From Haliotis rufescens (lineage: Eukaryota): a stretch of DNA of 64,000 bases. The stretch is from the NCBI RefSeq assembly GCF_023055435.1, contig NW_025964001.1, forward strand, positions 1,116,001 to 1,180,000, given 5' to 3'. The notes under the pieces were generated by a model. The model was not told the DNA's origin. It did not search any database and saw only the letters and a program-made list of their open reading frames with translations. How positions within the stretch are numbered: position 1 is the first letter of the stretch; every line of letters begins with the position of its first letter. A program made the position numbers and the translations under genes. This document shows positions 1-64,000 of the stretch, one piece after another.

Positions 1-626
1 GGCACAGCAGGTTTGTCACTGTTTAATGGAATGTATTCAGTCCCAAACATATTGCAAGGTAGATATCTTCTTCACAAGGATGTTTCAAACATTGATGTAT
101 GGGTAATACTCTCTCTTGTGCTATCAGTAATCAGATCTATGTATCGATGTGTCTCAATTGACTGGCCACATAATGGTGCCCTGTCTACAGCTAGGATCAG
201 TCAGTATGTATCGATGTGTTACAATGCCTATATTATGATACACACTGGTTCTCCTATCAGTACAGACAAGAGAATCAATGGTAAGAGGCCAGCACCGGAT
301 GGAAGCCATCCCAGTACATGTTGAGTACTGAGCCAGATGTTAAACTGCATCTATCTCCTAGATGAAAGTCTGAGAACCATTTATGATACATAGGAATGGG
401 TGCTGTCCGTCCGTCCTTCTGTCAATCACGTTTCGTTTCCTGATCAGAACTAAAAAACCATGAGAAATGTCTTACCCAAACTTGGCACATAGATAAGTCC
501 AGTGGTGGACTGGTTCCTTTTGATAGTTTGGGATTTTTTTAAAATATATTTTTTCGGATTTCAATGGCAATGACTGAAAATGGCAGTAGAGCTCCACACA
601 ACCGGACATGTCATATTGGCTGAGGG

Positions 627-790
627 GGGGGCGGTCGGGTAGCCCAGTGGTAAAAGCGTTCGCTCGTCACGCTGAAGACCCGGGTTCGACTCCCGACATG
701 GGTACAAGGTGTGAAGCCCATTTCTGGTGTCCCCCACCGTGATATTGCTGGAATATTGCTAAAAGCGGCGTAAAACCATACTCACTCACT
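627..790 (+). mobile_element. tRNA-derived SINE, family A, (ACTC)n tail
   Basis: A box TAGCCCAGTGG, B box GGTTCGACTCC, ACTC tail; TSD TTGGCTGAGGG (616-626 / 792-802); three more copies in the window. Confidence 0.85.
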
Positions 791-1232
791 GTTGGCTGAG
801 GGACATGAGTATTTCAGGCTTGTTGTTCCAGGTTTTGCAACACTGTTCTCTTTCTGTGTGTTTTCAGGGGTACTAGTGCATGTGTGCGTGTGCATGCATG
901 TGTGCTTGGTGGTGGCATGTGTTATCATGATGTAAGGAAANNNNNNNNNNNNNNNNNNNNNNNNNNNNNNNNNNNNNNNNNNNNNNNNNNNNNNNNNNNN
1001 NNNNNNNNNNNNNNNNNNNNNNNNNNNNNNNNNNNNNNNNNNNNNNNNNNNNNNNNNNNNNNNNNNNNNNNNNNNNNNNNNNNNNNNNNNCATGTGCATC
1101 TTGTTGTCATTGTCATGTTGCCAGCTTACAGTCTGATCACAATAACTTGATTCCAAATGGGCAAACATTTGCTCAGCTCACTGATTGACCCTGGGACACA
1201 TGAACCTACTGCAATTTACTTCTTCAGTGATT

Positions 1233-1521
1233 AGGGGCCACGGGTGGCCCAGTCGTCTAAAGCGACGCGATTCGCTGTGCAGAGTTGCGTCCCTTGGGCA
1301 CGCCAGAAACCTATGATTGTGGGTTGGAATCCAGGTTCGCCCTGATTATGTTTCTATGTTTGTCAGCACCATACCCGTGCTCGTGGGTTTCACTGAAGTG
1401 GTAAATGTCTGAGACCTGCATCACTTCGGGCTTTCCTCCCACATTAAGCTGACACGCCGCGATATAACTTGAATACTGTTAAAAGTGGCGTTAAACCCAA
1501 CTCACTCGCTCACTCACTCAC
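1233..1521 (+). mobile_element. tRNA-derived SINE, family B
   Basis: TGGCCCAGTCG A box, degenerate B box, (ACTC)n tail; TSD TCTTCAGTGATTAGG (1221-1235 / 1522-1536); paralogous to 7127-7401. Confidence 0.85.
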
Positions 1522-3581
1522 TCTTCAGTGATTAGGAATTCTTCAAAGGATGAGTAATTTTTGGATTTGGAAGTAAAAGACTTAATGTTGGAATTAGATG
1601 AAAGCAAGTAGTAGGGTTTAAGTGTCCTCCATAATTCTCCTGTAATAAATGTATGTTCTTGCTTGTAATTGGGTGTTAGAATGTGGGCAATCCTCAGTGC
1701 CCTCGGTGCTCGGGGATTTGTTGTATTGGAAGCCCCCATATGTAGGTGCTGGCTGCGGATGTGAAGCAGACGTCAATCCTTATTGTTTATGGTCATATGT
1801 CTCGAAGAAATGATGAAAAGATGTTAATTTGCTTCCCAATGGTGTGAGGAGGAGATGATTATGTGAATGAATATGGTGCCTATCTTGATGTATGTCTGGG
1901 TGCTAAGTCACCAATGTCTGGAGGGCAAAATGATGCGGCCATTAACAGCTATTTCAGGTTCAGCGCTATTCAAGTGGTCACTTTTCCTCCATCGCCAGTA
2001 GGTGTGTCTTGGTATTGTCTGTCTGGCCAGACAAGTCCTGTAAACATGATATGGTCTAATAACATGATTTAAATGAGTTATTTGCTTGTAAAGAGCCTTA
2101 ATACGATTTTGCTGCTTGTCTGTGCTCTATACAACCATAGTGATGACACATTGTATAGGCTGGCTCCTGGTAGATGTCGGCTTTCCGCACTAGACACACA
2201 GCAAGACTTTAATCAGTCTTGTGACAAGTCTCCTATGGTGATCTTTTTACTCGCTATTGATAATGCACACTTTGTCTGGGAGAGACTTCAGACAGTAAAG
2301 AATCACTTGGCCACTTCTTAATTTTCTACAATATTGAATACCCATTCCTGACTATATGTCCGGTGCTTTTAGGCTTGAGAGGGCAGTGTGGATTAATGTG
2401 GCTGGCTGTAAGACCCGCGTTCAATGTATATTAGGGAAGGCAACTTATAAGTTCACAACCTATTGCTTGTCAGTTTCTATCCCTCTGGCATATATTATTT
2501 TGTGAATGCCCATTTATCTGGCTGTCTATCTGTCTGTCTGTCTGTCTAGCCAGGTATTTTGGAGGATGTCAGTTTCTCCATCAATCTGTATGCCCTTGTA
2601 GCAGATGAATCTAGGGGGATATATGTCTTTCCAGCCATCCGTCTGTTCGTCTCTGCATCCATCCGTCTAAAGGTGCTTTGGAGAGGTGCATCTCTCCATC
2701 TTTCTGCCAGTTAACATCTTTCCTTGTGCCTGTCTAAATGTTGTTGTATTATAGCAGAGACGACCATATATTTATTTTTAACCAAATGTTTCAACATAAT
2801 CATTCTCATTCTCAACTGATTGGTAGATTTCCTTATGCAGAAACAACTAATCTTGTAACATATTTCTTCATCAAACTTTCAAACATAAATCTAGCTTCAG
2901 ACCCAGTTTGTGATATTCCATACAGCAAAGAATAATTTAAAGGGCTTAAGATACATGGGTAAACATATTGATAAAATTCCACTTTACTGTTCACACTGAT
3001 ATTTGAGGGCATGGATTCTACAGTCAGCTATGTACAATGTTTCGTATGTCATTTGATAAGATGAAACAAATGTTTCCAATACCAATCTGTAAATTATCCA
3101 AACTGTTCACTTTAGTTGTGTGAAATGGGGATGAATTTTGTGTAAATGCTGTCAGGCTTGAACATTATATAATGAAAAGAAGACTTGAGGTGTTTTGCAT
3201 GTGACGTGCAGGTGACACAATACCCATTTGTGTCCAATATGTACCCAGAGGGAAGTTGTGATGTTTACAGAGACCTGTCATGAGTATTTATATCTTAATA
3301 TGAAATAAATAAGTGTCCGAGAAATAAAAACAAATTATCCAGATATAGGTTTTCAGCTTCTTGTGAACGTCACATACATTCGTTGGGTGAAAGACCTTTA
3401 ATGAACGACATATCGGATTCTACCTATATCAAGTAAACATGCATTGTTCAGGGCAGAGCATTCACCTGGTACAGTAAAACATTATTATATCCATGTAGTC
3501 ATGCTTATCTTAATCTACAGACTTCTATTATCAACCAAGCTATTTCAAAACTTGTTTTGTTTCTGCGTTTCCTTTAATCTG

Positions 3582-4023
3582 CCGGCTAAGGAAGGCAGGG
3601 CATGAAGCCTAGTAACACATTCTCCCCGGCTAAGGAAGGCAGGGCATGAAGCCTAGTAACACATTCTCACCGGCTAAGGAAGGCAGGGCATGAAGCCTAG
3701 TAACACATTCTCACCAGCTAAGGAAGGCAGGGCATGAAGCCTAGTAACACATTCTCACCGGCTAAGGAAGGCAGGGCATGAAGCCTAGTAACACATTCTC
3801 ACCGGCTAAGGAAGGCAGGGCATGAAGCCTAGTAACACATTCTCCCCGGCTAAGGAAGGCAGGGCATGAAGCCTAGTAACACATTCTCACCGGCTAAGGA
3901 AGGCAGGGCATGAAGCCTAGTAACACATTCTCACCAGCTAAGGAAGGCAGGGCATGAAGCCTAGTAACACATTCTCACCGGCTAAGGAAGGCAGGGCATG
4001 AAGCCTAGTAACACATTCTCACC
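3582..4023. repeat. Minisatellite, 44-bp unit, about 10 copies
   Basis: CCGGCTAAGGAAGGCAGGGCATGAAGCCTAGTAACACATTCTCA. Confidence 0.95.
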
Positions 4024-4131
4024 CTGACACAAACACGTGTGTCAACTCACAGGCAAGCCTATAACAGTTTGGCAAGTCTAGAAGTCTTCAGTTTCTGAAA
4101 CTGAAGAGATTCTCCTAGCCTTGCACCAAGG

Positions 4132-4325
4132 CTATTCTGAAAGATAAGTCCATGGATGTGTAGTAATTCTATCCGCATAATAGGCAAGTCCAGATATGTT
4201 GACAGTAAGAACTCCAGTCTCTTATAGTGATAATTTGTTCTTATTTTTTATATAATCTAGAACTTTAAAATGATTTAAACTACCGGTAATAATTATTGCC
4301 TTAGAGACTTTTGCAAGTCTAAGCT
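4132..4325 (+). repeat. Dispersed ~190-bp repeat, paralog at 10724-10895
   Basis: Shared CCATGGATGTGT...AATAGGCAAGTC...ATAATCTAGAA...TTATTGCCTTAGAGACTT...GCAAGTCTA. Confidence 0.7.
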
Positions 4326-5609
4326 TCCCCTTCCTCTTTCTATTGTTACTCCAGAGAAGTTCGCAGAAAATGTCCTTATCGGGGAGGATGTTGTTTTGTG
4401 ATAAAACTGTCAGTAGGTCAGTAACGGTGGTCAGCAGACAGTCCCGAGTTCCTCATCCACTGCAGAACTTGACACAAGGCACTATATCATAACTAATAAA
4501 CAAACAAATCTGGTGCCGAGCCACTATAGGAGGAACTGAGATCATCACGGACATATTGTATTCCTTTCAAATATTTCAAAATTGTCAAAATTGACCTGCT
4601 GTTTCATGGATTATGACCGGCACTGGCTGTAAACAGTACCTGGTAGAAGATGCAATGCTCTCAGTGTTACATTACTGGATTTTCACATACTTTCTGCAAG
4701 CTTCATCGGAGTATTATGTATTTTGTTATTAAAATTATTAACAATTTAATAAAAGGAATCTGGAAACCTTATTTCTGAGAAGAAGCGTTATTGTATATGA
4801 AGCCAGTGGCACCTGGTGAGATGTGTCCATGATGTAAAGCTGCCTCCAGTAATAGTGCTTATTTGAAGGAACATTATTTATCAGTCTAGACAATATGTGC
4901 GGTTATATGGGACTACTCTTGGGGATGAGCCCTATCAGTTGCCTCTTTTAGCGAGATACAAAACAATTACAAGTTGGATTGTTAGACATCACTGATGTAT
5001 TTGTTCTCCGGTTCATGCATAGACAGCATGTATATACCAGAGCTTCTCCCGTTCTATTTGAGGACAAACCTATGATTTATTCGTCTAGTTCAACAAGATT
5101 TGCTTATCTGATGTAGACGGTGGAAGCTCCGCAGAAATTGATAGCACTTCCCCAGATCCAGACATGATAATGACTGTCAAAAAACTTTCCAATAATTCCT
5201 TATTAATCTTGTGAAGTGTTTTAGTATATTATGTCTATGGAGGTTGATTTTGGAACGAAATGCTGTCAATGGTTTAGTGAAGGGTTTGATGTGTGATCAA
5301 GTAGACCTGGGTAATTTCATGGAGTTAGTTCAAAGACACAGACATGAGCTTTGTCCAGAGGAGTTTGATATGTAGGGATTCTCATTTAGAGTTATTTTAA
5401 CACTTTGGAGTCAGTTAACCACCTTGAAATGTCAAGAATTATAAATAATTCTTGATTTGCAATCCACTACCATCAACAGAAACAAGATGATGTACTGTTT
5501 GGATTTTACACAGCCAATATTTTAAGAACATTTAAAAGTGAAAAATTAAAGTGTACGGTATTTAAAAGATTGTGACAAGTGAGTTTGTTTGAAATTGTTG
5601 GTCTTTACT

Positions 5610-6110
5610 TCAGTGGTGAACCTGTGTTAAAGTTCCATGTCTTCACTACTATTGTGAGCCTATGTCAAATATCTGTGGTCTTCACTACTATTGTGAGCCT
5701 ATATTAAAGTTCCATGTCTTCACTACTATTGTGAGCCTATGTCAAATATCTGTGGTCTTCACTACTATTGTGAGCCTATGTTTGATATCTGCGGTCTTCA
5801 CAACTACTGTTGTGAGCCTATGTTTAAGTTCTGTAAAGCCTTCACTACTACTATTGTGAGCCTATGTTAAATATCTGCGGTCTTCACAACTATTATTGTG
5901 AGCCTATGTTAAAGTTCTGTAAAGCCTTCACTACTACTATTGTGAGCCTATGTTAAAGTTCCGTAGTCTTCACTACTATTGTGAGACTATGTCAAATATC
6001 TGTGGTCTTCACTACTATTGTGAGCCTATGTTAAAGTTCCATGTCTTCACTACTATTGTGAGCCTATGTTAAAGTTCCATGTCTTCACTACTATTGTGAG
6101 CTTATGATAA
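5610..6110. repeat. Minisatellite, ~39-bp unit
   Basis: GTCTTCACTACTATTGTGAGCCTATGTTAAAGTTCCAT variants. Confidence 0.9.
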
Positions 6111-7126
6111 AGTAAATCGGCACATTAAAACCCTTGTAGGTCTATGGTTCAATAGTCTAGTAGTATCAATGGTCTTAGAGCTAAGGTTACTTTGCCCAAA
6201 CAGGCCTAGGAGTTTAATCACTAACTTTTGTGATGGGTATTGACTCCCCAGATTAGACTAATTGCCACAATTGAACGATCCAAGACTACCTTTTCTTCAT
6301 AGATGGGAATTTATGCTCTGGTATTTCTGTGCACTTGTTAGTTAACCATTGGCTATAAGTAGTCCTGCGCCATGACTGTGGAATATATATATCTATATTT
6401 ATTTATTTTTTACTAAAAGCCTAGGCAAGTCTAGATCAAACAAAACCAAGTTTAGTTTCCTTGATTCCACATTTGAAAACAGCAGAAGAGGAAAGGACCT
6501 TTCGAAGAAAAGAAAAAAAAATTTTTTAAAGAAATGTTTTCATTGACTAAGTGTTAGTCTAGGCTATAAGTGGGACTCCTACTTAACATATGGAAGAAAG
6601 TAGGAACCATTCGGGTGATGTGCCTGATTTGAAAATTAGTGAAGATGCTTGTACCTCAGATTGGGTCACTTGTGAATTAAAACAGTATAGTAATGAGTGC
6701 GTGAGTTGGGGTTAATGCTGCACTGAAACTGATTTACAGTGATCAATTCATATTATTTTCATCGTTATTTTGCCTTTTTTGCCCAATGGAATCTGTTTTG
6801 ACATATAATCAAGACTGGTTAACATCTGATGTTGATGCTATAATTTATGACGTCATGTCACGGCATTTCAACTTCCATGTCAGAGGAAAGTAAGACATAT
6901 GGAGGTTGTTTGAATCAGCCACTTAGAGGTGAACCCATGGGTCTGGTAGGGACAGACAGATCATCATACTCACTGTTAATCTGGGATTTGAACCCATTAA
7001 CAGCAATCAGCTAAAACATGATGGTCTGCTGTGCCATCTGTGTCCCCCTAAACTCAAAGTAATAAACACATATTAATATCACTCTCATAGTAGCAACATA
7101 AACATTGAACCATATTGTTAATTTAA

Positions 7127-7401
7127 GGGGGCACGGTTGGCCCAGTTGTCTAAGGCTCCCTAATTCGCTGTGCAGAGTAGCAATCCCTTGACAAGCCTGA
7201 AACTTATGATTATGGGTTTGAATCCTGGTTTGCCCTGATTATGTTTCTAGGTTTGTCAGCACCATACTCATGCTTGTGGGTTTCACCGAAGCGGTAAACA
7301 TCTGAGACCTGCATCACATCGGGCTTCGTCCAACATTACCTGATATGCCGGTATATGACTGGAAAACTGTTAAAAGTGGCAACTAAACCCACTCACTCAC
7401 T
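7127..7401 (+). mobile_element. SINE family B, second copy
   Basis: Colinear similarity to 1233-1521 along its whole length; ends in ACTCACTCACT. Confidence 0.8.
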
Positions 7402-8487
7402 ATCAGTTGCAGTGTGTCTGTTGATAAGCTGCAAGGAAAATAATTAAACTTGCAACAGGACTGGTTATCTACTCTAACAAATAATAAAATATAGGTAATA
7501 TTTTCTTTCACAGAAATGTTTATGAAAAAAATAGCTGTAAAAAAATTAAGATGACTGGACCATTCTAAAAAATAGTGGATGAATGAACTCATCCATAGAT
7601 TCTTATCCTTACATTTTAAAAATATTAATACTTGAATGAACACTTTATGAAAATTATGACCTGTTTACTCATGAGAAGGGCATCACGATTTTAATATTTG
7701 CATACAAGGTAGACATTGTGTCTGAACTACATAGTTACTGTCTGTGTTCAAGTACATCCAACCACTTACCAACTGTGCACATGCCTTGTGTTCCTCAACA
7801 GTGTTAATTGTACTATAACAGTGTTGAAAGGTTTCCACAAGGAGACATTTCTCTGAACTTCACTTGTTTTGGTGACTTGCTTTCAGGCATCAGTTGTTTG
7901 CCTGAAACTGAATGTGTTTGCTTATATAGTATGTTATAAATAAGTTTTAGAAATAGGAGTTCAGAAATCATGAAAATCAATGCTACTGTGCAACTAGATA
8001 TAAGTATACCATTGCGTATATAAGGCATTGTACTGCGCATGATCGTACGATTTTTCAAAAAGAGGCCTATGGGTTAAAAAAACCTTCGAAATTTAACTCA
8101 TTGGTATGCACACGTGACGTTTAAAATATATTACAGCATTAAAATTCCCATTGAATTAGGCCCACCATCTAATTTTCTCATTAGAAACCTAGTCGCTTGT
8201 GACATAGTTAAAAACTCCTTTTGAGCATATCGTTTACTATACATAATGCATCGCATGCACCAGTAGGTGCACCTCCGGTTTAAATATCCATGCTGGGGAG
8301 ACATTGTACTGAAATCCTTTCTATTTGCAGTGACCTTATTTTTTCCAAACCCAAGCCTAACCCACGTGACTCTAGCAACCATACTTGCATTGCAGTGCAG
8401 GCCTCGATGATAATGTTTGATTTCTGTGGGATCTAGCAACTTGGGTTGCCACATCCAGCCTTATTTAATGTCTGAGCTAGTCACCGA

Positions 8488-8507
8488 ATGACAGATATTT
8501 TACAAAG
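8488..8507 (+). CDS. Candidate first coding exon of ER (MTDILQR...)
   Basis: ATG ACA GAT ATT TTA CAA AG|GTGAGT is a consensus donor. Phase 2 joins in frame to G|GAG TGC at 19618. No homology support. Confidence 0.35.
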
Positions 8508-11424
8508 GTGAGTGATGTAGCTGGTTGTGGGTAGGGCTGGCCCTGTGAGCGCCTGCCGGCCGGCCTGCCTGCCTGCCTGCCTGACAGACAGACCTATGGC
8601 ATGGGACTGCTGTGGGCAACTGGAGCAAACATTCCGCTAGTGTTGACTGACGTAACATGCAGCAAGCTTTCTTTGTCAGCCCACTGCCTCACACCAGCCA
8701 TTGGGATAGCTAGCTTAATCACTCAAGTCTGTCCATACAGGAATCTATTGGGCCGACCACCATTTGGGTGAGATAAACTCCTAACTGCTTGTTGTGCAAG
8801 ATGGGGAAATCAGCCATTTTGTTTTTTGTGTTGCAGTATTATATAATATGTCGCGCCTGTAATCAGTTGTCCTTGACCTTCACACACATCCATGTTGTAT
8901 GTGTAGCTGTCTGGTGCTTCTCGGGACTATCTAGTGGTCGCTAAGTGCTCCAGATTGTATAGAATAGTGAGGGAGGTGTGTAGAGGGACATATTGTGTCG
9001 TACATACCAGACAGGTTATGTGAGATTGGGTGGTTTACAAGTCAGACGAGAACCTGCTTTCATACAATGGTGGCTGCAGTAGACATGCAGGCAGGGTTCA
9101 CTGCACTCGTCTGCTGTGGTTGCATGTCCGACCTCTCTCTGTACTCAACACACGATCTGTTGTAGCCCTTGAATCAGGCCTATCAGGCTCCTTCTGTTCA
9201 GGCATAATCTTCTGTATATCAAAGGCCTTTAAACAGATATTGCGCGATGCATTTAAAATGGGATTAGAAAAGATCTGATTGAGTTCCCAGACAGAGTGCA
9301 GACTGAAAATGTTTATTTATTAATCTTCGCCCATATTGCTTTTCATGGTGGAAAAGGGACACTGTAAATCAAGTGCTTTTATTGTAGTTGTCGTCTGCCC
9401 ACTTGGAGGGTATCGATGCAGTAGAAGATATATTTAGGCTTGTCCATTACCTGGAGACTGTCTGGTGACTGGCTTATGGATAAGACCTACACAAGGACTC
9501 AGTGAGCGTTTCCCTTGTATTGTGCTTCAGTGTCTAAGAAGTGAGGTATCAGAACAATGGCCATGCAGTCACTGCTGCTGCCCTTGTGTCATAGTTTTTG
9601 GAGACACACATAGACCTGCTTCTCATAACTTCTTATTACAACAACTGAAGGTGATTATTACATATTGCTTGGTTTCCTTTGTTTAAAATCCATGTCTTTT
9701 TGTTATAGGTATTTTAGATTAAATAGTTATGGGAGGTTTGAGATTGTAAAGTTGCTATAAATTTTAGGAAGGATTTGGTTATAAAAGAGTGAGATTACTG
9801 TTGTACTTGGTTTCAATTAATTTAATCCCCGAAGTTTGTTTTCTTTACTTTGTCATTGGTCATCTTCTTGAATTGAGTTCTGAATATGTTCAGTACATTG
9901 ATAAATATCATCAGGGTACTATGCTTGTTGATGTTAAGTGATTTCATGTAACATTTTCACTATCATTGCATTGTTTGGAGTGCAGAGGAATAGGGTTGGG
10001 AACCAGTGGTGTAGAGAAGAACATCAAGATGTCTACAATAGTGTAAATATGTAATTTTGTTCTTTTATCCCACAAAAAGACATGTAGAGAAGTACCGAGA
10101 GTGATTTTTAATGGGGATCCTTATGTACCTTTGAACCATCTGTAAGTGCTGTTTTAGTACAGTTTGGGGAATGATGTTAGGTAATAGCTTGCCAACAACC
10201 CCCTACCTAATGTCCACCCCAGCATGGGGGATACCTTAATGTCCATATCCCAGCAAGGGGGAGACGGGGTTGTCAGGTTATGGGGGAGATAGAGACACTG
10301 GTATCAATTATCGGAGGGGGAAGGTTTACCCGGAGGGGCAAGAGGGAAGATGTTACCAGTGTTACCTCAGAAGTGGTTATAGAAGGATATATGTAATGGA
10401 TGACATATACATCTTCAAGCAAATCTGAATACTTATAGATAATCCTTGGTCATAACACAGTATTTTGTGTTTATAGGTTGTATTGTTATCCTGACTTATT
10501 ATGTATCTAATTATTTAGTTTATAGAATATTGTCAGTAGTTAAGATGGAAAGTTTGCACAATAAAATATCTTGTATCTTATATAATGCAGGAGGGGTGGT
10601 GCAGGTCTTACCTTGAGGGGGATTTAAAAGAGGGAACAGTGTTTCTTACCTCAGAAGGGGTGCAGGATACCTCCTTGTGAAGGGGGACAAGTGTCACTCT
10701 GGAGGAATATATATATGGCCTCTCTACTGAAAGAAAAAGCCATGGATGTGTGGTACTTCTATCCTCTTAATAGGCAAGTCTGGATCTAAGGACTTCAGTC
10801 TCCTACAGGGACAACTTGTTCTTATTATTTACATAATCTAGAAATTAAATTTAAACTAATATTTATTGCCTTAGAGACTTGCGCAAGTCTAGGCCTCACT
10901 ATACAATCCACAGAAAGGAAGCAGTGTTACCTTAGGAGGTGGTGGTAGTTAGGTAAGGGGGAGGGCCAGGCCTGTGTAGCCAGTGACCAGTTGAATCACC
11001 CCCCCCTCTCCTCCTCGGTCAATACCAGCCAGCCTGTTATGTAATTCCTGACACTGAACCAAGCAGAGCCCTGTGATCAGTCAAGGATAAAGGTCATTCC
11101 CTGCCTAGGAAGGGTCATGAGGTCACTGGTGCTGTGGAGTAACAGTGACCATCATTGCTGTGCGGGAACGCCATGGCCACCTGTTGTCGGGATATGTAAT
11201 CAGCTGATGGTCTACAGTTGTGGAAGGGATTGCTTGCTCAGTTCATTGTCCTTCTTGATATAGTTAAGGCCAAGAGAGAGAGTTGGGGTAAGATACTTTG
11301 AGGTGGTCTTTAGTGCTGAAAGATGGTCTCCACAGAACTGTAGTGGTGAAGGTCCTTGTTTCTTCTTTGTGCCAGTGTGATGTTGACCTGTGCTTCTTTG
11401 TTGATGTGATTCGGTCTGTGTCTT

Positions 11425-12875
11425 TGTGACACAATAGTCATGATATCTAGAGACTGTGTGATACGTTAGTCATAGTAGCTAGAGACTGTGTGAAACGATA
11501 TTCATAATAGCTAGAGACTAATACCATAGTCATGATAGCTATAGACTATGTGATACAATAGTCATAGTAGCTAGAGACTTTGTGATACGACAGTCATGAA
11601 AGCTATAGACTGTGATACAATAGTCATGATATCTAGAGACTGTGTGATACAATAGTCATAGTAGCTTGAGACTGTGTGATACAATAGTCATAGTAGCTAG
11701 AGAATATGTGATACAACAGTCATGATAGCTAGAGAATATGTGATACAACAGTCATGATAGCTAGAGAATATGTGATACAACAGTCATGATAGCTAGAGAA
11801 TATGTGATACAACAGTCATGATAGCTAGAGAATATGTAATACAACAGTCATGATAGCTAGAGAATATGTGATACAACAGTCATGGTAGCTAGAGACTGTG
11901 TGATACGACAGTCATGTTAGCTAGAGACTGTGATACAACAGTCATGAAAGCTATAGACTGTGTGATACAATAGTCATGATATCTAGAGACTGTGTGATAC
12001 AATAGTCATAGTAGCTTGAGACTGTGTGATACAATAGTCATGTTAGCTAGAGAATATGTGATACAACAGTCATGATAGCTAGAGAATATGTGATACAACA
12101 GTCATGATAGCTAGAGAATATGTGATACAACAGTCATGATAGCTAGAGAATATGTGATACAACAGTCATGATAGCTAGAGAATATATGATACAACAGTCA
12201 TGATAGCTAGAGAATATGTGATACAACAGTCATGGTAGCTAGAGAATATGTGATACAACAGTCATGATAGCTATAGTCTATGTGATAAAACAGTCATGGT
12301 AGCTAAAGCCTATGTGATACAACAGTCATGGTAGCTATAGCCTATGTGATACAACAGTCATGATAGCTATAGCCTATGTGATACAACAGTCATGATAGCT
12401 ATAGTCTATGTGATACAACAGTTATGGTAGCTATAGCCTATGTGATACAACAGTCATTGTAGCTATAGCCTATGTGATACAACAGTTATGGTAGCTATAG
12501 CCTATGTGATACAACAGTTATAGTAGCTATAGCCTATGTGATACAACAGTCATGGTAGCTATAGCCTATGTGATACAACAGTCATGGTAGCTATAGCCTA
12601 TGTGATACAACAGTCTTGATAGCTATAGCCTATGTGATACAACAGTCATGATAGCTATAGTCTATGTGATACAACAGTTATGGTAGCTATAGCCTATGTG
12701 ATACAACAGTCATGGTAGCTATAGCCTATGTGATACAACAGTTATGGTAGCTATAGCCTATGTGATACAACAGTCATTGTAGCTATAGCCTATGTGATAC
12801 AACAGTTATGGTAGCTATAGCCTATGTGATACAACAGTCATGGTAGCTATAGCCTATGTGATACAACAGTCATGA
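11425..12875. repeat. Minisatellite, 32-bp unit, about 45 copies
   Basis: TGTGATACAACAGTCATGATAGCTAGAGAATA, drifting to ...GCTATAGCCTA. Confidence 0.95.
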
Positions 12876-12957
12876 TTGTTGGAGACTGTGATGTGTTGCT
12901 ATTACAACCTACTGCTGCCATCACCAGACAAGGCGTTAACAGTAAACAGATTTGGCA

Positions 12958-14385
12958 TACCACTGTTCTGTGTAGCAGTAAGATGAAAGTTATACCACTG
13001 TTCTGAGTAGCAGTAGGATGTCACAAAGTTATACCACTGTTCTGTGTAGCAGTAGGATGTTACAAAGTTATACCACTGTTCTGTGTAGCAGTAGGATGTT
13101 ACAAAGTTATACCACTGTTCTGTGTTGCAGTAGGATGTTACAAAGTTATACCACTGTTCTGTGTAGCAGTAGGATGTTACAAAGTTATACCACTGTTCTG
13201 TGTAGCAGTAGGATGTTACAAAGTTATACCACTGTTCTGTGGAGCAGTAGGATGTTACAAAGTTATACCACTGCCCACTGTAGCAGTAGGATATTACAAA
13301 GTTATACCACTGTTCTGTGTAGCAGTAGGATATTACAAAGTTATACCACTGTTCTGTGTAGCAGTAGGATATTACAAAGTTATACCACTGTTCTGTTGAG
13401 CAGTGGGATGTTACAAAGTTATACCACTGTTCTGAGTAGCAGGAGGATGTTACAAAGTTATACCACTGTTCTGTGGAGCAGTGGGATGTTACAAAGTTAT
13501 ACCAGTGTTCTGTGTAGCAGTAGGATGTTACAAAGTTATACCACTGTTCTGTGTAGCAGTAGGATGTTACAAAGTTATACCACTGTTCTGTGTAGCAGTA
13601 GGATGTTACAAAGTTATACCACTGTTCTGTGTAGCAGTAGGATATTACAAAGTTATACCACTGTTCTGTGTAGCAGTAGGATGTTACAAAGTTATACCAC
13701 TGTTCTGTGTAGCAGTAGGATGTTACAAAGTTATACCACTGTTCTGTGGAGCAGTGGGATGTTACAAAGTTATACCACTGCCCACTGTAGCAGTAGGATG
13801 TTACAAAGTTATATCACTGTTCTGTGTAGCAGTAGGATGTTACAAAGTTGTACCACTGTTCTGTGTAGCAGTAGGATGTTACAAAGTTATACCACTGTTC
13901 TGTGTAGCAGTAGGATGTTACAAAGTTGTACCACTGTTCTGTGGAGCAGTAGGATGTTACAAAGTTATACCACTGTTCTGTGTAGCAGTAAGATGTTACA
14001 AAGTTATACCACTGCCCACTGTAGCAGTAGGATGTTACAAAGCTATACCACTGTTCTGTGTAGCAGTAGGATGTTACAAAGTTATACCACTGTTCCTTGT
14101 AGCAGTAGGATATTACAAAGTTATACCACTGTTCTGTGTAGCAGTAGGATGTTACAAAGTTATACCACTGTCCCTTGTAGCAGTAGGATATTACAAAGTT
14201 ATATCACTGCCCACTGTAGCAGTAGGATGTTACAAAGCTATACCACTGTTCTGTGTAGCAGTAGGATGTTACAAAGTTATACCACTGTTCCTTGTAGCAG
14301 TAGGATATTACAAAGTTATATCACTGCCCACTGTAGCAGTAGGATGTTACAAAGTTATACCACTGACAACTGTAGCAGTAGGATG
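12958..14385. repeat. Minisatellite, 39-bp unit, about 36 copies
   Basis: TACCACTGTTCTGTGTAGCAGTAGGATGTTACAAAGTTA. Confidence 0.95.
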
Positions 14386-14739
14386 TTTAAAGGTTTAAGC
14401 ACAGTTTTTTTTTCAGTTCTGCAACACAGTTGCAAAACATTCTTCCACTATTTTTTTCTGTGTACTACTGGGTAATTCATTTCTAGAACAGGATTCTATC
14501 ACGGTCCTGTTCCACTGTATGTTGTTACAGAAATGATGATATAGTATATCCTAGTATTGTCCAAGTATTCAGGATGTATCTACTGTAATGCTGTGCATCG
14601 AAGCAGAGTTTTAAGTACTGACATGGCTTCTAAGTGGCTGTTATCCTTCTGGTGCCTCACAGGCAGCTTGGGAGCCAGGGAGACAGGGAGCTGAGAATGA
14701 AAATCAAGTGTACACTGATCCAATGACTAGGGTAATAAT

Positions 14740-14932
14740 AGTGTAGCACTAGCGCTATGAGCATCCACTTGGTGAATGGAATTTGGATCATTATAAATGC
14801 ATATATTATTGTTATACTCTTCTGGTAAATACAGAAGGCAATGCCCTGCTACCACACAGACGGTTATACCCTGAGAGTGTAGCGCCATGAGCATCCACTT
14901 GGTGAATGGAATTCGGTTCATTATAAATCACA

Positions 14933-14966
<34 letters not shown>
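14740..14966 (+). mobile_element. Two tandem LINE (L2/CR1-like) 3' ends with (TAT)n tail
   Basis: Duplicated AGCGCYATGAGCATCCACTTGGTGAATGGAATT...TATAAAT...ATTATT; the second copy has a long (TAT)n tail. Confidence 0.5.
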
Positions 14967-15351
14967 TTGCCGACAGAGGCAAACTTTCATAAACACTCAT
15001 GTTCCTAAATGTCAACTGATCGAGGATCATGAAACAGGTCTAGCCTGTAGATTATAAACAGTAATTATGTCTACTCGCCAGCCTCATTAATTAGGTACGG
15101 TGCCTGCGTCTAGTCAGTCTGAGACTGGTTCATTAGTTCACTGTGTGAAATTGGATAGCTGTCTGCTTAAACGAGAGTGACTAGTGATTGTCTCATTGAA
15201 CTAGATCCTTGTAGTTGAAGATGCATGCATGAAACATTATGTGAATATGGTGACCCATCAAGTAATTATCACTCTAACAAGCTGGAGTGGAGTCCACCTT
15301 TAACATGGAATGCCACATTGATAGTCAGTATATGTACTGTGTTGGAATATG

Positions 15352-15598
15352 TTGTTTGTTTGTTGTTCAATACCACACTCAGCAGTATTCCGGCTGTATG
15401 ACAGTGGGGGGTCTGTAAATAATGAAATCTGTGCCAGACAATCCAGTGATTGACATCATGAGCATCAATCTACACACTTGGGATGCATTGACATACATCA
15501 ACCAAGTCAGTGAACCTAACCACACGACTATGTTAATCGCCTCTTACAATAAACATGGGTTGCTGAAAACCAATTCTCGCCTGAATCTTTAAGGGTCT
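15352..15598 (-). mobile_element. SINE-like repeat, family C, (AAAC)n tail
   Basis: Reverse complement resembles 23070-23266 and 48767-49000. Confidence 0.7.
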
Positions 15599-16189
15599 TG
15601 TTTGAATATGTGCCAGATGACAGATTTGTATTCATTAAGCAGTTGGGATCAGGAATGTAGACAGAAGTTTGCATTTATGCTGATCTGATTTTATTTTGGT
15701 GAGGTTAGGAAAATGTTTTCAATATATTAAGGTTGCCATGAGCATGATGAGTGGTATTCCAATTTCTAGGTGCTTACTTGAATTATTGTTAACAGGTGAG
15801 ACTTTATGATGAATTTCAGGACATATATTAGTTTTGTGGTGGAGTCAACACTGTGTGGAATAGAAATGGCTTATGCTTTAGGAGAATGTTCATGCAGTCA
15901 GTATAATTAGTATTCGAGAACCGGTAATTTTGATGGAGCTTCTTTTCTTGTATATTAGTTTTATAGATATTTGTAGTGCTTCCTGGTTGAGGCATCAATG
16001 CACATATTTTCAGTGCAATTAAGTAAATTAAAATGTTACTTTGGAAAAAAATCATCTAAGTTTTGACAGTTAATTAACACATCCAGACTGATTAACTTTC
16101 AGGTTAACTGATCATGCTTCAAATTACATTTGAACCTTGAAGACAATCTTCTCAATACAGTGACTCAGTGTCTTAAGATGTCTGCCAGA

Positions 16190-17015
16190 CAGACATGTCC
16201 TATCATGTAGAACGCTTCCTGTGGTGTCAGACATGTTCTATGCTTTAGAACTCTTCCTGTGATGCCAGACATGTTCTATGCTGTAGAACGCTTCCTGTGG
16301 TGTCAGACATGTTCTATCCTGTAGAACTCTTCCTGTGATGCCACACATGTTCTATGCTGTAGAACGCTTCCTGTGATGCCAGACATGTCCCATGCCGTAG
16401 GACACTTCTTATGGTGCCAGACATGTTCTATCCTGTAGAACTCTTCCTGTTATGCCAGATAGACATGTTCAATGCTGTAGAACTCTTCCTGTGATGCCAG
16501 ACATATCCTATGCCGTAGAACACTTCCCATGGTGTCAGACATGTTCCATGGTGTAGAACTCTTCCTGTGATGCCAGACATGTTCCATGGTGTAGAACTCT
16601 TCCTGTGATGCCAGACATGTTCCATGGTGTAGAACTCTTCCTGTGATGCCAGACATGTTCTATGCTGTAGAACGCTTCCTATGGTGCCAGACATGTTCTA
16701 TCTTGTAGAACTCTTCCTGTTATGCCAGCTAGACATGTTCTATGCTGTAGAACGCTTCCTGTGATGCCAGACATGTTCCATGGTGTAGAACTCTTCCTGT
16801 GATGCCAGACATGTCCTATCCTGTAGAACACTTCCTGTGATGCCAGGTAGACATGTTCTATTCTGTAGAATGCTTCCTATGATGTCTGACATGTTCTATG
16901 CTGTAGAACACTTCCTATTGTGTCAGACATGTTCCATGGTGTAGAACTCTTCCTGTGATGCCAGACATGTTCTATCCTGTAAAACACTTCCTGTGATGAC
17001 AGGTAGACATGTTAT
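16190..17015. repeat. Minisatellite, 38-bp unit
   Basis: GTAGAACTCTTCCTGTGATGCCAGACATGTTCTATGCT. Confidence 0.9.
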
Positions 17016-17211
17016 ATGGTGTGTTCTATGCTGGTGTTGTACCTGGTGAGGTCCATATCATACCATGCAATCTTCAAGCACTTGATGTATGTTGTTGCTA
17101 TTTATTGATTTATCTGCAGTGAGTTAGTTCACATCTCACAGGAGTGGTTGGTTGAGAGCAAGATGTGCCCACTGCAGTGTGGCCCAATATTTGCCACAGT
17201 CACGCATCTTT

Positions 17212-17650
17212 AGTTTCATGTGTGTCACAACTGCATTGTATCAGTCCCTTGTCCCAGTTTCATGTGTGTCACAACTGCATTGTATCAGTCCCTTGTCCCA
17301 GTTTCATGTGTGTCACAACTGCATTGTATCAGCCCCTTGTCCCAGTTTCATGTGTGTCACAACTGCACTGATCAGCCCCTTGTCCCAGTTTCATGTGTGT
17401 CACAACTGCATTGTATCAGTCCCTTGTCCCAGTTTCATGTGTGTCACAACTGCACTGATCAGCCCCTTGTCCCAGTTTCATGTGTGTCACAACTGCATTG
17501 TATCAGTCCCTTGTCCCAGTTTCATGTGTGTCACAACTGCATTGTATCAGTCCCTCGTCCTAGTTTCATGTGTCACAACTGCAATGAATCAGTCCCTCTT
17601 CCTAGTTTCATGTGTCACAACTGCAATGAATCAGTCCCTCTTCCTAGTTT
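17212..17650. repeat. Minisatellite, 44-bp unit
   Basis: AGTTTCATGTGTGTCACAACTGCATTGTATCAGTCCCTTGTCCC. Confidence 0.9.
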
Positions 17651-17951
17651 CACCAAGTAGTCAATCGAGTGAGTCACTCATTCTCTGTTGCACTGAATAT
17701 TTTTCAAAGTACATTATCAACAAATGATATATTCCAATCATTGTCCTGTATATTTATTGATAGATAATAAATCAAGAATCAATGTTGTCGTTTACATGAG
17801 CCTACATGCTGGCTACTAAATGATATCCCTGCAAGCAATGTATGTGATAAAAGCCATATGACGAAGCTTAGACAATTGCCATGAATTATAAATTTAGGAA
17901 ACAAAGAGGTTCTGTTAACTTGTCAGAAGTGACTTTTCATAGATTTATAAT

Positions 17952-18530
17952 TCTCCCTGCCCCACATTTAGATGGGTTAAGCAGTCTCCCTGTCCACATT
18001 TGGAAGGGTTAAGCAGTCTCCCTGTCCACATTTGTAAGGGTTAAGCAGTCTCCCTGTCCACATTTGTAAGGGTTAAGCAGTCTCCCTGTCCACATTTGGA
18101 TGGGTTAAGCAGTCTCCCTGTCCACATTTGGATGGGTTAAGCAGTCTCCCTGTCCACATTTGTAAGGGTTAAGCAGTCTCCCTGACCACATTTGGATGGG
18201 TTAAGCAGTCTCCCTGTCCACATTTGGATGGGTTAAGCAGTCTCCCTGACCACATTTGGATGGGTTAAGCAGTCCCCCTGTCCACATTTGGATGGGTTAA
18301 GCAGTCTCCCTGTCCCACATTTGGATGGGTTAAGCAGTCTCCCTGTCCACATTTGGATGGGTTAAGCAGTCTCCCTGTCCCACATTTGGATTGGTTAAGC
18401 AGTCTCCCTGTCCACATTTGGATGGGTTTAGCAGTCTCCCTGCCCCACATTTGGATGGGTTAAGCAGTCTCCCTGCCCCACATTTGGATGGGTTAAGCAG
18501 TCTCCCTGTCCACATTTGGGTTGGTTGATT
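17952..18530. repeat. Minisatellite, 32-bp unit
   Basis: GGGTTAAGCAGTCTCCCTGTCCACATTTGGAT. Confidence 0.95.
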
Positions 18531-18964
18531 AAGCATAAATATTTTCATATGTCCCTGCTGGAATATACATTGGGTGTATCATTGACTAAGTTGTACTTTC
18601 CTTTAACTGTAAGTTTATGTTCCGATCGAGTTAAAAGAACCTAAAACAAAACTGCATTACTTTATAGATGCTGATGTGATTATGTAGCAGCACCAGTTTA
18701 CAGCTTTATGGAGTACAATTATCATATGCCATGTTAGAGGTAGATGACTGGGTTATTGGGCATGCATGGATCACTTCGTTGTAGTGTGATGGAACATTGA
18801 GGTTATTGCTGTTGAAGCTTGTCAGCACTATATTCTTGTAATATGAGGTGAATACTTGTACATTGTAATGTGCCTCAAGAGCAGTGTGTTACAGAGAGGA
18901 TGATGAGCTGATGACATCACCCATACAGAAAAACAGATGCTGAATACAAATGATAATTTCCATA

Positions 18965-19595
18965 ATCTCAATAGAGCATACAGTCCTATCAGTAGAGAAT
19001 ACAGGTCCCAATAGTTCCATCAATAGAGAATACAGTCCTATCAGTAGAGAATACAGGTCCCAATAGTTCCACCAATCGAGCATACAAGCCTGTCAGTAGA
19101 GAATACAGGTCCCAATAGTTCCATCAATAGAGGATACAAGCCTGTCAGTAGCGAATACAGGTCCCAATAGTCCCATCAATAGAGGATACTGGCCTCAATA
19201 GTCACATCTTGGTGTATATATCATATATATCTGACCAGAACACCTTGGTGTCTGTTTCATGTCTAACCAGAACATCTTGTGTATATATCATATATCTGAC
19301 CAGAACATCTTGGTGTATATATCATCTCTTACCAGAACATCTTGTGTATATCATATATCTGACCAGAACATCTTGGTGTATATTTCATGTCTTACCAGAA
19401 CATCTTGTGTATATATCATGAATCTCACCAGAACATCTTGTATATGTGTCACATATCAGACCAGAACTTCTTGGTGTTTATATCACTTATCTGACCGAAA
19501 CATCTTGGTGTTTATATCCCATCTGACCAGAACACCTTTGTGTATATATATCACTTGTCTGACCAGAACATCTTGGTGTTTATATCGCATGTCTG
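18965..19595. repeat. Two degenerate minisatellites; the second (GACCAGAACATCTTGGTGTATAT..., ~36 bp) runs up to the ER acceptor
   Basis: Visible periodicity at 18965-19190 and 19205-19595. Confidence 0.85.
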
Positions 19596-19617
19596 ACTTT
19601 CTCTTGTTTTGTTGCAG

Positions 19618-19850
19618 GGAGTGCAGTGGCACCAAGTCTCCTAAGGAAGAAGGGCGGATGGTGTCGCCAGGTGCATGCATACCGGTGCAGGTGCAGCATG
19701 CACAGAGCATGTTGCCGGCCGGTGCACACCCACAGGCGCCGACGTCAACCACAACAGATGGGCTGGACCCAGAGAAAAAGTTTCTGCCACCCATTGATCC
19801 CCGCACCAACCTTGTTCCGGCACCACACCCTAAACAGGAGATGCCTTCAG
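19618..19850 (+). CDS. ESR: Estrogen receptor exon, A/B domain (ATG at 19658, MVSPGACIP...EMPS)
   Basis: Polypyrimidine tract plus TTGCAG acceptor; CAG|GTACAT donor; phase 1 joins the DBD exon in frame. Confidence 0.8.
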
Positions 19851-19854
19851 GTAC

Positions 19855-21865
19855 ATAGAACTGTAGGAATGCTGATTTGGTAGATTGCTTCAACAATGGA
19901 GGTAGACAGGTATAGACTGTAGACTGCTTCAACAGGTGGAGATAGACAGGTATTGACTGTAGACTGCTGCAACAATGGAGGTAGACAGGTATAGACTGTA
20001 GACTGCTTCAACGGGTGGAGATAGACAGGTATAGACTGTAGAGTGCTTCAACAATGGAGGTAGACAGGTATAGACTGTAGACTGCTTCAACAATGGGGGT
20101 AGACAGGTATAGACTGTAGATTGCTTCAACAATGGACGTAGACAGGTAAAGACTGTAGGCTGCTTCAACAATGGAGGTTGACAGGTATAGACTGTAGACT
20201 GCTTCAACAATGGAGGTAGACAGGTATAGACTGTAGATTGCTTCAACAATGGAGGTAGACAGGTATAGACTTAGGCTGCTTCAACAATGGAGGTAGACAG
20301 GTAAAGACTGTAGGCTGCTGCAACAATGGAGGTAGACAGGTAAAGACTGTAGACTGCTTCAACAATGGAGGTAGACAGGTATAGACTTAGGCTGCTTCAA
20401 CAATGGAGGTAGACAGGTAAAGACTGTAGACTGCTTCAACAATGGAGGTAGACAGGTATAGACTGTAGATTGCTTCAACAATGGAGGTAGACAGGTATAG
20501 ACTTAGGCTGCTTCAACAATGGAGGTAGACAGGTAAAGACTGTAGGCTGCTGCAACAATGGAGGTAGACAGATATAGACTGTACGCTGCTTCAACAATGG
20601 AGGTAGACAGATATAGACTGTAGATTGCTCAACAATGGAGGTAAACAGGTATAGACTGTAGGCTGCTTTAACAATGGAGGTAGACAGGTAAAGACTGTAG
20701 GCTGCTTCATCAATGGAAGTAGACAGGTATAGACTGTAGGCTGCTTCAACAATGGAGGTAGACAGGTATAGACTGTAGGCTGCTGTAACAATGGAGGTTG
20801 ACAGGTATAGACTGTAGACTGCTTCAACAATGGAGGTAGACAGGTATAGACTGTAGACTGCTGCAACAATGGAGGTAGACAGGTATAGACTGTAGGCTGC
20901 TGCAACAATGGAGGTTGACACATATAGACTGTAGACTGCTTCAACAATGGAGGTAGACAGATATAGACTGTAGACTGCTTCAACAATGGAGATAGACAGG
21001 TATAGACTGTAGGCTGCTGCAACAATGGAGGTTGACAGATATAGACTGTAGACTGCTTCAACAATGGAGGTAGACAGGTATAGACTGTAGACTGCTGCAA
21101 CAATGGAGGTTGACAGGTATAGACTGTAGGCTGCTGCAACAATGGAGGTTGACAGATATAGACTGTAGATTGCTCAACAATGGAGGTAAACAGGTATAGA
21201 CTGAAGGCTGCTTTAACAATGGAGGTAGACAGGTAAAGACTGTAGGCTGCTGCAACAATGGAGGTTGACAGGTATAGACTGTAGACTGCTTCAACAATGG
21301 AGGTAGACAGGTATAGACTGCAGATTGCTTCAACAATGGAGGTAGACAGGTATTGACTGTAGGCTGCTGCAACAATGGAAGTAGACAGGTATAGACTGTA
21401 GACTGCTTCAACAGGTGGAGATAGACAGGTATAGACTGTAGGCTGCTTCAACAATGGAGGTAGACAGGTATAGACTGTAGGCTGCTTCAACAATGGAGGT
21501 AGACAGGTAAAGACTGTAGGCTGCTGCAACAGGTGGAGGTAGACAGGTATAGACTGTAGGCTGCTTCAACAATAGAGGTTGACAGGTATAGACAGTAGAC
21601 TGCTTCAACAATGGAGGTACACAGGTATAGACTGTAGATTGCTTCAACAATGGAGGTAGACAGGTATAGACTGTAGATTGCTTCAACAATGGAGGTAGAC
21701 AGGTAAAGACTGTAGGCTGCTTCAACAATGGAGGTTGACAGATATAGACTGTAGACTGCTGCAACAATGGAGGTAGACAGGTAAAGACTGTAGACTGCTT
21801 CAACAATGGAGATAGACAGGTATAGACTGTAGATTGCTTCAACAATGGAGGTAGACAGGTATAGA
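19855..21865. repeat. Minisatellite, 39-bp unit, about 50 copies, starting at the ER A/B exon donor
   Basis: CAACAATGGAGGTAGACAGGTATAGACTGTAGACTGCTT. Confidence 0.95.
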
Positions 21866-22199
21866 ATGTGTCCCTGTTTTAAAGCTTATGAATTGAGAAG
21901 AACCTGGAGTGTCCATTTTAGTGATAGGTGCGATGATGAAACCAAGCACATGAGGTCTGGGGCACTGTGTTACGGCTCCTTGTGCCCATTCACTCAGGCC
22001 GAGTGGCAGGTCAAGGTTTTTGTGGAGTTTGTTCCGCTGACAGGGTCAACAAGTATGAATTGCCATTCTTAACTCAACACTTGTTTTGAAATAGATTCAA
22101 ATAATCAAGTATATCCGGAAGCTGGAGGCCTCATGAAATTTTTTTCTTATATTGTCACATATATTTTGATAGGGAATATAGGAGGATATTGCAGTGATA

Positions 22200-22715
22200 T
22201 ACTGGGTGATCAGACAGACGGTTATACCATGCATATGACATTGTCACATATAATGCTATCAAATAGATGGTTATACCATTCATGTGATATATTAGGAGAT
22301 CATTTGGATGGTTATACCATGCATGCAATATATTAGATGATCATATGGATTGTTATACCATGCGTGTGATATATTAGACGATCATTTGAACGGTTATGCC
22401 ACGTGTGAGATATATTTTTAGGCGATAATATGGACGGTTATACCATGCATGCGATATATATTTGATGGTCATATGGATGGTTATACCATGCATGTGATAT
22501 ATTAGGTGATCATATGGACAGTTACACCATGCAAGTGATGTATTAGGCAATCATATCAACCTTTATACCATGAGCATGATATATTAGGCGATCATATGGA
22601 TGGTTATACCTTGAGTGTGATATATCTTTAGGACGGTTATACCATGTGTGTTATATATCTTTTATTTTATCATATGGACGGTCATACCATGCGTGAGATA
22701 TATTAGGCAATCATT
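22200..22715. repeat. Degenerate ~42-bp minisatellite
   Basis: GATCATATGGATGGTTATACCATGCATGTGATATATTAG variants. Confidence 0.8.
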
Positions 22716-23069
22716 CGATGAGGTCAGCAAGATGGAGGTCATTCATGTGGGTGTCTGACTGTATGGAGATCACTACCAGGAAGAGTTTAGAATATATTAG
22801 AATACTTATTGCATATCAGCTTGCTCCTTCATGCCCTTCATTGATAATGCACTCGGTGTGCAGAAACAGGAAGTTGTACATCATAGTGAGGTTGGACAGC
22901 ATTAGTCATACGCTTTGAAAAGGAAGACACAATTTTGTCAATTTTTATGAGAGTATTTTGTTTTATATTTTTGAAGATTGACAGACATATTTTGGCTTGT
23001 GCATTTCTTGCAAGTCAGAACCTGGAATCTGTGAATTTAGTCTCAGAGATAAGGTGTCTTTTTATAAAT

Positions 23070-23266
23070 AAAAGGCGACTAATGAGATCGGGTGGTCAGG
23101 CTCGGTGACTTGGTTGATACATGTCATCGATTCCAATTGCTTGGATCGATGCTCATGATGTCAATCACTGGAGTGTCTGGTCCAGACTCAATTATTTTAC
23201 AGACCGCTGTCATATAGCTGGAATATTGTTGAGTGCGGCGTTAAACATCAAACAAACAAACAAACA
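23070..23266 (+). mobile_element. SINE-like repeat, family C, 5' truncated
   Basis: Ends GCTGGAATATTGTTGAGTGCGGCGTTAAAC(AAAC)n; 3' end resembles family A. Confidence 0.7.
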
Positions 23267-23325
23267 AAATGCAAAATCCAAAATCCAAATGGATCCCAGA
23301 ACAATGCTAATTCTAAGGGCTAATG

Positions 23326-23511
23326 CGGGGTGGTCGGGTAGCCTCGTGGTTAAAGTGTTCGCTCGCCACGCTGAAGACCCGGGTTCGATTCCTGACATTG
23401 GTACAATGTGTGAAGCCCATTTCTTGTGTTCCCCGCCATGATATTGCTGGAATATTGCTGAAAGCTGTCTAAAACCATACTCACTCACTCACTCACTCAC
23501 TCACTCACTCA
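23326..23511 (+). mobile_element. SINE family A copy
   Basis: GGTTCGATTCC B box; near identity to 627-790; long (ACTC)n tail. Confidence 0.85.
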
Positions 23512-23634
23512 GTTGGGAGCTGCATGTGCGAAAAGGTTGGCAATAAGAATCACATAGCTTCAGATGTTTTCAGTATATTGAAGAATGTTCTTAAAATTCC
23601 AGAAGTATGTATAATTCCACATGAACATGCACTT

Positions 23635-24220
23635 CTGCATTGGTCGTTTTCAGTTGTGCAGTTCTCAGTGGTCATTGTATTCAGTTGTGCAGTTCTCATT
23701 GGTCGTTGTATTCAGTCCTACAGTTCTCATTGGTCGTTGTATTCAGTTGTACAGATCTCATTTGTTGTTTTATCTAGTCATACAGTGTTTATTGTATTCA
23801 GTTGTGCAGTTCTCATTGGTCGTTGTATTCAGTTGTACAGTTCTCATTGGTCGTTGTATTCAGTCCTACAGTTCTCATTGGTCGTTGTATTCAGTTGTAC
23901 AGATCTTATTTGTTGTTTTATCTAGTCATACAGTTTTTATTGTATTCAGTTGTGCAGTTCTCATTGGTCGTTGTATTCGGTTGTACAGTTCTCATTGGTC
24001 GTTGTATTCAGTCCTACAGTTCTCATTGGTCGTTGTATTCAGTTGTACAGATCTCATTTGTTGTTTTATCTAGTCATACAGTTTTTATTGTATTCAGTTG
24101 TGCAGTTCTCATTGGTCGTTGTATTCAGTTGTACAGATCTTATTGGTCGTTGTATTCAGTTGTACAGATCTTATTGGTCGTTGTATTCAGTTGTACAGAT
24201 CTTATTGGTTGTTGTATCAT
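23635..24220. repeat. 31-bp minisatellite with 148-bp higher-order repeat
   Basis: CAGTTCTCATTGGTCGTTGTATTCAGTTGTA. Confidence 0.9.
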
Positions 24221-24431
24221 AAATTGATCCCGATTCGATGGGTGAAGGGTTACAGAAGTGGGCACCTCCGTGTTTGAGGGTAACATGATTTCAATGCAAA
24301 TATAATTTGTTTCACAAATTTTTTGGCTTAAAAATTCTTACCCGATTGATTAATTTGTATTCATCATGTATATTCTGGTATGTTCTTATGCTATTATTTA
24401 ATAATAAATTGTGTTTATTCTTGTGCTGCAG

Positions 24432-24545
24432 TGAGTGGGACATCCACCAAGTTGTGCCAGGTGTGTAACGACAACGCATCCGGCTTCCACTATGGTGTCT
24501 GGTCCTGCGAGGGCTGCAAGGCTTTTTTCAAACGAAGCATACAAG
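24432..24545 (+). CDS. ESR: Estrogen receptor exon, DBD zinc finger 1
   Basis: [31 protein letters not shown]; the P-box CEGCKA is ER-type (ERR has CEACKA); AG/GT boundaries. Confidence 0.97.
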
Positions 24546-24769
24546 GTAAACATCAAGGCATGTAGCACTCCACTCTCTTTTCTGGCCTACCCCTGGGGAG
24601 ATTCCAGGTTAGATTTGGTCCCCAGAAAACTTCTGGTTGTAAGATGCGAGTAAATGGACCTTTGTCAGGCGACTTTGTTGATTGTGTGTCTCTCCATGCA
24701 GATTCCAGGGCAGAATAGGTTTCCAGAACTCCATGCTCCTCCCTCTGAGGATCTGTTCTGACCTGGGTG

Positions 24770-25661
24770 TCACTGATACACAGGGGGGAGGCCTCCCTGA
24801 TACAGGCCTCACTGGTACGGAGGGTTGAGGCCTCCCTGATACAGGCCTCCCTGATACACAGGGATGTGGCGTCCCTGATACAGGCCTCACTGGTACGGAG
24901 GGTTGAGGCCTCCCTGATACAGGCCTCCCTGATACACAGGGATGTGGCGTCCCTGATACAGGCCTCACTNNNNNNNNNNNNNNNNNNNNNNNNNNNNNNN
25001 NNNNNNNNNNNNNNNNNNNNNNNNNNNNNNNNNNNNNNNNNNNNNNNNNNNNNNNNNNNNNNNNNNNNNNNNNNNNNNNNNNNNNNNNNNNNNNNNNNNG
25101 AGGCCTCCCTGATACAGACCCCCCTGATACAGGCCTCCCTGATACAGGCCTCACTGATACAGGCCTCACTGTTACGCAGGGTTGAGGCCTCCCTGATACA
25201 CATGGGGGAGGCATCCTTGATACAGACCCCCCTGATACACAGGGATGTGGCGTCCCTGATACAGGCCTCACTGGTACACAGGGTTGAGGCCTCCCTGATA
25301 CAGGCCTCCCTGATACACAGGTATGTGGCGTCCCTGATACAGGCCTCCTTGATACACAGGGATGTTGCCTCCCTGATACAGGCCTCCCTGATACACAGGG
25401 ATGTGGCCTCCCTGATAAAGGCCTCACTGGTACACAGGGATGTGGCCTCCCTGATACAGGCCTCACTGATACACAGGGATGAGGCCTCCCTGATACACAG
25501 GTATGTGGCCTCCCTGATACAGGCCTCACTGTTACGCAGGGTTGAGGCCTCACTGATACACAGGGATGAGGCCTCCCTGATACAGACCCCCCTGATACAC
25601 AGGGATGTGGCCTCCCTGATACACAGCGGGGAGGCCTCACTGGTATGCAGGGTTGAGGCCT
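24770..25661. repeat. Compound GGCCTCCCTGATACA(CA) satellite, gapped
   Basis: Mixed 15-25 bp units; adjacent to two N gaps. Confidence 0.9.
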
Positions 25662-25982
25662 NNNNNNNNNNNNNNNNNNNNNNNNNNNNNNNNNNNNNNN
25701 NNNNNNNNNNNNNNNNNNNNNNNNNNNNNNNNNNNNNNNNNNNNNNNNNNNNNNNNNNNNNNNNNNNNNNNNNNNNNNNNNNNNNNNNNNNNNNNNNNNN
25801 NNNNNNNNNNNNNNNNNNNNNNNNNNNNNNNNNNNNNNNNNNNNNNACAGGCATCCCTAATAGTTCTGAAGGAGATGTGGCCTACCCATCTTTAGTGTTG
25901 CTGTTGAGATGCAGAGATGACACAACATAATGTATGTGCAGTTTACAAGATTATTATTAATTCAATTAAGTTCGTCTTGCAG

Positions 25983-26096
25983 GTCCCGTGGACTATGTAT
26001 GCCCAGCAACTAACAACTGTACAATTGACAAACATCGTCGGAAGAGCTGCCAGGCATGCCGACTTCGCAAATGTTATGAAGTTGGAATGAACAAAG
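25983..26096 (+). CDS. ESR: Estrogen receptor exon, DBD zinc finger 2
   Basis: Manual translation: [38 protein letters not shown]; TTGCAG|...AAAG|GTAT. Not in the ORF track. Confidence 0.97.
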
Positions 26097-26334
26097 GTAT
26101 AATCCCTTCCTTCTGAAAGCCTATTATCTCTATAGAAGAAGATTTTGAATTTTAACTTCAGGTTTTCAGTCTAGTGTTAGAAACATTAACATACAGCAAT
26201 TTGCATAACTTATTGAAATTGCTCAATTTGCACAACATCCCAGAAGCATAATGGTTAGGAGGACATTGGTCCCATGACCTGCTCAGAGATGGGCATCTGA
26301 CAGCTAGAGAAACTGCAGGGTTTGATACTCCGGG

Positions 26335-27298
26335 GTTGGGGCCTCCCTGATACACGGGGTTTAGGCCTCCCTGATACACGTGGGTTGAGGCCTCCCTGAT
26401 ACACGTGGGTTGGGGCCTCCCTGATACATTTTGGTTGAGGCCTCCCTGATACATGTGGGTTGAGGCATCCCTGATACACTTTGGTTGAGGCGTCCCTAAT
26501 ACAAGTGGGTTGAGGCCTCCCTGATACACGTGGGTTTAGGCCTCCCTGATACACGTGGGTTGACGCCTCCATGATACATGTGGGTTTAGGCCTCCCTGAT
26601 ACACGTGGGTTGAGGCCTCCCTGATACACGTGGGTTTAGGCCTCCCTGATACACGTGGGTTGAGGCCTCCCTGATACACATGGGTTTAGGCCTCCCTGAT
26701 ACACATGGGTTGGGGCTCCCTGATACACATGGATTGGGGCCTCCCTGATACACGTGGGTTGAGGCCTCCCTGATACACGTGGGTTTAGGCCTCCCTGATA
26801 CACATGGGTTTAGGCCTCCCTGATACACGTGGGTTGAGGCCTCCCTGATACACGTGGGTTGAGGCCTCCATGATACATGTGGGTTGAGGCCTCCCTGATA
26901 CACATGGGTTGAGGCATCCCTGATACATTTTGGTTGAGGCCTCCCTGATACACGTGGGTTGAGGCCTCCCTGATACACGTGGGTTGAGGCCTCCCTGATA
27001 CACGTGGGTTAAGACCGCCCTGATACACGTGGGTTTAGGCCTCCCTGATACACGTGGGTTTAGGCCTCCCTGATACACGTGGGTTTAGGCCTCCCTGATA
27101 CACCTGGGTTGAGGCCTCCCTGATACACATGGGTTTAGGGCTCCCTGATACACGTTGGTTTAGGCCTCCCTGATACACGTGGGTTTAGGCCTCCCTGATA
27201 CACGTGGGTTGAGGCCTCCATGATACATGTGGGTTGAGGCCTCCCTGATACACGTGGGTTGAGGCCTCCCTGATACACGTGGGTTGGGGCCTCCCTGA
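26335..27298. repeat. Minisatellite, 25-bp unit
   Basis: GGGTTGAGGCCTCCCTGATACACGT; same core as 24770-25661. Confidence 0.95.
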
Positions 27299-27887
27299 AA
27301 AGACTGATTACATGAATGCCCAGAATGCCATCTGAATGCTAGACCCTAACAATCTGATGATCATGGCATTGTGATACTAGTACCGTATTTTACCGGGTTT
27401 CAGCTGAGTTTTCAAGATCAAAACCTAAGGTACATGAGGTTGGCCAAGACCTTTAACCAACGTTCTTTAGACATGTTTTGCAGGGATAAAACAAGTCTGA
27501 TAGAAATCTGTCATTTGCTTGTATAAACAATGTGCTCCATAAATTGGCAGAATTGTACAAACTATGATACTGACTGATGTCGCTCTATCACCAAGGTTGT
27601 ATGTGGACCAAGAATACAGAGACATGTGTCTCATAGCTTCCTTGTATGGTGACCTTGAGCTGTTGAATCCATGGATGTACTTCCATTCACTTTGTTGTTG
27701 TTTATGTGTTATGCTACAGGGGAATTATGTGTATTGGATAAGATAACAGATACTGACTATATGGGAAGAGTTTAGGTACAGGAATGTGTTTAACTCCCAT
27801 CAATTAACATCTGGATCAGTTTAAAGTCAAGAAAATTTTCAAATGAACAAATGGTTCAGTGACTGGAGACTGAATGTACCAGCAACA

Positions 27888-29240
27888 CTCACTTGAGACA
27901 GTCATCAGTAGAGACAGCCGGACACTTGAGACAGCCGTCAGTAGAGACAGTCGTCAGTAGAGACAGTCGGTCACTTGAGACGGTCAATCACTTGAGACAG
28001 CCGTCAGTAGAGACAGTCGGTCACTTGAGACGGTCAATCACTTGAGACAGTCGTCACTTGAGACAGCCGGACACTTGAGACAGCCGTCAGTAGAGACAGT
28101 TGGTCACTTGAAACATTCACTTGAGACAGCCAGTCATTAGAGACAGCTGGTCACTTGAGACAGTCAGTCACTTGAGACAGTCGTCAGTAGAGACAGCCGG
28201 ACACTTGAGACAGTCAGTCACTTGAGACAGTCAGTCACTTGAGACAGCCGAACACTTGAGACAGCCGTCAGTAGAGACAGTTGGTCACTTGAAACATTCA
28301 CTTGAAACAGTCAGTCACTTGAGACAGTCGTCAGTAGAGACAGCCGGACACTTGAGACAGTCATCAGTAGAGACAGCCGGTCACTTGAGACAGTCAGTCA
28401 CTTGAGACAGTCAGTCACTTGAGACAGTCAGTCACTTGAGACAGTCGTCAGTAGAGACAGCCGGACACTTGAGACAGTCATCAGTAGAGACAGCCGGTCA
28501 CTTGAGACAGCCGTCAGTAGAGACAGTCGGTCACTTGAGACGGTCAGTCACTTGAGACAGCCGTCAGTAGAGACAGTCGGTCACTTGAGACAGTCATCAG
28601 TAGAGACAGTCGGTCACTTGAGACAGCCGTTAGTAGAGACAGTCGATCACTTGAGACAGCCGTCAGTAGAGACAGTCGGTCACTTGAGACAGTCGTCAGT
28701 AGAGACAGTCGGTCACTTGAGACAGCCGTCAGTAGAGACAGTCGGTCACTTGAGACGGTCAGTCACTTGAGACAGTCAGTCACTTGAGACAGTCATCAGT
28801 AGAGAAAACCGGACACTTGAGACAGTCATCAGTAGAGACAGCCGGTCACTTGAGACAGCCGTCAGTAGAGACAGTCGGTCACTTGAGACGGTCAGTCACT
28901 TCAGACAGTCATCAGTAGAGACAGTCGGTCACTTGAGACATTCACTTGAGACAGTCAGTCACTAGAGACAATCAGTCACTTGAGACAGCCGGACACTTGA
29001 GACAGTCAGTCACTTGAGACAGTCGGTCACTTGAGACAGTCAGTCACTTGAGACAGCCGGACACTTGAGACAGTCAGTCACTTGAGACAGTCGGTCACTT
29101 GAGACAGTCAGTCACTTCAGACAGTCAGTCACATGAGACAGTCATTCACTTGTGACAGTCTGTCACTTTAGACAGTCTTCAGTAGAGAGAGACTGTCACT
29201 TGAGACAGTCTTTCACTTGAGCCAGTCTGTCACTTCTGAC
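27888..29240. repeat. Compound GTCACTTGAGACA / GTCAGTAGAGACA satellite
   Basis: Alternating 17-19 bp subunits. Confidence 0.9.
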
Positions 29241-31754
29241 AGTCGTCGGTACGTGCTGCGCAACCTGTCCACTGACTGGTGACTGACACTGGTGGCGTAC
29301 GTTGGGTCACCGGGATGTTTGGGTCTGTCTGTCCCTGCACTGGTCACTCGAGATGGTCTTCAGATATTGTTGTCCAGCAGGTCATACTGTCAGCCAGTTA
29401 CCGCTGTCATACAGATGTGGACCTACTACTCTGGTAGCACACAATCCACAGGGCGCTGACCTACTTCTCACTGTCTGGCCAGGGTATAAATAACTGTCGT
29501 CAGACTGGGACAAGATCAATATTTGGTAAACAGCTATCATTATTATGATGCAGTGGCTTCTCAGTGACAGACTGGTCACGCTCCAGCAGCTGTGATGGTT
29601 CTGCTTGGCTGACTCGAGCCCGAAGCCACCGACTGATGGATGGCGGAGACGAGACATTCTCTCCCCTTCAGTAATCACAGCTACTCAGTCGAATAAAACA
29701 AACTAATTTTGTTCTCATTGCAGACACATTTTGTCTGGGTTATAGAAATTATCTTCATTCTGACGTTCCTGAAGCCACAGTGATGGAGCGCTTCTTTGTT
29801 TTATCTGTAAACCTGGAGCAGACATGAAGAAGCAGACATGGGCCCACCATGATAAACAACATTAGCATGACTTGAGGGGACAGACACAGTGTGACATGAC
29901 CTGACAGTAATAGTTTAACTGAGTGTTATTGATAAATAGTGATAAATATTGATAAATATTGATAAATATTGCAGGTTGGGGAAGGAGGCTTCTTAGAGTT
30001 CCAGTGTTGTTTTCTGACTATTTTCTCTTGGTAGGGAATACAATCAATTTTGTCTTTTTTTTAAATTAGATTTTCGCTTATGATATTAGTAAAACAATAA
30101 TGTTGGCATTGAACTAATGTTGATCTAGTCGGGACATAAAAGGCCCATGATATGAGAAGGCACCGGTAGATGAGTTGTATATCACCAAGAAGGTCAGTTG
30201 GGGAAATTCTTGTGGAATGACATCAAGAATTTATAGCAGTAAAACCTTGCTAGCTCTAAATACTTGTGACATTCAAAAACATATCTACCTAGTTATCCCA
30301 ACATGTTGGAACTTAAACTCTGTAACAATGTGATGGCTGACGGTTATTGTATGGTTAGCGCTGACAATGTGCATATTTAAGCCTGGATTCTAAAATCGGT
30401 TTTATCACCTTTTTAGACCGCATATTTCATCGTAAATTAAGCCCTGGGCTTCGAAGGGTGGATATACATAGAAGGAACAAAAAATGGTGGTTGGAGTGTT
30501 TCTTTGAATGGTGTCTCTTCGTATTGAAATTTGTTGAAAGGCTCAGCTGACATTTTCTTCTATATTGTGCTGCTCCATGAACCAGATGAAAGTACAACCT
30601 ATGCTGAACCATGCTTAACACATAGTAACTACAGGGGGGGTCAATACATGTGTTGTATCTAACCACCTAACTCATGCCAATAGTGCGACATATTCCCATA
30701 ATGAATCAGTGGTGTTCAAACAACAGGGGAATTGATTTTGTTAATCAGTTAATTTTTCTCAATTAGTGTCAGTAACTTCGATTAATTAACTCTGATATTT
30801 AATGATTACATGATCCAGCAGTCTCAACTGACGAAGGAGACTAGCAAGGCCATGTGCTCGGACCAGGTCAATCAGTGTATTTGCATTGTAACTTGCTAAT
30901 ATGGGTATTTCCTTACCTAAATTATTTGTAACCTTTACAAAACAATCATGTAAACACATTTAAACACAACAATTGATTTAACTGATGTTTGTTGCAATGG
31001 TTGTGCAGCAAGATCCTTGTGACACATGGTTACCATGTCTTGGAGGTGGGGTGGGGTGGTGGTGGCAATAATGACCCTCCCCTAGAGACTGTCAAATTTT
31101 GGGGTGACTCTCCCCTTACTCCCTCTGATGCATCTACCCCTATAATAAATGACCGGTCCCTTAAGCATCCGAAAGGCCCTAAAAGGGTATTTATTATGCT
31201 GTCTACAGGGGATGGAGGCTTATTGTTGTCTTGGATTTATGTTGGCTACGTGGACTAGGGAAGGTGTGATGTGAGAGACACCCGATATCGTGGGGGTGGG
31301 TCGGGTTTAGGGCACAAAGGCTGTGGGACGTTATTACCTGGATGTAAGTCAGGGCAATATGGTAAATGAGTGGCACCAACAAAGAGTTGGGTCACAGCTC
31401 ACAGCCGTACCAATTTGTCAGTATTATGTTATAGTGCTCCCAGTCCGTGGTACTTAGTGTGGTTGCCAACCTTGACGTGGAGGGACTTCATTATACAGCG
31501 AGTCTTGAGGGATGAATTAGCAAGGTTTAACATATATGTTTACCTAATTTCGGTGCAGTCTTTCTTAAGTATAGTTTCAGATTGGAGTTTTGTGTTTCAA
31601 TGTAACTGGGTGCACTTGGTGTCGAAGGAGTTACTGGTAACAAGTTCCTGGGGTAGAGTTACTGATCTTGAGATGATAATGTTGATGTATTAGTCGTCAG
31701 TATGCCTTTGTTTACTGGTGGAAGGACTTCCCCAAATTGTGGCATTTCATGTTT

Positions 31755-32408
31755 CGCAGACAAGTTTTGCTTTATATGATAATCTCTATGAGTTTTAGTG
31801 TAACAGACAAGTCTTGCTTCACGTGATAATCTCTATGACATTTAGTGTTTAACAGACAAGCCTTGCTTCACTTAATAATCTCTATGAGTTTAGTGTTTAA
31901 CAGACAAGCCTTGCTTCACTTAATAATCTCTATGAGTTTTAGTGTTTAACAGACAAGCCTTGCTTCACTTAATAATCTCTATGAGTTTTAGTGTTTAACA
32001 GACAAGCCTTGCTTCACTTAATAATCTCTATGAGTTTTAGTGTTGAACAGACAAGCCTTGCTTCACTTAATAATCTCTATGAGTTTTAGTGTTTAACAGA
32101 CAAGCCTTGCTTCACTTAATAATCTCTATGAGTTTTAGTGTTTAACAGACAAGCCTTGCTTCACTTAATAATCTCTATGAGTTTTAGTGTTTAACAGACA
32201 AGACTTGCTTCACTTAATAATCTCTATGAGTTTTAGTGTTGAACAGACAAGCCTTGCTTCACTTAATAATCTCTATGAGTTTTAGTGTTTAACAGACAAG
32301 CCTTGCTTCACTTAATAATCTCTATGAGTTTTAGTGTTTAACAGACAAGCCTTGCTTCACTTAATAATCTCTATGAGTTTTAGTGTTGAACAGACAAGAC
32401 TTGCTTCA
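31755..32408. repeat. Minisatellite, 49-bp unit
   Basis: AACAGACAAGCCTTGCTTCACTTAATAATCTCTATGAGTTTTAGTGTTT. Confidence 0.95.
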
Positions 32409-33075
32409 CATTATATTCAGGTGTGGTGTTCATCTGTTCATCTCATCCGAGAGTGTTGGTGGTTCACATTTTATGAGTTGAAACCTTTGAGATGTATCAG
32501 TTGTGTTTCCTTTTGAATATATTTCCACATTTCAGTATTTGTCTTACTTGTTGGTTTCATACAAGTGAGCGCTATGAGTCAGTGGGCATTTCTGTGCTTT
32601 CAGCAGCTATGCAGCACTTTAATGTCACGGGGACCCACACTTTTACTATTAAATACCCATTCCGATTCAGTACCTGGAGTGAATGGAAACCTTGTCTATG
32701 GTGAGCAGGGACAGTTATTTCACAAGGCGATCTGCACTACGACTGTCACAGATTAAAGTTTAAGCATGTGATTTACGATCGTCTTAACAATAAAATCACT
32801 TTGTGGAATTGAGACCAGGGCCCAGTTTCGTGAAACGATCGTATGGCTTTGACTGTCGTGCGTCTATGAGAAAGGATGCACTAAGATTGTTTTGTGGACT
32901 TGAGACTAGGGCGAGGTTTCACGAATAGATCATATGGCTTTGACTGTCGTATGTCGATGATAGAGGATGGGAGTTTCGGTTTTGTTAGCACTAAGATCGC
33001 TTTGTTGAACCTTACAGTAATGTCTGATGATAGTTGTGTGTGTACCTGGAACTGAATATTGTCTTTGACACACAG

Positions 33076-33188
33076 GGAGTCAGCGCAAAGAAAGGAAGAG
33101 CAGTGGAGGCAGCGCAGGGAAGGGGAAACGTTGTCGTGCTGACTCCACCGACGCCGCTATCAATTCCACAAGCGGAGGATCGGCCAAG
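33076..33188 (+). CDS. ESR: Estrogen receptor exon, hinge with basic NLS-like stretch
   Basis: GSQRKERKSSGGSAGKGKRCRADSTDAAINSTSGGSAK; CACAG acceptor, AAG|GTGAG donor; phases fit both neighbours. Confidence 0.9.
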
Positions 33189-33515
33189 GTGAGATTACAT
33201 CTAGTCAGGATAGCTAGAAGACTATAGGACTATTGTTTGGCTGTTTTGCATTGTTAAACAAATATGGTAGGAACAATATTCCATATGGGACTTTGCCACA
33301 AAACTAGTTAGCGTTAGTTTTGTAATTTTAGTTTTCATAGTTTACACTTTACTTGAGGATAATACTGACAATTTAATCATGCTGTTTACATTTTTTAACA
33401 TGGGTTTTGAATTTCTCTGTAGTTGATGGTATGCATTATGATTATGGGGAGTTGTTTGTTAAAATATGGGATTGCTTGCCAAACAACTAATTGGTGTAAC
33501 TGTTTTTGGTGTCAG

Positions 33516-33696
33516 TGCGCCAAGCGGTCTCGGTGTCACATGATTCTAGAGGCGCTGCAGAAAGCTGACCTCCCTGTGCTGGAGAGTTACCACAACCACA
33601 ACTTGCCACCCACTCGCATCCATCTACTGAACACACTCGTCAAGCTGGCGGACAGAGAACTAGTCTACTTGATAAACTGGGCCAAGCACGTCCCAG
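33516..33696 (+). CDS. ESR: Estrogen receptor exon, LBD H1-H3
   Basis: ...ILEALQKADLP...LLNTLVKLADRELVYLINWAKHVPG matches the ER LBD H3 signature. Confidence 0.95.
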
Positions 33697-33977
33697 GTAC
33701 GACACAGTCACACTGGACATATTGGGGATATAGCAGTCGCATCCGTTTGTTCTTTCTAGATGATCAACTTGTATGAGTTGTGAGGCTGTTCTGTATTATG
33801 TGTGACATGTTTCCTGATAAAGGAACACTGAAATAGTGAAGCGTCATGTTTTCTGCTGTCAACAGTCGTAGTCTATTTAAAAAGTACAGGGGTTGCAATA
33901 ACCTTAGCACTCCAATAGCTTTGTGGAATGGACCCTGGATGTTTTTTATTCTGGGCAGAATAATGTCGACACAATTT

Positions 33978-34128
33978 GTTGTGTGACTTGAGGACCATGT
34001 GTTGCTACATGTGTGTTGTGTGACTTGAGGACCATGTGTTGCTACATGTGTGTTGTGTGACTTGAGGACCATGTGTGTTGTGTGACTTGAGGACCATGTG
34101 TTACTATATGTGTGTTGTGTGACTTCAG
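33978..34128. repeat. ~37-bp minisatellite whose last copy forms the ER acceptor
   Basis: GTTGTGTGACTTGAGG... x4, then GTTGTGTGACTTCAG|G. Confidence 0.85.
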
Positions 34129-34270
34129 GCTACACAGATCTGTCGCTGAGTGACCAAGTGCACCTGATAGAGTGCTGCTGGATGGAGCTACTTCTCCTTA
34201 ACTGTGCATTTCGATCAATGGACCACGAGGGCAAGAGGCTAGTGTTTGCCCCGGACTTCCATTTAGATCG
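34129..34270 (+). CDS. ESR: Estrogen receptor exon, LBD H4-H5 and beta turn
   Basis: [48 protein letters not shown]; TTCAG acceptor, CG|GTCAGT donor. Confidence 0.95.
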
Positions 34271-34314
34271 GTCAGTGTTTTCACCTGTGTAGTTTTGTAG
34301 ATTTCTATCAGCCA

Positions 34315-35090
34315 GAATCACATAGTTAATGAGTGTTACCTGAATCAGTAGTTGAGTATTACCTGAATCACATAGTTAATGAGTGTTACCTGAATCAATG
34401 GTTGAGTATTACCTGAATCACAAAGTTAAGGAGTGTTACCTGAATCAATGGTTGAGTATTACCTGAATCACAAAGTTAAGGAGTGTTACCTGAATCAATG
34501 GTTGAGTATTACCTGAATCACAAAGTTAAGGAGTGTTACCTGAATCAATGGTTGAGTATTACCTGAATCACAAAGTTAATGAGTGTTACCTGAATCACAT
34601 AGTTGAGTATTACCTGAATCATCAAGTTAATGAGTGTTACCTGAATCACATAGTTGAATGTTACCTGAATCAATGGTTGAGTATTACCTAAATCAATGGT
34701 TGAGTATTACCTGAATCACATGGTTAATGAGTGTTACCTGAATCACATAGTTGAATGTTACCTGAATCAATGGTTGAGTATTACCTGAATCAATGGTTGA
34801 ATATTACCTGAATCACATAGTTAATGAGTGTTACCTGAATCAATAGTTGAGTATTACCTGAATCAATAGTTGAGTATTACCTGAATCAATAGTTGAGTAT
34901 TACCTGAATCACATAGTTGAATGTTACCTGAATCACAAAGTTAAGGAGTGTTACCTGAATCAATAGTTGAGTATTACCTGAATCAATAGTTGAGTATTAC
35001 CTGAATCAATAGTTGAGTATTACCTGAATCACATAGTTAATGAGTATTACATAAATCACATAGTTGAGTGTTACATGAATCAATAGTTGA
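34315..35090. repeat. 23-27 bp minisatellite filling most of an ER intron
   Basis: GTTGAGTATTACCTGAATCAATG / CACATAGTTAATGAGTGTTACCTGAAT. Confidence 0.9.
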
Positions 35091-35175
35091 TTATTTCCTG
35101 TCTCACATGGTAGATGAGTGTTATCTGTCTCCCATGGTTGAGAGGTGGAGGACTGACGCGATCTTTGTGTTGCAG

Positions 35176-35306
35176 CCACCACTGGAACATCACGGGGATG
35201 ACGGAGATCCTGGAGCAGGTGGCCGCGGTGTCTGAGCAGATGGTGCAATATAGTGTAGGCAAAGAGGAGCTGCTGCTACTCCAAGCTACAGTATTAGTCA
35301 ATGCAG
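35176..35306 (+). CDS. ESR: Estrogen receptor exon, LBD H6-H8
   Basis: RHHWNITGMTEILEQVAAVSEQMVQYSVGKEELLLLQATVLVNA; first of 17 repeated CAG|GT donors. Confidence 0.93.
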
Positions 35307-36215
35307 GTCAGTACATTGTTGCACAGCCTAGCTACAGTATAGCTACAGTATTAGTCAATGCAGGTCAGTACATTGTTGCACAGCCTAGCTACAGTATAGC
35401 TACAGTATTAGTCAATGCAGGTCAGTACATTGTTGTACAGCCTAGCTACAGTATAGCTACAGTATTAATCAATGCAGGTCAGTACATTGTTGCACAGCCT
35501 AGCTACAGTATAGCTACAGTATTAATCAATGCAGGTCAGTACATTGTTGCACAGCCTAGCTACAGTATAGCTACAGTATTAATCAATGCAGGTCAGTACA
35601 TTGTTGCACAGCCTAGCTACAGTATAGCTACAGTATTAATCAATGCAGGTCAGTACATTGTTGCACAGCCTAGCTACAGTATAGCTACAGTATTAGTCAA
35701 TGCAGGTCAGTACATTGTTGCACAGCCTAGCTACAGTATAGCTGCAGTATTAGTCAATGCAGGTCAGTACATTGTTGCACAGTTTAGCTACAGTATTATT
35801 CAATGCAGGTTGGTACATTGTTGCACAGCCTAGCTACAGTATAGCTACAGTATTATTCAATGCAGGTCAGTGCATTGATGCACAGCCTAGCTACAGTATA
35901 GCTACAGTATTAATCAATGCAGGTCAGTACATTGTTGCACAGCCTAGCTACAGTATAGCTACAGTATTAGTCAATGCAGGTCAGTACATTGTTGCACAGC
36001 CTAGCTACAGTATAGCTGCAGTATTAGTCAATGCAGGTCAGTACATTGTTGCACAGTTTAGCTACAGTATTATTCAATGCAGGTTGGTACATTGTTGCAC
36101 AGCCTAGCTACAGTATAGCTACAGTATTATTCAATGCAGGTCAGTGCATTGATGCACAGCCTAGCTACAGTATAGCTACAGTATTAGTCAATGCAGGTCA
36201 GTACACTGATACACA
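35285..36215 (+). repeat. 57-bp minisatellite spanning the ER exon-intron junction, 17 copies
   Basis: GCTACAGTATTAGTCAATGCAG|GTCAGTACATTGTTGCACAGCCTAGCTACAGTATA. Confidence 0.97.
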
Positions 36216-36680
36216 GCCACCTTGCAGTATTAATACCATGGTACTTAAAGTCAATTACCATCTGTACAATTTTCAACTAAATTAAAAAAAACCTTGTATA
36301 GTTTGTAGCACTACATGAACACACAATGATATCAAATAGAGGAGTCATTATTCTCACCCAACACATCTCTAGCACCCAAGTCCTGCAGGATACATTGCCA
36401 CCTAGCCACACTGACACTGAATAATATCTCTTAACGACACCCACGACAATTCATGAACGGCTCCTCTCAATGATTATTTCGTCATTATCAAAACAGGAAA
36501 TCTAGTCCTATCGTGCTCAAACAAGGAAATGAGTTAAAAGAAATTCCTAATTTAACCACAAACAGTATCAAATATCATTTGATCAAGGTTTCTCATTCAA
36601 AAAAAACATTTTAAATTTATTTTGTGTATTCTTTCTAATTTAATCAATGTATCAATATCAGATGTATTTTGTGTATTCAG

Positions 36681-36964
36681 AAGTGCGACGGCTGGCGAGT
36701 TTTAGCAAGATCCAAGAAATGCGTCAGCTAATTGTGGGGGCGTTGATGGAGGTTGTGCAGAAATACCACGCGGACGACGTCCAGCACTTCGCCTCCATGC
36801 TGCTGCTCCTAACCCACATCCGACAGGCGGGCGAGCGCGGCATCGCGTGCTTCCAGCAGCTGAAGCGAGAGGGCTGCGTTACATTCTGTGATCTGCTCAC
36901 CGAGATGCTCGAGGCCCACAATTCCACAGCGGAGAGAAAGCAAGAACTGGAACAACTTGACTGA
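36681..36964 (+). CDS. ESR: Estrogen receptor last coding exon, LBD H9-H12 (AF-2) and stop
   Basis: EVRRLASF...LLLLTHIRQAGERGIACFQQLKREGCVTFCDLLTEMLEAH...; TGA at 36962-36964. Confidence 0.95.
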
Positions 36965-38240
36965 TGCATGTAGAATGTGATGCAGTCACTTCCTCCCAGC
37001 CACACTAGTGATGCATTATGGGAACGTAGCTGAAATGCATCCTGGGAGTGTGTGATAACGTGCATCTTGATCCAAAGAGCAAGCTAATTTCAGTGATAAA
37101 GTTTTGTATGATAGTGACTGTGCTACAGTTCGTTGGAGAGATTGTGGACGACTTCTATTTTTAAGTAATAATGTGATTTTTTTTTTTTTTTGAGGTAATG
37201 ATATTGTTTTGCATATGGCACCAAGTGCATTGTTAATACTACGCTGTGTTGTGCGGGAATTGTAGGTGGCGCTCGTCCCTGCCTGCCTTCCATCTTATTG
37301 AACTTGTTGTGTATAATCTGGCTGTAAGCTTCACTACTACGTCATGTCATCAATGTGCTTGTTAGTTCTGTGTTCCGAGGGCCTCTAAGTGTCCCTCTTG
37401 CATCTCCTATGCATCCATGCTCATCACCATCACGTCATCGTCACGTAACTTCATGGCCACAGCCGCTTCATCAACCATCTGCCATCATGCATTTAATATT
37501 TCTTGTATTGTGCTGTCTTGTTCTAGACCCGTCACCAAGTGACAATATAATATATGTATAAAGCTGTTTGTATGATAAGAATCAACATCTTGACGTGATG
37601 TAAGCACATGAATTGTTTCACCCTCCTCAACGTTCCCTGTCATGGCCGATCACCTTTGTGTCGCAATCCCACCATTTTAAGTACCATAATTATTCTAGTA
37701 ATTCAGACAGAAAATAAATTATATTTCATGTATGCGCATAATAAATGTGGAAATTATTACTTGGAAAACAGATTTAATGTCAAGATTGACATGAAGAATT
37801 GCCTTTTGTCAAGGATGCAAAATTTTAAGTAAACCTTGATGAAATATTTCATGGTTTTGCGGTTTGAATAATTATGGTAACATGAAATCGGTTTCATCCT
37901 GTATGAATATTGTTAAATGGTTTTATCTTCAGATTGAGAGGAGCTACCAATTGCCCAGAATTAAATGTGTTTGTATTATTAGAATAATTACATGGTGTAG
38001 CAGCCGACGGACTATGCTGCCCTTTGTGTGTGTTGACACACAGACAGGTTGAAGGTCACCAGTGTGTATCTAATACATACAGCAATGACCTGCAAGGTCG
38101 CGAATAGTCTAGGTCACCAGAGGATGGAGGACTGTCCTGAAACTAAGTAACTATTTTTGTATGAATAAGTGAAGAGAAAGTATTTCAAAATATTGATGTT
38201 AAGGTGGCTACATTTAGACATATATTTAACAACTTTTATA

Positions 38241-38628
38241 TACTACTCAAAAGAAGTAAAAGAACACCCCATTCTTTCATATTACTTCATTTAGTCTGTG
38301 ATGGCAGAGAGGGGGCGGTCGGGTAGCCTTGTGGTTAGAGCGTTCGCTCGTCACGCCAAAAACCCTGGTTCAATTCCAGACATGGGTACAATGACGTAAA
38401 ACCATACTCACTCACTCAGTTTTGCATTTCTTACTATATTATGCAAATGAAGTAAGAAATGTGAAACTGAATGTTTAACTTTAACTCAACTTTTGTACAC
38501 AAAAGCCTGTGGCCTATATGTATTGGAAATAAAATGATTGATTGACTCACTCACTCACTCACTGTGATAGCAGATTAACTGTAGTGATTTGAAGGAAACG
38601 AGTGTTCTTTAACTTCTTTTGAGTAGTA
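38241..38628. mobile_element. Tc1/mariner-type MITE with a nested SINE chimera
   Basis: 27-bp TIRs TACTACTCAAAAGAAGTAAAAGAACAC (38241-38267 / 38602-38628, 1 mismatch) flanked by TA; SINE A at about 38309-38418 lies inside. Confidence 0.75.
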
Positions 38629-41600
38629 TATATAAGGTAGTCAGGGTGTTTTCACCTTTCTCAGTGCAGTAGTGTATGATATATATATATATATATATCT
38701 ATATTTAATGACCTTTAACCTGTCTCTGTGTCTGTACACTCATACTGATGAGGGTGCTGATTTTGAGGTGCTAATGCTTCTCGCTCACTGTGTATCATTT
38801 GGTGGAATTACTCTAGTGATGACTGCTTCTAACAATAAGAGCAGATGCGCCATGCAATTGTTGAATGTGTGACTTTCAGAATACCAGTTGAAATAATACC
38901 TGCGTCACTGGATGTTTCCATTTAAACTAAAGCTTTGGGGATCACACGAGCTGTTCCGATGATATAAGATATGGTTTCAGGAAAGTAGTATGTGTCCAGC
39001 CAAAGTGGGAGGTGGGACTATGTTGGGTTGAGGAGCGTAACAGGAAGCATCTCTCGCGTGTAGCAAACATCATCAGGCCAATCTTTTATTAATACACGGA
39101 TTACAGACCCCTGGATTTTGTTGTTGGGGTGACAAATAATTAAATATGATAGGGACCAAAATAGCTGTTGACAAAGTTGTTATGTATATTTTTTAGATGC
39201 ATTTCGATGCAGAACGATCATTTTCTTTTTGTCCAAAGTTTTTCAAATGAATCTCACAGCCATACCTCATCTTGAGGTTACAATTTTTTTTATGAAGTCA
39301 GCATAATCCAAGTTATGAAAAAAAGGTTGGCCTAATGCTTTACTGGAATGTTCCCAACATGACAAAGGGTCCCTTGTAAGCAGAAAATAGGAATGCCCCA
39401 TGTAACACTGGGAGTGTGTGCCCTAATGCAAGCAGAGTAACTGGAGTGACACGGTCGTAGTGCTAAGTTTGCTGGTGGTCTGTAGCCCCTTGCACCAGCA
39501 TGTATCGAAAGTAACAATGAGTTGTTAGGGAGATATATTGCTTATTTGTTTTGTGAAGGCTACTTCTCTCCGTTTTGACAAAACAATTTGTGGTTGTCTG
39601 TAGAAAAGAAACACAATGGAGATACAAATCAAAATTTTTGTTGTCTTTCGAAAGAAAATATGGAAGTTTTTATGAGTGATCTATTTAGTATTTATGGCCT
39701 GTAGAGTTTTACAAAAACTTGGGCAGTATTAAGTCCTTGAGTAGAATGTCCACATTTATTGTTACTGAAAATGAAATGGCACATGGACACGGGTGATACC
39801 TGCAAGAAATCAAGTAATTCTTTGAAGACAAAAGTGCTTTTCCAGATGCTTGTTCGTATAGTGCTACTGAGAGAAGTGTTGTCCTGCTCTCGACACTGAG
39901 TTGTTTACGCACCAGCTGCGTTAAATGTAACCATGTAATCCAAAATGTTATAATACATATTTTTTCTATAGATAATACAATTTTAGAAATCCCACATTCC
40001 CCCTCTGCTGTTTTGGGGTTCATTTGCCCACATTGTAGTGTTCCTACACATGGTAGAGATGAATACCAAGGGGATCTTCTTCATCATGGTATGCCTAGTC
40101 CAAACTGTATCAAAAACCTAGACAGTATGCTTATATCTATAACTGTAGGTTTATTAGATAGTTAAAGCATATGATGACCCTTCTCAATTTATTTGAGCAA
40201 TTTAAGTGTTGTTTTTCCAAGGTAAATTTGTTAACATTTATTGAATTTTGAATTTTTGAAATGATAATACCTTGTTAAAGTTCCGGACTTGCATTTTATG
40301 TTTGGAATAAGATAAACACTTCTGTCTCACATATACATCAGTACCAAGCAGTAAGTTTGATAACATAGAGTGCTGCCATTTTTCAGTCATTTATAGTGTG
40401 TGTTTGGTTTCATCTGTACAAGTCACTTCATATTTGGAACATTTAGCCAACAATTTTTTGTGATTGGAAATTATTCTTGATCATGGTTATCTGTATAACT
40501 GAAGTAAATGAATGATGTATTGGGATGGAAAATGTTCCAGTTTGAAGTGAAGCTTGTTCTGTAGGGAATAGGATGGAAGTAGTCTGCCCTGGGTATCATC
40601 ATAGACGATGAGTCGTTTGTAACATGGACGCTCTGTGAACTACCAATAAGGAAGGATTTTTACTTCTTTAAAAATCTTTAATGAACTATTTATAATGATG
40701 GCGAATCTAGTATTGATTGGAGCCCACTAGATTTTGTTACAATCTGATTTCATTCACACTAGCAGTCGATACTAGTAGACTATTGGGCTGTGAAGTAGGG
40801 GAGACAACTCTGTATTGATATCACTAACCTTAGAATGAATTAAGTTCAACTTATTACAACATGCTGCCATATTTATTATAATTGCTGCTAACTTGTTTGG
40901 CGTATTCTGTCTTTAATTTGTGGTAACCTTAGTAAAGTACCTCGTCATGGAGCGTGTTAGTATCATCCCAGAGTATGCATATAGGCAAGGATGTGGATGT
41001 TTTATCCTCGGGATGTGGCCATTTATTTACATCACCCTTTTTCATGATTTTTTAAAGGAATTTATATTCTATCTTTTGTAATTTTGACAGTTGTGCATTT
41101 AGAGAGTATTATACTTCCTGTTATTGAACAGAATGTGCATTGGTGTTTTTTAAAAATTAATTCTTTATTTAATATTGCAAGAATTGTTATTGTTATGCAT
41201 TTAGAGAATGTTAAGTTTGTAGAAAAGAATTGTGTTTTCTTTCAGTAAACACTTCCATGGTAATAGGTATTTTGATTGAAATTTTAACAAAGAAACATAA
41301 ATATAAATGTTTTTACAGAGGTGACACGAGAAATGACATGAGAAAGATTCAGTGAGTTGTATCTGAAGCTATGTGATGAACACTGGACGTGTCGGGAGAG
41401 TAACTTTGACAACTGTTTGGAGAAAAGTAAAATAATATGTGTTAAAACATGGCAGATGAGGCTACCCAAGAATACATCTTTTATCCAGCAATACCTGCAT
41501 CATCAACTCATCAGTTGCCTAGCAACAATATATATTTTTGTTAAGCTGAAGGGGTATTATTACAATATTGGATAATTTTTAAATGACAACTAAGTGTGCA

Positions 41601-43514
41601 GCCATGGCATAGAGTTTTAAACTTTTGTCCTGTTTAACAGGGGCTGACTGTCAATGGAATGTGTTAACATTTCAGAATAATATCGGGCTTTTTGAACAGC
41701 TTTATTAGCTTTTTACAATGGTTTCTGTGAGATTTTTTAAATTCTGTTTCTTGGTTTTTAGCATGACATGGCTACCTTCCACACAGCTCCTCCATGCTAG
41801 GATTTCGGTCTCGGCACTGAGATGGTCTCACTGCTAATATTGCTTTGTGGAAGATTAGTCACGTCATCACCAAGTGTCTAACATGGCCCCACGTCTTGAG
41901 TTATTTATCACCAAGCCACGCTTCTTGTCCTAGGTTGCCGTGAGGAGATAACGGTGTATCGACCGGTCATATCAAACAGTTATTCATTTGTGCTGTTTGG
42001 CCTCATTTTTTGCTAGGTTTTGTCATCAGTTTCATTTTGTGGCAAAGCAGGGTTTCAAAGAGTCGAAAAACTCTTTTAAATCTTTTCATCATGGGTCATG
42101 GTTTTTTAATTTACCTGATAAATAAAATATCTGATCAGATTGATTTTATACATTTACAGTTATTTATATACATTTTGAAAAACCTAGGTGATATCTTGCG
42201 TGACAAATACTGACTTTTTTACTCAGTCCAAGTGTGACCCGTCTAGATATTCCTTAACCTTTATTTTCGTAAATTATTTTCCAAACATCACCAAGAAAGA
42301 CTACATTTCAACAATGTGCAACATGTCTGTCGAGCAGTACTTTTCTTCATAATGTCTCTGCGTGTGGTTTCACCATGTTCTGTACATACATACACTGTAA
42401 TGGCATTTGCAGGACTTGTTGTTCCAGTTGCCAAAGATATGATCTAGGGCAGAAGAACAATAAATGTATTTTACTGCTTAGACAATGCAACTTACCTATC
42501 TGTCACAGTTGAAACGTTGTACCCTGGTTTTTTAACATACCCATGTACAGAGCTTAGCTTTGTCGTCTGGCACCATAGTCTTCAGTCTGGTAACCATGGC
42601 AGCAAGTGCTGGCAGTGAAACATGCCATGAGGTGTTTTCGTGGTTGAGAGTTCACCATTATGAATACTTACATTAACCCTTTCAAATCTTATTACATTGA
42701 TGTCTTTATAAGTATAACGATTTGTTTATCCACTTGAAACTGAAAGTGTTTTGTAATGTAATGGATGCAGGACGATTATGGTTAAAACCTATGAGTTATT
42801 TTTGTGATGCAAGTCAGTCATCTTAGGTGACAATAAGTCTCTGATTTCAGTAGTTATAAATTGAAATTGTGATATTACATGGATGTAGGTTTATGTTAAC
42901 AAAGAGAATGCTCAAAGCATGCTCGTATCCCTGGTAGGAGAACTAGCAAGCTCCTAAGTTCAGGGTTTTGGTGTAGGAGCAAACGAAAGATGACACAGAT
43001 CACCAGCTAGCAGTTTCATCAACATCTGTCTCCAGCATAATTCCAGTTCTCTTTTAACATGGCATTTCTTAACTGTTATGAAACATATTGTGTTGTACTT
43101 TTGGCGCTATGTTATAATAACAGGTTATTTTTATCATCTTAACAGATACAAATTAAGATTTGATGTCCTCAAGCTTGTGTAGAATACATTGGAGTGAAGC
43201 CCTATTGAATCATATGTATAGGAAATAGTCTCTTGAAATCTTTATGAATATAACCAGAATCTCCTCTGCCAGCAGTTATACTCTACATGCCATTTGAAGT
43301 ACTCATTTCCTGCATGTGAAGCATGCTTCCCCTGCCTGCACAGGTTGCCATGACTACGAGACTGCCGCACACTGCCCCCACCACCAACCACTTTGGGGGT
43401 CAGGCAGCTCCCTACCCCCATGTCAGGGCAGCCCCATACCCCCATCCTAGGGATGCTCTTATTGTGGTATCGTATTCTCAGCAACAGCTACATTCCTTGC
43501 TGTTGACCAGACTG

Positions 43515-44525
43515 GATTTATAGTGGCCACCGGCGCCAACTAATGGTCAGACTAGACATCTTATAGTAGCCCTTTGTGCCAACTAACTGTCTGACTGGAC
43601 ATCTTTTAGTAGCTGCTGGCGCCAACTAATGCTCTGACTAAACATCTTATTGTGGCTGCCGGTACCAACTAACGGTCTGACTGGACATCTTATAGTAGCC
43701 GCTTTTGCCAATTAATGGTCAGTTTGGACTATTTATAGTTCCCTCTGGCGCCAACTAACAGTCAGGCAGAAAAAATTATCTTAGCTGCTGGAACCAACTA
43801 ACAGTCAGACTGGAAACAGACAGTGGCCGCAGGTGACAACTAACTGTCAGATCTTACAGGCAGAGCTATCAATTTCTCTGTTTTCTTATAGTGGCCGCTG
43901 GCATTGACTTATGGGGACTGGATGTCTGGAGTGGGCACAGGTGCCAATCAGTGTTCAGGATTGACATCTTACGGTTGGCGCCAACTAATGGTCTGACTGA
44001 ATATCTTATAGTGGCCATCGGCGCCAGCTTATGGTCTGACTGGACATCATATAGTAGCCAGTGGCAACAACTAATGATCTGGCTGAACATCTCATAGTGG
44101 CCACCGACACCAACTAATGCTCTGAATGAACGTCGTACAGTGACCATTGGCACCAACTAATGGTCTGACTGAATGTCTTATAGTGGCCATCAGCACCAAC
44201 TACTGGTCCAACTTGACATCTTATAGTGGCTGCCGGCGCCAACTAATGGTCTGACTGAACGTCTTATAGTGGTCATGAGCACCAACTAATGGTCTAACTT
44301 GACATCTTATAGTGGCTGCCGGCGTCAACTAGTGGTCTGACTGAATGTCTTATAGTGGCAATCGGCACCAACTAATGGTCTAATTTGACATCTTACAGTG
44401 GCTGCTGGCGCCAAATCATGGTCTGACTTGACATCTTATAGTGACTGCCAGCGCCAACTAATGGTCTGACTGAACGTCTTATAGTGGCCATCGGCACCAA
44501 CTAATGGTCTGACTGAACATCTTAT
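43515..44525. repeat. Degenerate 43-bp minisatellite
   Basis: CTTATAGTGGCCATCGGCACCAACTAATGGTCTGACTGAACGT. Confidence 0.85.
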
Positions 44526-45974
44526 TGGCAGATCTATCAATGTCTTTTTTGCTCTTAAACATGTCTTGAAATCAAACTAAATCCTTTACGAACATGTTGT
44601 ACAAGTTTATTTCATCTTTATCAGTAACAATGACTGTAAAATTAAAATTAATGAAACTGCTTCCCATGTTTGTTTGTTTTAACAAGGTTGTGAACAGATG
44701 GATACATTACAGATTGTGCAACACAGGTTGGAAAGAAGGGCAGACCATGCTTTATTTCCTGCTTGTATCATTTTCTAGGTTAATATGGAAAAACATCAAA
44801 TTTGGACATCTTGTCAATCTATAGAATAAGACACTATCAGAGTTGGTATTTTTCGATTAGGCCATAACAGAAAAAAACAAAAATGTTCGCAACCTTACTT
44901 CAAGTGTGTCGTGAATGTAATATCAGGCGACAACCAACCTGTAACATTCAGGCATACCATGTATGTGATATAGGGAAAGCTGAAAATAATGCTGACCAAC
45001 CATGGATCAAGTCAGGAACCCCTGCCAACAGATCCTGGCCCAGCAAAGGGACACAACTCTGAATGGCCAATTTCTGTTGTGGCGGCACTGTGTAGTATGG
45101 AAATGATGTGTGTCAGATTTGTTTGCTTAATGCGCCAGTCAGTAATGTTCCAGCTATATGACGGCAGACTGTAAATAATTGAGTCTGGACCAGACAACAC
45201 CAGTGATTGATATTATGAGCAATGATTGTAAGAAGACATGATATCAGTCATGTCAAGTTGTCTCTTATGCCAAGCATGGGTTGCAGGGGACAAATTCAAA
45301 ACCAGAGCCCCCATGGCGGCCATAGTGTAAGAAAGATACTTGAATATGGCCTCGGTAGACGATAAAATAAAGATAACTATATTACTGAACATTTGTGACA
45401 AAAATATGTATACAGCTATACATGACATTTCTAAAACCCAACCTACAATTTGACTAGATGAACAAAGTGAGACAGCACTTGCATTGTTTGTTATATTACA
45501 AGTTGAAATTACACATGGAACTCCTTCACATATGGTACTGGGGCAACTGCCATTGTACTACTCATGGTCAAAGGGAGACAATCTGTGCACAAGACTTGCA
45601 TGTTTATTTTATCAGTTACATTCACAATAGGTAAAGCCATTTGAAAGACAAACATATAAATAACCTTTCTCATAGTGTACGTACAAAACATTCAGATTAA
45701 TGTTTTCAACTTTATGTAAAATATTTTCTTAAATTTTAAGTACTTGTGGGTCTTGCAATTCTTCTGTTCTTCCAATCATCTCGTGTGTCAGACCCATGAA
45801 AATATTCACAAGAAAATACAGATTATTGTGTAAATGTTCAGTCGTAGTCAGGTGTGCACCACACAGATTGCTGTCTGATTGTTTTAGAAGTTGGTTGGGG
45901 GCTAATACAAGGAGTACAGTACATCCAACATGCACATACGTCTTCCGTATAATCAATGAACATACTTAATGAGA

Positions 45975-46710
45975 CAAAACATAGGTAATTACACCGAACA
46001 AAGGTAATAAGACAAAACAGGTAATTACACCAACATAGGTAATTACCCCAAACGTAGGTAATTACACCAAACATAGGTAATTACCCCAAACGTAGGTAAT
46101 AACACCAAACGTAGGTAATGAGACAAAACATAGGAAATTACACCAAATGTAGGTAATTACTCCTAACATAGGTAATTACACCAAACGTAGGTAATGAGAC
46201 AAATGTAGGTATTACACCAACTGTAGGTAATTACACCAACTGTAGGTAATTACACCAAATGTAGGTAATTACACCAAACGTAGGTAATTACACCAAACGT
46301 AGTTAATTACACCAAACGTAGGTTATGAGACAAAACATAGGTAATTACACCAAACATAGGTACTTACACCAAAGGTAGGTAATTACTCCTAATGTAGGTA
46401 ATTACACCAAACATAGGTACCTAATTACGGTAATTACACCAAACGTAGGTAATTACACCAAACATAGGTAACTAAATCAAACGTAGGTAATTACAAAGTA
46501 GTCACAATTTATGGATAACAATAAAGGCGATGTTTTTTCGGTATAGATCCTGATACCGTTGTCAAGCAAGACAGTCTTGCTTGACATCAGTATAAGCATC
46601 TTTACCGTATGTCGCCTTTATTGTTATCCATAAATTGTGTCTACTTTGTCATCCGTTAAATTCTAAGTAATGCCTATCAAACAATTCATAGGTAATTACA
46701 CCAAACATAG
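45975..46710. repeat. 19-bp minisatellite interrupted by the foldback element
   Basis: TAGGTAATTACACCAAACG. Confidence 0.9.
46493..46649. repeat. Foldback inverted repeat of 157 bp
   Basis: 38-bp outer arms with 1 mismatch; inner perfect 13-bp palindrome TGTCAAGCAAGAC-A-GTCTTGCTTGACA. Confidence 0.9.
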
Positions 46711-47728
46711 GCAGAACTGAACAATATCACAATAAAAAGTCACATTCAAAGAACAATTCGTATAGAAACAATACACAGAGGCTTCATCTCCGTGTTTCTT
46801 CAAAAGCAGCGCTGAAAAGTCACAAAAACTTGATTTCTTCCGCTCATACTCTGACCATTAAACAACAATAACAAATAGCTTAATGTCCACACTGTGACAC
46901 AGAACAAACAAACATGTATGTATTTAGTCATGCATGCTAAAATCTAAAAAATAATTTGATTTTAAGACCTTGCCCTTTTCATACATAATCTCACCATGAC
47001 AAGTGCAAAGTCAGACCCTGCTATACACTTGAATACTACAAGATAGTTTTGGCACTTCACTACACTAACAGTGTGTCTTTGTTCTCGGGGATATAAGGCA
47101 ACATATACACCACGTAAAAATTTCACAAAACTTGAATAAAATGTATCCAATGCTGAACAATGTTAAAAGAAAACTATTTTTGCCCATGTATAAAATACAT
47201 GATATTCAGTTAAAAAAGGCAATTGTGTGTTGCTTAAAATTATTTATAAAATAAGTCTTAAAATAAATAAAAATATTATTTAAAATTTCTTCACATTTTT
47301 TTTATAAAGAGAACACTGACAATAATTACGCAACAATATGTCGACATAACAGTACATTTCATGTCTGTTTGAGGATCACGGTCACCTAAACTCCATGACA
47401 CGTCTGGGACAACATCTGCCCGCAAGTAGGTGATAAAACAGTTTTATCACACACCAACCTGTCAACAATGTTGTTGTTATTACTCTCCCATCTGTATGCT
47501 GCATACACAGTAACAGGGCATCGTGTCGAGGGAATGCTACAGACTTGTTCCTTAATCCTCAGCTGCAAGCTGTCACATACACTCTGGTACTGTAGATAGG
47601 GGCGCTTCAGGAACACCACTCACATAACCAAGGGGAGACCCCAGGAGTTAAATCAAGCTGGGATCACAGCTGAATACAGACTGAACACTGAGAAAACGAG
47701 ATGTCTCTCCTAATCACGGACTAGTGGC

Positions 47729-47878
47729 CATCTGCGGATCCAGAGGGGGGTCCAGAGGGGGGTCCAGACTCCCCTCTTTTGAAAACCAAATGTAGTATGT
47801 TGTAGGCAGTAAAATTATCTGAGAGAGGATTTTGATATTTTTGGCCCCTCCCTTTTAAAAATGCTGGATCCACCCTTG
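47729..47878. mobile_element. Small MITE (GCGGATCCAG...CTGGATCCAC termini)
   Basis: Degenerate TIRs with flanking AGTGGC direct repeat; an inverted fragment of the same end occurs at about 50216-50270. Confidence 0.55.
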
Positions 47879-47997
47879 AGTGGCTCTCTGAACAACAGCC
47901 TTATTAATAGTATGCAGTTTTATAGTCGGCAGTTTTATCCCAAATTAGAGAAAAAATACAAACATCAATTTTGAAAATCTCCCCAAGATCCATGCTG

Positions 47998-48108
47998 TGT
48001 GGTGTGGTGTGGTGTGGTGTGGTGTGTTTTGGTGTGGTGTGGTGTGGTGTGGCGTGGCGTGGCGTGGCGTGGCGTGGCGTGGCGTGGCGTGTGTGTGTGT
48101 GTGTGTGT
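47998..48108. repeat. Compound microsatellite (GGTGT)n(GGCGT)n(GT)n
   Basis: Direct reading. Confidence 0.95.
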
Positions 48109-48442
48109 GGGAGCTATGTAACAGCCGTCTGTTAATAATCAAGTATGGACAAGACAATCCAGTGACTGATATCAGAAACAATGATCCACATTGTCAAGGC
48201 ATATTGACACACTAGCAATCAAGTCATTGAGCCTGACCACCCTATCCATAAGTTACCAGCACAGTTTCCTGGAGATCAACTCTAACCCGAACTCCTCTCC
48301 AGGAAACCGTTCACTTGCACCAACACACATCATCAGTTGTGTCCAGCCTACTCCAGGGCTGGCTGTTGCCACACAATCCACATACGACATGTCCCACATA
48401 CACTAACACAGTGGTCATACATCCTATAGCATCCTGTCTATG

Positions 48443-48622
48443 TTATAAGTCATCCAAGTATTCCTTTTCCTGACTGGCTGGGTTTTCCACTGTGATCTTC
48501 CACTCCTGTGATGAGAGGTAATCCTCGCACTCAGCCAGAACCAGTCCTGTTTCCGACTTGTGACTGTCGACACACAAGCTGGAGGCTTGGTGGATGATAT
48601 GGTTCTTCTGTCGGTACCAGCG
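48443..48622 (-). CDS. GALNT: GALNT last coding exon, lectin gamma repeat and stop
   Basis: RWYRQKNHIIHQASSLCVDSHKSETGLVLAECEDYLSSQEWKITVENP...DDL*; QxW motifs. Confidence 0.9.
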   Translation of the reverse strand, partial: RWYRQKNHIIHQASSLCVDSHKSETGLVLAECEDYLSSQEWKITVENPASQEKEYLDDL

Positions 48623-48766
48623 CTGTACAGATAACAATACACACATGATCAAGACATCGTTATCTTGGAGTATTTGAAAAGAACTATAATCATGTGGTAG
48701 TCCTAATTTCTCTCTAATTTGCAGAAAAGGGCCCCAAATAGATAAAAATGGTCACAGATGCCTATG

Positions 48767-49000
48767 GTTTGTTGTTTAACGCCTCACTTGGCAATACTCC
48801 AGCTACATAATGGTGCCCTATAAATACATGAGTCTGGACCAGACAATCCGGTGATTGACCTCGTGGCATCGATCTACGCACTTGGGGTATGATGACATGC
48901 GTCAACCAAGTCAGTGAGCCTGACCACCTGATCCACTTAGTCGCCTCTTACCACAAGCACGGTCTACTGATGACAACATCTAACCCGGATCTTCACGGGG
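48767..49000 (-). mobile_element. SINE-like repeat, family C
   Basis: Reverse-complement match to 23070-23266; further degenerate copies near 45115-45300 and 48110-48300. Confidence 0.7.
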
Positions 49001-49094
49001 TGATGCCAATGGAGATCTTGCTAATTCATAGAGACAGGGACAGAAAGAACTATGGCGTCATCAGTTACTACTGAATTTTTTTTATTGGACTCAC

Positions 49095-49211
49095 CTGATT
49101 ATCGCCATAGTTACAGAACTGGACGACAAGGTAGGAGTGTGTCTGCTGGACGTCTGCTGTCAAACACATGCCGTTACTGACGATGACCCCCTTCCTACGC
49201 CATGACCACTC
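49095..49211 (-). CDS. GALNT: GALNT exon, lectin beta repeat
   Basis: EWSWRRKGVIVSNGMCLTADVQQTHSYLVVQFCNYGDNQ|GTGAGT. Confidence 0.9.
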
Positions 49212-49364
49212 CTGATGCAACAATATGGAAATGTTAGATAACATGTGTTGGCTCATCAGTGAGTGAGTGAATGTTGTTTACGCTGCATTCAGCGATGATC
49301 CTCCTGTGTCGTGTCTACCTGTAGATGATGGATTCTGGGCTGGGCTTATCTGACCTTACTGCCA

Positions 49365-50085
49365 CACATGGGTACCTATGACCTAATTTGCCAGGGAATT
49401 CCCACACATACTTACAAAAAAGCCAATCTGCCAGAGAATTCCCACACATAGTTTCCAATACCCCAATCTGCCAGGGAATTCCCACACATAGGTACCAATA
49501 CCCCAATCTGCAAGGGAATTCCCACATATAGGTACCAATACCCCAATCTGCAAGGGAATTCCCACACATAGTTACCAATACCCCAATCTGCAAGGGAATT
49601 CCCACACATACTTACCAATACCCCAATCTGCCAGGGAATTCCCACACATAGGTACCAATACCCCAATCTGCAAGGGAATTCCCACATATAGTTACCAATA
49701 CCCCAATCTGCAAGGGAATTCCCACACATACTTACCAATACCCCAATCTGCCAGGGAATTCCCACACATAGTTTCCAATACCCCAATCTGCCAGGTAATC
49801 CAACACATAGTTATCAATACCCCAATCTGCTAGGGAATTCCCACACATAGTTTCCAATACCCCAATCTGCCAGGGAATTCCCACACATAGTTACCAATAC
49901 CCCAATCTGCCAGGGAATTCCCAAACATAGTTACCAATACCTCCATCTGCAAGGGAATTCCAACACATAGTTAGGTATACCCCCATCTGCAAGGGAATTC
50001 CCACACATAGTTACCAATACCCCAATCTGCAAGGGAATTCCAACACATAGTTAGGGACACCCCAATCTGCCCGGGAATTCCCACT
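49365..50085. repeat. Minisatellite, 40-bp unit
   Basis: CCAATACCCCAATCTGCAAGGGAATTCCCACACATAGTTA. Confidence 0.95.
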
Positions 50086-50327
50086 TGTGGAATCGCAGTG
50101 TGGAAACAAGCATAGATGCTGATATTCTGGTATGTAGAGACAAGCACTGGAACTGAGGATCAATTCTGCCCAGGAATCCCCAGACAAGCAAAAGTACTAA
50201 GAACCTATTCTGCCTAAGGGCAGATCCAGCATTTTTTATTGGGAGGGGTCCAAAATATATAAATCCTCTCTGAGTCAATTTTAATGCCTACAACATACTA
50301 CATTTGGGTTTCAAAAGAGTTGGACAG

Positions 50328-50762
50328 CACAGGAAAGGGAAGCACAGGAATGGAAGCACAGGGAAGGGAAGCACAGGGAAGGGAAGCACAGGGAAGGGAA
50401 GCACAGGGAAGGGAAGCACAGGAAGGGAAGCACAGGAAGGGAAGCACAGGGAAGGGAAGCACAGGAAGGGAAGCACAGGGAAGGGAAGCACAGGAAGGGA
50501 AGCACAGGGAAGGGAAGCACAGGAAGGGAAGCACAGGAAGGGAAGCACAGGGAAGGGAAGCACAGGGAAGGGAAGCACAGGGAAGGGAAGCACAGGAAGG
50601 GAAGCACAGGGAAGGGAAGCACAGGGAAGGGCAGCACAGGGAAGGGAAGCACAGGTAAGGGAAGCACAGGGAAGGGAAGCACAGGGAAGGGAAGCACAGG
50701 GAAGGGAAGCACAGGAAGGGAAGCACAGGGAAGGGAAGCACAGGGAAGGGAAGCACAGGAAG
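50328..50762. repeat. 14/15-bp purine-rich minisatellite
   Basis: GGGAAGGGAAGCACA. Confidence 0.95.
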
Positions 50763-50793
50763 GCTGACATGGCTGACAGCGAGCTTTACTTGC

Positions 50794-50920
50794 CTGCGAG
50801 TCTTTTGATTCTACACACGGACGGAGCTTGATTAGGACTGGGAGTTGGCCAGGGACGATGTCCAGACACTGGTTGTCCTGGTAAATCTGGCCATAGGCAA
50901 ACTCATCGTTCACTGGCAAC
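50794..50920 (-). CDS. GALNT: GALNT exon, ricin-B lectin alpha repeat; ends at a GC donor
   Basis: LPVNDEFAYGQIYQDNQCLDIVPGQLPVLIKLRPCVESKDSQ|GCAAGT. Confidence 0.9.
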
Positions 50921-51559
50921 CTGCAGGTGACATTAANNNNNNNNNNNNNNNNNNNNNNNNNNNNNNNNNNNNNNNNNNNNNNNNNNNNNNNNNNNNNNNN
51001 NNNNNNNNNNNNNNNNNNNNNNNNNNNNNNNNNNNNNNNNNNNNNNNNNNNNNNNNNNNNNNNNNNNNNNNNNNNNNNNNNNNNNNNNNNNNNNNNNNNN
51101 NNNNNNNNNNNNNNNNNNNNNNNNNNNNNNNNNNNNNNNNNNNNNNNNNNNNNNNNNNNNNNNNNNNNNNNNNNNNNNNNNNNNNNNNNNNNNNNNNNNN
51201 NNNNNNNNNNNNNNNNNNNNNNNNNNNNNNNNNNNNNNNNNNNNNNNNNNNNNNNNNNNNNNNNNNNNNNNNNNNNNNNNNNNNNNNNNNNNNNNNNNNN
51301 NNNNNNNNNNNNNNNNNNNNNNNNNNNNNNNNNNNNNNNNNNNNNNNNNNNNNNNNNNNNNNNNNNNNNNNNNNNNNGAAACATGGATATGGGCCCAATA
51401 GACAACAGATCATAATCTGACCAACAGTTCCAGACACAACTAAGGGGCACAACTCTGCACATTTAAGTATGACCACAAGTGTACCACAGAAAAGATTATG
51501 GCTACAGAAGAATAAAAATGTATTTAATTCCTGAAAGACTTGAAAATAACTTCACTCAC

Positions 51560-51643
51560 TTTAGTTCCGGGTACACGTTTTCTAGGTACCATCGGAATGT
51601 CTGACACTTGAGACGCTGTCGCAGGGCACGTCTTTCCTGCACA
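51560..51643 (-). CDS. GALNT: GALNT exon, end of catalytic domain
   Basis: [29 protein letters not shown]. Confidence 0.95.
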
Positions 51644-52454
51644 CTAGACAGAAGAATGCTACACGTTATTCATTGAACACTGCCACTGTATACCCTGTGA
51701 CCTAAACAGGTCAAGGATCACCTCTTGCTCTCATCCGTTATATTTAGTTAGCGAGGGAGTGAGTACAATACAACGAGTCAAAGACAAGCCACTTTAATAA
51801 AACCCATGAGCAAGGAAGTGCTGACAATCCAAGACACATAATCACGACAATTCTTGGTTTCATACCCATTATCAAAGATTTCTAGGCATGCCTCGAGTAC
51901 ACAACTCTGAACACAAATTAGAAACTTGGCCATCCACATCTTGAAATGTTTGATGAGTTTATACACAACAAACATTAGATAATAAGTTTGCAATTTGAAG
52001 TTTACACAATATACGACTGTTCCATTGGACGAGAGGTCGGTCACATGACCACGAAATGGGCGTTCATAAGTGTACGAACGACACAATTTGACGTTCATAT
52101 GTTTTTCATGAGACCGCATTCTTGAAATGATGTAAACACTGACGGACTACTTGCACATTCCTGGGGGCACCCCTGGGAGTTCACAAGCATGAATAAATAC
52201 AGAACAGTTGTTTCTATTCATTTAGGCCCTTAATCTTGAACTTAGTATTTTAGCATATATTGTGATAAGTCAGAGTTGGATTGAATGTCCATTCAAGGAT
52301 ATCCTTGCTACAACCCTAGAGCACAAACCGAAGAAAAGCACATCCAAACTACCTTGGTATCGATTCGATCCATGTCTAGACTACAGTGACAGTCTACAGC
52401 AATAAATGAATGTACCTTAGTATCTATTTGACACATCTTTACAATCACCTTTCA

Positions 52455-52625
52455 GTGAGTGAGTGAGTGAGTTTGGTTTTACTCCGCTTTTAGCAATATT
52501 CCAGCAATATCACGGCGGGGGACACCAGAAATGGGCTTAACACATTGTACCCATGTCGGGATTCGAACCCGGGTCTTCGGCGTGACGAGCGAACGCTTTA
52601 ACCACTAGGCTACCCGACTGCCCCT
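52455..52625 (-). mobile_element. SINE family A copy
   Basis: Reverse complement of the 627-790 element; TSD CTTTCAGTGA (52449-52458 / 52631-52640). Confidence 0.85.
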
Positions 52626-52953
52626 ACGATCTTTCAGTGATCGGCCAATTGATCAGTGATGATTAAACACTTGTTATAGCACCACGTTCATCAAAAACTT
52701 CGGAAATCTCTCCTGTCACATTTATCGTCTCGGCCATTTTGACGTCTTTTATTTGGTGTAAATGTATTATGATGCGCTGTCATTGTGACTGACTTACTGA
52801 GGTAGTTCTTAACCTACCTTTCTCATCTAATGAGGATATTATTTGAGTACTTTTGTTGTACAGAAACTACAAAAGTTGTTCCTATTGAGTATGTTGGCAA
52901 ACATAAGCTCATGTCACCGCTTGCTTTGGGGAACTATTTTATTCTACACTATA

Positions 52954-53779
52954 CAGTCAAGTCTCATTAATCTGACACTCGTTAATTCGACAATCGGCTT
53001 TATCTGACACTAATGATGGGAACCGATTAAATCAGTGCTATTGAGACCCGTTAATCTGACAGTCTCGCACTCCCGACTACGACACACCTAATTTGCAACA
53101 AATTACCAAAATCGTTCATTAATCAGTCTCGTTAATCCGACACAGTAATCAGCGTACTCTGTGGTCATCTGCCCGCGAGTACACAGCCCATCTTATGATG
53201 CAAGACAAGTCGGCTGGTAGCTGCATATTGCAAAGGCTGCAGTGATAAAATTGCTTAACAATAAACAATTAATGCTTCAAATAAAGAAAATAGGATTAAT
53301 CACATGCTTAGATTACCTCAATATCATTAAAATCAGATACAAATTCTTGCTATCGCTGAGGACATCCCATTACAGATCATTTCAGAACAATGTTTTGCGA
53401 ACTATGCCCGACCAATGAAATAACTAACAGGAAGTTAACGTTAGCCACTTGAAAAGCAGCTTCCTTCGCTTTGTGGTACCAGTTTCAAACTTGCGACTTC
53501 CATTCCAGATTATGCTTTTAAAATTATTTTGAATAAGTCATACAATCCGTAACAGTTGTTTTGTGCTGAGCTTTAGAAGTTGCAGGATTAGAAAACATAT
53601 TCCGTTAACAATGTAACATAACAATATGAATATTTCATTTTTATTTATTTTTTGTTACGTGTTTGTATCTTTATCTATTCTGTAATTGTCCAATTTTCGA
53701 TCACGAACGTTGATACTACCTAATTTCATTTATCTGACATACTTGCAACCAACAATGTCGGATTAACTGGACTTGACTG
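52954..53779. mobile_element. Non-autonomous pogo/Tigger-like DNA transposon
   Basis: 24-bp imperfect TIRs CAGTCAAGTC...TTAATCYGACA; TA on both sides; repeated subterminal TTA(A)TCYGACA motifs; no transposase ORF. Confidence 0.75.
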
Positions 53780-54096
53780 TAGCTGGATACTGTGTGGCTG
53801 TCAATGTAAACATGAAGTCACACATACTAAATATAATTGTGTAAAGATCAAGGTCTACGTCCTTTCAGGTAAAAAAAGTGATATAAAAAATAAAAAGAGT
53901 TCACTTTCACTTTGTGTGAGTTCATTGGATTATGAACTTCATAGAGTGAGGTCCAAACATTGTCTGAACGTCGGAGCATGAACAATGTAACGAACATGTT
54001 TGGGAACTCCATGTCATCAGATGACATTATCAATACCCGTGTATTGACTGTAGTTCAGGTCTATGGGTGCATCACTACTAGAGCTACTTAACTTAC

Positions 54097-54189
54097 TCTC
54101 CGTAGGCCTGCATGCGTGCAGAAGGTCGAGCAGCGTAGTAAAATCGCTTGTAATCATCCATCCACACCTCTGCTGTCCTCCTTGTGTTC
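54097..54189 (-). CDS. GALNT: GALNT exon
   Basis: [30 protein letters not shown]; CTGCAG acceptor, GA|GTAAGT donor. Confidence 0.95.
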
Positions 54190-54219
54190 CTGCAGGGAGG
54201 ATATGAGGATATGAGAGCC

Positions 54220-54815
54220 GTGTCATGTGATAACAATGTCACGTGAGAAAATTATCATGTGAGAAGTGTCACATGAGAAAAGTGTCATGAGAACAGTGTC
54301 ACAAGAAAACATTGTCATGTGAGAACAGAAATGTGTCATGTGAGAACAGAAATGTAAGAACAACATAATGTTAGAACACTGTCATGTGAGAACAGCATAA
54401 TGTGCGAACACTGTCATGTGAGAACAGCAGAATGTGAGAACACTGTCATGTGAGAACAGCATGTGAGAAGTGTCATGTGAGAACAATATAATGTGAGAAA
54501 ACTGTCATGTGAGAAGAACAGCATAATGTGAGAACAATGTCATGTGAGAACAGCATAATGTGAGAACACTGTCATGTGAGAACAGCAGAATGTGAGAACA
54601 CTGTCATGTGAGAACAGCAGAATGTGAGAACACTGTCATGTGAGAACAGCATGTGAGAAGTGTCATGTGAGAACAATATAATGTGAGAAAACTGTCATGT
54701 GAGAAGAACAGCATAATGTGAGAACAATGTCATGTGAGAACAGCATAATGTGAGAACACTGTCATGTGAGAACAACATAATGTGAGAACACTGTTATGTG
54801 AGAACAATGTCTCAT
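54220..54815. repeat. Degenerate TGTGAGAACA satellite next to a GALNT acceptor
   Basis: TGTCATGTGAGAACAGCATAATGTGAGAACAC variants. Confidence 0.85.
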
Positions 54816-54904
54816 GAGAATATTATACATCAAGGAAAGATACTACTGTTTGCTTTAATACTGATTTGGATGAAATTATGTATTTGTCTTGTAGATGTAA
54901 GGTT

Positions 54905-57053
54905 TGTACATGTTGGAGCCTTACTTCATGTATGTGTTGGAGCCTTACTTCAAGTACGTGATGGAGCCTTACTTCATGTACATGTCGGAGCCTTACTTCA
55001 TGTATGTGTTGGAGCCTTACTTCATGTACATGTCGGAGCCTTACTTCATGTATGTGTTGGAGCCTTACTTCATGTACGTGCTGGAGCCTTACTTCATGTA
55101 CATGTCGGAGCCTTACTTCATGTATGTGTTGGAGCCTTACTTCATGTACGTGTCGGAGCCTTACTTCATGTATGTGTCGGAGCCTTACTTCATGTATGTG
55201 TTGGAGCCTTACTTCAAGTACGTGTTGGAGCCTTACTTCATGTACGTGTTGGAGCCTTACTTCATGTACGTGTTGGAGCCTTACTTCATGTACGTGTTGG
55301 AGCCTTACTTCATGTACGTGTCGGAGCCTTATTTCATGTACGTGTCGGAGCCTTACTTCATGTACGTGTCGGAGCCTTACTTCATGTACGTGTTGGAGCC
55401 TTACTTCATGTACGTGTTGGAGCCTTACTTCATGTACGTGTCGGAGCCTTACTTCATGTACGTGTCGGAGCCTTACTTCATGTACGTGTCGGAGCCTTAC
55501 TTCATGTACGTTTTGGAGCCTTACTTCATGTACGTGTCGGAGCCTTACTTCATGTACGAGTTGGAGCCTTACTTCATGTACGTGTTGGAGCCTTACTTCA
55601 TGTACGTGTTGGAGCCTTACTTCATGTACGTGTTGGAGCCTTACTTCATGTACGTGTTGGAGCCTTACTTCATGTACATGTTGGAGCCTTACTTCATGTA
55701 CGTGCTGGAGCCTTACTTCATGTACGTGTTGGAGCCTTACTTCATGTACGTGCTGGAGCCTTACTTCATGTACATGTCGGAGCCTTACTTCATGTACATG
55801 TCGGAGCCTTACTTCATGTACGTGTTGGAGCCTTACTTCATGCATGTGTTGGAGCCTTACTTCATGCATGTGTTGGAGCCTTACTTCATGTACGTGCTGG
55901 AGCCTTACTTCATGTATGTGTTGGAGCCTTACTTCATGTACGTGCTGGAGCCTTACTTCATGTACGTGTTGGAGCCTTACTTCATGTACGTGCTGGAGCC
56001 TTACTTCATGTACGTGTTGGAGCCTTACTTCATGTATGTGTCAGAGCCTTACTTCATGTACGTGTCGGAGCCTTACTTCATGTACGTGTCGGAGCCTTAC
56101 TTCATGTACGTGTTGGAGCCTTACTTCATGTACGTGTTGGAGCCTTACTTCATGTACGTGTTGGAGCCTTACTTCATGTACGTGTTGGAGCCTTACTTCA
56201 TGTACGTGTCGGAGCCTTACTTCATGTACGTGTCGGAGCCTTACTTCATGTACGTGTTGGAGCCTTACTTCATGTACGTGTTGGAGCCTTACTTCATGTA
56301 CGTGTTGGAGCCTTACTTCATGTACGTGTCGGAGCCTTACTTCATGTACGTGTCGGAGCCTTACTTCATGTACGTGTTGGAGCCTTACTTCATGTACGTG
56401 TTGGAGCCTTACTTCATGTACGTGTCGGAGCCTTACTTCATGTACGTGTCGGAGCCTTACTTCATGTACGTGTTGGAGCCTTACTTCATGTACGTGTTGG
56501 AGCCTTACTTCATGTACGTGTTGGAGCCTTACTTCAAGTACGTGTCGGAGCCTTACTTCATGTACGTGTCGGAGCCTTACTTCATGTACGTGTTGGAGCC
56601 TTACTTCATGTACGTGTTGGAGCCTTACTTCATGTACGTGTTGGAGCCTTACTTCAAGTACGTGTTGGAGCCTTACTTCAAGTACATGTCAGAGCCTTAC
56701 TTCATGTACGTGTCAGAGCCTTACTTCAAGTACGTGTTGGAGCCTTACTTCATGTACGTGTCGGAGCCTTACTTCATGTACGTGTTGGAGCCTTACTTCA
56801 TGTACGTGTCAGAGCCTTACTTCATGTACGTGTTGGAGCCTTACTTCATGTACGTGTCGGAGCCTTACTTCATGTACGTGTTGGAGCCTTCCTTCATGTA
56901 CGTGTCAGAGCCTTACTTCATGTACGTGTCAGAGCCTTACTTCAAGTACGTGTTGGAGCCTTACTTCATGTACGTGTCAGAGCCTTACTTCAAGTACGTG
57001 ATGGAGCCTTACTTCATGTACATGTTGGAGCCTTACTTCATGTACGTGTTGGA
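54905..57053 (-). repeat. 24-bp minisatellite spanning a GALNT exon-intron junction, about 89 copies
   Basis: Sense unit CTCCAACACGTACATGAA|GTAAGG. Confidence 0.97.
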
Positions 57054-57163
57054 GTTTCCCTGGGGGAAGGAGTACGGATGACGTTTGCGGAATACATGTC
57101 CGACTCGACTGCAGGGGATTATCTCAAGCTGTCCTCCACACATCCACACACGAAATGACAACT
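57037..57163 (-). CDS. GALNT: GALNT exon, catalytic flexible loop
   Basis: [43 protein letters not shown]; donor AA|GTAAGG is repeated in the downstream array. Confidence 0.96.
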
Positions 57164-57590
57164 CTGTAAATAATGAAGAAAAAAGTCACGGACAGCCTAG
57201 AAAGATCCACACACTGTACTTGATTTCCATGCAGCTTGGAGATTTTGTGTGTGTGTCTATCTACAGAAACTGCATAAACTCATTGCTATACTTTACATTA
57301 CAAACTTTTACAGAAAACATAAATTGACTTCAAAAGCAAGCTGGAGGACAGATTGTAGTCTAGGATCTCTTTGGTATGTTGTTACCAACTTTACTTATCG
57401 CTACCGGATCTTTACAACAAGCCAAGGGAAGTAACCCGGGCCTCCTTGTGTGTAAGCTCCGCCCCCTGATCAAAGACGTTCATGGTGTGAAGACATGTTA
57501 ATACTCTGCATTTGAGTGCAGACAAATATGAAGCGATGTTCACGACAAGATACAATCTGGGATGTGACTTTCTATCACAGGAATACTCAC

Positions 57591-57694
57591 CGAAGTTCTC
57601 TCCGCCCCAGATGTCCATCTTGGTGTCGTACTTGCCGAGACTGGTGAACCACTGCTTCCTGACACTGAAGATACCTCCGGCAATGATGGGGGTC
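57591..57694 (-). CDS. GALNT: GALNT exon with Gal/GalNAc-T WGGEN motif
   Basis: [34 protein letters not shown]. Confidence 0.96.
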
Positions 57695-58719
57695 CTGCAA
57701 TACATCCCTCAACTCACACCACACCATCATAATACTGTAAACCATGAAATGAATGTGAAAAATATAAGTGTCCCTTGCTCGAATTAATAAAGTGCTGCAT
57801 TTTCTAGCACATAATGTCATGTCAGGTTGACTGCAAACAGGCAGGAACAATGACACATATCACAAAGTTCCACATCAAGTCTGGCCACTTTGTATATTAA
57901 ACTTGATCAAGCAGTTTCCAGCAGGAAAATGCCATTGTTTCAATGTTGAAATTTAGTTCATGTAAAGTTGCCTTGTTGAAAAACATTGTATCAACCTTGT
58001 TTCAAACTTGGCCTTTTGATATATATCAACATTTTAAATTTTTTTTATTATTTTTGTCGTTAGAATCAATATATTTATAGAATCTAGACATTGTCGTCCC
58101 GCGTTGCAGTGTTTTGTCATTTTGCTGTATTTGTTATGATAAATGTCGATAATAATTTTATTCTTTAACCTTGGGTTAATTCATCATCATGGTTAAATGT
58201 AAGGTTAATAATATCTTGTCTCACGTAAAAAGAAGAGGTAAAAATAAATATATATATATACATGTTTTTGGTCTTTCTCTCTCCAGCTGGTGGATAGGGT
58301 GGGGAGATATCAGTGATGGGCCAAGGGAGATAATGCAGCTTTTATACAGTATAAGATACTTGCTATAAGGAGACCATTTGAGGGTTGAGCCAGGGAACTA
58401 AATTGTGCAAAAGATCATTGGCTTACAGGATGGTGCTCACAGATTTCTTCCTTAAGGTGACTGTACTTTGGGTTGCACCCACTTAACTGAGGGACACTTT
58501 GGCTTGAAGTTTTACATTCTCAGTGTAGCGGCCATAAAATTTCAGAGTTCCATGATGGGATTCGAACAACCGACCTTCTGATCTGAGGTCGGACGCCTTG
58601 TCCACATGACCAAAGAGGTCAACACCGTCAGCAAGCTGACAAGGTAAGGATGTCATCTGCGGGAAGGCTCCACACCCTGCTACATATTCCCATCAACAGA
58701 AGGCACGTCTCGAGCTGCA

Positions 58720-59050
58720 TAGTACTTAACTCCACATGACACCATCATAACACTTGCTTACACCATGCTAACTTACACAGCACTTAGCTCTACATGATAC
58801 CATCATAACACTTGCTTACACCATGCCCACTTACGCAGCACTTAGCTCTACATGACACCATCGTAACACTTGCTTACACCATGCTCACTTACGCAGCACT
58901 TAGCTCTACATGACACCATTATAACACTTGCTTACACCATGCCAACTTACACAGCACTTAGCTCTACATGACACCATCGTAACACTTGCTTACACCATGC
59001 TCACTTACGCAGCACTTAATTCCATATAACACTTGCCTACACCATGCTTA
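58720..59050. repeat. Minisatellite, 58-bp unit
   Basis: CACTTAGCTCTACATGACACCATCATAACACTTGCTTACACCATG... Confidence 0.9.
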
Positions 59051-59111
59051 ACTCAACACCACTTCATGGTCAGTATGCTTAAAGTAGCATACAGTAACCA
59101 TGGTAACTCAC

Positions 59112-59190
59112 TTCACCGGGTCAGTCTCCTTTTTCCCCACTGTTGACAAGGGCTGGTCCTCCCACGTGAAGTGCATGCTCCAGTCAAAGC
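59112..59190 (-). CDS. GALNT: GALNT exon
   Basis: GFDWSMHFTWEDQPLSTVGKKETDPVK; canonical sites, phases fit. Confidence 0.92.
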
Positions 59191-59214
59191 CTGAAAGTTC
59201 AACAGTAAAAAGTC

Positions 59215-59840
59215 TGGACCTATATTGACAGTACAACACTCTTGTCCTATATTGACAGTACAACACTCTCGACCTATATTGACAGTAAACACTATAGACC
59301 TATATTGACAGTAAACACTATAGACCTATATTGACAGTACAACACTCCGGTCCTATATTGACAGTACAACACTCTTGTCCTATATTGACAGTAAACACTA
59401 TAGATCTATATTGACAGTACAACAATATAGACCAATATTGACAGTACAACACTCTGGTCCTATATTGACAGTACAACACTCTAGTCCTATACTGACAGTA
59501 CAACACTCTAGTTCTATATTCACAGTACAACACCCGTGTCCTATATTCACAGTACAACCCTCTGGGTCTATATTGACAGTACAACACTCCAGTCCTATAT
59601 TGACAGTTCAACACTTTAGTCCAATATTGACAGTACAACACTCTAGTCCTATATTGACAGTACAACACTCTGGTCCTATATTGACAGTACAACACTCTAG
59701 TCCTATATTGAAAGTACAACACTCTAGTCCTATATTCACAGTACAACACCCGTGTCCTATATTGACAGTACAACCCTCTGGGTCTATATTGACAGTACAA
59801 CACTCCAGTCCTATATTGACAGTACAACACCCTTGTCCTA
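59215..59840. repeat. 27-bp minisatellite filling a GALNT intron
   Basis: CCTATATTGACAGTACAACACTCTAGT. Confidence 0.92.
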
Positions 59841-59859
59841 CGTGGATAGTATTGCTTAC

Positions 59860-59947
59860 CTCCCCTGAGGATGTCGGGTACAGCCTTGTACTGGAAGCTC
59901 TCGGTGTCGATCACGTCTATCACCGGACTAACTACACTGTACGGGGC
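59860..59947 (-). CDS. GALNT: GALNT exon
   Basis: APYSVVSPVIDVIDTESFQYKAVPDILRGG; canonical splice sites. Confidence 0.93.
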
Positions 59948-60299
59948 CTGAAACATCCATCCATGTGACAATAAGGACAAAAACATACCGTACTTGCCAT
60001 TTGAGTCATGTTACATACTAGTTTGAACAAGCAAAATAAATAAAAAATACACCACCAGACAGGCCGCCTGCCTGCCCGCACCATATTTTCAAAAGTCAAT
60101 TCCAATTCTTTTACTTTTTTAAGCCTCATAAAGATATAAGTTGTAGCAGGATCACGAGGGATATATGAATTTCATGCGCCCTGCGTTAGATTTTATACCA
60201 TGAGCTGGAGACTACAACAAATTCATCTTACCGACATGTTTAATATGACATTGTATAGGGATCAAAACAAATTCAAAATTGATAGAAACAGCTTTTGAC

Positions 60300-62037
60300 C
60301 CCCTGACCCTCTACATTGCCCCCTTGTCATGGCCCTGACCCCCAACATTGCCCCCCGGTCATGGTCTTGACCCCCAACATTGCCCCCTGGTCATGGCCCT
60401 GACCCCCTACATTGCCCCCTTGTCATGGCCCTGAACCCCTACATTGCCCCCTGGTCATGGCCCTGACCCCCTACATTGCCCCCTGGTCATGGCCCTGAAC
60501 CCCTACATTGCCCCCTTGTCATGGCCTTGACCCCCTACATTGCCCCCTGGTCATGGCCTTGACCCCCTACATTGCCCCCTGGTCATGGCCTTGACCCCCT
60601 ACATTGCCCCCTGGTTATGGCCCTGACCCTCTATATTGCCCCCTGGTCATGGCCCTGACCCCCAACATTGCCCCCTGGTCATGGCCCTGACCCCCTACAT
60701 TGCCCCCGATCATGGCCCTGACCCCCCAACATTGCCCCCTGGTCATGGCCCTGACCCCCCAACATTGCCCCCTTGTCATGGCCCTGACCCCCAACATTGC
60801 CCCCTGGTCATGGCCCTGACCCCCCAACATTGCCCCCTTGTCATGGCCCTGACCCCCAACATTGCCCCCTGGTCATGGCCCTGACCACCTTCATTGCCCC
60901 CTGGTTATGGCCCTGACCCTCTACATTGCCCCTTGGTCATGGCCCTGACCCTCAACATTGCCTCCTTGTCATGGCCGTGACCCCCTACATTGCCCCCGAT
61001 CATGGCCCTGACCCCCTACATTGCCCCTGGCTGTAGCCCTGACGCTCTACATTGCCCCTTGGTCATGGCCCTGACCCTCAACATTGCCTCCTTGTCATGG
61101 CCGTGACCCCCTATATTGTCCCCGGTCATGGCCCTGACCCCCAACATTGCCCCCAATCATTGCCCTGACCCCCTACATTGCCACCAATCATGGCCCTGAC
61201 ATTGCCACTGATCATGGCCCTGACCCCCCACATTGCCCCGATCATGGCCCTGACCCCCTACATTGCCCCCTGGCTGTAGTCCTGACCCTCTATATTGCCC
61301 CTTGTCATGTTCCTGACCCCCTATATTGTCCCCGATCATGGCCCTGACCCCCTACATTGCCCCAATCATGGCCCTGACCCCCAACATTGCCCCAATCATG
61401 GCCCTGACCCCCTACATTGCCCCCGATCATGGCCCTGACCCCCTACATTGCCCCAAATCATGGCCCTGAACCCCTACATTGCCCCCGATCATGGCCCTGA
61501 CCCCCTACATTGCCCCTTGTCATGTTCCTGACCCCCTATATTGTCCCCGGTCGTGGCCCTGACCCCCTATATTGCCCCCTGGTTGTGACCCTGACCCCCT
61601 ACATTGCCCCTTGTCATGTTCCTGACCCCCTATATTGTCCCTGGTCATGGCCCTGACCCCCTACATTGCCCCCTGGTTGTGGCCCTGACCCCTTACAATG
61701 CCCCCGGGCATGGCCCTGACCCCTGACATTGCCCCCTGGTCACGGCCCTGACCCCCTAAATTGTCCCCTGGTCATCGCCCTGACCCCGAACACTGCTCCC
61801 TGGTCGTGGCCCTGACCCCCTACATGCCCCCCGGTCATGGCCCTGACCCCCTACATTGCCCCTGGGTCATGGCCCTGACCCCCTTCATGCCCCCCGGTCA
61901 TGGCCCTGACCCCCTACATTGCCCCCCGGTCATGGCCCTGACCCCCTACATGCCCCCCGGTCGTGGCCCTGACCCCCTACATTGCCCCTGGGTCATGGCC
62001 CTGACCCCCTACATGTCCTCCGGTCATGGCCCTGACT
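60300..62037. repeat. ~32-bp C/G-run minisatellite beginning within a GALNT donor
   Basis: GGTCATGGCCCTGACCCCCTACATTGCCCCCT; the sense strand starts GTAAGTCAGGGCCATGACC. Confidence 0.95.
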
Positions 62038-62040
62038 TAC

Positions 62041-62162
62041 GTCCACCAGTCTCTGTAGCAGGGGCTGCAGCCATTCCTTGTTCATCTCACAGTGGGAATC
62101 CAGGAATGTCAGGATTGGACCTTTTGCCATGTCTGCACCGAGCACTCGAGACCGGATCAAAC
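62041..62162 (-). CDS. GALNT: GALNT exon with DxH metal-binding motif
   Basis: [41 protein letters not shown]|GTAAGT. Confidence 0.96.
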
Positions 62163-63302
62163 CTGACACAGGGCCAGTTTCATTCTCATCATGTGAAAAC
62201 TTCATGTGATAACTTCATTCCAAACAATCACATCTTCCAATGTGATTTCAACTTTTTGAGGTCATACAGTTAACAATGAATTATTTTTCATAAACTGAGA
62301 CAAAAATACATTTATCATGTATTTCTAAAACAAATTCTACAAGGTGGGCAAAAGTTAAAAATTCAAAATACAGCAAAAGAAAAATAGCTCAAATTTTGAA
62401 GTCCGCTACACTTACCACCAAGACAGATTTGATGTTTCCTTGCATAAATAGACAATTAGTGGACATGTATTAATCAGCAAACATTGTTAATTCCTCTGCA
62501 GCAAATGCAAAATCTGTTGCCACACACAATAGTAATATTTCTTTCCCATTAATCTTCACATCCTTAGGTTTATGTCAATTGGGACTCAGTCACCATAATG
62601 TAAACTTAAAAACTCTCTAATAAATACAAAGAGTCATCAGGAGATGACATATCTCCCCCGGTCTGGTGAAATTTAGAAAGGGAGTTTGGCTACTTATACC
62701 TTACTTTTGGTTCACTGCCATTGGAAACGTTCAGTTCAGTGAAGAAAAAAATAATTCTATTCAGTATCTTTAATATCCCAAATCATCAAAAGGCACCAGT
62801 TCACCACTGAATAGTTTCATCAAGAAATATTCAACAGTTTTGGAGTTCTGCTCCAGAAACGAGTACTACCCTCATCTTCAGTGTAAGTCCAACTTAAATT
62901 TAAAAAATCAGAAATAATCAAAGGGCACCAGTTCATTACGAGATTGATCTGTATACATGTAGTTTCAACAAGAAATAAACCAGGGGGATAAAAATGTTGA
63001 ACCAAACCTTTGATGAAAACCTCAGTTACCATATTTCCTTGAATAAATCCCGGGAAACAAATAAACACTGGGCCTCAAAATTAAATGATTGAAGGGAGGA
63101 TAGGTGTTAAGCACATACTTCTCTCCATTATTATCTTGCGATTAAACCCTGAGGGTAAAGAGCATCTGAAAGAAATATAGGCCTGGACGTTTAATCGAGG
63201 AAATACGGTAAATCAATAAACTTTACTTCCTACAACATGTGCTGAAAGTGTAGTACAACACCTGATATTTTCCCCATTAACTGTTACACCTGTGTAGCTC
63301 AC

Positions 63303-63368
63303 CTTCTCGCTTGGCGTTACGGATCAGTTTGACCTTTGGTATCACAGAGAGGAGCTGTCCATCATCGG
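63303..63368 (-). CDS. GALNT: GALNT14/16-like polypeptide N-acetylgalactosaminyltransferase, first exon within the window
   Basis: DDGQLLSVIPKVKLIRNAKREG; TTTCAG acceptor, G|GTGAGC donor. Confidence 0.9.
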
Positions 63369-64000
63369 CTGAAACCAAAATGTTCTCATGAAAAAAACCT
63401 TCAAAGTATTTGGCCTTGTTTTTCAATCCATTTTCATAAGCTAATTCTCTGCATATAAAACAATGCTCAGCAGAACAGGATATACAGTTTAAATGGTAAA
63501 GCATCATGTCTAATCACAAATTAATTTATTTTATAGGCCAAATTTGTTATCATTGTTCGTTTACCTGAATACAAATGCGATGTAGTTTTTTACTGCACAT
63601 AATACTTGAAATATCTTTTTTTCCCCCAATACTGAATCACCTAGAAGGTGGTACTGTGCATTATGCTTGGGTATGAACTATACTCAAGAAAATACAGTAT
63701 ACTCACATTTTAATTTTTTTTCTATCCAAGAATGAAAAAGCACACTGACACACATGTGTTATATTTTCTTAGAGATAAACATCATATCCATACATGGTTA
63801 AATCATTTTAAAAATCAAGTACTGTGAATTATACTTTGGCTCGAAACTTCCCTACATGAAAAAGTTCAATGCTCTTAATACAGACCAGAGAACATCTTTA
63901 TCTAGGTACTAATACACATGTCACTTACATCCATGTTTGAACCCACAAATAGTAACAAAAACCCAAGTTATTTCTGAGAAGTCCAAAATGTAAAAATATA

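What the first reader, a model, noticed from the sequence alone, without database searches (positions are those of the whole stretch)
19205..62040. Minisatellites repeatedly nucleate at exon-intron boundaries in both genes
Seen: unrelated repeat units overlap or start within about 45 nt of splice sites at 19618, 19850, 34129, 34270, 35306, 50794, 54189, 57037, 59190/59860 and 62041. At least four contain part of the splice signal itself (34128, 35306, 57037, 62040). Most units are unique to their site, which suggests local origin rather than a dispersed satellite. Inference: a mutational process that duplicates 20-60 bp near exon edges and expands into the intron, with selection removing expansions into exons. 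I do not know of this being described as a system.
Basis: partly seen in the sequence, partly recalled or inferred. Interest (0 to 1): 0.7.

Follow-up and report, generated by a model that had tools for sequence, protein, structure and literature searches.

The report
Abalone minisatellites crowd splice donors
In this abalone, short tandem repeats made from local sequence start at the ends of exons two to five times more often than random placement predicts; the repeat type is already known from lancelets, humans and chickens and is likely harmless to splicing, and the excess likely comes from arrays growing and surviving next to exons rather than from more being born there.

Summary
Real, and a known kind. 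The window holds an abalone (Haliotis) estrogen receptor and a GALNT14-like gene. All 11 listed splice sites have an array edge within 45 nt (12 of 36 sites in all), but only two arrays copy a whole exon-intron junction. Such arrays are published as lancelet 'mirages', human junction VNTRs and chicken 'exon stuttering', and this scan found them before on other DNA, this genome included. New here is a test on 722 homology-defined introns of 71 genes: 52 donors (7%) are tandemly copied and 42 more have an array within 45 nt, 2.0 to 4.9 times chance under every null tried, also in six single-copy genes. Acceptors are near chance (0.7 to 1.8 times). Two-copy duplications show no clear excess; the donor bias appears at 15 or more copies (56 donor, 10 acceptor). 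Four RNA-like runs splice the receptor at the exon-adjacent copy. The mechanism is inferred, not shown.

The parts
19204..19586 (.). 32-bp minisatellite, 11.6 copies, ends 31 nt before the ER acceptor at 19618
19618..19850 (+). Estrogen receptor exon (first one inside the window)
19880..21869 (.). 39-bp minisatellite, 51 copies, starts 29 nt after the donor
24432..24545 (+). ER exon, first zinc finger; no array within 200 nt
25983..26096 (+). ER exon, second zinc finger; one repeat family lies in both flanking introns, more than 230 nt away
33076..33188 (+). ER hinge exon; no array nearby
33516..33696 (+). ER ligand-binding-domain exon; no array within 280 nt
33977..34129 (.). 37/25-bp minisatellite, about 4.5 copies; the last copy carries the used acceptor
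34129..34270 (+). ER ligand-binding-domain exon
34315..35142 (.). 23/50-bp minisatellite filling 828 of 905 nt of the intron, 44 nt from the donor and 33 nt from the acceptor
35176..35306 (+). ER ligand-binding-domain exon
35284..36218 (+). True mirage: 57-bp unit holding 23 nt of exon plus the donor, 17 donor copies; the first three units read in frame without a stop; the listed joint uses the first copy in 4 of 4 runs
36681..36961 (+). Last ER coding exon, 100% identical to a protein named for Haliotis rufescens
48446..48622 (-). Last coding exon of GALNT14-like gene
49095..49211 (-). GALNT exon; nearest array 150 nt from the acceptor
50326..50763 (.). 15-bp minisatellite, 30 copies, starts 30 nt after the GC donor at 50794
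50794..50920 (-). GALNT exon with a GC donor
51560..51643 (-). GALNT exon; no array nearby
54097..54189 (-). GALNT exon
54212..54820 (.). 16/32-bp minisatellite ending 22 nt before the acceptor at 54189
54905..57054 (-). True mirage: 24-bp unit holding 18 nt of exon plus the donor, 89 donor copies; read-through past the first donor meets TAA at once
57037..57163 (-). GALNT catalytic-domain exon
57591..57694 (-). GALNT exon; no array nearby
59112..59190 (-). GALNT exon; a 58-bp array starts 93 nt after its donor
59219..59840 (.). 27-bp minisatellite, 23 copies, filling 622 of 669 nt of the intron (19 nt from donor, 28 nt from acceptor)
59860..59947 (-). GALNT exon
60301..62036 (.). 32-bp minisatellite, about 55 copies, whose first unit starts at donor position +5
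62041..62162 (-). GALNT exon
63303..63368 (-). GALNT exon (four more lie beyond the window)

Best explanation
Pieces of 15-130 bases of local sequence are copied head to tail into introns, and in this abalone such arrays start at exon ends (5' splice sites) two to five times more often than random placement predicts, likely because the conserved exon anchors the recombination that expands an array and shields it from intron turnover, while selection likely removes arrays that run into exons or stack decoys in front of an acceptor. Steps: (1) ordinary tandem duplications arise anywhere (inferred; two-copy duplications show no clear edge excess); (2) those beside an exon expand further and persist (shown as a pattern; cause inferred); (3) an array never reaches more than one unit into the exon (shown); (4) donor copies are tolerated because the first donor is used (shown for the receptor in contigs; scanning mechanism taken from human F7); (5) long acceptor-side arrays are missing (shown), probably purged because upstream decoys would be met first (inferred). 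The arrays are most likely by-products without a function.
For: Enrichment in 722 trusted of 935 introns, 71 genes, 255 arrays: donor-spanning 52 against 18.2 (within-intron null), 10.6 (within-gene) and 26.5 (harshest: degenerate and dispersed repeats removed, within-intron); gene-bootstrap ratios 2.86 [2.27-3.49], 4.92 [3.81-6.06], 1.96 [1.53-2.38]; near-donor 2.0-3.8 times. Six single-copy enzyme genes: 20 of 37 arrays at an edge against 9.8 (p=5e-5). Edge density peaks at 1.8 per kb from -30 to +10 of the donor and falls to 0.1-0.2 by 150-300 nt; 1012 microsatellites are nearly flat. Donor excess rises with copy number, x3.9 to x15; donor:acceptor is 38:29 below 15 copies and 56:10 above, p=0.0005. 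Exon-anchored exchange does occur in this genome: two ABCC paralogues 54-67% identical in other exons share a 99%-identical exon and the 80-bp donor array beside it; intron similarity between paralogues decays from the exon over 50-100 nt. Genes within 3 Mb of a scaffold end hold 63 arrays in 114 introns against 111 in 387 further in, as for recombination-driven human minisatellites (PMC2599865, passages). Hemizygosity is widespread in molluscs and may suppress recombination locally (10.1101/2020.09.15.298695, passages). First-donor scanning is shown for human F7 (PMC1557585, passages); donors with arrays score slightly higher (16.9 against 15.7, p=0.035).
Against: No polarity of repeat variation towards the exon (33 donor-spanning, 33 near-donor arrays), which a one-sided recombination source might leave. 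No effect of flanking exon length. The rank correlation of array cover with distance to scaffold end is not significant (rho -0.16, p=0.26, 50 genes). Stop codons, a coding edge without a splice site, show only 2 of 62 against 89 of 722 donors (p=0.036), which fits a donor-specific process better than a generic exon anchor. The exchange seen is between paralogues, not alleles; allelic exchange and copy-number polymorphism were not measured. Acceptor copies keep their AG as often as donor copies keep GT (0.90 and 0.93), so purging is inferred from absence only. Near-acceptor arrays that do not copy the AG also lack long members (6 against 31 near donors), which decoy acceptors explain less well. 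An earlier unreviewed note on 728 other introns of this genome reports frequencies near chance (e1-9879696).
Confidence: 0.5

Rival explanations
1. Donor-specific, transcription- or splicing-linked mutation: something at the 5' splice site (polymerase pausing, U1 binding, R-loops, a nucleosome edge) makes or expands duplications in the direction of transcription. This is closest to the first reader's idea.
For: Excess is donor-sided (52:19 spanning, p=1e-4; 42:20 near, p=0.007) and sharply centred on the junction; stop codons are lower than donors; the most homogeneous arrays are as enriched (x9.7) as others and the most diverged less (x5.7); two-copy duplications of period 25 or more show x3.5 at donors (5 against 10 far).
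Against: Donor and acceptor are about equal below 15 copies (38:29); all two-copy duplications x0.8; no G skew special to edge arrays; CpG-poor genes, the likely methylated, broadly expressed ones (recalled for molluscs), have fewer donor arrays, not more (rho +0.31), although six housekeeping genes have more than the family genes (15 of 78 against 66 of 623, p=0.037).
Confidence: 0.22
2. Deletion shadow and erosion only: arrays arise and grow equally everywhere, but intron interiors are deleted and replaced, and deletions pull surviving arrays up to the splice signals.
For: Edges of 974 dispersed-repeat segments are also 2-3 times denser near exons; introns with only edge arrays have less non-array sequence (median 443 nt) than array-free ones (817); array ends are not unit-exact; paralogue introns lose similarity away from exons.
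Against: Minisatellite edges rise about 12 times at donors against 2-3 times for dispersed repeats, and over a narrower range; edge arrays are not more diverged than interior ones (span +1.8 +/- 1.2 points after period correction); erosion cannot put exon sequence into a unit; shielding should be symmetric.
Confidence: 0.18
3. No real excess: short introns plus high repeat density make junction overlap likely, and my nulls understate it.
For: Donor and acceptor pooled under the harshest null give only 71 against 53 spanning arrays; acceptors are at chance there; the two spanning arrays of the window are not above chance; e1-9879696 reports near-chance frequencies.
Against: Donor ratios exclude 1 under every null; the donor-acceptor asymmetry needs no length model; in 133 introns with 800 nt or more of unique sequence all four edge classes exceed expectation (5, 7, 3, 5 against 1.8-1.9); uniform birth per base predicts longer, not shorter, host introns.
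Confidence: 0.06
4. The arrays are selected: spare donors, splicing enhancers or regulated in-frame extensions.
For: 93% of donor copies keep GT and 74% score as well as the used site; the receptor's 57-bp unit is in frame and stop-free for at least three copies.
Against: Unit length modulo 3 is flat (18:16:18 for donors); 13 of 52 neighbouring donor copies give a stop-free in-frame insert; units are unrelated; the listed joints use the first copy in 4 of 4 runs.
Confidence: 0.04

Closest known systems
Lancelet 'mirage' minisatellites (Adh3, globins BflGb6 and BflGb9, troponin C, PGBD5); PMC3087553 and PMC3902484, passages read; the original Adh3 paper (PMID 12087171) was not held
   Same: Tandem copies of an exon-intron boundary, units of tens to about 150 bases, either boundary, cryptic GT/AG kept, normal splicing, local origin, mechanism unclear.
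   Different: Those are single-locus reports in a cephalochordate with no test against chance in the passages I read; here a gastropod, 71 genes, a measured donor bias, and as many arrays that abut a site without spanning it.
Human junction-spanning VNTRs: F7 intron 7 (37 bp), CBS intron 13, interferon-induced 6-16 gene, LMNB2, PDGF; PMC1557585, passages read
   Same: First monomer spans the exon-intron boundary, donor reiterated, most upstream donor used.
   Different: A handful of loci in humans against 52 of 722 sampled donors here; some human cases use the second and third copy, which I could not test with raw reads.
Chicken dot-chromosome 'sequence/exon stuttering'; PMC12954441, passages and the second part of section 7 read
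   Same: Strictly local imperfect tandem expansions in introns, often starting from an exon edge with its splice site (190 of 5,572 dot-chromosome introns).
   Different: There confined to GC-rich microchromosomes and said to be unreported in other vertebrates; here on many scaffolds in introns of about 40% GC, 71 spanning arrays in 722 introns under a different screen, with a donor bias.
Recombination-driven human minisatellites near chromosome ends; PMC2599865, passages read
   Same: Unit sizes, internal variation, higher density towards scaffold ends (weak here).
   Different: Polarity towards a flanking hotspot is not seen here; germline exchange was not measured.

Membership tests
Mirage minisatellite | Unit spans an exon-intron boundary and is repeated in tandem | tested here: met
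   Met by 35284-36218 and 54905-57054 and by 71 of 255 arrays in the sample.
Mirage minisatellite | The same feature, for the other eight edge arrays of the window | tested here: not met
   They end -1 to 44 nt from a site without copying exon sequence; they are junction-adjacent minisatellites, not mirages.
Mirage minisatellite | Copies keep cryptic GT or AG | tested here: met
   GT intact in 93% of donor copies, AG in 90% of acceptor copies; 17 and 89 donor copies in the window.
Mirage minisatellite | Regular splicing at the exon-adjacent site | tested here: met
   Receptor: listed joints use the first donor copy in contigs of 4 of 4 runs; contigs drop rare forms and 85 weaker joints were not shown.
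Mirage minisatellite | Copy-number polymorphism or instability between haplotypes | tested here: inconclusive
   No second haplotype read; paralogue pairs differ in copy number (47 and 25; 29 and 301); one run shows small indels in the 33977 array.
Mirage minisatellite | Concerted evolution with terminal units more diverged | tested here: met
   Donor-spanning arrays: first 0.080, middle 0.056, last 0.083 divergence from the majority unit (33 arrays); descriptive, ends against middle not tested.
Chicken exon stuttering | Local origin from an exon edge, imperfect tandem copies | tested here: met
Chicken exon stuttering | Confined to GC-rich dot chromosomes | tested here: not met
   Spanning arrays in 37 of 71 genes on many scaffolds, intron GC about 0.40.
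Recombination-driven (hotspot-flanked) minisatellite | Polar variation towards the flanking recombination source | tested here: not met
   No significant difference between 5' and 3' thirds in any class.
Recombination-driven (hotspot-flanked) minisatellite | Interallelic germline exchange | not testable with these tools
   Needs sperm typing or pedigree long reads.

The most novel reading that the evidence does not exclude
Abalone has a directional, genome-wide process that amplifies whatever short duplication sits at a 5' splice site, so that about one donor in eight seeds an array, one in fourteen is itself copied, and the 5' part of many introns is rebuilt from exon-edge sequence while the old intron is eroded. 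It would be a measurable engine of intron turnover tied to splicing or transcription, shared with lancelets and chicken dot chromosomes.
Probability: 0.25. Interest if true: 0.7.

Novelty: new member of a known kind. Interest (0 to 1): 0.42.

Why it matters
The repeat type is known, but its cause is open in the three papers I read on it. A genome in which 7% of sampled donors are tandemly copied, and the bias depends on side and copy number, turns single-locus curiosities into a statistical test of mechanism (birth, expansion or survival) and of how the spliceosome ignores dozens of perfect decoy donors. It also warns annotators and marker designers that exon-edge copies fill introns in this farmed species.

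Tried and rejected
First guess of amphioxus (notes 1, 2) was wrong; one search named an abalone protein. The original mirage paper was not held. The upstream receptor exon (protein residues 1-461) was not found in the window or 20 kb before it. 213 of 935 introns were dropped before counting because a flank aligned poorly or the position did not recur; arrays under 10 bp period, 2.5 copies or 50 nt were not counted as minisatellites. Null results: polarity, unit length modulo 3 and stops, strand skew, microhomology from array overhang, exon length, faster or slower change of the functional copy. Sharing of arrays between paralogues was first read as long life and rejected: the flanking exons are 94-99% identical, so it reflects recent conversion. 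My dispersed-repeat scan was clipped to introns, so it cannot say whether such repeats span junctions (my note 4 overstated this). In the stop-codon control 14 multi-exon ends were examined and 2 dropped (MTR, MUT) because the apparent stop lies in an intron by my reading; the 50 single-exon stops are ORF ends without RNA support. Weak signals from many tests (donor strength p=0.035, exon GC p=0.01-0.02, CpG p=0.016, single-copy against family p=0.037) are uncorrected. No protein folding or complex job was run; none bears on the question.
Full report
What the window is. The last coding exon of the plus-strand gene is 100% identical to a protein named for Haliotis rufescens, and the other hits are mollusc estrogen receptors. 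The minus-strand gene is 98% identical in its catalytic exon to a Haliotis cracherodii GALNT14-like protein. The window lies 1.1 Mb from the start of a 67.9-Mb scaffold, and 38% of it is masked by Tandem Repeats Finder, N stretches included. Four stretches of N (906 nt) lie inside introns or upstream and were left as they are.

The observation. Contigs of 4 of 4 RNA-like runs give all seven receptor introns, and my spliced aligner returns the same seven. The GALNT exons rest on homology alone. Two arrays copy a whole donor with exon sequence: 57 bp at 35284-36218 (17 donor copies) and 24 bp at 54905-57054 (89 copies). In the window 10 of 27 intronic arrays sit at an edge against 2.5 expected; under a within-intron shuffle of the two genes it is 12 of 25 against 7.4, and spanning arrays alone are not above chance. 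These figures are post hoc.

A fair test elsewhere in the genome. I located SLC6, ABCC and GALNT family genes and six single-copy enzyme genes by their E. coli homologues, took their DNA, and built gene models by profile or single-protein spliced alignment. Exon lengths and phases recur across paralogues. Distant single proteins gave 49 of 49 and 35 of 35 trusted junctions equal to the profile models on 12 genes; this is agreement between my own models, not independent truth. Of 935 introns in 71 genes, 722 passed the filters; they hold 255 minisatellites: 52 span a donor, 19 an acceptor, 42 start within 45 nt of a donor, 20 end within 45 nt of an acceptor, 122 lie further in. The genes were chosen by family, not by repeats, but they are not a random sample of the genome.

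Result. Donor-spanning arrays exceed expectation 2.86 times [gene bootstrap 2.27-3.49] when shuffled within their own intron, 4.92 times [3.81-6.06] within their gene, and 1.96 times [1.53-2.38] when degenerate and dispersed repeats are also removed from the intron length; near-donor arrays 2.0-3.8 times. Acceptor-spanning arrays give 1.05, 1.80 and 0.72. Without the window genes the donor count is 50 against 16.4, 9.6 and 24.3. Single-copy genes show the same (20 of 37 at an edge against 9.8), and counting one array per unit family leaves 49 donor-spanning of 225. Edge density peaks across the donor and is back to background by 150-300 nt; microsatellites are nearly flat; dispersed repeats rise only 2-3 times. 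Pooling both sides under the harshest null leaves 71 against 53, which may be why an earlier unreviewed note on this genome (e1-9879696) found little excess; I could not see its method.

Anatomy. Units are local: 205 of 255 have no relative in the sample, and none of 30 window units hits 1.99 Mb of other loci. No spanning array reaches more than one unit into its exon (0 of 71). Copies keep GT or AG in over 90% of cases, with no bias in frame or stops. Two-copy duplications are not enriched at edges (x0.8 and x0.4, n=80; x3.5 and x2.1 for the 27 with longer units), while the donor excess climbs from x3.9 to x15 with copy number. Below 15 copies donors and acceptors are similar (38:29), above it they are not (56:10). 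Introns with only edge arrays keep less other sequence than array-free introns (443 against 817 nt).

Mechanism. The pattern fits growth and survival beside exons better than a birth hotspot. I favour exon-anchored recombination with shielding from intron turnover, trimmed by selection on the acceptor side (0.5). For it: conversion tracts between paralogues run from a conserved exon into the intron and carry arrays along; intron similarity decays from exons over 50-100 nt; arrays are about twice as dense near scaffold ends; first-donor scanning makes donor copies harmless in human F7 (PMC1557585). Against it: no polarity, no exon-length effect, a non-significant end-distance correlation, and few arrays at stop codons (2 of 62). 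A donor-specific transcription- or splicing-linked process (0.22) and pure deletion shadow (0.18) remain open. No allelic data were available, so none of the three is shown.

What is known. Tandem copies of exon-intron boundaries are named 'mirages' in lancelets (PMC3087553, passages; PMC3902484, passages; the Adh3 paper itself not seen). Human cases are listed in PMC1557585 (passages), and chicken 'exon stuttering' in PMC12954441 (passages and part of section 7). An abalone intronic minisatellite is mentioned without reference to splice sites in PMC6905558 (passages). I also read passages of 10.1101/2020.09.15.298695 and PMC2599865; no supplements were opened. Ten searches showed no test of enrichment or donor bias in a mollusc; the library lacks most subscription journals, so this is weak. 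This scan has 68 notes on the theme, 25 in this genome; the F7 and chicken papers came to me from them.

Verdict. The element is a new member of a known kind; the added value is the measured, one-sided, copy-number-dependent excess. Interest 0.42.

Noticed in passing
window 35284-36218: The 57-bp unit is 19 codons, in frame and stop-free for at least three copies, so use of a later donor would insert a repeat into the receptor's ligand-binding domain; not seen among the joints listed.
   Followed up: partly
window 19000-19603: Contigs of runs X1 and X5 (one study) cover the repeats just upstream of the 19618 acceptor at about a tenth of exon depth, X2 and X9 do not; perhaps an alternative first exon or unspliced RNA.
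   Followed up: no
window 24770-25661 and 26333-27298: One repeat family lies in both introns flanking the second zinc-finger exon, an exception to site-unique units; two N stretches interrupt it.
   Followed up: no
window 50794: GC-AG intron in the GALNT14-like gene; 1 of 418 trusted introns in the first sample had a GC donor.
   Followed up: no
window 23069-23520 (similar text at about 614-781 and 52471-52605): A very abundant dispersed repeat draws contig depth of 50,000-200,000 in all four runs; SINE-like by appearance, not identified.
   Followed up: no
window 62189-62218: A 13-bp, 2.3-copy repeat 27 nt before the acceptor at 62162, similar to the unit at 54212-54820; below my size threshold.
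   Followed up: no
L065-L067 and L142-L144; L053-L056, L068-L071, L072-L074, L078-L080: ABCC paralogues 54-67% identical in most exons share a nucleotide-binding-domain exon at 99% together with its flanking array: exon-anchored gene conversion between paralogues.
   Followed up: partly
L045-L048, ABCC intron before profile position 981: A 4.7-kb intron consists, but for 138 nt, of 73 copies of a 64-bp unit of which 63 nt are exon sequence.
   Followed up: no
L126-L130, methylmalonyl-CoA mutase: An 11.4-kb intron holds 519 copies of a 21-bp unit starting 6 nt after the donor; the same unit family occurs in another intron of the gene.
   Followed up: no
L214 and L135-L137: Two arrays span a stop codon in the way mirages span a donor (93 bp x 3.8; 49 bp x 9.8).
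   Followed up: partly
G000 C594, C35, C90, C223: A large group of intronless or two-exon GALNT-like genes beside the multi-exon family.
   Followed up: no

What the first reader, a model, noticed from the sequence alone, without database searches (positions are those of the whole stretch)
54905..57053. GALNT donor copied about 89 times, each copy behind an in-frame stop
Seen: the 24-nt unit is the exon end (...AAC ACG TAC ATG AA) plus GTAAGG. Reading past the first donor gives AAG TAA, so only the first donor (57037) keeps the ORF open. Inference: this 2.1-kb array of U1-binding decoys would send any downstream donor use to a truncated, lectin-less NMD substrate. It could act as a length-dependent expression dial, or show robust first-come donor choice. 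It is the mirror case of the stop-free ER array.
Basis: partly seen in the sequence, partly recalled or inferred. Interest (0 to 1): 0.7.

Follow-up and report, generated by a model that had tools for sequence, protein, structure and literature searches.

The report
Splice-donor "mirage" minisatellite in abalone GALNT
The last 18 bases of an exon of an abalone sugar-transferase gene and its splice signal are copied 89 times into the next intron, but the assembled RNA examined cuts at the first signal, so this is likely a harmless repeat of a kind already known from human and lancelet genes rather than an expression dial.

Summary
There are 89 full 24-nt units (18 exon nt + GTAAGG), and 87 keep an identical donor followed by an in-frame TAA. 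The gene is an intact 15-exon abalone GALNT14/16-like gene. The array is real: it is in 4 of 4 further DNA runs, and its 18-nt core occurs only here in the genome. One RNA contig joins the first donor straight to the acceptor at 54189. In three more runs the exon contigs stop matching the genome at that donor, and none shows a downstream donor (contigs drop rare forms). The stop is no design: 7 of 9 phase-2 donors in two mapped genes have one. The class is known: human F7, IFI6, CBS, LMNB2 and PDGF minisatellites, and lancelet "mirages". It is also common here. Nearby 1.46 Mb hold at least four more homology-backed cases (ER, Rab32/38-like, both ends of one SDCCAG8 intron), and this scan noted eight others elsewhere in this genome. 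The copy number exceeds the human cases I read about. The dial idea is untested and unlikely.

The parts
57037..57163 (-). Coding exon 10 of 15 of a GALNT14/16-like gene (127 nt, ends in phase 2)
   Evidence: tblastn and exon walk with Haliotis proteins; RNA joints
57035..57036 (-). Authentic GT donor (GAA|GTAAGG), the first of 87 identical intact sites
   Evidence: RNA contig of run X18 leaves here for the exon at 54189
57033..57035 (-). In-frame TAA met on reading past the first donor (codon 341)
   Evidence: Translation
54905..57054 (-). 24-nt minisatellite: 89 full units + 13-nt partial unit; unit = 18 exon nt + 6 intron nt; 18 unit variants
   Evidence: present in DNA runs X6, X7, X8, X12
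56887..56910 (-). Unit 7 with broken donor (GGAAGG); the only unit without the stop
55327..55350 (-). Unit with broken donor (ATAAGG; still carries TAA)
54212..54820 (-). Second, unrelated 16/32-nt minisatellite in the same intron, ending 22 nt before the acceptor; only 106 of the intron's 2847 nt are non-repeat
54097..54189 (-). Coding exon 11 (acceptor CAG at 54192-54190), [11 protein letters not shown]...
57591..57694 (-). Coding exon 9, joined to exon 10 in 4 of 4 RNA runs laid
   Evidence: table 5
48445..50920 (-). Exons 13-15, holding the ricin-type lectin domain (aa 408-521) that use of a downstream donor would lose

Best explanation
This is an intronic minisatellite whose 24-nt unit copies the end of exon 10 of an abalone GALNT14/16-like gene together with its GT donor; the RNA contigs examined splice at the first copy, and the other 86 intact donors are likely silent, tolerated passengers. 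Inferred steps: (1) a local tandem duplication across the exon-intron boundary seeded the array, which grew by slippage or unequal exchange like the roughly 30 other arrays in this window; (2) the spliceosome picks the donor nearest the exon's own acceptor (exon definition or 5'-to-3' scanning), by position and not strength, since all sites are identical; (3) any rare slip to a later copy would insert AAG-TAA upstream of four more introns and be removed by NMD, which is why the array costs little.
For: Shown: the 18-nt core occurs only in this array (60 of 60 listed genome hits). The exon residues NSNTYMK are identical in four Haliotis species and near-identical in amphioxus, frog and annelid, so the exon is the source of the repeat. 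RNA: the X18 contig runs exon 9 > exon 10 > exon 11 through the first donor; in X14, X15 and X16 both allele contigs (depth 11.6-70.4) stop matching at 57036; no listed contig runs from the exon into copy 2; array-only contigs have depth 2.7-4.3 against 28-117 for the exon in X15/X16 and none in X14, whereas in DNA the best listed array contig is 8-28 times the flank in X6, X7 and X12. Stop at +2..+4 in 7 of 9 phase-2 donors (5 of 7 without the two array donors). No excess conservation of the donor part (P=0.39); frequent variants include C>T and G>A at the unit's CpG. 37% of the window and 19% of 1.46 Mb nearby are tandem repeat. Same architecture at ER, Rab32/38-like and SDCCAG8. Precedent: in F7 only the most upstream of 5-9 identical donors is used (PMC1557585).
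Against: The RNA evidence is assembled contigs from 4 runs in 2 studies, which drop rare forms, and NMD would hide leaked products, so exclusive first-donor use is not shown. Only X18 shows the joined letters directly, at depth 4.2, where an array contig has depth 3.1. One row of table 8 was not shown. In human IFI6 and CBS the next two pseudo-sites are used (PMC1557585, Introduction). Summed array-to-flank depth differs among DNA runs (about 25-74), which hints at the length variation a dial would need. 87 of 89 donors remain intact. Local folding leaves the first donor somewhat more open (0.66 unpaired) than the median copy (0.50, range 0.24-0.78), so structure may help.
Confidence: 0.8

Rival explanations
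1. Leaky passenger: the second or third copy is used at a low rate, as in IFI6 and CBS, or under heat stress (latent 5' sites). The products are degraded, and long alleles trim expression slightly as a side effect with no selected role.
For: IFI6 and CBS use two pseudo-sites (PMC1557585 Introduction). Heat shock activates latent donors behind in-frame stops in mammalian cells (PMC3510495, search listing only). Low-depth array contigs exist in 3 of 4 RNA runs.
Against: No listed contig joins exon to copy 2 or a copy to exon 11; array contig depth is like that of ordinary intron pieces (3-7) although dozens of copies collapse into it.
Confidence: 0.13
2. Selected expression dial: copy number sets the share of transcripts sent to NMD or the amount of U1 tied up, and so tunes GALNT level.
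For: 87 of 89 donors intact with a stop; DNA depth ratios vary between runs.
Against: The stop is automatic for phase-2 GTAA; no extra conservation of the donor part; arrays of the same build lie in unrelated genes, with a stop (SDCCAG8, Rab32/38-like) or without (ER); spliced RNA at the first donor dominates.
Confidence: 0.05
3. Assembly artefact or inflated copy number.
For: Short-read contigs cannot give the array's length.
Against: 18 unit variants lie in ordered blocks; contigs run from the exon into the array in X6, X7 and X8, and array contigs are at high depth in 4 of 4 DNA runs from 3 studies.
Confidence: 0.02

Closest known systems
Human F7 intron 7 37-bp VNTR (Borensztajn et al. 2006, PMC1557585; read abstract, Introduction, Discussion)
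   Same: First unit spans the exon-intron boundary; identical donors repeat into the intron; the most upstream donor is used.
   Different: 5-9 copies of 37 bp with 4 exon nt, against 89 copies of 24 bp with 18 exon nt here; some F7 pseudo-sites give no stop, here all intact ones do; F7 was tested by mutation, this one only by RNA contigs.
Human IFI6 (6-16), CBS intron 13, LMNB2 and PDGF intron 4 junction minisatellites (as described in the Introduction of PMC1557585; CBS VNTR c.1444_1467+7(16_21) also in passages of PMC2630376)
   Same: Exon end plus donor repeated 10-26 times; the CBS unit is 24 exon nt + 7 intron nt, close to this build.
   Different: IFI6 and CBS use two extra sites; no such use is seen here. 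Copy number here is over three times the largest of these.
Lancelet 'mirages' (Adh3, troponin C, globins BflGb6/BflGb9, PGBD5; passages of PMC3087553 and PMC3902484)
   Same: Minisatellite-like tandem copies of exon-intron boundaries, donor or acceptor side, units from 10 bp up, in a marine invertebrate, reported not to disturb splicing.
   Different: Mollusc rather than cephalochordate; the globin clusters have 3-6 units; length instability was reported there and is only hinted at here.

Membership tests
Junction-spanning minisatellite ('mirage' / F7-type) | Head-to-tail repeat with a unit of 10-160 bp | tested here: met
   24 nt x 89.6, 94% matches
Junction-spanning minisatellite ('mirage' / F7-type) | Terminal unit spans a real exon-intron boundary | tested here: met
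   Unit 1 = last 18 nt of exon 10 + 6 intron nt; boundary shown by protein match and RNA
Junction-spanning minisatellite ('mirage' / F7-type) | Splice signal repeated intact in the intron | tested here: met
   87 of 89 identical from -3 to +8
Junction-spanning minisatellite ('mirage' / F7-type) | Normal mRNA made from the authentic site | tested here: met
   Joined contig in X18; exon contigs end at the donor in X14-X16
Junction-spanning minisatellite ('mirage' / F7-type) | Length polymorphism (VNTR) | tested here: inconclusive
   Summed depth ratios of about 25-74 in four DNA runs, but contig depth is no copy number
Junction-spanning minisatellite ('mirage' / F7-type) | Spare sites work when the first is inactivated | not testable with these tools
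   Needs a minigene
Regulated unproductive splicing (AS-NMD switch) | Alternative site introduces a premature stop upstream of later junctions | tested here: met
   TAA at codon 341 with four more introns after exon 11
Regulated unproductive splicing (AS-NMD switch) | Alternative isoform detectably made, rising under NMD block | tested here: inconclusive
   None in contigs of 4 untreated runs; no NMD-block data
Regulated unproductive splicing (AS-NMD switch) | Conservation of the alternative site beyond neutral | tested here: not met
   Within the array: 2 of 12 distinct changes fall in the 6 intron sites, P=0.39 (low power). Other species' introns not available.
GALNT14/16-like polypeptide GalNAc-transferase | GT-A domain plus ricin lectin domain in an intact frame | tested here: met
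   PF00535, PF02709, PF00652 on P0011; 15 exons rebuild P0123

The most novel reading that the evidence does not exclude
Abalone chromosome ends carry junction-copying arrays as a recurrent class, seeded preferentially at donors, and long stop-containing ones such as this 87-donor array leak to later copies under heat stress, making copy number a heritable, stress-dependent dial on gene output through NMD.
Probability: 0.07. Interest if true: 0.6.

Novelty: new member of a known kind. Interest (0 to 1): 0.17.

Why it matters
By itself it is one more silent junction repeat, with more copies than the human cases I read about. Its use is as a test bed: 87 identical donors show that position, not sequence strength, sets donor choice in a mollusc. 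The neighbouring SDCCAG8 intron, with both donor and acceptor copied, fits exon definition better than plain first-come scanning, if its gene model is right. If leak under stress or a length effect were found, abalone would offer many natural alleles to study it.

Tried and rejected
No RNA holder was on record in the run search; the four runs laid are guessed RNA, but their contigs join exons, so they are spliced. Long stop-free frames on the plus strand of the array are a by-product of the unit; nothing suggests a gene. Hairpin masking of the spare donors: no clear contrast in a global fold (0.51 for the first, 0.27-0.57 for the next 17), a mild one in local folds; not needed as explanation. 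A dispersed repeat or transposon origin: rejected, all 60 listed hits are in the array (exact match only). Pfam is weak on single short exons: the focal GALNT exon itself scored nothing, so the survey counts are lower bounds. L009 (LRR-like exon, donor x36) got no significant homologue (best PDB E 0.011) and is kept as unconfirmed. L052:7013-8505 and window 60301-62036 start just after a donor and do not copy it; dropped. Paper searches: minisatellite + multiple splice donor sites, VNTR + exon-intron boundary (22), abalone + minisatellite + intron (23), 6-16 (39), VNTR + UPF3A (40, none), pseudo-sites (56), CBS (59), mirage (63), latent sites (66). None of the listed papers describes junction arrays in abalone; subscription journals are not covered and no supplements were read.

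Full report
Observation. The minus strand at 57054-54905 is a 24-nt tandem array (89.6 copies, 94% matches). Cut in register it has 89 full units in 18 variants and a 13-nt partial unit; 87 units keep GAA|GTAAGG and are identical from -3 to +8. The first unit is the last 18 nt of an exon plus 6 intron nt. Reading on gives ...N-S-N-T-Y-M-K-stop, and 88 of 89 units carry that stop.

The gene. The exon matches GalNAc-transferases and is 100% identical to a Haliotis GALNT14-like protein. The cluster has four abalone species, and the H. rufescens member P0123 is rebuilt by 15 exons from the window and its neighbours. This is exon 10; the intron is 2847 nt, only 106 of them non-repeat. The residues under the unit are the same in all four abalones and nearly so in amphioxus, frog and annelid, so the exon gave rise to the repeat and not the reverse. 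A stop at codon 341 would remove the end of the catalytic part and the lectin domain (408-521), with four further introns downstream; NMD is expected from general knowledge and was not tested.

Real and local. All 60 listed exact hits of the 18-nt core in the 1.33-Gb genome lie in this array. In four further DNA runs from three studies (4 of 13 DNA rows listed) the array is present: contigs run from the exon into it in X6, X7 and X8, and the best listed array contig is 23, 28 and 8 times the flank depth in X6, X7 and X12 (137 rows not shown). Summed ratios range from about 25 to 74, a hint of length variation only, since contig depth is no copy number.

Which donor is used. Four guessed-RNA runs from two studies were laid (4 of 8 such contig rows). 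All four join exon 9 to exon 10. In X18 one 522-nt contig continues from 57036 into letters matching exon 11, so it uses the first donor. In X14, X15 and X16 both allele contigs stop matching the genome at 57036 with three letters left over, so they do not continue into the intron's TAA. No listed contig passes from the exon into copy 2. Array-only contigs have depth 2.9 (X15, exon 112), 2.7-4.3 (X16, exon 28.5), 3.1 (X18, exon 4.2) and are absent in X14 (exon 117.5). First-donor splicing therefore dominates the steady state. Rare use of later donors is not excluded, because contigs drop rare forms and NMD would hide them.

Is the stop or the donor selected? A phase-2 intron that begins GTAA, GTAG or GTGA puts a stop right behind the donor. 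Of 9 phase-2 donors in GALNT and SDCCAG8, 7 do, or 5 of 7 without the two array donors. Of 12 distinct changes among the units, 2 fall in the 6 intron positions, where 3 are expected (P=0.39, low power). Folding gives no sharp contrast between first and later donors. Nothing points to design.

Context. The window lies 1.1 Mb from the start of a 68-Mb contig; 37% of it is tandem repeat, with 31 arrays of 150 nt or more, and repeat density falls to near zero beyond about 1.32 Mb. I scanned 1,464,000 nt (323 arrays, 80 candidate rows) and sent 45 of the 80 to Pfam. Cases backed by homology: the ER donor, 57 nt x 16.8, in this window; a Rab32/38-like donor, 21 nt x 21, also phase 2 with a stop; and one SDCCAG8 intron with its donor copied in a 32-nt x 19 array and its acceptor in a 74-nt array of 18 or more copies. 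A CEP170-like exon start copied 4 times is ambiguous. Seven more look similar by eye without homology support (L009, L094, L095, L104, L105, L108, L124). In the 29 introns of the two mapped genes, 8 of 21 arrays start within 30 nt of a donor against 2.8 expected (p about 0.001), and 3 end that near an acceptor. Both genes were picked because of their arrays and two intron ends without arrays were placed slightly wrong in that script, so this is a lead only.

Mechanism. Shown: unit anatomy, stop, local origin, first-donor splicing in contigs. Inferred: birth by local duplication and growth by slippage or unequal exchange; positional donor choice by exon definition or oriented scanning; NMD removal of rare errors. 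The SDCCAG8 model uses the first donor and the last acceptor, i.e. the sites nearest each exon body, which fits exon definition; I did not check that junction in RNA.

What is known. PMC1557585 (abstract, Introduction, Discussion read) describes this class in human F7, IFI6, CBS, LMNB2 and PDGF and shows by mutation that only the most upstream F7 donor is used although the others work; IFI6 and CBS use two extra sites. PMC3087553 and PMC3902484 (passages) name the same structures 'mirages' in lancelets and report normal splicing. PMC6905558 (passages) reports a 27-bp x 62 polymorphic intronic minisatellite in Pacific abalone, not said to span a junction. PMC10078293 and PMC2630376 were seen in passages; PMC3510495 and PMC1524910 only in a search listing. 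Earlier notes of this scan list eight such arrays elsewhere in this genome with the same verdict (unchecked AI notes, which gave me the 'mirage' papers).

Verdict. A real, large, ordinary member of a known class. Interest 0.17.

Noticed in passing
   Followed up: partly
L053:416-1022 and L052:8628-10000 into L053 (-): One SDCCAG8 intron has its donor copied (32 nt x 19, phase 2 with TAG) and its acceptor plus 33 exon nt copied (74 nt x 18 or more); the protein model uses the first donor and the last acceptor.
   Followed up: partly
L117:6398-6844 (+): Rab32/38-like exon end plus donor copied in a 21-nt x 21 array, phase 2 with TAG: the same build as the GALNT array.
   Followed up: partly
L009:5593-7400 (-): LRR-like exon end plus donor copied about 36 times (50-nt unit); exon not confirmed by homology.
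   Followed up: partly
L059:1607-1883 (+): CEP170-like exon start with a CAG acceptor (or start codon) copied 4 times in a 63-nt unit.
   Followed up: partly
L094:6450-7536, L095:472-1191, L104:7961-9157, L105:2872-3710, L108:3596-3661, L124:3197-4495: Further arrays that appear by eye to copy a donor or (L104) an acceptor of plausible exons; no homology support obtained.
   Followed up: partly
GALNT and SDCCAG8 introns: Arrays tend to start within 30 nt of a donor (8 of 21 against 2.8 expected); biased sample.
   Followed up: partly
window 50794 (-): GALNT intron 13 appears to be a GC-AG intron (CAG|GCAAGT) in the exon walk.
   Followed up: no
window 33977-34129 (+): A 25/37-nt array ends on the ER acceptor at 34129; upstream copies read TTGAG|GAC instead of TTCAG|GCT.
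   Followed up: no
window 57093, 57114, 57126: A second allele of exon 10 (5 differences in the contig) is expressed in runs X14-X16; usable for allele-specific counts.
   Followed up: no
G000 C594, C605, C2: Large clusters of other GALNT-like genes, plus a few intronless copies (C223, C90, C35).
   Followed up: no
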